A stretch of DNA of 46,108 nt, from NCBI GenBank assembly GCA_003660975.1, contig QMVG01000006.1:1-46108 (forward strand). Direction: 5' to 3'. Under the pieces are notes generated by a model that had not been told where the DNA came from, did no database searches, and saw only the letters and a program-made list of their open reading frames with translations. Source of the DNA: Candidatus Micrarchaeota archaeon (lineage in GTDB: Archaea > B1Sed10-29 > B47-G15). This document shows positions 1 through 46,108 of this stretch, one piece after another. The number at the start of each line of letters is the position of its first letter. Position 1 is the first letter of the stretch. A program made the position numbers and the translations under genes.

Positions 1-1
1 A

Positions 2-838
2 AAGGAGGTGGTGGAGCTGGCAAAGGGGAGGGTGCCCGTTATGGCCGGCACAGGGAGCAACTCCACCGCTGAAGCCCTGAAGGGGACGAAGGGAGCGGTA
101 GAGCTGGGGGTGGAGGCGGTGCTCCTTGTCGACTGCTACTACAACGGCCCCTCCTCGTTGGAGCTTCGCACTGAATACTACGAGGTGATCGCCAAATCCT
201 TTCCCGACACCTTCATAACCCCTTATATCATTCCCGGGCGCACGGGAACCCAGATGGAGGTGGAGGATCTGGCCCTCCTGAGGAGGGAGTGCAGGAACGT
301 TCAGGCCGTGAAGGAGGCGACCGGGGACCTGGAGAGGATGGCGAAGACGAGGACACTTCTGGGAGATGACTTTGATATCCTCTCGGGAGACGACGATAAG
401 ACCTTTGAGATGATGGTTCGAGAAGACATCAGGGCACAAGGGGTGGTCTCGGTGGTCTCCAACGTGGTCCCGGGGGCGGTGGCTGAGATGACTGAGGCAC
501 TGCTTAGGGGAGATATGGAGAGGGGAAAGAGGCTCAGGGAAGCCCTGGCTCCCCTCTTCGGAATCGTCACCGTGAAGACTGAGGAGGAGTACGGGGGATT
601 TCAGGTCCCCTGCAAGTTCCGAAACCCCGTGCCCATAAAGACCCTGATGCGGGGTTTGGGACTTCCTGCCGGACCATGCCGCCGGCCCCTGGGGAGGATG
701 ACTCCCAACGGGGTGAAGAAGGTGAGGGAGGCGATAAGGGAGGTCTATGAGAGGGCCCCGGAGATACTTTCTCCGTTGGAGGAGGTTTACAAGATAAACG
801 TGGAGGAGAGGATCTCCAGCGATGAGTACTGGGTCTAA
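2..838 (+). CDS. dapA: 4-hydroxy-tetrahydrodipicolinate synthase, 5'-truncated by the window edge
   Basis: GRVPVMAGTGSNST, YYN, PGRTG, Schiff-base VKEA and LSGDD motifs. The frame is open from position 2, so the start probably lies upstream. Confidence 0.9.
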   Translation, partial: KEVVELAKGRVPVMAGTGSNSTAEALKGTKGAVELGVEAVLLVDCYYNGPSSLELRTEYYEVIAKSFPDTFITPYIIPGRTGTQMEVEDLALLRRECRNVQAVKEATGDLERMAKTRTLLGDDFDILSGDDDKTFEMMVREDIRAQGVVSVVSNVVPGAVAEMTEALLRGDMERGKRLREALAPLFGIVTVKTEEEYGGFQVPCKFRNPVPIKTLMRGLGLPAGPCRRPLGRMTPNGVKKVREAIREVYERAPEILSPLEEVYKINVEERISSDEYWV

Positions 839-2063
839 GGTCCTTCTCAAGGAGGAGAACGAGAGGCTTCCTGTCCATGTCTTCGATCTGCCCATCCACG
901 AGATCAGGAGGGGGTACCGCTCTGACGTCTACTTTTGGCGGGAGAAGCTGATCCTGGAACGGGACCGGCATAACCCCATCGTCCTCATGCAGGTCTTCCA
1001 GAAGAAACACGCGGTGCTCTGCGGGGTGGATGAGGCGATCGCCATCCTGAAGGTGGGCACTGGCCACTACAAGGATCTGCAGAAGGCGTATAAGCTCTTC
1101 GATCGCCTGATGGAGATCAAGATGGAGATGCGCAAGTACCGGTACGCGGACAGGGAGCGTTTTCTCGCCCTCACGAGGGAGCGGTGCGAGATCGAGGCGG
1201 CCCTGGACGAGATCTGGGTGGACGAGTTCGATCAGCTCAAGATCACCGCATTAAGGGATGGTGATGAGGTGGAGCCCTACGAACCGGTGATGCATATCGA
1301 GGGGCCAGCGGCAAGCTTCGCCCACCTGGAGACGGTCTACCTGGGGGTGCTAGCCCGCAGGACCAAGGTGGCCACGAACGTGCGCCGCTGCGTTCAGGCG
1401 GCCCAGGGGAAGCCGGTCCTGTTTTTCGCTGCCCGCTTCGACCACTTCAGCGTGCAGGGAGGGGATGGCTATGCCGCCACCATCGGAGGGGCCCATGCGG
1501 TATCTACCGACGCGGGGGCAGAGTGGTGGGGTTCCCGGGGGATAGGGACGATACCCCATGCCCTTATCGCCTGCTACCGGGGGGATACGGCCCTGGCCAC
1601 CTATAAGTTTTACGAGCACATTGCCAAGGGGACTGACATCAAGGTGATCGCCTTAGTGGACTACCACAACGACTGCGTGGGCACATCCTTGGAGGTGGCG
1701 AGGAAGCTCGGAAAGATCCTCTGGGCCGTGAGGCTTGATACCTCGGACACCATGGTGGATCGCTCCCTCTGGGAGGAGATGATGCAGTTTGACCCAAGGG
1801 GAGTGAACGTCCGCTTGGTGGAGAAGGTCCGCTCTGCCCTGGACAAGGAGGGGTTCTCCTGGGTGAAGATCATCGTCTCAGGGGGCTTCAACCCTGAGAA
1901 GATCGCTCACTTCGAGGAGAAGAAGGCCCCGGTGGACATTTACGCCGTGGGAAGCGCCCTCTTTGAGGGGAAGTACGACTTCACCGCTGATATCGTCATG
2001 GTGGACGGGGAGCCAGAGGCAAAGAAGGGGAGGGAGTACCGGCCCATTCGCCTGCGCCGCTGA
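822..2063 (+). CDS. pncB: Nicotinate phosphoribosyltransferase
   Basis: SDVYF, ARFDH, GTIPHALI, LVD, VRLDTS, SGGF, AVGS and FTADIV motifs of the NAPRTase family; overlaps the dapA stop. Confidence 0.8.
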   Translation: MSTGSKVLLKEENERLPVHVFDLPIHEIRRGYRSDVYFWREKLILERDRHNPIVLMQVFQKKHAVLCGVDEAIAILKVGTGHYKDLQKAYKLFDRLMEIKMEMRKYRYADRERFLALTRERCEIEAALDEIWVDEFDQLKITALRDGDEVEPYEPVMHIEGPAASFAHLETVYLGVLARRTKVATNVRRCVQAAQGKPVLFFAARFDHFSVQGGDGYAATIGGAHAVSTDAGAEWWGSRGIGTIPHALIACYRGDTALATYKFYEHIAKGTDIKVIALVDYHNDCVGTSLEVARKLGKILWAVRLDTSDTMVDRSLWEEMMQFDPRGVNVRLVEKVRSALDKEGFSWVKIIVSGGFNPEKIAHFEEKKAPVDIYAVGSALFEGKYDFTADIVMVDGEPEAKKGREYRPIRLRR

Positions 2064-2070
2064 AGCCTGA

Positions 2071-2100
2071 TTGACCCCTCTCGGGTCGATATCGTATAAT
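2071..2100 (+). promoter_or_regulatory. sigma70 promoter for tRNA-Leu
   Basis: TTGACC (2071-2076), 18 bp spacer, TATAAT (2095-2100), 10 nt before the tRNA. Confidence 0.75.
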
Positions 2101-2110
2101 TTCCTCGGTT

Positions 2111-2198
2111 GCCGGAGTGGCGGAATTGGGAGACGCAGGGGACTCAAAATCCCCCGGGAGCCACTCCCGTGTGGGTTCGAATCCCACCTCCGGCACCA
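2111..2198 (+). tRNA. tRNA-Leu (anticodon CAA)
   Basis: Acceptor stem GCCGGAG/CTCCGGC plus ACCA; anticodon arm GGGGA-CTCAAAA-TCCCC; long variable arm; T arm GTGGG-TTCGAAT-CCCAC. Confidence 0.97.
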
Positions 2199-2203
2199 GC
2201 TTT
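2186..2203 (+). repeat. attL-like direct repeat (tRNA 3' end)
   Basis: ACCTCCGGCACCAGCTTT matches 28858-28875 at 16 of 18 positions. Confidence 0.7.
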
Positions 2204-2264
2204 CGGACTTCACTCTTTTTCTTTACCTCTTTGTAGAAATTATTGCTTTTTACTAAACCTTAAG

Positions 2265-2280
2265 CGATTAATTTTAACCG
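2265..2280. promoter_or_regulatory. Putative enhancer (UAS) site A for a sigma54 activator
   Basis: Reverse complement CGGTTAAAATTAATCG fits YGGTTRAWWWTWATCR; about 90-100 bp upstream of the sigma54 promoter. A partial second copy lies at 2284-2299. Confidence 0.6.
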
Positions 2281-2364
2281 AAAGGTTTATACTTAACCAT
2301 TTATCTCCCCGTAAATTTCAATGGTTTTTTCAATCATTTTAACAAAATTTCCCCTACTTAATTA

Positions 2365-2381
2365 TTGGTATAATTCTTGCT
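2365..2381 (+). promoter_or_regulatory. sigma54 (-24/-12) promoter of the bzdN operon
   Basis: TTGGTATAATTCTTGCT: GG(2367-68)-N10-GC(2379-80). Confidence 0.8.
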
Positions 2382-2426
2382 GAACATTTTTAAGACCCCC
2401 TGAAGATCCCTAAAAGGGAGGGATAA

Positions 2427-3587
2427 ATGTTTGATAAATTCAGAGAATGGTATGAGAATCGACATGAGTATGCAAAAGATTGGAAGGAAAAAACCGGTGG
2501 TAAGGTAGTGGGTTACATATGTACCTATATCCCCGAGGAAATTCTCTATGCGGCAAACGTACTGCCAGTCAGAATTCTCGGAGGGCATGAACCAGAAAGC
2601 ATTGGCTTAGCAGAACCGTATCTTTTTGGGATGTACTGTCCCTTTTGTAGGGACTGTCTCGCACAGGGGCTTCAGGGGAAATATGCCTATCTGGATGGGA
2701 TAGTGATAGGCCAATCATGCATCCATATAAGGCAAACGTTTTTCTCTTGGAGGCAGAGAATCCCTCATGAGTTCGACCATTATATCCCTATGCCAATGAA
2801 TGTCGTGACCCCCCGCGCCTCGATCCCTTTTCTCAGGAAAGAGCTTGAGATCTTTAAGTCAGCCTTAGAAAGGTGGCTTGAGAAGGAAATAACCGATGAT
2901 GATCTGCGCAGAGGAATCGAGATAGTGAATAAAAACCGCAGACTGATGAAAAAGGTTTACAATTTAAGGAGAGAGCCGAACCCGAAGCTTACGGGCCTTG
3001 AAGCCATGTACATGGTGGTGTCAAGTCAATTGACGGATAAAAACGAGCACTCGGATGCGATTGAGGAGATGTTTAATAATGGACTGGCTACCAGGGATTT
3101 GGGAAGGGAGTCGAGCATTAGATTAATGACCGTGGGAAGTGAAAATGACGACGTTGAATTTACTAAAATGGTTGAGGAGACGCTTGGAGCTACTATTGTC
3201 ATAGAAGATCATTGTACGGGGAGCCGATATTTTTGGGAAGAGGTAAAACTCGATGAAAAAGATCCGCTTACTGCTATTGCAGAGCGTTATGTAACAAGAA
3301 CGCCCTGCCCTCAAAGGGATTGGGAACCTGAAAGAATTCGATTTAGGAGAATACTTGACCTCATTGAAGAGTTTGGAGTACAAGGGGTTCTGCTTATACA
3401 GCAGAAGTTCTGTGACCCACATGAGCTTGATATTCCTGCTCTTCGAGATCTTCTGAATGAAAAAGGAATTAAAAATTATTTCCTCGAGTTTGATGTAACT
3501 GTACCTGTAGGACAATTCAGAATAAGGGTAGAGGCATTCTTAGAGACGTTCGCTTCGGATGAGCTTTTTGCCGAGGACATAGTATAA
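2427..3587 (+). CDS. bzdN: Benzoyl-CoA reductase, Bzd-type, subunit N
   Basis: N-terminal FREWYENRHEYAKDWK, CPFCRD, SC and KFCDPH Fe-S ligands (HgdB/BcrC family); SD GGGAGG. Confidence 0.92.
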   Translation: MFDKFREWYENRHEYAKDWKEKTGGKVVGYICTYIPEEILYAANVLPVRILGGHEPESIGLAEPYLFGMYCPFCRDCLAQGLQGKYAYLDGIVIGQSCIHIRQTFFSWRQRIPHEFDHYIPMPMNVVTPRASIPFLRKELEIFKSALERWLEKEITDDDLRRGIEIVNKNRRLMKKVYNLRREPNPKLTGLEAMYMVVSSQLTDKNEHSDAIEEMFNNGLATRDLGRESSIRLMTVGSENDDVEFTKMVEETLGATIVIEDHCTGSRYFWEEVKLDEKDPLTAIAERYVTRTPCPQRDWEPERIRFRRILDLIEEFGVQGVLLIQQKFCDPHELDIPALRDLLNEKGIKNYFLEFDVTVPVGQFRIRVEAFLETFASDELFAEDIV

Positions 3588-3608
3588 AATCGCATGAGGG
3601 AAGACAAA

Positions 3609-4949
3609 ATGGACTCCGAGAACAAGTATCCCACAGAAGGTTTTAAGTGCTGGAAGAAGGCTAAGGAACTTCGCTTACAGTATTACAAAAATTATATGCA
3701 GGCGAAGGAGAAAGGCGGGATAAGGTGGGCTGGAAATGCTCCTAGCATTGATGCTGTTCCATACGGGCTGGGAGATGATGTCTATCACCTGACAGGAGAA
3801 CCTTATGGAGCTACTGTAGCTTACAATAAAGAATTTGCTAGGAGATGTCATGAAGTAGTTGAGGCAAAAGGATATGCGCGGGATCTCTGTGCTTATATGA
3901 GAAATTATTGGGGTTCTGTCTTGCTCAACGAATTCGTATTTGGAGGTCCATTCCCGAAGCCGGATTTCATGTGGGTCTTGCATAGTTGCTGCAGTCACGC
4001 AAAGTGGTATCAAGAGGCGAGCAGGATAGAGGGTGGGATTCCGTATTTCGTTATAGATTGGAGTGCTGGAATGTACTACAAGTGGGATGAAAAGAGGGAA
4101 GATTATGTGGTTGATCCTAACCAAGAGCACAGAATTCAATATCTTGTGGATCAGATGCAAGAAGGAATAGAGTGGCTTGAAGATATTACGGGAAGAGAAT
4201 ACGACGACGAGAAACTTATTCAAGCGGCAAAGAACTATTTCGAAAGTACCTCGCTGTGGGCAGAGATCTGCACATTGAACCAGGCTATACCCGCCCCCAT
4301 GGATGAAAAGACCATGTATTCATTTTATGTTTTCGCGGCCCTTCACAAAGCCCATAGGGAAGTAGTGGAATTTTACAAGGAACTGAGAGATGAGATGAGG
4401 GACAGAGTGGCGCGGGGTATAGCGGCGATCCCCAATGAAAAAGCAAGGATAATGACTGATATCCAGCCGCCATGGGGATTTCTGGAGATATATAGGTATA
4501 TGGAAAGTTATGGGGTTGTGAGCATAGGATCCTTCTATACATTTACGTTAATGGGCCACTGGGAAATTGCCGAAGACGGTACATTCCGGCCCAGGACTAC
4601 GCCTATGGAGAAAGGAATAGAGATACGCACGAGGGAGGATGCCTTACGATTGCTCGCTGATTGGGCACTGGGGCTGCCTATGGCGCAGATTTTTTATGAT
4701 CATCGATTTAAAAGTCATATCATGAAAAAAATATTCACTCAGTGGAAGTGTAATGGAATTATTATGCACTTTAACCGAGGATGTGAGGGACTTACTCTGG
4801 GAGTAGCGGAAAATAAACAAGCGCTCGTAGAAGCAGGTATTCCTGTCGCCTATTACGAAGGAAACATGGGTGACGAGAGGGAATTTGAACTCGCAACGGT
4901 AAAAGAACAAATAACAGCTTTCATAGAATCCCTCGGGTTAATCAAGTAG
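3609..4949 (+). CDS. bzdO: Benzoyl-CoA reductase, Bzd-type, subunit O
   Basis: KYPTE..KAKELR, GEPYGA, RDLCAYMR, CCSHAKWYQ, NRGCEG and EGNMGDEREF. Alternative start at 3594. Confidence 0.92.
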   Translation: MDSENKYPTEGFKCWKKAKELRLQYYKNYMQAKEKGGIRWAGNAPSIDAVPYGLGDDVYHLTGEPYGATVAYNKEFARRCHEVVEAKGYARDLCAYMRNYWGSVLLNEFVFGGPFPKPDFMWVLHSCCSHAKWYQEASRIEGGIPYFVIDWSAGMYYKWDEKREDYVVDPNQEHRIQYLVDQMQEGIEWLEDITGREYDDEKLIQAAKNYFESTSLWAEICTLNQAIPAPMDEKTMYSFYVFAALHKAHREVVEFYKELRDEMRDRVARGIAAIPNEKARIMTDIQPPWGFLEIYRYMESYGVVSIGSFYTFTLMGHWEIAEDGTFRPRTTPMEKGIEIRTREDALRLLADWALGLPMAQIFYDHRFKSHIMKKIFTQWKCNGIIMHFNRGCEGLTLGVAENKQALVEAGIPVAYYEGNMGDEREFELATVKEQITAFIESLGLIK

Positions 4950-4960
4950 GAGGACTGAGG

Positions 4961-5740
4961 ATGATAGCCGTGGGGATCGATATGGGGGCAAAAAATGTAA
5001 AGGCGGTGGTTGTGAGAGATGGTGAGCAGATCGGACGTAGCATATTTGAAACGGGATTTGACCGTTATGTGTCTGCCCGAAAGGCTTTTGAAGGGGCGTT
5101 ACAAGATGCGGACGTAGGAGAAGAAGACGTAGGTGTAGTCGTAGCTACTGGAGCCGGGAAAAAGGTTGTAACCTTCGCTGAGAAACAGTTTACAGTGATG
5201 GCCTGTAATGCGAAAGGAATTGTGAGGCTTTTCCCTTCAGTGAGGACAGTGATAGATGTCGGGGCGGAGGAAGCACGGGCTATTAGACTCGATGAGACCG
5301 GAAAAGTGATCGAGTTTGCCATCAACGAAAAGTGTGCCGCTGGGGCTGGAGCATTCGTGGAGGCGATGGCGCGAGCCATGGAAGTAGAAGTTGGGGAATT
5401 CGCACAACTTTCCCTTGCTTCGACGAAGGCCATCCCGATCAATGCCCAATGTGTGATTTTTGCTGAGTCGGAAGTTGTCTCCTTGATTCATGCGGAGACC
5501 GACAGAGCTGATATTGCCAAAGCTGTCCATGATGCCATGGCAGCAAGGGTTGGGGCTATGTCTCAGAGGATAAAGGTTCAAAAAGATATAGCCCTGGTTG
5601 GCGGGGTAGCGCGAAATATCGGGTTTGTTCAGTCGCTGAAAACCTTTTTGAAAGAGGATCTCCTAGTTCCGCCGGATCCAGAGTTTGTAACAGCCCTTGG
5701 TGCTGCATTATTAGGGATGGAAGGAGAAGAATCGGACTAA
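4961..5740 (+). CDS. bzdP: Benzoyl-CoA reductase ATPase/activator subunit P
   Basis: ASKHA ATPase GIDMG, IDVGAEE, NEKCAAGAG, CVIFAESE; synteny. Confidence 0.9.
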   Translation: MIAVGIDMGAKNVKAVVVRDGEQIGRSIFETGFDRYVSARKAFEGALQDADVGEEDVGVVVATGAGKKVVTFAEKQFTVMACNAKGIVRLFPSVRTVIDVGAEEARAIRLDETGKVIEFAINEKCAAGAGAFVEAMARAMEVEVGEFAQLSLASTKAIPINAQCVIFAESEVVSLIHAETDRADIAKAVHDAMAARVGAMSQRIKVQKDIALVGGVARNIGFVQSLKTFLKEDLLVPPDPEFVTALGAALLGMEGEESD

Positions 5741-5754
5741 GGAGGTTCAGGAGA

Positions 5755-6648
5755 ATGGCAACAGAGAAAAAAGAATATTGGCGATGGCATGAATATAACT
5801 GGCACGACCCTGACATAGACTGGAGGGATGCGGAAATAATAACTGCAGGTGTAGATGTGGGCTCAGTGAGCTCCCAAGCGGTAATCCTTGTGGATGGGAA
5901 GATATATGCCTGTGCCAATATGAGAACCGGGCATAGTTCTCCGGAAAGCGCCCGGAAAGTGGCCAATTGGGCGTTAGAAGGCACAGGGATGAGGATCGAG
6001 GATATCCATTATGTAGTAGGCACCGGGTATGGTCGTGTAAAGGTTCCCTTTGCCAATAGAGCTATTACTGAAATCGCTTGCCATGCACGAGGGGCGGTGG
6101 AGATATATGGTAATTCTGTAAGAACTGTATTGGACATGGGAGGGCAGGACCTTAAAGTAATTCGTTGTGATGAAAGGGGAAAGGTGCTCAATTTCCTGAT
6201 GAATGAAAAGTGTGCTGCTGGGACTGGTAGAGGTATGGAAGTGATGGCCGATTTGTTGGGAGTCCCTATCGGTGAGGTAGGCCCTCGTTCCCTCCAAGTA
6301 GATGAAGAGCCGCCTCCGGTTAGCAATACATGTGTCTTGTTTGCGAAGTCGGAAGCCTTAGGACTCCTAAGGGAAGGGTGGCCCACTGAAAAAGTACTCG
6401 CTGCCTTTTGCAGGGCAATGACGGATAGAGTATACGCCTTACTCGAGGAACTGGGTGTGCAGAGAGATCTCGCTATTACTGGCGGTATAGCGAAGAATGT
6501 CGGTATCGTTAAGAGATTGGAGAGAAAATTGGGTTTTGAGGCTTTGAAGACAGAGAAAGATCCGCAGCTTGCCGGCGCTTGGGGAGCTGCTCTTTTTGCA
6601 AAGGTCTTGTACCAGAAGGAGAGAGCACAAAAGAGGCAAGCTTGCTAA
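5755..6648 (+). CDS. bzdQ: Benzoyl-CoA reductase ATPase/activator subunit Q
   Basis: YWRW.E N-terminus, GVDVGSVSSQ, TGYGR, DMGGQD, CAAGTGRG, CVLFAKSE. Confidence 0.92.
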   Translation: MATEKKEYWRWHEYNWHDPDIDWRDAEIITAGVDVGSVSSQAVILVDGKIYACANMRTGHSSPESARKVANWALEGTGMRIEDIHYVVGTGYGRVKVPFANRAITEIACHARGAVEIYGNSVRTVLDMGGQDLKVIRCDERGKVLNFLMNEKCAAGTGRGMEVMADLLGVPIGEVGPRSLQVDEEPPPVSNTCVLFAKSEALGLLREGWPTEKVLAAFCRAMTDRVYALLEELGVQRDLAITGGIAKNVGIVKRLERKLGFEALKTEKDPQLAGAWGAALFAKVLYQKERAQKRQAC

Positions 6649-7737
6649 ATGGGAACCCTGCGGATAAATGAGCGGGAGGTGTCCTTCCAAGATGGGCAAA
6701 CTATCCTTGAAGTCGCGTTGGAGAATGGCATCTACATACCTCATCTTTGTACCCGCCGGGGTCTGTCTTCCCCGAAAGGATTGCTGTCGTCCGAGATAGT
6801 CTACAGGGGAGAAAAGGTCTACAGAGGCCAAAAGGGAAGGAAATATGAGGGCTGTGGTCTGTGTGTTGTACAAATAGAAGGTGGAAGGATAGTTGAATCG
6901 TGTGTGACAAAGGCTGAAGACGGCGCAGTCGTTTACACAAACACTCCCGAGATCGTCAAAAGAAGGCGCGAGAACCTTAGCAAGATTCTTGAAAAACATC
7001 CCCATGGATGTCTTCTTTGCCCACAACGAGAGGGATGTGACAGAAAGACTTGTTCATTTAACGTACCCGAGGAAGAGAGATGTTGCTGGAAATTTGGTGC
7101 CTGCGAACTGGAAAAATTAGCAGAATATGTGGGAATAGAAGGAGGATTACCCTCTTATAGAGCTCAGCGTGAAATAGTAAATGATAATCCATTCTTTTTT
7201 CGGGATTATACCTATTGCATTGGTTGCCTCAGGTGCGTAGTTGCCTGTAAAGAGATTGTGGGAGCGGAGGCCCTTGGGTTTGTTTGGGTTGATGGCGAGA
7301 TCGTTGTCGGGTTTAAGAGCTCTACCGCTATTGAAGCGGGTTGCAGGTTTTGCGGCATATGCGTTGATGTCTGTCCAACAGGTGCGCTCCGACACAAAGA
7401 GAGTAAAGTGGCTTCAAAGCGAAAGGCGGTTCTTCCCTCGACTATATATCCGCCCGAAAGATGGTTGCCATTCACTGAAGAAAACATTATGAGCGTGCCA
7501 GAAGAGGAAGGAGTATATCAACTCTATGACGAGCAGAGGAATCTCTACAAGGTGATCGGCACAGAAAACCTTAAAAAAGCGCTTTTAGAAGAAATCGAAT
7601 CAGGATGCAGGGCGAGTTATTTCACATACGAGGAAGATCTTATGTACACCTCTCGAGAAAGACAGATTATCCAGCAATATGTGAAGAAGCACGGAAGGTT
7701 GCCTCCCGGTAATGACGAAATGGAGGAGCTCTTTTGA
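6649..7737 (+). CDS. BzdV-like multi-Fe-S protein lacking a flavin/NAD(P) domain
   Basis: NuoG-like 2Fe-2S N-terminus, HPHGCLLC, CIGCLRCVVAC and CRFCGICVDVCP, then a C-terminal GVYQLYD domain; no GxGxxG motif. Confidence 0.7.
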   Translation: MGTLRINEREVSFQDGQTILEVALENGIYIPHLCTRRGLSSPKGLLSSEIVYRGEKVYRGQKGRKYEGCGLCVVQIEGGRIVESCVTKAEDGAVVYTNTPEIVKRRRENLSKILEKHPHGCLLCPQREGCDRKTCSFNVPEEERCCWKFGACELEKLAEYVGIEGGLPSYRAQREIVNDNPFFFRDYTYCIGCLRCVVACKEIVGAEALGFVWVDGEIVVGFKSSTAIEAGCRFCGICVDVCPTGALRHKESKVASKRKAVLPSTIYPPERWLPFTEENIMSVPEEEGVYQLYDEQRNLYKVIGTENLKKALLEEIESGCRASYFTYEEDLMYTSRERQIIQQYVKKHGRLPPGNDEMEELF

Positions 7738-7801
7738 TTATGTTTCCTTGAGAACGAATGGTGGACGTAGTCCATTTTTTGTATCAAATGCACATATAAA
7801 G

Positions 7802-9364
7802 ATGGCCTTAGATTACAAAACTTATAAAGAGGCGAAGGAGAAGTTCAGATGGAGTGAGAGGTGGGATCTGTTCGATGGCACTAAAGAGAGGTTCAATATA
7901 GCCCATGAGTGTATAGACCGTCATCCTCAGGAAGAGATAGCAATCAGGATAAAATTTGCGGATGGGAGAGTCAAGGTTTATACTTTTGGGGAGCTTGCGA
8001 AGCTAACCTGTCAGTTTGCCAACCTATTGGGGCACTTAGGTGTAGCCCCCGGTGATAGGGTAGCGATTCTGCTTTTCCCCTCTATTGAGTTTTACGTAAG
8101 CATGTTTGGCATCTTCAGGCACGGTGCAGTGGCGGTGCCTTGTTTCCCCCTTTTTGGCCCCGAAGCAATAGCGTTTAGGTTAGAGAAGGCAAGAGCGAAG
8201 GCCATAGTGACGACCCAAGATAAAGTAGAAGTGGTGAGTCCTGCTCTTGTAGAGAAACTTGGTTTAAAGTTTATCATTGCAGACGAACTCCTCGAAGAGT
8301 TAAAGAGACAAAGCGAGGTGTACAACTGGCACACCAATGCTGATTCCCTTTGTATGATCCAGTTTTCCAGTGGAACCACTGGGGCCCCTAAATCCGTCGT
8401 TTATCGACATGGGGCGGTTACGGTGGCGGCTGTGGTGATGAAGTTCGGGGTGGGGTTAACGTCCAATGATATCTATTTTTGCCCCTCTTCTCCTGCATGG
8501 GGACACGGTATATGGTACGGAACGATTTCTCCTTTGATCTTCGGCAAAGCCATCGGCACCTTTTCCGGGAAATTCGATGCGGAGAAAGTACTGGAGGCCT
8601 TAGAGGAGTGGGGAGTTACTAATATGGCGGCTATCTCCTCCCATTACCGTCTTATCATGGGATCGGGCAAAGCCAGCAAATATAACCTTAAGCTAAAGAA
8701 GATCTCCTATACTGGGGAAGCGATGAGCAAGGAGCTGATTTCTTCTATCCAACAAAACTGGGGATTGATTCCATACTGTCAATATGGGACGACAGAGATG
8801 GGACCTATAACTCTGGACTATGCAGGGTTTGAGGATTGGGTGGTTAAGCCTGGGAGTTTGGGTAAGCCGATGATCGGGGGGCTCAAGGTAGCGGTGATAG
8901 ATGAAGAGGGCAACGAGTTGCCACCAGGCAAGATAGGACAAATCGCCCTATGGCGGGAAGGCAAATGGGTCAGGGTAGGAGACAGCGCTTATACTGATGA
9001 AGACGGGTACTTTTGGTACGTTTCGAGAATAGATGATGTGATCATATCCGCGGGCTACACTATAGGCCCAATAGAGGTTGAAGAGGCGCTATTGAAGCAT
9101 CCCGCAGTCGAGGAATGTGCCGTGGTCGGAAGCCCTGATAGGGAGCGAGGTGAAATAGTGAAGGCATTTATTAAGCTAAAAGAAGGTTTTCAGCCGTCTG
9201 AAGCTCTATCAGCGGAGATAAAAGAGTTTGTGAAAGCGGAACTGAGTAAACACGAATATCCAAGAGAGATAGAGTTTATCGATGAATTACCTAAGACTCC
9301 CGATGGGAAGATCAAGAGAAAAGAGCTTAAGGAACGGGAGAGAGTGAAAAAACTTGGGCAATAG
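7802..9364 (+). CDS. AMP-forming acyl-CoA synthetase; candidate aromatic acid-CoA ligase
   Basis: SSGTTGAPK, YGTTE, GD, R.DD and PKTPDGK motifs. ATG 7802 preferred over 7712. Confidence 0.8.
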   Translation: MALDYKTYKEAKEKFRWSERWDLFDGTKERFNIAHECIDRHPQEEIAIRIKFADGRVKVYTFGELAKLTCQFANLLGHLGVAPGDRVAILLFPSIEFYVSMFGIFRHGAVAVPCFPLFGPEAIAFRLEKARAKAIVTTQDKVEVVSPALVEKLGLKFIIADELLEELKRQSEVYNWHTNADSLCMIQFSSGTTGAPKSVVYRHGAVTVAAVVMKFGVGLTSNDIYFCPSSPAWGHGIWYGTISPLIFGKAIGTFSGKFDAEKVLEALEEWGVTNMAAISSHYRLIMGSGKASKYNLKLKKISYTGEAMSKELISSIQQNWGLIPYCQYGTTEMGPITLDYAGFEDWVVKPGSLGKPMIGGLKVAVIDEEGNELPPGKIGQIALWREGKWVRVGDSAYTDEDGYFWYVSRIDDVIISAGYTIGPIEVEEALLKHPAVEECAVVGSPDRERGEIVKAFIKLKEGFQPSEALSAEIKEFVKAELSKHEYPREIEFIDELPKTPDGKIKRKELKERERVKKLGQ

Positions 9365-9406
9365 ATGTTTTGGATGAAGAGAATCATAGATGAAGATTTA
9401 ACATAC

Positions 9407-9422
9407 CGGTTAAAAATTATCG
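9407..9422. promoter_or_regulatory. Putative enhancer (UAS) site B
   Basis: CGGTTAAAAATTATCG, about 105-120 bp upstream of the sigma54 promoter. Confidence 0.6.
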
Positions 9423-9524
9423 TTTCTTGGCTTTGTAAGTCCGCAGGTTTCGCAAGTTCGCAAAAGAAATGACGTTTTATATTGTAGATCGCAGGGAAAG
9501 ATAACATAACTCAAGGTTCTCGCT

Positions 9525-9541
9525 TTGGTATGGTTCTTGCC
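9525..9541 (+). promoter_or_regulatory. sigma54 promoter of the ligase/ABC transporter operon
   Basis: TTGGTATGGTTCTTGCC: GG(9527-28)-N10-GC(9539-40). Confidence 0.8.
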
Positions 9542-9576
9542 TTTCCTAAGGAGACCCCCTTAAGAAGGAGGTGTCT

Positions 9577-11532
9577 ATGTCTGGGCGGACAGATAAAGTA
9601 AAATTGTTAAAGAGCATCTACGAACTCTCAGCAGAGGAGCCATACCCAGTTGCTGCAGGTTTTAAAGCGAATACCATTCCGGCTCTTTTTTTAGAAAGGT
9701 GCAATCGGACGCCTAAGGGGGTGGCCTTCAAGTACAAAGATCGGGGTCTCTACAAGGAGGTCACTTGGGAACAATATCGGGATCATGTCGAGAACTTTTG
9801 TCTCGGATTGGTAGAAATGGGATTGGAGAGGGGGGATAGGGTAGCCATAATGGGAGATCCTTGTCCTGAATGGCTATATGCTGACATTGCAGTTCAGAGC
9901 GCCGGAGCGATCAGTTACGGTATCTATTCAACGAGTTCGGTTTCGGAGACGAAGTGGATGGTTGAAAATGCAGGTGCGAAGTTCTTTGTCGCTCAGAACC
10001 AAGAATTTGTTGACAAGATCCTACCGGTAGCGGATGAGTTACCCCTTTTGCAGAAAATAATCGTTGCGGACACCAGTGCTATGTTCATGTACAACGACTC
10101 GCGGATTGTCAGTTTTACGGAGGTTGAAGAGATTGGAGCTGAAATGAAACAAAAAAGGCCCCGATTGTTTGAGGAGCTGGTGTCCAGAGTCGAACCAGAC
10201 GACGTCGCAACTATGATTTACACCTCGGGGACGACTGGCGTACCTAAAGGGGTCATGATAACTCATCGAAATTTGCTCTGGGAAAGGCTGGAGTTGGCAT
10301 TTCTTGTTCCGGAGTTCTTCAACGAGAAGGCAAGAAGTGTGGCTTACTTGCCCCTTGCTCATATTTTGGCGAGACTTCAAGACGAATATCTACCAATGGT
10401 GGCAAATCATGTAACGCACATTGGGGAAAGTCCGGATCTTATGGCTGAAACAATGTACGAGGTCTCTCCGACCATCTTTTTAGGGGCGCCACGTACGTTA
10501 GAGAAATTTGCGGCTCAGGCATTGGTGGGGATAGAGGCGAGTAGTTGGTTAAAGAAGCAATCGTACAGATTAGCGATGAAGATTGGTCGGAAATACATGA
10601 GCAGAAAATGGGAGTCCAAGCCATCCCCGATATTGTGGTTTCTATACAAGCTTGCGCGGCTTTTGGTTTTTCGCCCTCTTTTAGAAAAATTGGGATTTGC
10701 AAAAGTTCGGTTCTGCCTAGTGGGGGCTACTCCCGTCCCTCCTGAAATCCTTGCCTTGTGGCAAGTTTGGGGCGTACCCGCGGGCGAGATGTACGGGCAA
10801 ACGGAGGGTGGAAACATAAGCGCTCAGCTAAAGCCCTTTGCCAAACCAGGCACAGCCGGTAAGATGTTTCCCAGGGTTGAATGGAAGCTCACCGACAATG
10901 GAGAGTTGCTGGTGAGAGGCCCAGGGGCTTTTTTGGGCTACTGGGGGGATGAGGAATCCACACGAAAAGTAAAAGATGAAGAAGGTTGGGTCCATACGGG
11001 CGACGTGGTTAAGTTCACGGAAAACGGAGAACTAAAGGTAGTCGATCGTCTCAAAGACATCCAAATAACCGCTGGTGGAAAGAATATATCTCCTTCTGAA
11101 ATAGAGAAGACGCTTAAAACAAGTCCCTATATAAGCGAGGCCATAGTATTTGCCGACGGCCGCAAGTTTCCTGCGGCCCTTATTGAAATTGATTTTGATA
11201 CCGTCTCGGAGTGGGCAAGGAATAATAACGTTCCTTATACGGGTTTTACCAGCCTTGCTCAACATCCTAAAGTTTACGAACTCATAGCAAACGAGGTCGC
11301 AAAGGCGAATGAACAGCTTGCGAGGGTCGAACGAGTAAAAAGATTTCGTATTCTGCCCAAGGAATTTGATCCTGAAGATGAGGAGGACCCAATAACTTCG
11401 ACGAGGAAGATTAAGAGACAAAAAGTTTATGAAAAATTCAAAGATCTGGTCGAGTCAATGTTTGAGGAGCAAAAAGAGGAGAAAGAAATCATAGTCAGTG
11501 AATTGGGGGAGATTAAAGAAAAAATATATTAA
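9577..11532 (+). CDS. Long-chain-type acyl-CoA synthetase of the transporter-associated kind
   Basis: YTSGTTGVPKG, YLPLAH, YGQTE, TGD, GGKNISP, TSTRKIKR; AGGAGG precedes ATG 9577. Confidence 0.88.
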   Translation: MSGRTDKVKLLKSIYELSAEEPYPVAAGFKANTIPALFLERCNRTPKGVAFKYKDRGLYKEVTWEQYRDHVENFCLGLVEMGLERGDRVAIMGDPCPEWLYADIAVQSAGAISYGIYSTSSVSETKWMVENAGAKFFVAQNQEFVDKILPVADELPLLQKIIVADTSAMFMYNDSRIVSFTEVEEIGAEMKQKRPRLFEELVSRVEPDDVATMIYTSGTTGVPKGVMITHRNLLWERLELAFLVPEFFNEKARSVAYLPLAHILARLQDEYLPMVANHVTHIGESPDLMAETMYEVSPTIFLGAPRTLEKFAAQALVGIEASSWLKKQSYRLAMKIGRKYMSRKWESKPSPILWFLYKLARLLVFRPLLEKLGFAKVRFCLVGATPVPPEILALWQVWGVPAGEMYGQTEGGNISAQLKPFAKPGTAGKMFPRVEWKLTDNGELLVRGPGAFLGYWGDEESTRKVKDEEGWVHTGDVVKFTENGELKVVDRLKDIQITAGGKNISPSEIEKTLKTSPYISEAIVFADGRKFPAALIEIDFDTVSEWARNNNVPYTGFTSLAQHPKVYELIANEVAKANEQLARVERVKRFRILPKEFDPEDEEDPITSTRKIKRQKVYEKFKDLVESMFEEQKEEKEIIVSELGEIKEKIY

Positions 11533-11544
11533 GGAGGGAGGAAA

Positions 11545-12798
11545 ATGAAAAGGAAAGGATTTATTTGGGCTTTTGTAGTAAGCGTAATATTATTTTTTGG
11601 CCTTGTTTTGAGTTTTCCTCTCAGCGGTGAGGCCAAATCATCTCTCGAGCCTTATAAAATAGGACTCTCGGGGACGGTGACGGGGCCACCGGCTGGGACA
11701 TATGCTCCGCTGAGTGATGGATTCCGATTGTATATTAAAAAGTTAAATGGAAAAGGGGGAGTGAACGGACGCAAGATAAAACTCATTTTTGAAGATAATG
11801 CAGGTAGCGGCATAAAAGCCGGGGCGAACGTTAAAAGGTTTGCAGGGGCAAAAGTCCGCTTAATTGTGCTATCCGGACCATCAGCGATCTATGCTCCTGC
11901 TTTTGATGAGGCAAGGCGAGCGAACATACCAGTCCTTGTTCTTGCCATAGGTCCCCTTCAAACAACGCCCCCAAAATGTGAGCGCCTGGTTTACGGACAG
12001 ATCTGGGGCAATGCACGAAACACCACAAAAGTCATCATCATGATTGTGAAGCAAGAGTTCGCTTCAAAGATCAAAAACCCCGTGTGGGGAATAGCGGGGA
12101 TAGATATTCCTGTCTCACGCAAGGGGGCGGAGGCCCAGGGAAGGATCGGAGCAAAAATGGGGCTGAAGACAGTGGTAAAAATAGCCCCCTTGGGGACAAT
12201 GGATTATACTCCCATAGCTACTTCTCTTATGGACGCTGGCTGTAATATAATATCTACCTGGGGGCCCGCTGGACTTACCCTGGGCCTTTTTAAGGCTCTG
12301 ATCAAGCTCGGATATAAAGGCGTTCTCTACATTAACACCCCAGATCCACCGGAGCATTTCGCGGAGCTAATGAAAAGATGCCCCTCAATTATCTACACAA
12401 ATCCCAACTTAGTGCCTCTTTGGGCTGGGTTCCCTGTTGATAAGGAAATAGAGGCAGAAGCTAAGAAGCAAGGGATAAGGCTGAATTCCGGCATCAAAGC
12501 GGGATGGTGGTACGGGATGGTGGTCGAAGAAGTATTAAAAAAGGCCGGTTGGCCTGTAACGACCGAAAAACTCTTAAGCGTATTGAATCACTTAGAGTTG
12601 GATTTTGGCCCTGCTTTTCCTCCCGTTCAGTTCACCGCCACCGATCATCAAGGGCCGGTGTATGAGAACGGTTGGTCTTGGAGTCCGAAAGAGAACAGAT
12701 TCGTCGTTGTATTGCCTTGGTATGTCTCTAATGCAGCAGGAACGAAAGTCAAAGTACTTCCAAAGAGCGTGGGCGTCCCGAAGGTTAAGTTTGAGTGA
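11545..12798 (+). CDS. LIV-family ABC transporter substrate-binding protein
   Basis: Signal peptide; KIGLSGTVTGP and GGVNGRKIKLIFED; C-terminal FTATDHQG. Confidence 0.85.
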   Translation: MKRKGFIWAFVVSVILFFGLVLSFPLSGEAKSSLEPYKIGLSGTVTGPPAGTYAPLSDGFRLYIKKLNGKGGVNGRKIKLIFEDNAGSGIKAGANVKRFAGAKVRLIVLSGPSAIYAPAFDEARRANIPVLVLAIGPLQTTPPKCERLVYGQIWGNARNTTKVIIMIVKQEFASKIKNPVWGIAGIDIPVSRKGAEAQGRIGAKMGLKTVVKIAPLGTMDYTPIATSLMDAGCNIISTWGPAGLTLGLFKALIKLGYKGVLYINTPDPPEHFAELMKRCPSIIYTNPNLVPLWAGFPVDKEIEAEAKKQGIRLNSGIKAGWWYGMVVEEVLKKAGWPVTTEKLLSVLNHLELDFGPAFPPVQFTATDHQGPVYENGWSWSPKENRFVVVLPWYVSNAAGTKVKVLPKSVGVPKVKFE

Positions 12799-12835
12799 AG
12801 CTAGGCGTTTCACATTTAAGAAGAGGGGACAAAGG

Positions 12836-13021
12836 GCAGCCGTGTAAACAAAGCGAGTGTGGCGGCTTAGGTCTGATAAATGCAGGTAACAAGTAAGTTG
12901 GACGAGAACGAGGTTCTATAACCATCAAAAAACGAGGAGGAGTCCGATGACTTATCGCAGATCGCAAGCCGGCTGTCAGAGGGATTCGCAACCTACTCGA
13001 ATGGCTTACAAGGGTGCCTAA
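12836..13021 (+). mobile_element. Possible IS256-family left-end remnant with a 24-codon ORF (12947-13021)
   Basis: CAGCCGTGTAAACAAA end-like sequence; strong SD GAGGAGGAG plus ATG; a shifted frame reads GIRNLLEWL. Resemblance is from memory only. Confidence 0.3.
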
Positions 13022-13902
13022 TGCAATTCTTAGCCAACACATTGGTTTTGGCTTCTATATACGGCCTTCTCGCTACGGGCTATGTGATTGTTTACCGGGC
13101 AAGCCGCGTAATAAATTTTGCGCATGGCGACTTTATGGTACTTGGGGTGTACTTTTTCTTTTCCGTCCTTTCCATAATAGGATCCAAGGGCATTCTATCA
13201 AGTATTACCAGCGCAATTACTGCTTTCTTGATCGTCTTCCTGCTGAGCCTTCTAATCTACCGCATTTTGATACATCCAATGCTTGGTCAGCCTGTCTTTG
13301 TGATCATAATGGTAACCATTGGATTGAGCATTTTGTTACACGGAATTACGGTCTTCATATGGGGAGCAGAGCCAAAGTCGCTTATCAGTTATATGGGGAA
13401 CAGAAGTGCTTCAATTTCTTTCAATACTGTAGCTCTTTCCACTTTTGACTTAGCTTTCATCATCACTTTCTTTGCATTACTGATAGGTCTTGGTTTGTTC
13501 TTCAAGTATTCAAGAGTAGGTATTCAATTAAGGGCGGCTTCTGAGAACCCTCTTTTTGCTTCACAGAGGGGAATAAACATTTATCTTCTGTTTGCTTTTT
13601 CGTGGGGTATAGCGACCTTACTGGGCGCCATTGCAGGGATCCTATACGGTGCCAATACCCATACTGAGCCTGCTATGGCCTTCTTAGCCTTAAAAGCGAT
13701 GCCAGTAGCGATTGTGGGAGGAATGTACAGCCTGTTAGGCGTTGTACCTGGAGCAATAATCGTGGCATTGGCCGAAAATGCGGTGGCGGTCTACTTTGAT
13801 CCTTTGGTGTCTGACGTGATTCCAATGGTAATCCTTCTCATCGTTCTGATTGTTAAGCCTTGGGGTATATTTGGAAAGGAGGAAGAGATAGAAAGGGTTT
13901 GA
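13021..13902 (+). CDS. livH: LivH-like ABC permease
   Basis: YGLLATGY..YRASRVINFAHG, GIQLRAASEN, PWGIFG; hydrophobic. Confidence 0.9.
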   Translation: MQFLANTLVLASIYGLLATGYVIVYRASRVINFAHGDFMVLGVYFFFSVLSIIGSKGILSSITSAITAFLIVFLLSLLIYRILIHPMLGQPVFVIIMVTIGLSILLHGITVFIWGAEPKSLISYMGNRSASISFNTVALSTFDLAFIITFFALLIGLGLFFKYSRVGIQLRAASENPLFASQRGINIYLLFAFSWGIATLLGAIAGILYGANTHTEPAMAFLALKAMPVAIVGGMYSLLGVVPGAIIVALAENAVAVYFDPLVSDVIPMVILLIVLIVKPWGIFGKEEEIERV

Positions 13903-13904
13903 TC

Positions 13905-14981
13905 ATGTCTTTATGGAAAACGCCGATAGCCAGTAATTATAAGAAAGATATGGTATTGTTCGATTATCCTCTTTTGCGTATATGGGTAGGATCGATGATT
14001 GTATTGGGGTTAATCCTTCCCTTTCTCACGTCATCTTACTTTATCCACCTAATGAATTTATGTTTTTTAGCCACACTTGGCGCCATAGGTTTGAACATTG
14101 TTACTGGCTATACAGGCCTTGTCTCACTTGGGACTGGTGGTTTCCTATGTGCTGGTGCGTTTATCGCTGTAATACTGAACATCGAACTTCACACCCCCTT
14201 CTGGGTAAACATAATTGCCGCCTTGGTAGGGGGGAGTATTTTAGGTCTCATAGCCGGTCTTCCGGCTTTGAGACTGAAGGGCATTTACCTTTTGCTTAGC
14301 ACCCTCGCTATCCATTTCATCATAGTTTATTTCTGTGGGAGATACCAAATACTAAAAGGGTATATCGGCGGCATCCCTATTTCCGATCCTAATATAGGAG
14401 CGGGTGTTGTACTGAATACAACTATTAAGTGGTACTACTTCCTGCTGGCGATTTTAATTATGGTCACTATCTTTTGCCTCAATATCGAACGCACTCATAT
14501 AGGCAGGGCCTGGATTGCATTGAGGGACAGGGATATAGTAGCCAATATTTTGGGTGTCAACGTTGGGTATTATAAGCTTCTATCTTTTACCTTTAGTTCT
14601 GGGCTCATCGGTGTGGCAGGTTGTCTAACCGCCTACTATGTCCACTTCGTCGCTTACGAGGAGTTTACGATCTGGACAAGCGTCATTTATCTGGCAATGA
14701 TCATTATCGGAGGGATTGGTTCGATAGCAGGTTCATACTTTGGTGCTTTTATCGTTACTTTTTTGCCCTATTTCCTCCATTGGATTGTGGAATCATTTCG
14801 GCTTCCGACCAGAATGGAGTTGTACTTTAGCAGTGTGGAACAAGCTGTTTTCGGATTCATAATGATCCTGTTCTTGTTAGTTGAACCGATGGGATTAGTT
14901 GGCTTATGGCGACTGAAAGTCCGACCTTATTTTGAGCTTTGGCCTTTTAAATATCGTAGAGCGATCGCGACGAGGCGGTAA
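13905..14981 (+). CDS. livM: LivM-like ABC permease
   Basis: GLNIVTGYTGLVSLG, PALRLKGIYL, GRAWIALRD, IIGGIGS. Confidence 0.9.
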   Translation: MSLWKTPIASNYKKDMVLFDYPLLRIWVGSMIVLGLILPFLTSSYFIHLMNLCFLATLGAIGLNIVTGYTGLVSLGTGGFLCAGAFIAVILNIELHTPFWVNIIAALVGGSILGLIAGLPALRLKGIYLLLSTLAIHFIIVYFCGRYQILKGYIGGIPISDPNIGAGVVLNTTIKWYYFLLAILIMVTIFCLNIERTHIGRAWIALRDRDIVANILGVNVGYYKLLSFTFSSGLIGVAGCLTAYYVHFVAYEEFTIWTSVIYLAMIIIGGIGSIAGSYFGAFIVTFLPYFLHWIVESFRLPTRMELYFSSVEQAVFGFIMILFLLVEPMGLVGLWRLKVRPYFELWPFKYRRAIATRR

Positions 14982-14983
14982 CG

Positions 14984-15796
14984 ATGAAGGGTGAAGTCCC
15001 TTATGACGACATCCTATTGGAGGTCAGCAAGTTAGAGGTCATATATAACCGTGCCGTGATGGCAATTCAAGGGGTTTCTATTAAGGTCCCAAAAGGAAGC
15101 ATCGTAGCCATTCTGGGGACAAATGGAGCGGGTAAGACGACGCTAATCCGGGCGATTTCTGGCTTTATACCATCTGAGTATGCTGAGATTACGGATGGAA
15201 CTGTAATATTTGAGGGTGAAGATATAACCTCCAAGTCCCCACATGAAATAGTTCGTCGAGGCCTCGTATTGGTGCCAGAAAGGGAAAAGATATTTACTAC
15301 GATGACGACACTGGAAAATATCAAATCCTCATCGTTGGCAAAGAAAGAAGCGATTTTTTCGTTAGAGACTGTTTATGAGTACTTTCCTATTCTCAAAGAA
15401 AGGAGTTCCCAGATCGCGGGTTATCTGAGCGGTGGAGAAAGGCAAATGTTAGCGATTGGCACAGCTCTGCTTTGTCAGCCACGATTGTTGCTGATCGATG
15501 AGTTATCCCTGGGATTATCTGTGCAGGTTGTATCCTCACTTATCGAAGCATTAAAAAGGATGAAGAAAGAGTTGGGTTTAACGATCCTTTTGGTAGAACA
15601 GAACGCCGAAGCAGCGCTAAAGATCGCTGATTATGCATACATAATGGAAACAGGAAGGGTAGTCTTCGATGGTCCTCCGGAGAAACTTTTGGCACATGAA
15701 GATGTGAGAGAGTTTTATCTTGGCATCAAGGGTGGGAAGGAGAAGAGTTACAAGGACGTAAAACAATATCGACGAACTCGCCGCTGGTGGGGCTAA
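14984..15796 (+). CDS. livF: LivF-like ABC ATP-binding protein
   Basis: GTNGAGKT, LSGGERQM, LLIDE, VEQN. Confidence 0.9.
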   Translation: MKGEVPYDDILLEVSKLEVIYNRAVMAIQGVSIKVPKGSIVAILGTNGAGKTTLIRAISGFIPSEYAEITDGTVIFEGEDITSKSPHEIVRRGLVLVPEREKIFTTMTTLENIKSSSLAKKEAIFSLETVYEYFPILKERSSQIAGYLSGGERQMLAIGTALLCQPRLLLIDELSLGLSVQVVSSLIEALKRMKKELGLTILLVEQNAEAALKIADYAYIMETGRVVFDGPPEKLLAHEDVREFYLGIKGGKEKSYKDVKQYRRTRRWWG

Positions 15797-15799
15797 GTA

Positions 15800-16594
15800 A
15801 TGGAAAACAAGGTAAAGCTTTCCGTGACAGGCCTACACCTCAACTTCGGCGGAATTCAGGCCTTAGTTGACGTAAGCTTCCAGGTGAAAGATAGAGAGAT
15901 AGTTGGGGTAGTAGGTCCTAATGGATCGGGGAAAACCTGCGTTCTAAATGTCATTAGCGGCTTTTATAAGCCTGCTAACGGAGAGGTGTTGTTGGACGGA
16001 ATAAACATTACGGGAATGCCTCCCCACAAGATAGCAAGACTTGGGGTAGGCCGAAGCTTTCAACAGATGGAATTATTTGGGGGGATGACTGTATTGGAGA
16101 ACTTACTCGTAGGATGTCATCCCTTCATGAAGGGAAACATCTTTACCGCTGGGATTTATTGGGGTCTTGCTCAAAAGACAGAGCTACGCTTTCGCGAGGT
16201 TGTGGAAGAGGTACTCGATTTCATGGAATTGGAAAGGTACCGCAAACTTCCTGCCGGTAGCCTTCCCATAGGGACCCAGAAGTTAGTAAGCGTAGCAAGA
16301 GCCCTTTGCGCTCAACCACGGATACTACTATTGGACGAGCCCTCTTGCGGATTGTCTCGTGACGAAAAAGAGGACCTGGCGAGATTCCTTCTTCGCATTA
16401 AGTATGAAAAGGGTATACCAATTGTCTGGGTTGAGCATGATCTATCTTTGGTCGGCGAACTGGCAGACAGGTTAATTGTGCTTGATCAAGGGAAAAAGGT
16501 GGCTGACGGTGTTCAGGAGGAAGTGCTAACTAACCCGAAGGTGTTGGAAATCTTCGGAGGTAAAATAGAACTTTCCGAACCAAAAAGGGATTGA
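15800..16594 (+). CDS. livG: LivG-like ABC ATP-binding protein
   Basis: GPNGSGKT, RSFQ, LLLDEP, VEHD. Confidence 0.9.
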   Translation: MENKVKLSVTGLHLNFGGIQALVDVSFQVKDREIVGVVGPNGSGKTCVLNVISGFYKPANGEVLLDGINITGMPPHKIARLGVGRSFQQMELFGGMTVLENLLVGCHPFMKGNIFTAGIYWGLAQKTELRFREVVEEVLDFMELERYRKLPAGSLPIGTQKLVSVARALCAQPRILLLDEPSCGLSRDEKEDLARFLLRIKYEKGIPIVWVEHDLSLVGELADRLIVLDQGKKVADGVQEEVLTNPKVLEIFGGKIELSEPKRD

Positions 16595-16709
16595 TTTGCT
16601 TCAATAAGCTGATCGAGCGCTGTCACTCGAAAGGTATAGCTCAGACAAAAGATCTTCACATTGAGATCTGCCTACGAGAGGATGTGGAATTCGGTACTTC
16701 TAATGCTCG

Positions 16710-17008
16710 GCGCTGATAGGAAACAGGGCCTACCGGAGGTATCTCAGAATTGAGGGTACGGGGCCATCTTGGAGCAGGACCGGTCAGAGAGGAGGCCAGA
16801 TACGATGGAAAGTACGTCCTGAGGATCAATACCGGTCTTTCTCCCGAGGAAGTGGCCCTTGCCTACAGGGGCTGTGGCAGGTGGATGGGTGGTTCAAGGT
16901 ATGTTTTGAGGACTGAGCTTTAGAGCCGTAGGGATGAGGCCGCGGGGAGGGTGTGCCTCTAATATCTTGAAATCCTTATATTTTTGTTGAAGAGGCGTCA
17001 AAGTCGGG
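16710..17008 (+). pseudogene. Degraded IS1634-family transposase 3' fragment with right end
   Basis: Frameshifted fragments LIGNRAYRRYLRIEG / EEARYDGKYVLRINTGLSPEEVALAYR / LWQV / YVLRTEL / RAVGMRP, ending in GTCAAAGTCGGG. Confidence 0.8.
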
Positions 17009-17062
17009 TATAAAAGGCATTCCTCTAAAAGAGGACCTTCTAATGCTCGACTTTTTTAATTT

Positions 17063-17356
17063 CTACCATGAATGGCTCAGGGCGTCGTTAGGGCAAGCCT
17101 TTACACAGGGAAGCGTAGGCTTCTCTACCCCCACTGGCTTACAAGGGGCACAACTGTATTTTATCTTTTTCTTATGCTCGTCAGCCACAACCGGCACAGG
17201 TTCGTCCCGCAACGGATCCGTGGGGTCTTCCCCCATCACCAGCACCCCATAAGGACAGGCCTCTGCACACTTTCCGCATCCATTGCACTTATCCGTATTC
17301 AAAATAATGAAGTACTCCCCTGAGCCGTCCTTATATCCGTATCGAGCGATAGCCAT
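17063..17356 (-). CDS. bzdM: BzdM-type ferredoxin (electron donor to benzoyl-CoA reductase)
   Basis: YGYKDGSGEYFI N-terminus, CNGCGKCAEACP, CAPCKP...PCVKACP, C-terminal HSW. Confidence 0.85.
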   Translation of the reverse strand: MAIARYGYKDGSGEYFIILNTDKCNGCGKCAEACPYGVLVMGEDPTDPLRDEPVPVVADEHKKKIKYSCAPCKPVGVEKPTLPCVKACPNDALSHSW

Positions 17357-17546
17357 TACCTCAAGTCCCTTTGTTTTTTGGGGGGCGACCTCGCAAAGAG
17401 GGCCACTCCGACCATTTTACTGTCTTGGAGCCACAGTCTTTCTCTGCCATTATTTATCCTCAACCTCCTTGCTCTTTCTTCAACCGGCCCCGAGGCCCTT
17501 CCAGTTTAGGGTTCTCCCTCCAGATGCTCATGGCTATAAAATTACA

Positions 17547-17562
17547 TGCAATTATAGTTCCT
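17547..17562 (-). promoter_or_regulatory. sigma54 promoter for bzdM
   Basis: Minus strand AGGAACTATAATTGCA (GG-N10-GC). Confidence 0.6.
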
Positions 17563-17674
17563 TCGCAAAATAAAGTGAATAGAGCGAAAAGGAAGGAGAA
17601 AGAAGAAATAAAATAAATAAAAGGTATATTGACAGAGCTCAACAGCTTCAGTAAAAACCCTGATAAGCCTTGAA

Positions 17675-17722
17675 TGGTTAATTTTTATCACATCGTTAGC
17701 CATTTGCGGTTGATTTTTATCA
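17675..17722. promoter_or_regulatory. Tandem putative enhancer sites C and D between divergent sigma54 promoters
   Basis: TGGTTAATTTTTATCA (17675-17690) and CGGTTGATTTTTATCA (17707-17722), 32 bp apart start to start. Confidence 0.65.
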
Positions 17723-17774
17723 CAGTGGCATCTTAACTTTTAAAGAGCTCCTTAAAAACAGAGCATTTCTTTGA

Positions 17775-17790
17775 CGGCATAGATATTGCT
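17775..17790 (+). promoter_or_regulatory. sigma54 promoter of the ring-opening/beta-oxidation operon
   Basis: CGGCATAGATATTGCT: GG(17776-77)-N10-GC(17788-89). Confidence 0.75.
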
Positions 17791-17957
17791 GAGTCGAAAT
17801 TCGAAAAACTCCCGATCGTGGAAAGGGAGACTGCCGAAAAGCTTGGGATATCCCTCGAGATGATTTTTTTAAGATGAAGTTTTCAATTCGGAATACAGAG
17901 TTTTTGAAAAACTGACAGTAAAAGCGATCATCAGTGAGAAAGGGTGAGGAGGGGGAG

Positions 17958-18221
17958 ATGAGTGTGGGTGGAATTCGAAGGGATGTTCGACATTGCGAGG
18001 ATCCCTTATATATAAAAATTGTGGAGGTAGAAGAGGAACCGGAGGTAGAGTTTGTCGTTAGCATGGAAAAAACAAGGCTCGCCCAGAGAAAAGTGGGTAT
18101 GATTCGGTCCCTTCTTGAAAAGGATAAGGATAAGGAAAAAAAGAAAAAGACTGCAGAAGGAAGTAGCAGGAATACCCCTCTCAAGCCTTCCCGGAGGAAT
18201 AAATGGAACGAATTGCGGTAA
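17958..18221 (+). CDS. Small hypothetical protein (87 aa, acidic middle, Lys-rich tail)
   Basis: Strong SD GAGGAGGGGG before ATG 17958; overlaps the next gene; no motif recognised. Confidence 0.45.
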   Translation: MSVGGIRRDVRHCEDPLYIKIVEVEEEPEVEFVVSMEKTRLAQRKVGMIRSLLEKDKDKEKKKKTAEGSSRNTPLKPSRRNKWNELR

Positions 18222-19417
18222 AAATGCCAGAGGGTGAGTTTACTCCAGAGTTGATAGAAGAAATGAGATCGAAACGTGGCCTTAAACTCCGGGTAGAGGG
18301 CCATGTCTTCAATGAAGAGGCAACCCGTGGCGCCATTAAAAGATTTGCCGATGGGATAGGTGATCCCAACCCGCTGTGGAGAGATGAAGAGTATGCCAAA
18401 AGAACTCGATATGGTTGTATCGTCGCTCCTCCCTCGTGGGTTTTTAGTGTGCTGGCTGGGATTCAATTCGGATGGAGAGGACTCGCTGGGTTCCATTCTG
18501 GCAGTGATATGGAGTTCTACTTGCCCATCTTAGTAAACGATGTGATAAAACCCGAAGAGACGTTCCTCGATTTCGAAGGACCAAAGCCAAGCGAGTTTGC
18601 CGGAAGGATGGTTGTGGACTATTTCGAAGACAAATATTTTAACCAAAGAGGGCAGCTTATCGCCAAGGTATTGAGGTGGGTTATTAGAACTGAAAGGAAA
18701 AAGGCACGGGAGAAAGGGAAGTATAAGAGAGTTGAACTTCCCCACCAATGGTCTGAGGAGGAATTAAGACAAATAGAAGAGGAAGTTTTAGAAGCAGAAA
18801 TTCGGGGTTCTGAACCCCGATTTTGGGAAGATGTCGAAATTGGACAGGAGTTAAAGCCCGTAGTGAAAGGCCCTCTCGGTATAACGGATAATATCGCTTT
18901 TATCATAGGGGGTGGTGCTCCGGTGAAGCTTGAGGCTCACGAGGTTGCTCTGAGGAAATATAGGAAACATCCTGCTTGGGCATTCAGGGATCCGAACACT
19001 TATGCCTTAGAGCCCATCTTCGCCGTTCATTATAACAAAGAGGCTGCGTTGGCAATGGGCCTTCCATATCCGTACGATGTAGGTACTCAGAGACATTCGT
19101 GGCAGATCCATCTTTTGACGAACTGGATGGGAGACGAGGGGTGGTTGAAGAGAAGCAGGGCGGAATATCGGAGGTTTGTCTACCTCTCTGATGTGATTCG
19201 CCTTACTGGAAGGGTAGTCAAGAAATATTTGGATGAGAACGGTGAACACTGTGTAGATATCGAGACTCATGCCTTCAACCAGCGCGGCGAAGACACAATG
19301 CCGGGAACCGCAACCGTGATTTTACCCTCGAGAGAAGACCCTGAAGAAAAATGGCCTGTTTCGATGAGGATAAAAATCCTAGAAGGACAGGGGGGTAACC
19401 AAGACCATATAGATTGA
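18203..19417 (+). CDS. Tandem hot-dog (MaoC/FAS1-like) acyl-CoA dehydratase/hydratase
   Basis: IKRFADGIGDPNPLWRDEEYA..TRYG..APP; second domain FWEDVEIGQEL, VHY, NWMGDEGWL. Confidence 0.75.
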   Translation: MERIAVKMPEGEFTPELIEEMRSKRGLKLRVEGHVFNEEATRGAIKRFADGIGDPNPLWRDEEYAKRTRYGCIVAPPSWVFSVLAGIQFGWRGLAGFHSGSDMEFYLPILVNDVIKPEETFLDFEGPKPSEFAGRMVVDYFEDKYFNQRGQLIAKVLRWVIRTERKKAREKGKYKRVELPHQWSEEELRQIEEEVLEAEIRGSEPRFWEDVEIGQELKPVVKGPLGITDNIAFIIGGGAPVKLEAHEVALRKYRKHPAWAFRDPNTYALEPIFAVHYNKEAALAMGLPYPYDVGTQRHSWQIHLLTNWMGDEGWLKRSRAEYRRFVYLSDVIRLTGRVVKKYLDENGEHCVDIETHAFNQRGEDTMPGTATVILPSREDPEEKWPVSMRIKILEGQGGNQDHID

Positions 19418-19429
19418 CAGGGGTGAGGA

Positions 19430-20089
19430 GTGAAGGAATATCTTGAATCGACAGAATTCATTGAGAGCGATCATCCTGAAATATCTGCATGCGCCAAAGA
19501 ACTCACGAGGCACATAGAGGAGGAGCAAGAAAGAGTAAAGGCTCTTTTTTATTTTGTAAGGGACAGGATTTCTTTTAGGCCTCTTTTTTTTAATTATCTG
19601 CCTAAAGAGGAATTCAAAGCCAGTGCGATCCTAAAGAGAGGTTATGGCTTTTGCATCATGAAAGCTATTCTACTTATCTCACTCTTGCGGAGTATTAACA
19701 TCCCAGCAAGGCTTATCTTAGCGGAGATCAGACATTATCAACTGCCTGAGACCGTAAAGCTTGGACTGAAAAGCGACGTGATTCTCCATGGCTTCGCTGA
19801 AGGTTTTCTCCAAGGGAATTGGGTAAAGCTTAATCCGACGTTTGACATTAAATATTGCGAGATAATGGATTACATCCCTACGGAATTCGATGGTGAGAAA
19901 GATGCCCTTTTCCACCCTACGGACAGGAAGGGCAGAAAACTGATCGATTATATAAACGTTTTGGGCCACTTTACGGATTTGCCTTATGAGTTCATGCTGG
20001 AGCATATCAGGAAAAGGTACGGCATCCTGGACAGGAGATTCTTCGATAACGTCAATAAGGGCGAAAGCTTTTACAAGGGATGGTCATAA
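19430..20089 (+). CDS. Transglutaminase-like (cysteine protease fold) protein
   Basis: YLESTEFIESDHP, LFYFVRD, GYGFCIMKA, IPARL, HG, WVKLNPTF. Confidence 0.8.
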   Translation: MKEYLESTEFIESDHPEISACAKELTRHIEEEQERVKALFYFVRDRISFRPLFFNYLPKEEFKASAILKRGYGFCIMKAILLISLLRSINIPARLILAEIRHYQLPETVKLGLKSDVILHGFAEGFLQGNWVKLNPTFDIKYCEIMDYIPTEFDGEKDALFHPTDRKGRKLIDYINVLGHFTDLPYEFMLEHIRKRYGILDRRFFDNVNKGESFYKGWS

Positions 20090-20106
20090 ACACAGGAGGT
20101 GAGCAA

Positions 20107-21069
20107 ATGGGAACTGAAAGAAAGTTCATACCGAGGGAGCCCGATGAGTATAACTTCCAAGATATCATCTATGAGAAGAAAGACTGGGTTGCCACAATCA
20201 CTATCAACCGGCCTGAAAAACTCAACACCTACCGTACTGAAACCCTCATAGAAATGGGCCAAGCCTTTCTGGACGCCTCTTGGGACGATTCTATAGCTGT
20301 AGTGGTTCTGACGGGCGCTGGCGATAAGGCCTTCTGCACTGGTGGGGATGTAGATGAGTACGCTACATGTTACACGACGACTCCTCGCGACTTCTGGAAA
20401 TGGGGAAACCTCTTCTGCAGGACTATGGAACTCCTCAGACACATCGGGAAGCCTACTATAGCGAGGATAAATGGTATGGCCGTAGGCGGTGGTAATGAAT
20501 GGCATATAGCATGCGATCTTTCAATAGCTGCAGAGCACGCCCAATTCTTTCAGGTTGGGGTCGGGGTTGGATCTGTGGCTGCGGCCTCATGCTGGTTCCT
20601 TCCTCTTCTCCTTGGGGATAGGAGGGCTAGGGAGATGCTCCTTCTTAATAGGCGCTTGGACGCTAAAACTGCTTTAGATTGGGGGTTGGTGAATAGGGTG
20701 GTGCCATATGAAAAGCTGGATGAAGCCGTCCAGGAAATGGCAGATCAATTGATCAACAAGTTCCCGGAGTGCCTCCGGTACACTCTTCAGCAGGTTAACT
20801 TTTTCAAGGACATCCCTGCCGCCATATTGGGAGGTCACGCTACGGAATGGCTCAGCATTCATTTCACCTCGCCGGAACCGTACGAAGGAATGTGGTCTTT
20901 TGTAGAGAAGAGGAAACCTGATTACATGAAGCTGCGAAAACTTGCTGCTGAGGGGAAGAGCTCAGAATATTTGTGGGGAGCTCCGGTAAAAGCCTGCTCC
21001 AAGTGTGGAGCTAAGGGGTTACCCGGGGAGTTTAAGTTCTGTGGGAATTGTGGGGCAGCGCTTGAATAG
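20107..21069 (+). CDS. oah: Crotonase-family ring-opening hydrolase, Oah/BzdY-like, with a C-terminal zinc ribbon
   Basis: LTGAGDKAFCTGG..EYA..Y, GGGNEW, KFPEC; CSKC...CGNC tail; pathway context. Confidence 0.65.
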   Translation: MGTERKFIPREPDEYNFQDIIYEKKDWVATITINRPEKLNTYRTETLIEMGQAFLDASWDDSIAVVVLTGAGDKAFCTGGDVDEYATCYTTTPRDFWKWGNLFCRTMELLRHIGKPTIARINGMAVGGGNEWHIACDLSIAAEHAQFFQVGVGVGSVAAASCWFLPLLLGDRRAREMLLLNRRLDAKTALDWGLVNRVVPYEKLDEAVQEMADQLINKFPECLRYTLQQVNFFKDIPAAILGGHATEWLSIHFTSPEPYEGMWSFVEKRKPDYMKLRKLAAEGKSSEYLWGAPVKACSKCGAKGLPGEFKFCGNCGAALE

Positions 21070-21128
21070 ATGTAGAGGTGAGTCATAGAGCCGACCGAGG
21101 GTTGTTTTTGCGCGAGGAGGTATCTGTG

Positions 21129-22313
21129 ATGGGTGTAAGGCTGGAAGATGTAGTGATAGTCGGGGTCGGCAGAACTGCAAGAGGCAAATTTGGTGGGACT
21201 CTCAAAGACATGGATGCTGACGATATGTCGGCTGCGCTCCTGCGAGGTTTGTTTCAGAAAGTAGGGCTGGAACCGGGCGTGGTTGACTTCGTCTTTTGGG
21301 GCCAGACCCGGCAGGCCGGTTATGGAGGCAATCCTGCTAGGGCCGTAGCCTTCAAAGCCGGCATCCCGATAGAAGTTCCTGCTTCTACCATAAACATGAC
21401 GTGCATCTCGGCTATGCAGGCAGTGATTCAGGGGATCCGTATGATCATGTTGGGAGACGCTGAGGTGGTCGTAGCCGGCGGAATGGAGAATATGTCGGGT
21501 TGTAACTATATCCTGAAGGGAGCGAGATGGGGATTTAGAAGTGGCCATCAGACGGTAGTGGACGACTTATACATCCCCTGTAGGCTCTGTGGGCTCAATA
21601 TGGTGGCCACAGCGGATAAGTTGGCTAAGGAGTATGGAATTCCAAGGGAGGAGCAGGATAGCTTCGCTTATGAGAGCCACATGAAAGCTATTAAAGCCCA
21701 AGACAGCGGCTGGTTTGACGAAGAGATTATCCCCATCGAGGTCCCCCAGAAAAAAGGACCAGCAATTCTCTTTGATAAAGACGAATGCATGCGAAGGGAT
21801 ACCAGCCCAGAGAAGCTTGCAGCGCTCAAGCCTGTCTATGGAGGGGGGACGGTCACGGCAGGTAACGCCTGTCCTTTGACTGATGGAGCTAACGGTGTGA
21901 TTCTGATGTCGAGAAAAAGGGCTAGGGAGCTCGGCTTTGAACCCCTGGCGTCTTTTCTATCCTACCATACGGTCGGGGTCGATCCCTCAATTATGGGCGT
22001 CGGGCCGATCTACGCAGTGCCGAAGGCCCTTGAGAAAGCTGGCCTCAAAGTGGACGACCTGGATCTGGTGGAATATAACGAGGCGTTTGCTTGTGTCGTT
22101 CTCTTGGGTATAAAGGTCCTCGGGCTGAATCCTGAAAAGGTAAACATCCATGGTGGTGCAATAGCCTTGGGGCACCCTACTGGGAGCACCGGGTCTCGAC
22201 TGATCGTAACGCTTTATCATGCCCTCAAAAGAACCGGTGGGGAAATTGGCCTCGCTACCCTCTGTGGCGGAGGAGGACTTGGAGGCGCAGTGATCATAAG
22301 GAGGGAGGCATAA
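21129..22313 (+). CDS. Acetyl-CoA C-acyltransferase (thiolase)
   Basis: TINMTC, GGMENMS, NEAFA, GHPTG, CGGGG. Confidence 0.92.
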   Translation: MGVRLEDVVIVGVGRTARGKFGGTLKDMDADDMSAALLRGLFQKVGLEPGVVDFVFWGQTRQAGYGGNPARAVAFKAGIPIEVPASTINMTCISAMQAVIQGIRMIMLGDAEVVVAGGMENMSGCNYILKGARWGFRSGHQTVVDDLYIPCRLCGLNMVATADKLAKEYGIPREEQDSFAYESHMKAIKAQDSGWFDEEIIPIEVPQKKGPAILFDKDECMRRDTSPEKLAALKPVYGGGTVTAGNACPLTDGANGVILMSRKRARELGFEPLASFLSYHTVGVDPSIMGVGPIYAVPKALEKAGLKVDDLDLVEYNEAFACVVLLGIKVLGLNPEKVNIHGGAIALGHPTGSTGSRLIVTLYHALKRTGGEIGLATLCGGGGLGGAVIIRREA

Positions 22314-22318
22314 GAGAG

Positions 22319-23059
22319 ATGCTTCTGAAGGGGAAAATTGCTATTGTGACCGGTGGAAATCAAGGTCTTGGTTATGCTATGGCAGAGGAGTTCAGTAGAG
22401 AGGGGGCAACGGTAGTGATTGTTAATAGAAGAGGCGAAAAAGGAACGGAAGCGGCAGAGCGGATAAATAAAACGGGAGGCCGGGCGATTGCTATCCCGTG
22501 CGATATCAGCGACATTGATCAGGTTGCTGGGATGGTAAAAAAGGCCAAGGCACAGTTTGGCAGAGTAGATATTCTCGTAAATAATGCAGGGGTCATAAAT
22601 CCTGCAATGATTCACAAGATGTCAAAAGAACAGTGGGAAGAGGTTTTGTATATCAATCTTACAGGCTATTTCAACTGTATAAGGTGTGTGTGTGAGGTGA
22701 TGATCTCGCAGAGATATGGCAGGATACTGAACATTTCGTCAGTCGCCGGCCAACGAGGCACCATTGGTCAGGTCAACTACGCAGCTGCAAAAGCAGGGGT
22801 ACATGGCCTTACAAAAGCAGCGGCTAAGGAACTCGCCCGCTACAACATTACAGTGAATGCTATCGCGGCCGGCCTTTTTAAGACCGCGATGAGCGATAGG
22901 ATGCCTGAAGATCTGAAACAAAAGGCCATAGATGAAATTCCCTTGAAAAGGATGGGCGAGCCTTGGGAGCTGGCAAAGCTGGCGGCCTTTCTGGTTAGCG
23001 ATAATGCAGCCTATATCACGGGCCAGGTAATCGGGATCAACGGAGGGATATATATGTAA
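22319..23059 (+). CDS. FabG/PhaB-like short-chain dehydrogenase (3-hydroxyacyl-CoA dehydrogenase or 3-oxoacyl reductase)
   Basis: TGGNQGLG, NNAG, SS, YAAAK. Confidence 0.88.
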   Translation: MLLKGKIAIVTGGNQGLGYAMAEEFSREGATVVIVNRRGEKGTEAAERINKTGGRAIAIPCDISDIDQVAGMVKKAKAQFGRVDILVNNAGVINPAMIHKMSKEQWEEVLYINLTGYFNCIRCVCEVMISQRYGRILNISSVAGQRGTIGQVNYAAAKAGVHGLTKAAAKELARYNITVNAIAAGLFKTAMSDRMPEDLKQKAIDEIPLKRMGEPWELAKLAAFLVSDNAAYITGQVIGINGGIYM

Positions 23060-23094
23060 ATTTTTTAACGCCTTTTTACCCGCATAAGAAACTT

Positions 23095-23532
23095 TTGAAA
23101 AACGTGGAAGATTTCATGGAAGTGAGGGTTAGATATAGGGATACCGATAGCACAGGGAGGATCTTTTTCTCCCGCTACTTGGAGTTCTTCGACGATGCCG
23201 TCATCGAGTTCTTCCGTGGGAAAGGAATCATCTTCGATGGTGCGGGTCACCTCTTTCTTGATGGTCAGCAAAAGGAAGCGACCTTCGTGGTGGGGGAGTG
23301 CCAATGCCGTTTCCTGGATGAAACTTTCTTTGACGACCTTCTAGAGGTGATCACGGAGTTAAAGGAGCTGAGCGAGCGGAAGGTAATTCTGGGGTTTACT
23401 TGTTACAATAAGACCAAAGGGAGGATCTGTGTCCAAGGCTCCATGATCTTGGTGTGCTTCGATCCCGTATCGAGACGTTCTGCGAGGGTTCCGGATGAGG
23501 TGAGGGAGAGGCTGTTGAGGGGAAAGGACTGA
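23095..23532 (+). CDS. 4HBT/YbgC-family acyl-CoA thioesterase
   Basis: VRVRYRDTDSTGRIFFSRYLEFFD with catalytic Asp. Start is TTG 23095 or ATG 23116. Confidence 0.85.
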   Translation: MKNVEDFMEVRVRYRDTDSTGRIFFSRYLEFFDDAVIEFFRGKGIIFDGAGHLFLDGQQKEATFVVGECQCRFLDETFFDDLLEVITELKELSERKVILGFTCYNKTKGRICVQGSMILVCFDPVSRRSARVPDEVRERLLRGKD

Positions 23533-23772
23533 AGAAGAGGGGGTTGGTCGTGGGTATTTCCGGGGCTACGGGCCGTTTACGGCGTAACGTTCCTGGAGGT
23601 CTTCAAGCAGATGGGGGTGAAGACCCACCTGGGATGCCAAACCCGCTGAAAGGACCATGCCCTATGAAACAGGTTATATGCCGGCATGAGGGCCCTCGCT
23701 ATTTTTAGCTACGACGTAGACAACGTGGGTAGGACCATCGCCAGCAGGTCATTTTTGGTGGACGGGTGGTTT
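23529..23772 (+). pseudogene. ubiX: Decayed 5' half of a flavin prenyltransferase gene
   Basis: Across frameshifts: LVVGISGATG / VYGVTFLEVFKQMGVKTHL / AERTMPYETGY / RALAIFSYDVDNVGRTIASRSFLVDG, collinear with the UbiX N-terminal half. Confidence 0.8.
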
Positions 23773-23813
23773 CATAGAGTTCAAGGACAAAAATTGCGGT
23801 CAAGGAGGACAAA

Positions 23814-24584
23814 ATGAAATACGAAAATATTATATACGAAAAAAAAGATGGAGTTGCGAGCATCGTGATCAACCGGCCTCCCCTGAATATCCTTACCACT
23901 AATACTATGAGAGAGATAACCAACGCCTATAAGGACGCAGAAGCGACGGCGGATATCAGGATTGTAATAATCAGAGGAGCTGGGGAGAAAGCCTTTGCTG
24001 CCGGGGTAGATGTAAGGGATCACCTGCCAGAAGTGATGCACGACATGCTAGAAGCCTTTGAGGAGATGATGGTGACGATCGCAAACGGGAAAAGATGTTC
24101 CCTGGCCGTAGTGGACGGGATTTGTTCAGGTGGTGGTTTCGAGTTGGTCCTTTGTTGCGACATGATCATAGCCACTGAGAAGGCAACCTTCTCTCTTCCG
24201 GAAATAACACTTTCTCTTTATCCAGGTTTAGGGATAGTCGCGTTGCCGAGAAAGATTCCAATGAACATAGCCTTCGAGGTCATCACGAGCGGAACTCCTA
24301 TAAGCGCCGAGGACGCACATCGCTTGGGGCTGGTTAACAGGGTAGTTCCTCGGGAAAAGGTTGATGAGGAGTTGGAAAAATTCCTTGCCGGGTATAGGGA
24401 CAAAAGTGCCAAGGCTCTCGAACTGACAAGATACGCTTTGCGGAGATCATGGGACATGGAGTTTTCGAAGGCTTTAAAGACGGTTGACGATATTTATATC
24501 GGCCTGGTTATGCAAACTGAGGATGCGAACGAAGGTTTGAGATCCTTTTTTGAGAAAAGAAAGCCAGTTTGGAAGCACAAATAA
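23814..24584 (+). CDS. dch: Cyclohexa-1,5-diene-1-carbonyl-CoA hydratase (Dch/BzdW-like)
   Basis: NRPPLNIL, AFAAGVDVRDH, GGGFEL, PEI, EDANEGL; context. Confidence 0.8.
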   Translation: MKYENIIYEKKDGVASIVINRPPLNILTTNTMREITNAYKDAEATADIRIVIIRGAGEKAFAAGVDVRDHLPEVMHDMLEAFEEMMVTIANGKRCSLAVVDGICSGGGFELVLCCDMIIATEKATFSLPEITLSLYPGLGIVALPRKIPMNIAFEVITSGTPISAEDAHRLGLVNRVVPREKVDEELEKFLAGYRDKSAKALELTRYALRRSWDMEFSKALKTVDDIYIGLVMQTEDANEGLRSFFEKRKPVWKHK

Positions 24585-24604
24585 GGGAAATAGGAGGTGT
24601 GCTA

Positions 24605-25639
24605 ATGGCTAAGATGAAGGCCGCGATCTTTAAGGAAACGAATAAACCTCTTGAGGTCACCGAAATTGATAAGCCTGTGATTGAGGAAGACGAGGACGTA
24701 ATAGTCAAGGTAGTTGCTTGCGGACTATGCCATACGGACTTGGGTTATATAGATTACGGCGTCCCAACTTTCAAAAAACCGCCCTTAGTGCTTGGTCACG
24801 AGCCCTCAGGTATTGTGGAAGAAATAGGGTCAAAAGTCACCAACGTGAAAGTGGGGGATAGAGTCCTCATTGGTCCCATCACCTGTGGGAACTGTTTTTA
24901 TTGCCGTAATGGCAGGGAAAACATCTGCCAGTCAATGATGATGATCGGAAACAATCTTGACGGGGCATTCGCTGAATACGTGAAGGTTCCAGCCAGATGT
25001 CTCGTTAAGCTACCCGAAGAGTTACCTCTCAAAGAGAGTTGTGTCATTTCAGATGCAGTTGTTTCCCCGTATCATGCTGTGAAACGGAGAGCAAAGGTTG
25101 GTCTCGGGGACTGGGTGGCGGTTTTCGGATGTGGCGGTGTAGGGATAAACTGCGTACAGTGGGCCAACTTAGCGGGAGGCCTCGTGATCGCGGTGGACAT
25201 AATGGATCACAAGCTGCAACTCGCTAAGGAACTGGGGGCCGTAGCGATAGTCAATGCAAAGAAAGTGGAAAACGTGCCCAAAGAGGTAAGGAAAATTTCT
25301 GGTGGAGGGGTAGATATCGCTATGGAATGTATAGGAAACCCCGACGTGATCACTCAGGCCTTCGATGCTACAAGGGATGGTGGGAAGGTTTGCGTAGTGG
25401 GATATTCCTTCAAATCCCCCCCTCTTAAAGCCGCGAGATTGATGTACCGGGAGATGGAAATCACAGGGTCAATTGCTGGTTTAGTCTCCGATTATGAGAG
25501 GATCTTTAATTTGATAAAGACTGGTAAATTTAGAGTGGATAGGCTCATTACTTCAAGATATCCCTTGGACAAGATCAACGAGGCCTTTGATGAACTAAGA
25601 AAAGGGGAGGCAATAAGGATTATCGTAGAGATGGAATAG
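24605..25639 (+). CDS. had: 6-hydroxycyclohex-1-ene-1-carbonyl-CoA dehydrogenase (Had/BzdX-like Zn-dependent ADH)
   Basis: GLCHTDLGY..GV.T...PLVLGHE, CGNCFYC..C, GCGGVG; adjacent to dch. Confidence 0.8.
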   Translation: MAKMKAAIFKETNKPLEVTEIDKPVIEEDEDVIVKVVACGLCHTDLGYIDYGVPTFKKPPLVLGHEPSGIVEEIGSKVTNVKVGDRVLIGPITCGNCFYCRNGRENICQSMMMIGNNLDGAFAEYVKVPARCLVKLPEELPLKESCVISDAVVSPYHAVKRRAKVGLGDWVAVFGCGGVGINCVQWANLAGGLVIAVDIMDHKLQLAKELGAVAIVNAKKVENVPKEVRKISGGGVDIAMECIGNPDVITQAFDATRDGGKVCVVGYSFKSPPLKAARLMYREMEITGSIAGLVSDYERIFNLIKTGKFRVDRLITSRYPLDKINEAFDELRKGEAIRIIVEME

Positions 25640-25711
25640 GCCTAAGGGCCTCATTCAGTCAACTTGATGTGAGTTTTTCTTTGTAAAAGAAGGTTGTATA
25701 ATCTTTATTAA

Positions 25712-27370
25712 ATGGCCCAGTTCCTTGAGAATCTGTATGATAAATTAATTGTTGGCCTTAAGGAAAGGGACTTAATGGTCTTCTCACAACAATTTGCCAC
25801 CCTATTAGGGGAGGTTTTATCTTATAAGGGGGCTATAAAATTAAAGCTGAACGCTCAAGGTGAGATGGTGAAAGTGGCAAGTTTCGGCCTTTCCAGCGAT
25901 TATGATGTTTGGAACGCGAAGATCGGGGAAGAGCGTATAAATGAGAAGGTAGTAATAAGCGGGGGTTATGACGAAATAGCAGATCTTTATACTCATCCTT
26001 TAACCTCGCCTTTTAAAGAAATCTATCAACGGGAAGGGATAAGAGCTTTTTTAGCTTTGCCAATAACGACGCCTTGGGGGCGGATAGGGGTTTTAAACCT
26101 TTATAAAAAAGAGGCTGGATCTTTCTCAAACGACTTGATCGATTGCCTTCAAAAACTGACAGAATATTTCGGAACGATTGCATACCTTCTTTGGGAATGT
26201 CAAGAAGAGAAGGAGAGAAAGGAATTACTTAAGCAGAGGTGCGACGAATTGCAAAATTTGAGAAACTTTTATGAGCTAATAATCGATAATATTCCTATTG
26301 GGGTAGTGGCGACCAATAAGAAGGGATATGTGGTTTTGATGAACCAGGTTTTAGAGAAAATGAGCAAACAAAAAAGGCAGCATGTCCTCGGAAGAAAATG
26401 GTACGAGGTATTTGGGTTCTACGGTGAGACGAGGAAAAAGTTAGAGAAGACATATTGGACCGGAAAGACTAACTATTTTCCGGAAATTCACCTGGGCTTG
26501 GTGGATGGCGAGGTCATACCCGTGGAGATGAAGACTGCTGTCATCAAAAACGAAACTGAGGATGTGGTTGGTGTAGTTGCAATATGTTCAGACCTCTCTG
26601 AAAAGAAAAAACTTGAAAAAGAGATCGAAAGAATTGAAAAACTGTCAGTTCTGGGCCAAATTGCGACAGGGGTTGCCCATGAGATTAGGAATCCCTTGGC
26701 AGGAATTAGTGGAGCGCTTCAAAGACTAAAACGGACACTTACCGACAGTCAATCTCAATATATTCTTGAAAAGGTCTTTGATGAAATCGATCGTTTGAAT
26801 GGAGTTTTAGAAAACCTTTTTTCTTTTAGTTCTTCTCAACAACTTTCCTTCAATGAGCACAAAATAGAAGACATATGTAGAGACGTGTTTCTCTTCATCC
26901 AGAAACCGCTGCTTTCCCACAAAATCACTCTTATTAAGAAATTTGACAGGGACGTTCCCGTTGTTTATGTGGACAAGGCATCCATGAAGCAAGTACTTTT
27001 GAACCTTTTTCTTAACGCTATAAAAGCAATGCCGGAAGGTGGAAAGCTGACTATTGAGACAACACTAATAGAGGACGTTAATGAGTTGCCCAAAGGCGTA
27101 TTCTGGCACAAGGATCAGCCGGGGTCGTCCGAAAAGTTTGATGCGCCTTATGTATGCATTGCTGTAAAGGACGAAGGAAAGGGTATTCCGTCTTCAGAGC
27201 TGCCTAAGATTTTTGAACCTTTTTACTCGACCTCTGATGGCATAGGACTCGGCTTATATATAAGCAGCCGGATAATTGAGCAACACAGAGGGTTCATGGG
27301 AGTGGAGAGTGAATATGGGAAGGGAGCGCGATTTTACATCTTATTACCAACGGAAGTAAAATTTATTTAA
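25712..27370 (+). CDS. Soluble GAF-PAS sensor histidine kinase
   Basis: GAF-like FLALPI..IGVLNL, PAS-like IIDNIPIGV, H-box AHEIRNPL, NAIKA, DEGKG, GLGL; no transmembrane segment seen. Confidence 0.9.
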   Translation: MAQFLENLYDKLIVGLKERDLMVFSQQFATLLGEVLSYKGAIKLKLNAQGEMVKVASFGLSSDYDVWNAKIGEERINEKVVISGGYDEIADLYTHPLTSPFKEIYQREGIRAFLALPITTPWGRIGVLNLYKKEAGSFSNDLIDCLQKLTEYFGTIAYLLWECQEEKERKELLKQRCDELQNLRNFYELIIDNIPIGVVATNKKGYVVLMNQVLEKMSKQKRQHVLGRKWYEVFGFYGETRKKLEKTYWTGKTNYFPEIHLGLVDGEVIPVEMKTAVIKNETEDVVGVVAICSDLSEKKKLEKEIERIEKLSVLGQIATGVAHEIRNPLAGISGALQRLKRTLTDSQSQYILEKVFDEIDRLNGVLENLFSFSSSQQLSFNEHKIEDICRDVFLFIQKPLLSHKITLIKKFDRDVPVVYVDKASMKQVLLNLFLNAIKAMPEGGKLTIETTLIEDVNELPKGVFWHKDQPGSSEKFDAPYVCIAVKDEGKGIPSSELPKIFEPFYSTSDGIGLGLYISSRIIEQHRGFMGVESEYGKGARFYILLPTEVKFI

Positions 27371-27382
27371 GATAGCAGAAGG

Positions 27383-28807
27383 ATGACTATAGAGACGATA
27401 CTTATAGTCGATGACGAAGAGCTTATAAGGATGAGCCTCGCTGACGCCCTCGTTGACGCCGGTTATAATGTGTTACAGGCGCAGTCAGGGGAACATGCGT
27501 TGGCGGTATTGGAAGAGAAGGCGATTGATGTAATGATACTTGATCTTGTTTTACCAGGAATAGGCGGGTTTGAGCTTTTGAAAAAGTTAAAGGAAAAATT
27601 TCCTGAAGTCCAAGTTATAGTAATTACTGCTTTTAGTTCAATTGAGACTGCCGTAGAGTCCATCAAACTGGGGGCTTTCGACTATCTTCCCAAACCCTTC
27701 AACCTTGACGAGGTTGTTATCAAAGTAAAAAAAGCTCTGGAAGATAAAAGGCTCCGAAGTGAGCTGGAAGGATTTAGAACCGTACAGGAAATTAAACTGA
27801 AGAAGGACAAAATTGTATATAAAAGTAAGGCTATGGAAGAAGTAATAGATCAAATCAAGAAGGTAGCGATTTCGAATATTGATACCGTTCTTGTCACAGG
27901 GGAGACGGGCACGGGGAAAGAATTAGTGGCTAAGGCTATTCATTTGTTAAGTGATCGAGCTAACAAACCTTTTGTGATTGTGAATAGTATTGCAGTTCCT
28001 TCTACTTTATTAGAGAGCGAACTTTTCGGATATGAAAAAGGAGCGTTTACTAATGCTTGTGAGCAAAGAAAAGGTTTAATCGAACAAGCAGAAGGGGGCA
28101 CCCTTTTCTTGGACGAGATCGGTGACATGGATATGGGAGTTCAGGGGAAATTATTGAGATTTGTTGAGGATAGAATAGTAAGACGAATAGGTGGCCGAAA
28201 AGAGAAGGAGGTCGATGTACGACTGATAGCAGCAACTAATAAGGACTTAGCGAAAGCAGCCGCTGAAGGAACTTTCAGATTAGATTTTCTTCATCGTCTT
28301 AATCTCGTGAATATTCATCTACCCCCTCTGCGTGAAAGACGAGACGATATTCCCGTTTTAGCTGAGTATTTTTTGAACAAATACAATAAAAAACACCGAA
28401 AAAAAATTAAAGGATTTACTGAGGATGCAATAGATTTTCTTTTAAATTACCATTGGCCCGGGAATGTTAGGGAACTAAAAAATATGATCGAACAAATTGT
28501 TGTTTTTGGGGATTCTGTTTCCGTTATAACGTCAGATGTTCTTAAAGGGGCTTTCACAAAAAGTATTGCTTCAATGAAAAAAGGAGATGTTGAGACCCTG
28601 CCTTCCTTTTCTGTAGATGAAATTTTGTTCCGAAAAGACTTTAGCTTCAAAGCAGCTATCGAAAATTTTAGCAGGCAATTGATCAGAAAGGCCCTTAAAA
28701 TTTCAAAATATAATAAAGCTAAAGCCGCTAAACTCCTCAAAATGGATAGGTCTACCCTTAATTATCAAATAAAAATTCTCGGAATCAATGATGAACGATT
28801 AAATTAA
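27383..28807 (+). CDS. NtrC-family sigma54-dependent response regulator
   Basis: Receiver (VDDE, LDL, KPF); AAA+ domain GETGTGKE, ESELFGYEKGAFTNA, FLDEIG, WPGNVREL; Fis-type HTH. Confidence 0.95.
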   Translation: MTIETILIVDDEELIRMSLADALVDAGYNVLQAQSGEHALAVLEEKAIDVMILDLVLPGIGGFELLKKLKEKFPEVQVIVITAFSSIETAVESIKLGAFDYLPKPFNLDEVVIKVKKALEDKRLRSELEGFRTVQEIKLKKDKIVYKSKAMEEVIDQIKKVAISNIDTVLVTGETGTGKELVAKAIHLLSDRANKPFVIVNSIAVPSTLLESELFGYEKGAFTNACEQRKGLIEQAEGGTLFLDEIGDMDMGVQGKLLRFVEDRIVRRIGGRKEKEVDVRLIAATNKDLAKAAAEGTFRLDFLHRLNLVNIHLPPLRERRDDIPVLAEYFLNKYNKKHRKKIKGFTEDAIDFLLNYHWPGNVRELKNMIEQIVVFGDSVSVITSDVLKGAFTKSIASMKKGDVETLPSFSVDEILFRKDFSFKAAIENFSRQLIRKALKISKYNKAKAAKLLKMDRSTLNYQIKILGINDERLN

Positions 28808-28857
28808 TCCTTTATTTAACCGCTGATACCTTTAAAGACAGAGATCAGCAACAAACT

Positions 28858-28875
28858 ACCTCCGGCAGTAGCTTT
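28858..28875 (+). repeat. attR-like degenerate copy of the tRNA-Leu 3' end
   Basis: ACCTCCGGCAGTAGCTTT versus ACCTCCGGCACCAGCTTT; sits at the GC transition. Confidence 0.7.
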
Positions 28876-28876
28876 T

Positions 28877-29917
28877 ATGGTCACTTATCATCCCGCCAGG
28901 CTTTACGAAGTCCTTCCCAGCGGTGCTGTAAGATGTGGGCTTTGTCAACGCCGATGCCGCATCGCTCCAGGCGAAAGGGGATTCTGTGGGGTTCGGGAGA
29001 ACAGGGGTGGGGAGCTCTTCACCCTTACCTACGGGAACCTCTCCGCTGCCTCCTCTCGCCCCATCGAGATAAAACCCTTCTTCCACTATCACCCCGGCTC
29101 AACGGCCTTCACCATCTCCTCCTGGTCGTGTAACTTCCACTGCGCCTGGTGCCAGAACCATCACCTCTCGGGTCGCCTTCCCCCTGAGGGAATGGCACGT
29201 TCCCTTTCCCCGCAGGAGGTGATGGAGATGGCGAGAGGGGATGACGGGATCTGCGTCTCCTTCAATGAGCCGACGCTTCTTTTCGAGTTCTCGCTCGACC
29301 TCTTTACCCTGGCAAGGAAGGAGGACAAGTACTGTTGCTTCGTCTCCAACGGTTACATGACCACCGAGGCCTTAGATGCCCTCATCGAGGCGGGTCTTGA
29401 CGGCATGAACGTGGACGTGAAGGGTCGTCAGGAGGCGTACGATCGATACTGCGGTGGGCCGAAGGTGAGGGGGGTGTGGGAGCTGGCCGCCTATGCCCGC
29501 CGCCAAGGGGTTCACATCGAGGTCGTCTCCCTCCTCGTCACCGGTGTTTCCGATGACGAGACCACGGTGCGGTGGATAATCGATCAGCACCTGGAGGCCC
29601 TCGGCCCTGACGTCCCCCTCCACTTCACCCGGTACTTCCCTGCTCGCTCCTTCACCGCCCCTCTCACCCCTCTCGATCATATGGAGAGGGCATGGAGGTG
29701 GGCGAAGGACGCCGGTATCCACTACGTTTATCTGGGCAACCTTCGGGGACGGGGTGAGGATACCCATTGCCCCCGTTGCGGAAGCCTCCTGATTAGGAGA
29801 CAGGGCTTCGCCACCCTTGAGGTCCACCTCACCGAAGATAACTGCTGTCCTCACTGCCGGAATCCCCTCCCCATCGTCGGGAGGGCGAGACCTTCCTCCC
29901 CTTCCCGTTTCGACTAA
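28877..29917 (+). CDS. amrS: AmmeMemoRadiSam system radical SAM enzyme
   Basis: CGLCQRRC..GFCGVREN, PIEIKPFFHYHPG, CNFHCAWCQN, NEP, PLHFTRYFP, YVYLGN, CPRC..CPHC. Confidence 0.88.
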   Translation: MVTYHPARLYEVLPSGAVRCGLCQRRCRIAPGERGFCGVRENRGGELFTLTYGNLSAASSRPIEIKPFFHYHPGSTAFTISSWSCNFHCAWCQNHHLSGRLPPEGMARSLSPQEVMEMARGDDGICVSFNEPTLLFEFSLDLFTLARKEDKYCCFVSNGYMTTEALDALIEAGLDGMNVDVKGRQEAYDRYCGGPKVRGVWELAAYARRQGVHIEVVSLLVTGVSDDETTVRWIIDQHLEALGPDVPLHFTRYFPARSFTAPLTPLDHMERAWRWAKDAGIHYVYLGNLRGRGEDTHCPRCGSLLIRRQGFATLEVHLTEDNCCPHCRNPLPIVGRARPSSPSRFD

Positions 29918-30145
29918 GCGATATCCTCCTTTGCCGATCAGCATTTAAGACGATGTTAGAGATCAGGCTCGATCCAAAGAGCCTCCGTCAGAGACTACCA
30001 AGGGTTTATGGATGTTAAAATTTTTCAAAATAATGTTTAATTTTTGGTTTATTGCCATTTTATACTTCCCCCGCTGAGACCTTCGTTAAGGAAGCAATTT
30101 TTAAAGAATTTTTTGGTTTAAAGGCCAGTTAGAAATGACAAGGGA

Positions 30146-30198
30146 TTGACAAACAGTATTCGATTTTATATAAGACTTACAGTTTACGTAAAGTGTAA
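30146..30198 (+). promoter_or_regulatory. sigma70 promoter with a downstream palindromic operator
   Basis: TTGACA (30146-51), 17 bp, TATAAG; palindrome TTACAGTTTACGTAAAGTGTAA at 30177-30198. Confidence 0.65.
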
Positions 30199-30223
30199 AA
30201 TTTCCATAAACGAGGGGGGAAAG

Positions 30224-31414
30224 ATGACGTTGTCTTTTGATCTTACGGAAGAGCAGAGGATCTTGCGGGAGACGGTGCGCCGCTTTGCGGAGAACGAGAT
30301 AAGGCCCGTGTGTCAGGAGCTGGACGAGAAGGAGGAGTTCTCAGTGGAGCTCACCCGGAAGATGGGGGAGCTTGGGCTCTTTGGCCTGCTCTTCCCTGAG
30401 AAGTATGGGGGATCGGGGATGGGTTATATCTCCTACATGATAGCGGTGGAGGAGATAGCCCGGGTGGATGGTTCTCAAGCGGCTACCCTGGCAGCGGGAG
30501 TCTCCTTGGGGATTGCCCCGATCTACTATTTCGGCAACGAGGAGCAGAAGCGCTACTGGCTGCCGAAGCTCTGCTCAGGGGAGATGCTTGCCTCCTTTGG
30601 CCTCACCGAGCCCAACGCCGGATCGGATGCCGGGGCTTCCCGGACCACCGCCGTCCTCGATGGAAACGAGTGGGTTATAAACGGAAGTAAGATCTTCATC
30701 ACCAATTCCTGTACCCCCATAAGCGGGGTGTGTGTGGTTCAGTGTGTGACGGGAAAGAGGCCCGATGGAAAGAACGAGCTCAGCTGTATTCTCGTCCCTA
30801 ACGGCACCAAGGGGTTTACGGCCCGCCCCATGAAGGGTAAGATGGTCTGGCGGGCTTCCAACACCGGGGAGTTGATCTTTGAGGATTGCCGGGTCCCCAA
30901 GGAAAACCTCCTGGGAAGGAGAGGGGATGGGTTTCGTCAGATGCTGGCCACCCTCGATGGGGGGAGGTTGAGCATCGCGGCCATGGGCCTGGGAGGGGCA
31001 CAGGGGGCCTACGAGGCAGCCTTAAGATACGCCAACGAGCGGGAGCAGTTCGGGAGAAACATCGGGGCCTTTCAGGCGGTGGCCTTCAAACTGGCCGAGA
31101 TGGCCACCAGGATAGAGGCGGCCCGGTGGCTCCTCTATTATGCGGCCTGGCTGGCGGAACAGAAACGGCCCTTCACCAAGGAGGCGGCCATGGCCAAGCT
31201 CTACTGCTCCGAGGTGATGCACTGGGTGGCAGATCAGGCGGTCCAGATCCATGGAGGCTATGGGTTGATGAAGGAATTCTTCGTGGAGAAATACTACCGG
31301 AACTCCAAGCTCCTGGAGATCGGAGAAGGGACCTCAGAGGTCCAGAAGATAGTCATCGCCCGCCAGATAGGGGTGAAGGGAGGGGATTGGTGGACCGGGG
31401 TAACCCACCAGTGA
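30224..31414 (+). CDS. Acyl-CoA dehydrogenase (short/branched-chain type)
   Basis: FGLTEPNAGSDA, NGSKIFITN, R.QFG, QIHGGYG, EIGEGTSE; the SD supports ATG 30224. Confidence 0.92.
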   Translation: MTLSFDLTEEQRILRETVRRFAENEIRPVCQELDEKEEFSVELTRKMGELGLFGLLFPEKYGGSGMGYISYMIAVEEIARVDGSQAATLAAGVSLGIAPIYYFGNEEQKRYWLPKLCSGEMLASFGLTEPNAGSDAGASRTTAVLDGNEWVINGSKIFITNSCTPISGVCVVQCVTGKRPDGKNELSCILVPNGTKGFTARPMKGKMVWRASNTGELIFEDCRVPKENLLGRRGDGFRQMLATLDGGRLSIAAMGLGGAQGAYEAALRYANEREQFGRNIGAFQAVAFKLAEMATRIEAARWLLYYAAWLAEQKRPFTKEAAMAKLYCSEVMHWVADQAVQIHGGYGLMKEFFVEKYYRNSKLLEIGEGTSEVQKIVIARQIGVKGGDWWTGVTHQ

Positions 31415-32376
31415 AGGGAAGGGGACTCGCCTCCCGAATCCTCCAGGGGGACATAAAGGCTGCCTCCCGCCTCATGAGGGACATAGATGATGAGGTGGAG
31501 GGGACGGTGGAGGAGCTCAAGCTCCTTTATCCCCGAACGGGCAACGCCTATGTGATCGGCATAACCGGCCCCCCGGGGGTGGGGAAGAGCACGCTGGTGG
31601 ACAGGATGATAGAGCTCCTGCGTAAGGAGGGGAAGACGGTGGGGGTGGTGGCCGTGGACCCCACCAGCCCTTTCAGCGGCGGGGCGATCCTGGGCGACAG
31701 GATCAGGATGCAGCGCCACTCCACAGACGACGGGGTCTTTATCCGGAGCCTGGCTACCAGGGGACAGCTGGGGGGGCTCTCCCGCTCCACCCACGATGTC
31801 GTCAAGGTGTTAGACGCCATGGGGAAGGACGTGATCATCATCGAGACGGTAGGGGTGGGGCAGGACGAGGTGGAGATCGCCAGGGCAGCGGATACGTCCA
31901 TCGTGGTGCTGGTGCCAGGGCTCGGGGATGAGATCCAGGCGATAAAGGCCGGGATCCTGGAGATCGGGGACATCTTCGTCATCAACAAGTGCGAGCAGGA
32001 GGGGGCTGACCGCCTGGAGAACGAGCTGAGGCTGATGCTCGAGATGGGGTCAAAGAGGCCCGATGGCTGGGTACCTCCCATCTACAGAACCGAGGCGATA
32101 AAGGGGGAGGGGATAAAGGAGCTGCTTGAAGGGGTGTGGCGGCACAGGGAGACCCTCCTCGAGGGAGAGGGACACAAACGCCACCTGAGGGAGAGGGCGC
32201 GGGCGGAGCTCTTGGAGATCATCCAGGCAGAGGTGATGAGGAGGCTGCTCGAGGGGCTGGGGGAGGAGCTGGAGCGGATGGTGGAGGAGGTCGCCTCCCG
32301 AAGGAAGGATCCCTATACCCTCGCCGAGGAGGTCTTAGAGAGGTTTCTCTGTCAGGGGACAAAAAGCAAGGGATAA
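31411..32376 (+). CDS. meaB: Methylmalonyl-CoA mutase-associated GTPase
   Basis: [35 protein letters not shown]; GTG 31411 overlaps the upstream stop. Confidence 0.93.
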
Positions 32377-32386
32377 GGAGAGAAGG

Positions 32387-33940
32387 ATGGTTACTTGGGA
32401 TCAGAGGCGGAGGGAACTGGAGGAAAAAGAGGCGTTGGCGGAGCTTGGCGGTGGGCAGGAGAGGATAGAAAAGCAGCATCAGATGGGGAAACTCACCGCC
32501 CGGGAGAGGATAGAGCTCCTGATGGACAAGGGGACCTTTGTGGAGATAGACAAGTTCGTGACCCACCGCTGTCCCTACTTCGGGATGGAGAAGAAGAAGT
32601 ATTACGGGGACGGGGTGATCACCGGCTACGGGAAGATAAACGGCAGGCTCACCTTCGTTTTCTCGCAGGACTTCACCGTCTTTGGCGGGGCCCTGGGGCT
32701 CGCCTTCGCCAACAAGGTCTGCAAGGTGATGGATCTCGCCATGGAGAACGGCGCCCCGATCGTGGGGCTCAACGATTCCGGAGGGGCCCGGATCCAGGAG
32801 GGAGTGGAGAGCCTGGCGGGATATGGCGATATATTCCTGCGGAACACCCTTGCCTCAGGGGTGATCCCCCAGATATCGGCCATCCTGGGACCCTGCGCCG
32901 GAGGGGCGGTCTACTCGCCGGCCATCACCGACTTCATCATCATGACCCGAAAGACCAGCTACATGTTCATAACTGGCCCCGAGGTGATCAAGGCAGTGAC
33001 CCATGAGGAGGTGACCAAGGAGAAGCTGGGAGGGGCGATGACCCATAACACCGTGAGCGGGGTCGCCCATTTTGCCCCCGAGGACGATCGGGAGGCGATG
33101 AAGCTGATAAGGGAGCTCCTCTCCTACTTTCCCCAGAACAACCGGGAGAAGCCCCCGCGGGTGGAGACGGACGATGACCCGAACCGTAAGGAGGAGGCGC
33201 TGAAGACCCTGGTGCCCGACAACCCCAAGAAGCCCTATGATATGAGGGAGCTGATTCGGCTGGTGGTGGATGAGGGGAAGTTCCTGGAGGTCCACGAGCA
33301 CTTTGCCCGCAACATCGTGGTGGGCTTCGCCCGTCTGGGGGGAATGGCGGTGGGGATCGTGGCCAATCAGCCTAACTGGCTCGCCGGATGCCTCGATATC
33401 AACGCCTCGGTAAAGGGGGCGAGGTTTGTCAGGTTCTGCGATGCCTTCAACATCCCTCTGGTCACCTTCGTGGACGTGCCCGGCTTCCTTCCGGGGACGG
33501 CCCAGGAGTATGGGGGGATCATAAGGCACGGTGCCAAGCTCCTTTACGCCTACGCCGAGGCCACGGTACCCAAGGTGACGGTCATAACCAGGAAGGCCTA
33601 CGGGGGGGCCTATGACGTGATGTCGAGCAAGCATCTTCGGGGCGACATCAACTACGCCTATCCGATAGCGGAGATAGCGGTGATGGGTCCTGAAGGGGCG
33701 GTCAACATCATCTTCCGCAAGGAGATAGCTTCCTCCCCCAATCCGGAGGAGACCAGGAGGCGCCTCATCGAGGAGTACCAGAACAACTTCGCCACCCCAT
33801 ATCAGGCGGCAGAGCTGGGGTACATAGACGAGATCATAAGGCCTGAGGAGACCCGCCTCAAGCTGATCCAGGCCCTGGAGATGCTCCAGGACAAGGAGGA
33901 CAGGAACCCCTCGAAGAAGCACGGGAACATCCCCCTGTGA
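32387..33940 (+). CDS. Acyl-CoA carboxyltransferase (propionyl-CoA carboxylase beta or methylmalonyl-CoA decarboxylase alpha)
   Basis: [35 protein letters not shown]. Confidence 0.92.
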
Positions 33941-33941
33941 G

Positions 33942-35110
33942 ATGCCCCTTGAAGGGATAAAGGTCCTCGATCTGAGCAGGCTGCTACCTGGGGCCTACTG
34001 CACCCAGCTCCTCTGTGCCTTCGGGGCCGAGGTCTGGAAGCTGGAGCCGCCCGAAGGGGACCCTGCCAGGAGATGGGGGCCGAGGGTGGGAGGGTTTCCT
34101 GCCTACTTCTATGGCCTCAACCGGGGAAAGAAGAGCCGGGTCCTCGATCTGAAGAGGGAGGGGGCGAGGGAGGTGATGGGAAGACTCCTCAGGAGGGTGG
34201 ACGTGTTGCTCGAGGGGTTCCGGCCGGGGGTGGCGGAGCGGCTGGGGGTGGGATATGAGGAGGCTTCGAGGATAAACTCCCGCCTCATTTACTGTTCCCT
34301 CTCGGGGTATGGCCAGGATGGCCCCCTGCGGGAGAGGCCAGGGCATGACATCAACTACATCGCTCTCGGGGGACTGCTGGACCTCACAGGAGAGGAGGGG
34401 GGGAGGCCTGTGATCCCTGGCGGACAGATAGCCGATATCACGGGAGGGCTTCTGGCACTGGTGGGGATCCTTCTCGCCCTGAGGAGGAGGGAGAGGACGG
34501 GTGAAGGGGAGTACATAGATGTGGCGATGCTCGATGGGGTCCTCTCCTGGCTCCCCCTTTACCTCGGGGATTACGAGGCAGGGGTCCTCCCCGAGAGGGG
34601 CAAGATGATCCTCAACGGGGGATATGCCTGCTATAACGTCTACGAAACAGAGGACGGGGGATACGTGGCCCTCGGGGCCTTAGAGCCCCATTTCTGGGAG
34701 AGGTTCTGCCGGGCTACAGGGAAGGAGGAGATGATCCCCTTCCAGTACGATCCCAGCAAGCAGGGAGAACTCATTGAGGAACTGAGGAGGGTCTTCATGG
34801 AGAGGGGAAGGGATGAATGGGCGGAGTTTCTCACCTCCAGGGACGTGCCCTGTGAGCCCGTCCTCTCCTTCGAGGAGGTCCTCTCCCATCCCCAGGTCCT
34901 GGCCCGGAGGATGATCCGGGAAGGGGAGATGGAAGGGGCGAGGAAGGTGAGGTGGATAAAGGCCCCGATAAGGTTCTCCTCAATAGAGGAAAGGGATTAT
35001 CCTTCCCCTCCCTCCCTGGGGGAGCACACCGAGGAGATCCTTCGGGAGGTCGGCTTTGACCCCGGGGAGATCCGCAGGCTCAGGGAGGAGGGGGTCTTGG
35101 GAGGGAGGAG

Positions 35111-35114
<4 letters not shown>
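33942..35114 (+). CDS. CaiB/BaiF family III CoA transferase or racemase
   Basis: [39 protein letters not shown]. Confidence 0.9.
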
Positions 35115-36781
<1,667 letters not shown>

Positions 36782-36791
36782 GGAGGTGAGG

Positions 36792-37202
36792 ATGGAGAGG
36801 AAGATAAGGGTCCTGATCGCCAAGCCCGGCCTGGACGGCCATGACCGGGGGGCGAAGGTGATCGCCCGGGCGCTGAGGGATGCGGGCTTTGAGGTGATAT
36901 ACACAGGGATCCGCCAGACCCCTGAGCAGATCGCCAACGCCGCCCTCCAGGAGGGGGTGGACGTGGTGGGGCTAAGCTGTCTGTCAGGGGCCCACAACCA
37001 GCTCTTCCCCCGGGTGGTGGAGCTCTTGAGGGAGAAGGGGGCCGGGGATGTGCTGGTGATCGGTGGGGGGATCATCCCTTATGACGATATCCCCCGCCTG
37101 AAGGAGGCGGGGATAGAGGAGGTCTTTCAGCCCGGAACCCCCATCGAGGAGATCGTAAACTACATCCGAAAAAGGATGGAAGAGAGGAGGAAGGAAGGAT
37201 GA
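36792..37202 (+). CDS. mcmA2: Methylmalonyl-CoA mutase, cobalamin-binding subunit
   Basis: [20 protein letters not shown]. Confidence 0.93.
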
Positions 37203-37612
37203 TAAAGAGGGTGGATCACATCGCCGTGGCCGTCCCCAACGTGGAGGAGGCGGCCCGATTCTACGAGGAGGCCCTGGGGCTTAAGCTCGGGGGGGTCGAG
37301 GTGGTGGAGGGGATGGACACCAAGGTGGGATTCTTCCAGATAGGGGAGACCAGGATAGAACTGGTGGAGCCGACCAAGGAGGATACCGCACTCGACAAGT
37401 TCCTCGCCAGCAGGGGGCCCGGAATCCACCACATCTGCTTCGAGGTGGAGGACATCGAGGCGGCCTTAAGGACCCTGAAGGAGAGGGGGGTAAGGCTTGT
37501 GGACGAGGAGCCACGGCCAGGGGCCCACGGCACCCGCGTGGGGTTCATCCACCCCAAGTCCACGGGCGGTGTCCTCATCGAACTGAGCCAGCACCCCCGG
37601 GGTTCACATTAG
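37199..37612 (+). CDS. mce: Methylmalonyl-CoA epimerase
   Basis: [32 protein letters not shown]. Confidence 0.93.
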
Positions 37613-37760
37613 CAAGGCGTTTGAAAAAGTTAAAAATGACAGTGAGAAGGACCCGATCAGAGGGGCAAAACGAGGTCTCAGGAAAGCCATTTTAGAACAT
37701 AGTTTGTTTTGCAAAATTTTTCTCAAAGTTCAAGAAAAAGGCTTAGTTTTAGCTGCTTTT

Positions 37761-37821
37761 TTACAGTTTACGTAAACTGAAAAATATATGCCTTGACAAA
37801 AAGTGTCTCTTTTGTTATTGA
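37761..37821 (+). promoter_or_regulatory. Palindromic operator with a sigma70 promoter
   Basis: TTACAGTTTACGTAAACTGAAA (37761-37782); TTGACA (37793-98); TGnTATTGA at 17 bp spacing. Confidence 0.65.
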
Positions 37822-37887
37822 GGAAAAAAGTTTTTCGCTGATACTTGGAGGGGGGAAATCCCGAAAAAAGTGAAGAGAGGGTAAGAG

Positions 37888-38700
37888 ATGGTGGAGAAGG
37901 GGGATGAGGTCATCCTGAAAGTGGAGAACCTCTATAAGACCTTCGGAGGGGTGGCGGCCTTAACGGGGGTGAGCTTTGAGGTGAAGAGGGGGGAGATCTT
38001 CTCCATCATAGGGCCCAACGGGGCGGGAAAGACGGTGACCCTGAACTGCATCAATGGCCTCTATAAGCCCGACAGGGGCAAGATCTATTTGAACGGAAAG
38101 GACATCACTCGTCTGAGTCCTCACCGGCGGGCGGCCCTGGGGTTGGCCAGGACCTTCCAGAAGATAGAGCTCTTCAGCGGGATGACAGTCCTCGATAACA
38201 TCCGCCTGGGGATGCACATCCACCTGAAGAGCGGGATCTTCAGCGGTTCCGTCTATGTGGGGAAGACCGCCCGGGAGGAGATAGAGGCCCGGAGGTTCAT
38301 CGAGGAGGAGATCATTGACCTGCTGGAGATCGAGCATATCCGGAACAAGATCACGGGTATGCTCCCCTATGGGCTCCAGAAGCGGGTTGAGTTGGCCAGG
38401 GCCCTGGCCCTGAAGCCGGAGGTCATCCTGCTCGATGAGCCGATGGCGGGGTTGAACCTGGAGGAGGTGGAGGACATGGTCCGCTTCATCCTCGACGTGA
38501 ACGAGGAGAAGCGGTGGCAGGTCACCTGCATCTTGGTGGAGCACGATATGGGGGTGGTGATGGACATCTCGGATCGGGTGATGGTGCTCAACTTCGGCGA
38601 GAAGATAGCCGAGGGCCCTCCTTCCGAGATCCAGAACCATCCCGAGGTGATCAAGGCGTATCTGGGGGAGGTGGAGGAACTCTATGTCACGAGGAGATAA
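37888..38700 (+). CDS. livG: LivG-like ABC ATP-binding protein
   Basis: GPNGAGKT, RTFQ, LPYGLQKRVE, LLDEP, VEHD. Confidence 0.92.
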   Translation: MVEKGDEVILKVENLYKTFGGVAALTGVSFEVKRGEIFSIIGPNGAGKTVTLNCINGLYKPDRGKIYLNGKDITRLSPHRRAALGLARTFQKIELFSGMTVLDNIRLGMHIHLKSGIFSGSVYVGKTAREEIEARRFIEEEIIDLLEIEHIRNKITGMLPYGLQKRVELARALALKPEVILLDEPMAGLNLEEVEDMVRFILDVNEEKRWQVTCILVEHDMGVVMDISDRVMVLNFGEKIAEGPPSEIQNHPEVIKAYLGEVEELYVTRR

Positions 38701-40630
38701 GAAGGGGCATTATGAGGAGATAGAGATCACCGAGGACCTGACCCTGCCGAAGCTCCTCCTGCGCATGGCCAAAAAGTACGGGGACAGGAAGGTGGCCCTG
38801 CGGGAGAAGGAGTTCGGCATCTGGCGGCCCGTGACCTGGGCGGAGTACCTGAAGAACGTGAAGGAGTTCGCCCTGGGGCTGGTCTCCCTCGGCATAGAGC
38901 GGGGGGACAAGGTGGTGATGATCGGGGACAACCGCCCCGAGGGGCTCTATGCCGAGATGGCCGCCATGAGCGTCGGAGGGGCAGGGGTCTGGATCTTCCA
39001 GGACTGTCTGATAGACGAGGTCCAGTACATCGTGGATCACTCCGACGCCAAGTTCTATGTGGCCGAGGGACAGGAGGAGGTGGACAAAGGACTGGCCATA
39101 AGGGATCAGTGTCCGAAGCTGAAGAAGATCATCTGGGATGACCCCAAAGGGATGCGCCATTACGACGACCCAATGCTCATCAGCTTCAAGGAAGTCCAGA
39201 GGTTGGGAAGGGAGCTCGATGAGAAGGAGCCAGGCCTCTTTGAGGAGCTGGTGAATCAGGGGAAGGGGGATGACATCTGTCTCCTCTTTTACACCTCCGG
39301 GACCACTGGCCAGCCCAAGGGGGCCCTCCTCACCCACTACAACATGCTCAAGATGGGTCAGAACCTGATGAGGGTGGATCCCTGCTATGATACCGATGAC
39401 TTCGTCTCCTATCTCCCCTTCGCCTGGATAGGGGAGCAGATGATGTCCATCTCCTGTGGGCTTCAGGCGGGCTTCACCATCAACTTCCCCGAGGAGCCCG
39501 AGACGGCGATGGAGAACATCAGGGAGATAGGCCCCCACGTGATGTTCGCCAACCCGAGGATGTACGAGCAGATGGTCCGGAACATCCAGGTGAAGCACCT
39601 CGATGCCACCTGGCTCAAGAGGGTGGCCTTCAACCTGGCCATGAAGATCGGCTACCACGTGGCTGACCTGAAGTTCGCCAAAAAGCCCATTCCCTGGTAC
39701 TGGAAGGCACTGCAGTACTTCGCCTATCTGATCTGCCACAAGAAGCTGAAGGATCACTTAGGGCTCTCCCGCATAAGGCATGCCTACACCGGAGGGGCGG
39801 CCATGGGACCTGATCACTTCCGGTTCTTCCACGCCATCGGGGTGAACCTGAAGCAGATCTACGGGCAGACGGAGATAGCGGGGATATCGGTCCTTCACCG
39901 GGATGACGACATAAAGTTCGACACGGTGGGGAAGCCCATTCCTGAGACCGAGGTGAGGATTACGGAGGAGGGGGAGATCATCTCCCGGAGCCCCTCGGTC
40001 TTCAAGGGTTATTACAAGAATCCGGAGGCGACGGCGAAGACCCTCAGGGACGGGTGGCTTCACTCGGGAGATACGGGCTTCATCGATGCCGATGGGCACT
40101 TAGTGGTCTTTGACAGGACGAAGGATATCATGGTCCTTTCTGACGGCAGCAAGTCCTCGCCCCAGTTCCTGGAGGCGAGGCTCAAGTTCAGCCCCTATAT
40201 CAAGGATGCCTGGGTGATAGGGGACAAGATGCCCTATGTGACCGCGGTGATCTGCATAGACTACAACACGGTGGGGAAGTGGGCGGAGGACAGGGGGATC
40301 GCCTACACCAGTTATCCCGAGCTTTCCCAGAAGCCCGAGGTATATGAGCTGGTGAAGAAGGCGATCGTCGAGGTGAACAAGACCCTCCCGCCTGCCGCCA
40401 AGATCAAGAGGTTCGTCAACCTCTACAAGGAGTTCGACCCCGATGATGACGAGCTGACCCGCACCCGGAAGCTCCGCCGGGCCTTTGTGGCCCAGAGGTA
40501 CAAGGAGATCGTGGACGGCCTCTACTCAGGAGTGGAGATGATCCATATCGATACGACCATCACCTATGAGGACGGTCGTATCTCCCACATAAAGACCGAT
40601 CTTCGGGTGCAAGACGTGCCAGAATCCTGA
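38684..40630 (+). CDS. Long-chain-type acyl-CoA synthetase of the transporter-associated kind
   Basis: YTSGTTGQPKG, YGQTE, SGD, LTRTRKLRR. Confidence 0.9.
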   Translation: MSRGDKKGHYEEIEITEDLTLPKLLLRMAKKYGDRKVALREKEFGIWRPVTWAEYLKNVKEFALGLVSLGIERGDKVVMIGDNRPEGLYAEMAAMSVGGAGVWIFQDCLIDEVQYIVDHSDAKFYVAEGQEEVDKGLAIRDQCPKLKKIIWDDPKGMRHYDDPMLISFKEVQRLGRELDEKEPGLFEELVNQGKGDDICLLFYTSGTTGQPKGALLTHYNMLKMGQNLMRVDPCYDTDDFVSYLPFAWIGEQMMSISCGLQAGFTINFPEEPETAMENIREIGPHVMFANPRMYEQMVRNIQVKHLDATWLKRVAFNLAMKIGYHVADLKFAKKPIPWYWKALQYFAYLICHKKLKDHLGLSRIRHAYTGGAAMGPDHFRFFHAIGVNLKQIYGQTEIAGISVLHRDDDIKFDTVGKPIPETEVRITEEGEIISRSPSVFKGYYKNPEATAKTLRDGWLHSGDTGFIDADGHLVVFDRTKDIMVLSDGSKSSPQFLEARLKFSPYIKDAWVIGDKMPYVTAVICIDYNTVGKWAEDRGIAYTSYPELSQKPEVYELVKKAIVEVNKTLPPAAKIKRFVNLYKEFDPDDDELTRTRKLRRAFVAQRYKEIVDGLYSGVEMIHIDTTITYEDGRISHIKTDLRVQDVPES

Positions 40631-40648
40631 CTGGAGGGGGGATAGGAT

Positions 40649-41533
40649 ATGGAGCTCTTTATCACCACGCTGGTCACGGGGGTGATGGTGGGGAGCATTT
40701 ATGCCCTGGTCGCCCTGGGCTGGTGCCTCATTTACAAGTGCTCAGGGGTGCTCAACCTGGCGATGGGGGAGCTCACCCTGATAGGGGCCTATGTCTGTTT
40801 GAGCTTTTACAACTGGGGGGTCCCCTTTATCCTCGCCCTCATCTTCACCATGATCATCGGGATCATCTTGGGCTTTCTCACCGAGAGGATCTTCCTGAGG
40901 AAGTTGATCGGGGAGCCGATCCTAACGGTGATCATGGTGACGGTGGGGCTTTCCTTCTTCTTCCGGGGGATAGTGGAGTTCATCTGGGGGACGGACACCC
41001 GGGTCTTCAGCCCCCCGGTCTTTCCCTTGAAGCCCATCGTGGTGGGACCGGTGGTGATCGGCCAGGTCTATCTATGGAGCTTCGTGGCGGCGATCATCCT
41101 CCTTGTGGCCTTCGTCTCCTTCTTCAAGTACACCCGCTGGGGGCTCTCGATGCAGGCCTGTGCCGATGACGAGATGGCGGCCCTCTCGCTGGGGGTGAGC
41201 GCCAAGTTCGTCTATGCCATGGCCTGGGCCATCGCCTTTATGGCCGCAGGGGTAGGGGGAACGCTCCTCGGGAACATCAACGGCTTGAACATCTCCGTGG
41301 GTTACCTGGGACTTCTGGTACTTCCGGCGGTGGTCCTTGGGGGGCTTAACTCGGTCCCCGGGGCGATCGTCGGGGGGATCATCATCGGGGTCCTCCAGAA
41401 CCTCTCCGGGGCCTATCTCGATCAGTACTTCCCCGGCGGGGTGAAGGAGATCGCGCCTTTCGCTTTCATGGTGATCATCCTCCTCTTCCTCCCTTACGGG
41501 CTCTGGGGCTGGGAGAGGATAGAGCGGGTGTAA
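40649..41533 (+). CDS. livH: LivH-like permease
   Basis: GSIYALVALG..YKCSGVLNLA, LGGLNS, PYGLWG. Confidence 0.9.
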   Translation: MELFITTLVTGVMVGSIYALVALGWCLIYKCSGVLNLAMGELTLIGAYVCLSFYNWGVPFILALIFTMIIGIILGFLTERIFLRKLIGEPILTVIMVTVGLSFFFRGIVEFIWGTDTRVFSPPVFPLKPIVVGPVVIGQVYLWSFVAAIILLVAFVSFFKYTRWGLSMQACADDEMAALSLGVSAKFVYAMAWAIAFMAAGVGGTLLGNINGLNISVGYLGLLVLPAVVLGGLNSVPGAIVGGIIIGVLQNLSGAYLDQYFPGGVKEIAPFAFMVIILLFLPYGLWGWERIERV

Positions 41534-41545
41534 GGGAGGGGTGAG

Positions 41546-42613
41546 ATGAGCTGGTTGCCTTGCGGGGTATATCACGAGAACTACAAGCAGGATCATCGCT
41601 GGTGGCAGACCAAGTTCGTCTGGGGGAAGATGATCTTCCTCTTTCTCTTCGTCTACGTCCTCTTTCCCCGATTTGCTGGACTTTACTGGATCGGTGTGGC
41701 CAACATCATTGGTTATACCGTCCTTAGCGCCTTGGGGGTTCAACTCCTCATCGGCTATTGCGGGCAGATCACCCTGGGGCACGCTGCCTTCATCGCCGTG
41801 GGGGCTTATGTCTGCGCCCTGAGTATACTGATGTTCCACCTCCCCTATGTGGTGAGTATGATCATCGCTGCCTTCATTGCGGGGCTGTGGAGCGTGCTCT
41901 TCGGCCTGCCCTCGGCCAAGGTGAAGGGGTTCTATCTGATCATGACCACCATGGCGGCCCAGTTCATCACCGTGGACTTCATCCTTACTCAGTATGTGAG
42001 CAGGATAGGGGGCAGGGGGGTGGCTTTCTCGTTGCCTCCTGGGACGATCAAGATCGGCCCCTGGGTGATAGATAACGACGTGGAGATCTACTACCTGATG
42101 GTCATCTTAGTCACCCTCTGCACCCTGGCGCTTGCGAACCTGCTCCGTTCCCGGGTGGGAAGGGCCTGGATCGCCATAAGGGACAACGATATCGCTGCCG
42201 AGGCCTTAGGGGTGAACATCGTGAAGTACAAGCTCCTCGCCTTCTTCGTCGCCGGGGTCTTCGGGGGGGTAGCAGGGGCCTTCTGGGTGTGTAATTTGGC
42301 CGCCCTGAGCCCCGAGCACTTCATGTGGTCCTGGTCGTTATGGCTCGTAGGGGTGATCCTGATAGGGGGAGTGGGGAGCATCCACGGGGTCTTCTTCGGC
42401 TCCATGTTCATGGTACTGGTCTTGGAGGCCCTGAAGTTCGCCATCGCTCCATTGGCGCCCACCTTCCCTCAGCTCCAGATGAAGTTCCTCTTCCTGAAGG
42501 AGGCGGCTTTCGGGCTGGCCATCTGTCTCTTCCTGTTGTACGAGCCCAACGGGATGGCGTACCGTTGGTGGCAGATAAAGAACTATTTTAACCTTTGGCC
42601 CTTCTCCTACTGA
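41546..42613 (+). CDS. livM: LivM-like permease
   Basis: GYCGQITLGH, GRAWIAIRD, IGGVGS, EPNG. Confidence 0.9.
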   Translation: MSWLPCGVYHENYKQDHRWWQTKFVWGKMIFLFLFVYVLFPRFAGLYWIGVANIIGYTVLSALGVQLLIGYCGQITLGHAAFIAVGAYVCALSILMFHLPYVVSMIIAAFIAGLWSVLFGLPSAKVKGFYLIMTTMAAQFITVDFILTQYVSRIGGRGVAFSLPPGTIKIGPWVIDNDVEIYYLMVILVTLCTLALANLLRSRVGRAWIAIRDNDIAAEALGVNIVKYKLLAFFVAGVFGGVAGAFWVCNLAALSPEHFMWSWSLWLVGVILIGGVGSIHGVFFGSMFMVLVLEALKFAIAPLAPTFPQLQMKFLFLKEAAFGLAICLFLLYEPNGMAYRWWQIKNYFNLWPFSY

Positions 42614-42698
42614 GGAGGGCTGAGGAAGGGGGGTGAGAGGTAAGGAGGTGTGATGATGAGATGAGGGGGGGACGAAAAAATCTTTGGGAGGTGTCAAG

Positions 42699-43946
42699 AT
42701 GAAGCGAATTTTGTTGGCAATAGGGGTAATTGCTGTAGCTTTCCTCTTTGCAGGCACCCTTTGGGGTGCAGAGGTGATCAAGGTCGGTGCCATCAACGAC
42801 ATGACCGGCGGTACCTGTGACGTGGGTAAGGACTATGCCTTGGGGATTGCGGAGGCCATCGCCTATGTAAACGATATGGGGGGTGTTAACGGGAAGAAGA
42901 TAAAGCTGCTTCAGTTCGATTACGGGTATCGAATCCCGGAGGCGGTAACGATCTACAAGAGGTTGAGGGACTATGACAAGGTAATCGCCGTTCTCGGATG
43001 GGGGACAGGGGACACTGAGGCCCTCTCCCCCACGATCACCAAGGACAAGATGCCCTATGTATCGGCCTCATACTCGGCCCATCTGACCGATCCGAAGAAG
43101 ACCCCTTACAACTTCTTCTTCTCCGCCGACTATTCCACCAATGCCCGGGGCTGTATCACGGCCTGGTACGAAGAGATATGGTTGAAGGATCCGAAGTTCA
43201 AGGCGAGGAGGGAGCGGGGAGAGAAGCCGCGCTTTGTCTGCTTCTACTCCTGGCCTACCCCTTACTCCAGCGCTCCCATCAAGGCCATAAAGGACCAGGC
43301 CAAGCTGCTGGGCTTCGAGATAGGGCCCGATCAGGACGTCTCGCTGACCGCCCTCGATACCAAGAGCCAGGTACTGGCGGCCAAGAAGTTCAAGCCCGAC
43401 CTGGTGTGGCACGGGAATACCACCATGTCGGTGGCCACTGCCCTGAAGGATTCCTATGCCCTGGGCTTGGGCGCCTGGCACATAATCAACAACTGGGGTT
43501 TTGACAAGAACCTCGTTAAGCTGGCGGGCCCTGCCGCCGAGAACGCCATCGGTGCTGTCCCCTGCGCCTTCTTCGGGGAAAAGGGGCCCAGGCTCATGCC
43601 CAAGATCGTGGAGTATGCTAAGAAGTTGAATCCTGGTATCCCTGAGGAGAATCGTTTAATCAGGACGGTTCAGGCTTGGGGCGCTGTGCTTCTGCTCTGG
43701 GAGGGGATGAAGAGGGCCGATAAGGCCGGAAAACTCACCGGTGAAGGGATCAGGGAGGCCATCGAGACCCTGAGGGATTTTGATCTCGGGATTGGAGCGC
43801 CACCGATCACCTTCACCCCAACCGACCACAGGCCCACGAGCATAGCTCAGGCCTACATCATCAAGGGCGGGAAGTTCAAGTTCCTCAAGAGGATAGACTT
43901 CAAGAAGCGGTGGCCTGACAGATGGCCCAAGTGGTTAGGTTGGTAA
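42699..43946 (+). CDS. LIV-family substrate-binding protein
   Basis: Signal peptide, KVGAINDMTG, GGVNGKKI, GWGTGDTE, FTPTDHRP. Confidence 0.9.
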   Translation: MKRILLAIGVIAVAFLFAGTLWGAEVIKVGAINDMTGGTCDVGKDYALGIAEAIAYVNDMGGVNGKKIKLLQFDYGYRIPEAVTIYKRLRDYDKVIAVLGWGTGDTEALSPTITKDKMPYVSASYSAHLTDPKKTPYNFFFSADYSTNARGCITAWYEEIWLKDPKFKARRERGEKPRFVCFYSWPTPYSSAPIKAIKDQAKLLGFEIGPDQDVSLTALDTKSQVLAAKKFKPDLVWHGNTTMSVATALKDSYALGLGAWHIINNWGFDKNLVKLAGPAAENAIGAVPCAFFGEKGPRLMPKIVEYAKKLNPGIPEENRLIRTVQAWGAVLLLWEGMKRADKAGKLTGEGIREAIETLRDFDLGIGAPPITFTPTDHRPTSIAQAYIIKGGKFKFLKRIDFKKRWPDRWPKWLGW

Positions 43947-43995
43947 ACTTTTGGACCTGAAGATCAGGGGGCCATCTCTTTCTGGAGGTGAGGCG

Positions 43996-44793
43996 GTGGA
44001 GAGCATTCTGCGGATCAACAACATCGAGGTGAGATATCATGAGGTGATCCTGGTGCTGAAGGGGGTCTCCATCGAGGTCCCTGAGAGGGGAATAGTGGCC
44101 CTTCTGGGGGCCAACGGGGCGGGGAAGAGCACCACCCTCAAGGCGGTATCCGGGCTGCTGAAGCACGAGGACGGGAAGGTGACCGACGGGAGCATCGAGT
44201 TCATGGGCGAGCGGATAGACAAGCTCGACGCGGAGGAGATCTCCAAGCGGGGGATAATTCAGATCATTGAGGGGAGGCGGGTCTTCGAGCACCTCACTGT
44301 GGAGGAGAACCTCCTGGTGGGCGCCCACCTCCGCTCCAAGGGGCGGAAGGAGAGGCTCGAGATGGTTTATCACTACTTCCCCCGGCTGAAGCAGATCAGG
44401 AAGGTGCTGGCCGGTTTCATCAGCGGGGGAGAGCAACAGATGCTGGTGATCGGAAGGGCCCTGATGGCCCAGCCCAAGCTGATGCTGCTCGATGAGCCCT
44501 CCATGGGACTTGCTCCCCTCCTGATAAAAGAGATCTTCGATATCATCATGAGGCTGAACAAGGAGGAGAAGATACCGATCCTCTTAGTGGAACAGAACGT
44601 AAAGCTTGCCTTGACGGTGGCCCCTTACGCCTATGTGCTGGAGAACGGCAGGATCGTGATGGACGATACCGCCGAGAAGCTTAAGCAGAACCCCGACATC
44701 AGGGACTTCTACCTGGGCCTCACCGACCTGGGAGAGCGGAAGAGCTTCCGCCAGGTGAAGCATTACAAGAGGCGAAAGAGATGGCTGACCTAA
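43996..44793 (+). CDS. livF: LivF-like ABC ATP-binding protein
   Basis: GANGAGKST, SGGEQQM, LLDEPS, VEQN; GTG 43996 follows GGAGGTG. Confidence 0.92.
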   Translation: MESILRINNIEVRYHEVILVLKGVSIEVPERGIVALLGANGAGKSTTLKAVSGLLKHEDGKVTDGSIEFMGERIDKLDAEEISKRGIIQIIEGRRVFEHLTVEENLLVGAHLRSKGRKERLEMVYHYFPRLKQIRKVLAGFISGGEQQMLVIGRALMAQPKLMLLDEPSMGLAPLLIKEIFDIIMRLNKEEKIPILLVEQNVKLALTVAPYAYVLENGRIVMDDTAEKLKQNPDIRDFYLGLTDLGERKSFRQVKHYKRRKRWLT

Positions 44794-44811
44794 GAGGGAA
44801 GGAGGTTAGCT

Positions 44812-45378
44812 ATGCGTAGGGTTTTGACGATATGGCTTATTTTGGCCTTTGCGGTAACGGCGATCGTCGGGTGTCAGGCGTTCATGGCCAAACCGAAGAC
44901 CCCGGTGATTAAACTGAACCGGGTCGAGGTGGCCCACTACTGGAAGTTCTTCCTGGAACCCAAAAAGAAGAGGGGGAGCACCCTCGATCTCGCCTTCATC
45001 TTCGATATTACCAACCCGAACACTTATAAGGTGATGCTCGACGAGTTCAGGTTCACCGTGGCCTTCGAGGGGATAGAACTGAGCACCCCCATCGTCTATG
45101 AGGACGTTTACATCCCCGGGAAGACCACCAGCCAGTTGCGGGTCCACGTGGCCCTGGACGCCTACACCGCGCTCTTGGCCCTGCTCGTGCCCGCGGGGAA
45201 CGTGCAGGCTTGGAAGAAAATGGGGACGAAACCCCCAGCGCTCCTGAAGAAGTGGTGGGAGGGAATCCAGGACTTCTCCTTTCCCATCGAGGTGAGGAAC
45301 GGGGTGGCCAAGTTCTCCACACCTAAAGGGGAGATAATCGCCCCCTTCAAGGGGGTCTTTCCGAAGAAAAAGAAGTAA
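44812..45378 (+). CDS. Lipoprotein with a probable LEA_2/WHy domain
   Basis: Lipobox-like IVGC; F.ITNPN and IPG motifs; SD AGGAGG. Confidence 0.65.
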   Translation: MRRVLTIWLILAFAVTAIVGCQAFMAKPKTPVIKLNRVEVAHYWKFFLEPKKKRGSTLDLAFIFDITNPNTYKVMLDEFRFTVAFEGIELSTPIVYEDVYIPGKTTSQLRVHVALDAYTALLALLVPAGNVQAWKKMGTKPPALLKKWWEGIQDFSFPIEVRNGVAKFSTPKGEIIAPFKGVFPKKKK

Positions 45379-45385
45379 TCCTATT

Positions 45386-45410
45386 TTGGGGGGGCCATGC
45401 GCCCCCCCAA
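45386..45410. repeat. Perfect 10-bp intergenic stem-loop
   Basis: TTGGGGGGGC-CATGC-GCCCCCCCAA; no U-tract downstream on the + strand. Confidence 0.6.
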
Positions 45411-45422
45411 TGAGAGGTCACG

Positions 45423-46108
45423 ATGGAGAAGGTGAACAGGAAGAGGGGGTATTTTCGGGAGGAACTGGAGACGATGTCCCCTGAGGAGCGGGAGGAGTAC
45501 CGGGCCAGGAAGCTGCGGGAGATCGTGGACCATGCCTGGAGGAATTCCCCTGCCTTTCGGCAAAGGATGGAGGAAGGGGGGCTCAAGCCCGAGGACATAA
45601 AGACCACCGCGGATTTGGAGAAGCTCCCCATCCTGAAGAAGGCAGATCTGGTCGAACTCCAGAAGAGGGACCTTCCCTTCGGGGGCCTTACGGCCACCCC
45701 CCCCGAGAGGGTGCGGCGGATATGCATCTCCCCTGGTCCCATCTACGAGCCATGGGATTACGAGTATGAGGACATCCGCTGGACACAGGCCTTCTATGCC
45801 CTGGGGATAAGGCCTGGGGATATAATCCAGAACACCTTTAGCTATCACATGGTCATTTTTGCCCACTGGCTTGATGAGGCGGCAAGGCAGCTCGGCTGCA
45901 CCATCATCCCCATGGGCGGGGGAAATACCGAGACCCAGGTGAAGGTGATGAAGGAACTGAAGAGCACCGCCTTCCTGGGCACCCCGAGTTTTCTGCTGAG
46001 CATAGGGGAGAGGGCGAGGGAAATGGGGGTAGACCCGAAGGAGGACTTCTCCTTAGAGGTTGCCTTCGTGGCCGCGGAGATGCTCCCAGAGTCACTGCGT
46101 CAGAGGCT
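45423..46108 (+). CDS. Phenylacetate-CoA ligase (PaaK)-like protein, 3'-truncated by the window; absent from the ORF track
   Basis: Own translation: MEKVNRKRGYFREELETMSPEERE..NSPAF..DLEKLPILKKADL..PFGG..SPGPIYEP..NTFSYH..GTPSFL; frame open to the window end. Confidence 0.85.
   Translation, partial: MEKVNRKRGYFREELETMSPEEREEYRARKLREIVDHAWRNSPAFRQRMEEGGLKPEDIKTTADLEKLPILKKADLVELQKRDLPFGGLTATPPERVRRICISPGPIYEPWDYEYEDIRWTQAFYALGIRPGDIIQNTFSYHMVIFAHWLDEAARQLGCTIIPMGGGNTETQVKVMKELKSTAFLGTPSFLLSIGERAREMGVDPKEDFSLEVAFVAAEMLPESLRQR

Follow-up and report, generated by a model that had tools for sequence, protein, structure and literature searches.

Between positions ~2,204 and 28,857 of the 46,108-nucleotide stretch of DNA analysed here (the window) lies a 26.7-kb block that looks foreign, inserted at the 3′ end of a tRNA-Leu(CAA) gene that is the sole tRNA detected by ARAGORN in the whole window (Table 1). 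GC content falls directly behind the tRNA and breaks sharply at both borders, from 0.56-0.63 in the flanks to 0.41-0.52 within the block; at the right border it climbs from 0.36 to 0.60 inside 300 nucleotides, at ~28,870. Pooled GC3 is 0.479 over the 22 island genes (range 0.35-0.65), whereas 16 genes of the flanks give 0.81 (range 0.73-0.86). The copies of an 18-nucleotide direct repeat that flank the block are identical at 16 of 18 positions and share an exact 10-nucleotide core, ACCTCCGGCA; direct repeats of at least 16 nucleotides with a 10-nucleotide seed are frequent here (52 families in 27 kb), so that this pair stands out by its location alone. Because the tRNA border, the flanking repeat and the GC3 gap of 0.33 coincide, the block appears to have been gained horizontally, as the initial annotation proposed. 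That annotation had drawn the foreign block at 2,427-25,639; its foreign character is borne out by the composition, its range is not, and the regulator placed inside it is real and lies beyond it, at 25.7-28.8 kb. No integrase or other mobility gene was found within the island. The fragment of a repeated element at 16.7-16.9 kb, whose depth is doubled in four of four runs with loose ends at 16,709, 16,885 and 16,944, matched nothing in Pfam or among plasmids, and the bin contains no second copy of it.

Table 1. Features of the island and its borders, with positions in the window.
Feature	Position	Strand	Basis or remark
tRNA-Leu(CAA), left border and likely integration target	2111..2198	+	ARAGORN
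18-nt direct repeat, left copy	2186..2203		tRNA 3′ end plus 5 nt
Sigma-54 type -24/-12 promoter ahead of bzdN	2366..2381	+	pattern match
BzdN-like subunit, double-cubane [8Fe-9S] carrier	2427..3587	+	TIGR03190 448.5 vs cut-off 453.8
BzdO-like catalytic subunit, rebuilt ring pocket	3594..4949	+	TIGR03191 570.7 vs cut-off 448.6
BzdP-like ATP-binding subunit, 259 aa	4961..5740	+	TIGR00241 activase domain 210.8 vs cut-off 125.4
BzdQ ATP-binding subunit	5755..6648	+	TIGR03192 416.8 vs cut-off 380.2
Fe-S protein (2Fe-2S, 2x 4Fe-4S, DUF7508), 362 aa	6649..7737	+	internally deleted copy
Medium-chain (ACSM/MacS-like) acyl/aryl-CoA ligase	7712..9364	+	PRK04319 386.7, MbcS 339.5
FadD11-like long AMP-forming ligase, adjoins importer	9571..11532	+	NF038343 381, below cut-off
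Liv-type ABC importer, five genes (binding protein, two permeases, two ATPases)	11545..16594	+	
Fragment of repeated element	16709..16944		read-depth doubling
BzdM-like 2x[4Fe-4S] ferredoxin, displaced and inverted	17063..17356	-	Pfam Fer4
Possible second sigma-54 promoter, ahead of hydratase operon	17775..17790	+	pattern match, 2 mismatches
Double hot-dog (MaoC/FAS1-type) enoyl-CoA hydratase	18203..19417	+	Pfam FAS1_DH_region and MaoC
Transglutaminase-core-like protein	19430..20089	+	PF01841 at E 2.5e-13
MenB/BadI-like crotonase, C-terminal zinc-ribbon tail; candidate ring-opening hydrolase	20080..21069	+	
Thiolase	21078..22313	+	TIGR01930 447.3 vs cut-off 240.6
FabG-like SDR	22319..23059	+	NF004198 303.4 vs cut-off 296; Pfam adh_short
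YbgC/FadM-type acyl-CoA thioesterase	23095..23532	+	TIGR00051 66.7 vs cut-off 68.7
Crotonase, candidate dienoyl-CoA hydratase	23814..24584	+	ECH_1; TIGR03189 dch 116.3 vs 292.5
Zn-dependent MDR dehydrogenase, Had-like	24569..25639	+	TIGR03201 208.9 vs 338.65
PAS sensor histidine kinase	25712..27370	+	62% identical in L055 and L056
NtrC/AtoC-type sigma-54 response regulator	27383..28807	+	REC, Sigma54_activat, HTH_8
18-nt direct repeat, right copy	28858..28875		2 nt ahead of host radical-SAM gene start codon

The bzdNOPQ genes named initially are present, the BzdN match lying 5 bits below its family cut-off. BzdN aligns with PDB 8s02_B at E 1.2e-126, with seven aligned cysteines conserved, and retains all six named residues (Arg53, Ser239, Arg267, Arg290, Gln324 and His330). 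BzdO aligns with 8s02_A at E 1.7e-160 and, with residue roles taken from PMC11971306, keeps 12 of 16 named residues (Glu65, Cys95, Tyr97, Cys128, His131, Gln274, Tyr298, Leu302, Cys380, Glu381, Gly382 and Leu383); the other four are changed (Ser44 to Asn, Trp46 to Pro, Gln124 to Val, Thr125 to Leu). By comparison with the solved Aromatoleum BzdNO, no catalytic or cluster residue has been lost, but Trp46, which contacts the ring and is among four residues wrapped around the benzoyl ring (PMC11971306), is replaced. Because the HadB model scores 144 against a cut-off of 750 and the HadC model 170 against 700, Aromatoleum BzdO and BzdN being the closest relatives of solved structure, assignment to the Bzd-type class I reductases is supported, in agreement with the initial annotation, and a 2-hydroxyacyl-CoA dehydratase was rejected. 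Three loci (L054, L055 and L056; GC 38-45%) encode a BzdO 81-84% identical and a BzdP-like subunit 73-75% identical to those of the window, and have in common with it the importer, the kinase and regulator, BzdNOPQ, the oxidoreductase, the ligase and the hot-dog hydratase.

The Fe-S protein encoded behind bzdQ, initially described as BzdV-like, is indeed an Fe-S protein and is incomplete. Its full-length counterpart is a conserved Fe-S/GltD-like oxidoreductase of ~850 residues, intact in 52 of the 65 loci with a match; in the other 13 it is cut by the locus end or consists of the N-terminal part alone, and none has the internal gap seen in the window. Residues 1-262 of the window's product correspond to 29-291 of the L055 protein and residues 259-362 to 747-850, an in-frame deletion that removes Fer4_20 and Pyr_redox_2 (the NAD(P)H/FAD module), keeps both end domains and is spanned by contigs from runs X1, X2 and X3. 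With this module deleted, either electrons are supplied from another source or the system is impaired, and the earlier description of the island as self-contained is weakened to that extent, its other gene content being real. The ferredoxin, initially named bzdM, is BzdM-like. Of the 59 other Bzd loci at least 12 kb long, 52 encode a ferredoxin 42-66% identical to it; in the four loci with listed positions this ferredoxin lies directly behind bzdQ, which is not so in the window.

The CoA ligases of the initial annotation, two in number and both AMP-forming, are likewise present, as is the transporter. The ligase at 7,712-9,364 scores 217.4 against a cut-off of 375 for the benzoate-CoA ligase family, is 62-64% identical to proteins of 515-518 residues in L054-L056, and probably starts ~100 nucleotides further downstream; the longer ligase has Pfam AMP-binding and AMP-binding_C_3 domains, and the importers of L055 and L056 share 64-78% identity with that of the window, component by component. 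The double hot-dog hydratase is a clade-specific partner: it is present in one of 59 Bzd loci of at least 12 kb, and in L054 and L055 a homologue with 70-71% identity immediately follows the ligase. The names dch, had and oah are unsupported, each product falling far below its curated equivalog cut-off. The crotonase at 20,080-21,069 scores highest as BadI (194.8 vs 467.6) and MenB (194.6; PDB MenB match at 4.6e-52) rather than Oah (148.6 vs 464), and the TIGR03201 score of the Zn-dependent dehydrogenase is nearly level with those of two other ADH families. The FabG-like SDR is a candidate 3-hydroxyacyl-CoA or 2-hydroxy-ring dehydrogenase.

The PAS kinase and the sigma-54 response regulator, the latter 67-68% identical in L055 and L056, are the island's only regulators. 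Upstream of the reductase genes, TTGG(C/T)AT-N5-TTGC is invariant in the window, L054, L055 and L056, in regions otherwise 61% alike. Sigma-54 pattern matches across the window (20, vs 15.1 +/- 3.9 by chance) are not above chance, so that the second promoter is a weak candidate.

In the tree, the window falls in an 11-row subclade (SH-aLRT 99) of a 24-row clade (SH-aLRT 100). Five named members of the clade were checked, and each is a bin assigned to Thermodesulfobacteriota, Syntrophales or Deltaproteobacteria. Trp46, conserved elsewhere over many phyla (174 of 177 other homologues), occurs in none of the 24 rows, where ten different residues take its place. Position 44 is Asn in all ten rows of the window's group, vs Gly in 176 of 177 others, and in the same ten rows Val151 is replaced by Trp alongside Trp46 to Pro. 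The neighbours of Gln274 and Tyr298 are altered as well, Thr273 to Ile in 24 of 24 clade rows and Leu297 to Phe in 14. Because the ring pocket is rebuilt in this way, the route may plausibly serve something other than plain benzoate; benzoyl-CoA is possible, and a ring-substituted or bulkier aryl-CoA about as likely, so that the substituted benzoate suggested initially stands as one candidate.

Taken together, we read the window, with a probability of about 0.7, as a recently acquired catabolic island at tRNA-Leu(CAA) of a Desulfobacterota chromosome, on a mis-binned contig, encoding an aromatic-acid route through a rebuilt-pocket Bzd reductase. The contig was binned with a small 40% GC genome; its host is a high-GC member of the Desulfobacterota (former Deltaproteobacteria), as the initial annotation guessed at phylum level. 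Flank proteins on both sides are 80-84% identical to Deltaproteobacteria/Desulfobacterota-bin proteins, among them NAPRT on the left (83%) and a mutase on the right (80%), for each of whose matches the longest contig on record measures 1,094,362 bases, so that both may lie on one contig. None of 30 relatives of the bin carries either the mutase or BzdO. The contig being mis-binned, the bin's GTDB label or a search of it for bamB is uninformative on the host. That the bin is itself heterogeneous could also point to an assembly chimera, in which a low-GC catabolic cluster was fused to high-GC DNA via a shared tRNA-Leu and no island exists here. On the left, the border falls within a tRNA repeated in the metagenome (doubled depth, many loose ends at 2,152-2,198), which no Logan contig spans, these ending at 2,156 and resuming at 2,166-2,169; what links flank to island is therefore the original assembly, depth and the repeat. 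In runs X3 and X4, moreover, flank-like contigs ~95% alike have depths of 18-45 and near-identical island contigs a depth of ~5 (~3- to 9-fold apart), a pattern that fits a strain-specific island as well as a chimera. We nevertheless consider a chimera very improbable: high-GC DNA with Deltaproteobacteria-bin matches lies on both sides, the right border lacks any long shared repeat through which an assembler could jump but has the copy of the tRNA end expected from integration, and flank and island depths are equal in X1 (71.1 and 71.4) and close in X2 (54.2 and 63.0). It is also unlikely that the acquired cluster is decaying cargo that no longer works. The internal deletion, unique among the loci examined, the ferredoxin gene away from bzdQ and the repeat fragment would fit such decay, but each of the 22 island genes has an open frame and a product of family length, the deletion left the frame and end domains intact, and near-identical copies of the island occur in four runs from four studies; other host enzymes can reduce ferredoxin, and korAB is listed beside bzdV as the ferredoxin-regenerating system (PMC5736913).

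An ordinary benzoate pathway, with pocket changes that are neutral or mutually compensating and benzoyl-CoA reduced as by the Aromatoleum enzyme, is a real though doubtful possibility. The catalytic and thioester-binding residues are all conserved; Trp151 may occupy the space that Trp46 vacates, specificity then being unchanged; the window itself has no recognised gene that would act on a ring substituent; and a crotonase, Zn-ADH and MenB/BadI-like trio (31-34%, 50-53% and 55-57% identical) adjoins Trp46-type Bzd genes in the Asgard loci L028, L031 and L080, the dehydrogenase homologues next to the crotonase in Asgard Bzd loci being 48-53% identical. Against this reading stand the clade-wide loss of the ring-wrapping Trp46, the altered neighbours of Gln274 and Tyr298, a ligase of the medium-chain rather than the benzoate family, and a three-gene xanthine-dehydrogenase-family molybdoenzyme in the related L056 cluster. 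Class I genes in bins of strict anaerobes, Deltaproteobacteria included, are published (PMC6472368; PMC5736913), and the sulfate-reducing cultures N47 and NaphS2 have an ATP-dependent class I reductase, encoded in NaphS2 by a cluster homologous to Azoarcus bzdNOPQ (PMC12016498); the claim of an undescribed system is thus unsupported. The thn operon of N47/NaphS2 comprises the thnBCDE reductase, a ferredoxin, an oxidoreductase, two MaoC dehydratases, a thiolase, a hydroxyacyl-CoA dehydrogenase and crotonases (PMC12016498 Table 1), and by such descriptions the window's gene kinds match it in similar order. Both systems belong to Desulfobacterota, and a fused ring, as in tetrahydronaphthoyl-CoA, would call for a wider pocket. 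That the island is a thn-like system is nonetheless improbable: the window has no counterparts of thnN (metallo-hydrolase), thnO/T (acyl-CoA dehydrogenases) or thnP (CoA transferase) and lacks old-yellow-enzyme reductases, and the island's ligase differs from the naphthoate ligase, which is of the phenylacetate-ligase type (PMC12016498).

The analysis shows directly which genes are present, which residues and promoter elements are conserved, how the clade is built, and the synteny, composition, repeat and depth of the island; every enzymatic step of the route that we propose for it, its substrate and the direction of transfer are predictions. An aromatic acid would be imported by the Liv-type transporter, activated by the medium-chain-type CoA ligase and dearomatised by the Bzd-type reductase. 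As BzdPQ spends ATP, electrons from ferredoxin would pass first to the double-cubane cluster of BzdN and from there to the water-bearing [4Fe-4S] cluster in BzdO. The diene would then be processed by hydratases (crotonase and/or double hot-dog) and a dehydrogenase (Zn-ADH and/or SDR), the ring opened by the MenB/BadI-like hydrolase and the chain shortened by thiolase. Expression would start from the sigma-54 promoter, driven by the island's PAS kinase and NtrC-type activator. What appears to be new here is thus the predicted rebuilt-pocket reductase of a Desulfobacterota-bin clade that has its own ligase, hydratase and regulators.

The window, which is one whole contig, holds a genuine Bzd-type island for aryl-CoA dearomatisation that is compact, probably mobile and hosted by a Desulfobacterota organism. 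Systems of this kind are known; this one falls in a subclade with a variant pocket and with accessory genes and regulation of its own. GC content is about 0.60 over positions 1-2,000, 0.41-0.52 between 2,001 and 29,000, and 0.56-0.63 over the remainder of the contig; the right edge, near 28,870, is marked by a climb from 0.36 to 0.60 within 300 nt. GC3 averages 0.479 over the 22 island genes (0.35-0.65 for each), whereas it is 0.81 for the 16 genes outside (0.73-0.86), and the two ranges are disjoint. The block is bordered by a tRNA-Leu gene and bracketed by an 18-nt direct repeat whose copies agree at 16 of 18 positions and share an exact core of 10 nt; the left copy includes the 3' end of the tRNA (see table). 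Repeats of comparable size are frequent in the island stretch (52 families), and we estimate the chance of finding a 10-mer from the last 30 nt of the tRNA no more than 100 nt from the opposite composition break at about 2 in 1000. A tRNA gene at one border, a repeat of its 3' end at the far side and a composition unlike that of the host are the marks of a tRNA-targeted island. No integrase or other mobility gene was found among the window ORFs of at least 90 aa. The segment at 16709-16944 is a piece of some repeated element, because its depth is doubled and it has loose ends; one reading frame in it resembles what we take to be the end of an IS4/IS1634-type transposase. A transposase remnant at 16720-16923 was considered and rejected, this stretch matching neither Pfam nor the plasmid collection and occurring only once in the bin.

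Features of the island and its flanks (scores in bits where so marked; cut-offs are those of the models named)
Feature	Coordinates	Size or score	Remarks
tRNA-Leu(CAA)	2111-2198		Sole tRNA gene of the window; exactly at the left GC break
Direct repeat, left copy	2186-2203	18 nt	Final 13 nt of tRNA-Leu and 5 nt beyond
bzdNOPQ-like subunits	2427-6648		Order N-O-P-Q; two catalytic, two ATP-binding
BzdN-like subunit		448.5 bits; equivalog cut-off 453.8	5 bits short
BzdO		570.7 bits; equivalog cut-off 448.6	Passed
Activase-type subunit		259 aa	At the BzdP position
BzdQ		416.8 bits; equivalog cut-off 380.2	Passed
Fe-S protein	6649-7737	362 aa	
Medium-chain (PRK04319/MbcS, ACSM/MacS-like) ligase		550 aa; 217 against benzoate-CoA-ligase cut-off 375	
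FadD11-like ligase		653 aa	
Liv-type ABC importer			Five genes
2x[4Fe-4S] ferredoxin			On the opposite strand
Repeated-element fragment	16709-16944		Twofold depth relative to neighbouring sequence in each of four runs; loose ends at either side
Lys/Glu-rich open frame	17922-18221	99 codons	Immediately 5' of the hot-dog hydratase gene; no family match
Double hot-dog hydratase		404 aa	
Transglutaminase-core-like protein			
MenB/BadI-like crotonase	20080-21069	329 aa; badI 195 against 468, oah 149 against 464	Top PDB match MenB
Thiolase			
FabG-like SDR			
YbgC-type thioesterase			
Crotonase		256 aa; dch model 116 against 292	
Zn-ADH		had model 209 against 339	Near tie with two unrelated ADH families
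PAS histidine kinase and NtrC-type σ54 activator			
Direct repeat, right copy	28858-28875	18 nt	Ends 2 nt ahead of the first high-GC gene's start codon
Methylmalonyl-CoA pathway operon (host flank)	30146-37612	Split mutase, 556 aa and 138 aa	Also acyl-CoA dehydrogenase, MeaB, methylmalonyl-CoA decarboxylase/carboxyltransferase alpha-type subunit, family III CoA transferase, epimerase
Second Liv-type ABC importer (host flank)	37888-46106	Embedded FadD11-like ligase, 648 aa	Next gene a PaaK-like ligase, truncated where the contig ends

On sequence evidence, the contig comes from a Desulfobacterota organism and is mis-binned, because it is a GC outlier in its assembly, the relatives of that assembly are without the flank genes and the flanks match Desulfobacterota bins. 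The five largest contigs of the assembly have 39.6-41.6% GC, against 60% for the window flanks; among its 130 contigs, 49 below 45% GC sum to 949 kb and 53 of at least 50% GC to 251 kb, a mixture hidden by the low contamination figure (0.27). Among its relatives, genome sizes are 0.3-1.2 Mb, and none of 30 holds the flank methylmalonyl-CoA mutase or BzdO. The right-flank mutase is 80-84% identical, and the left-flank nicotinate phosphoribosyltransferase 83% identical, to proteins of Deltaproteobacteria/Desulfobacterota bins; for both matches the longest recorded contig has 1,094,362 bases. Since its relatives are so small and are without mutase or BzdO, the bin is useless for questions about the host. 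The searches of the bin for the aldehyde:ferredoxin-oxidoreductase family that includes BamB (PF02730; 0 matches) and for Oah (no match above the model cut-off) are uninformative, because the bin stands for another organism than the contig's host. From the gene set at 37888-46106, the host already owns an importer-plus-ligase layout like that of the island.

An assembly chimera, in which the island and its flanks were joined in error, is very improbable in our judgement. Logan contigs from public sequencing run X1 have a depth of 71.1 in the flank, 71.4 in the island and 59.0 after the repeat fragment, and those from run X2 have 54.2, 63.0 and 51.6, respectively; none of the public-run contigs compared spans the tRNA. 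Runs X3 and X4 contain the island in near-identical form at a depth of about 5, together with flank-like contigs that are about 95% alike at a depth of 18-45, a pattern that hints at an island carried by a minor strain. No loose end behind position 2198 matches the right flank as an empty-site form would, although such contigs cannot show its absence. The block is read as an island probably integrated in a Desulfobacterota chromosome.

The closest solved relatives of the two catalytic subunits are BzdO (E 1.7e-160) and BzdN (PDB match, E 1.2e-126) of Aromatoleum sp. CIB; 2-hydroxyisocaproyl-CoA dehydratase is far weaker (E 2e-32 for BzdO, 1.5e-37 for BzdN) and Thauera MbdO/MbdN weaker still. 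A 2-hydroxyacyl-CoA dehydratase identity was rejected, the HadB and HadC models scoring 143.9 against 750 and 169.9 against 700. The initial annotation had called the block foreign and its reductase a class I enzyme of the Bzd type; the former is borne out by the GC3 difference, the tRNA-Leu border and the repeat, and the latter by the O and Q equivalogs, which passed, and by dehydratase models far under cut-off. Enzymes of this class use ATP to reduce benzoyl-CoA by two electrons to the 1,5-dienoyl-CoA. Residues named in the first class I reductase structure, a 2025 report that identifies those holding the ring (PMC11971306), were mapped onto the window proteins via HMMER alignments and are numbered as in Aromatoleum. 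Window BzdO is identical at the ligands of the aqua-[4Fe-4S] cluster (Cys95, Cys128, Cys380), the acid/base pair (Glu65, His131) and the thioester contacts (Tyr97, Gln274, Tyr298) described there (PMC11971306), and at Leu302, Glu381, Gly382 and Leu383. The [8Fe-9S] surroundings in BzdN comprise Arg53, Arg267, Arg290, His330, the channel residues Ser239 and Gln324, and Cys ligands (PMC11971306); the window protein is identical at all six named residues and has seven aligned Cys. Four named BzdO residues are changed (Ser44>Asn, Trp46>Pro, Gln124>Val, Thr125>Leu), and the protein has a 12-residue insert relative to Aromatoleum BzdO. Four side chains, Trp46 among them, give the benzoyl ring a hydrophobic environment, and the distance between Ser44 and ring carbon 3 is 3.6-4.0 A (PMC11971306). 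Three of these four pocket residues, Tyr97, Leu302 and Leu383, are kept in the window enzyme, and Pro stands at position 46.

The replacement of Trp46 is a property of a clade. A search of a large protein collection returned 1,715 homologues, of which the best 120 were used together with BzdO cut from 86 fetched loci. In a 116-row tree built by a quick method with SH-aLRT values and no bootstrap, the window belongs to an 11-row subclade (SH-aLRT 99) nested in a 24-row clade (support 100). Residues were counted over 201 rows, a 206-row alignment minus five long-branch or outgroup rows. Outside the clade, 174 of 177 rows have Trp46, and none of the 24 clade rows does; position 46 is Pro in all 10 rows of the window's group and takes nine different residues across the other 14 clade rows. 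Position 44 is Asn in 10/10 of the window's group and Gly in 176/177 outside the clade. Residues beside the active-site positions have changed as well: Thr273>Ile next to Gln274 (24/24 clade rows) and Leu297>Phe next to Tyr298 (14/24). Val151>Trp occurs in 10/10 of the window's group. All named clade members that were looked up are Thermodesulfobacteriota, Syntrophales or Deltaproteobacteria bins, and cluster look-ups gave bin names only, with no cultured organism. The majority that retains Trp46 is spread over Asgard archaea, Thermoplasmatota, Bathyarchaeota, Planctomycetota, Ignavibacteriota, Bacteroidota, Aminicenantes and other groups. A genome scan with BzdO returned 50 loci, all at most 61% identical and none from Desulfobacterota, and the plasmid collection yielded only Bcr/dehydratase-type matches of at most 25% identity. 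More distant BzdO-like proteins in three fetched loci (L092, L093, L097; 43-46% identity) represent another pocket type, because Glu stands at their position 46.

No description of a Trp46-less clade was found in the literature search or in the Trp46 passages of PMC11971306, its supplements (contact map, alignments) excepted. We tentatively propose, with a probability of about 0.35 for the reading as a whole, that these proteins form an undescribed Bzd subfamily, with named members from Desulfobacterota bins only and with a pocket rebuilt by loss of Trp46, gain of Asn44 and Trp151 and changed neighbours of Gln274 and Tyr298. Its substrate would not be benzoyl-CoA and is predicted to be, for example, a meta- or para-substituted or ring-fused aryl-CoA. 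The genes would travel as a module that brings its own ligase, double hot-dog hydratase, importer and σ54 switch and is able to insert at a tRNA gene of a remote lineage. Because Trp151 may refill the space vacated by Trp46, we do not treat a changed substrate as established. One relative, the metagenome contig L056, encodes between its oxidoreductase and ligase a three-gene molybdoenzyme of the xanthine dehydrogenase family (2Fe-2S, MoCo and FAD subunits; L056:15563-19579), a hint that this relative handles a hydroxylated substrate. The best model for its alpha subunit is 4-hydroxybenzoyl-CoA reductase (382), with xanthine dehydrogenase level at 375; an equivalog assignment to the former was rejected, 382 being far under the cut-off of 995. 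A literature search for a 3-hydroxybenzoyl-CoA reductase cluster gave nothing relevant.

The protein encoded directly behind the reductase has been shortened. In relatives, this Fe-S protein has about 850 residues and comprises a 2Fe-2S, two 4Fe-4S and a DPD-type 4Fe-4S domain, a GltD-like pyridine-nucleotide/FAD domain and a C-terminal DUF7508. When the window protein is aligned with that of L055, a related metagenome contig, residues 29-291 and 747-850 of the L055 protein are covered, and about 455 residues (~292-746) are missing in frame; from this alignment, the NAD(P)H/FAD part has been lost in frame and the window cluster has no intact electron-supply protein of about 850 aa. The deletion point is crossed by X1 and X2 contigs and by an independent 1,593-nt X3 contig (three differences), so that it is no assembly slip. 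Among the 65 other loci with a match, the protein is full length in 52; in the remaining 13 it is cut at, or no more than about 100 nt from, a locus end or, in one locus, has an N-terminal match only, and an internal gap like that of the window occurs in none.

The accessory genes recur in the closest relatives. Three metagenome contigs of 38-45% GC (L054-L056), with BzdO 81-84% identical to that of the window, share the importer, the kinase/regulator pair (inverted), BzdNOPQ, the Fe-S oxidoreductase and the 550-type ligase; where these contigs reach far enough, the hot-dog hydratase lies directly behind the ligase. In a survey of 59 Bzd loci of at least 12 kb (a match requiring at least 60% query coverage), the ferredoxin and the Fe-S oxidoreductase were each found in 52 loci, the 550-type ligase in five (two close, three at 27%), the kinase in two and the hot-dog hydratase in one. 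Ligase, hydratase and regulators are the subclade's own, because they are nearly absent from the loci surveyed. The hot-dog protein matches only generic FAS1-like dehydratase clusters in the ESM Atlas, and the importer's binding protein yields no ligand clue, since its solved relatives are weak (E 5e-8 or worse). The crotonase, Zn-ADH and MenB/BadI-like protein have their best matches (31-34%, 50-53% and 55-57%) in three archaeal loci (L028, L031 and L080; Promethearchaeota and uncultured archaea), adjoining Bzd genes of the Trp46 type. These matches and the variation of GC3 inside the island suggest a mosaic origin, and a MenB/BadI-type hydrolase may be a common stand-in for Oah outside Proteobacteria. 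The C-terminus of the window's MenB/BadI-like protein (about residues 300-329) has a weak double zinc-ribbon match, unusual for the fold.

An element TTGG(C/T)AT-N5-TTGC lies 46 nt upstream of the bzdN start codon and is invariant in the window and L054-L056, whose upstream regions are elsewhere 61% alike; its position and conservation fit control by the σ54 activator of the island. Only this site is counted, because σ54-like patterns over the whole window (20 observed, 15.1 +/- 3.9 by chance) are not above expectation. BamW, the activator of the Geobacter pair BamVW, is σ54 dependent. Regulators described for such pathways include BzdR, BadM, BgeR and the two-component pair BamVW (PMC6678401). 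Like the island, Geobacter metallireducens, a former deltaproteobacterium, places a sensor kinase and an activator over anaerobic aromatic genes (PMC6678401), but BamVW controls class II (bam) genes, and the two pairs are likened by description, not by sequence.

The gene list of the initial annotation was broadly right; the regulator lies beyond position 25,639, where that block had ended, and dch, had and oah are unearned as names, the scores falling short for the equivalog models TIGR03189 (116.3 against 292.5), TIGR03201 (208.9 against 338.65) and TIGR03200 (148.6 against 464.45). Its premise that class I enzymes are new to strict anaerobes does not hold, since they have been reported in seep-sediment bins including Deltaproteobacteria (PMC6472368), in deep-sea Chloroflexi (PMC5736913) and in the sulfate-reducing cultures N47 and NaphS2, where an ATP-dependent class I reductase acts on tetrahydronaphthoyl-CoA and the NaphS2 gene cluster is homologous to Azoarcus bzdNOPQ (PMC12016498, PMC13689101).

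With the BzdNOPQ system of Aromatoleum (Azoarcus) sp. CIB (PDB 8s02; PMC11971306), the island shares the N-O-P-Q order, the BzdO ligands, acid/base pair and thioester contacts, the double-cubane surroundings in BzdN, and a ferredoxin and an Fe-S oxidoreductase encoded nearby. It differs in the four pocket substitutions and the insert, in a ligase of another family, in downstream enzymes under the dch/had/oah cut-offs, in a σ54 and two-component pair instead of the BzdR repressor (PMC6678401), and in its host, which is Desulfobacterota and not a denitrifying betaproteobacterium. The thn operon likewise has a class I reductase followed by ferredoxin, oxidoreductase, MaoC-type hydratases, thiolase, hydroxyacyl-CoA dehydrogenase and crotonases (PMC12016498), and its gene order resembles that of the window when compared by gene list, not by sequence (PMC12016498, PMC13689101). 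Unlike the thn operon as described in these sources, the island has one fused double hot-dog protein in place of two small MaoC subunits, carries its own importer and ligases, and is without thnN, thnO/T and thnP (hydrolase, acyl-CoA dehydrogenases, CoA transferase). The Bzd clusters of uncultured strict anaerobes (PMC5736913, PMC6472368) and the fetched loci, from Asgard archaea, Thermoplasmatota, Planctomycetota and Ignavibacteriota, have the same core of BzdNOPQ, ferredoxin and ~850-aa Fe-S/GltD-like protein, some fetched loci also with Zn-ADH, crotonase and MenB/BadI-like genes nearby; unlike the window subclade they keep Trp46 (174 of 177) and are without its ligase, hot-dog hydratase and kinase-regulator set. 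For the gene at 20080-21069, badI is the best model. BadI-type enzymes are 2-ketocyclohexanecarboxyl-CoA hydrolases. BadK-BadH-BadI is a ring-opening route of Rhodopseudomonas palustris (PMC5736913). The island has a crotonase, an SDR and a MenB-like hydrolase-type protein as well, and differs in a hydrolase far under the badI cut-off, in its zinc-ribbon tail and in an additional Had-like Zn-ADH.

The island is a case of a pathway moving as a compact unit across lineages of very different base composition, and the contig illustrates how mis-binning can make a small-genome organism appear to degrade aromatics, an ability that it almost certainly lacks. A clade in which the catalytic machinery is intact and the ring-holding Trp is replaced offers a direct test of substrate range in enzymatic Birch reduction, and the range of aromatic acids that can be degraded without oxygen in marine sediments could widen.
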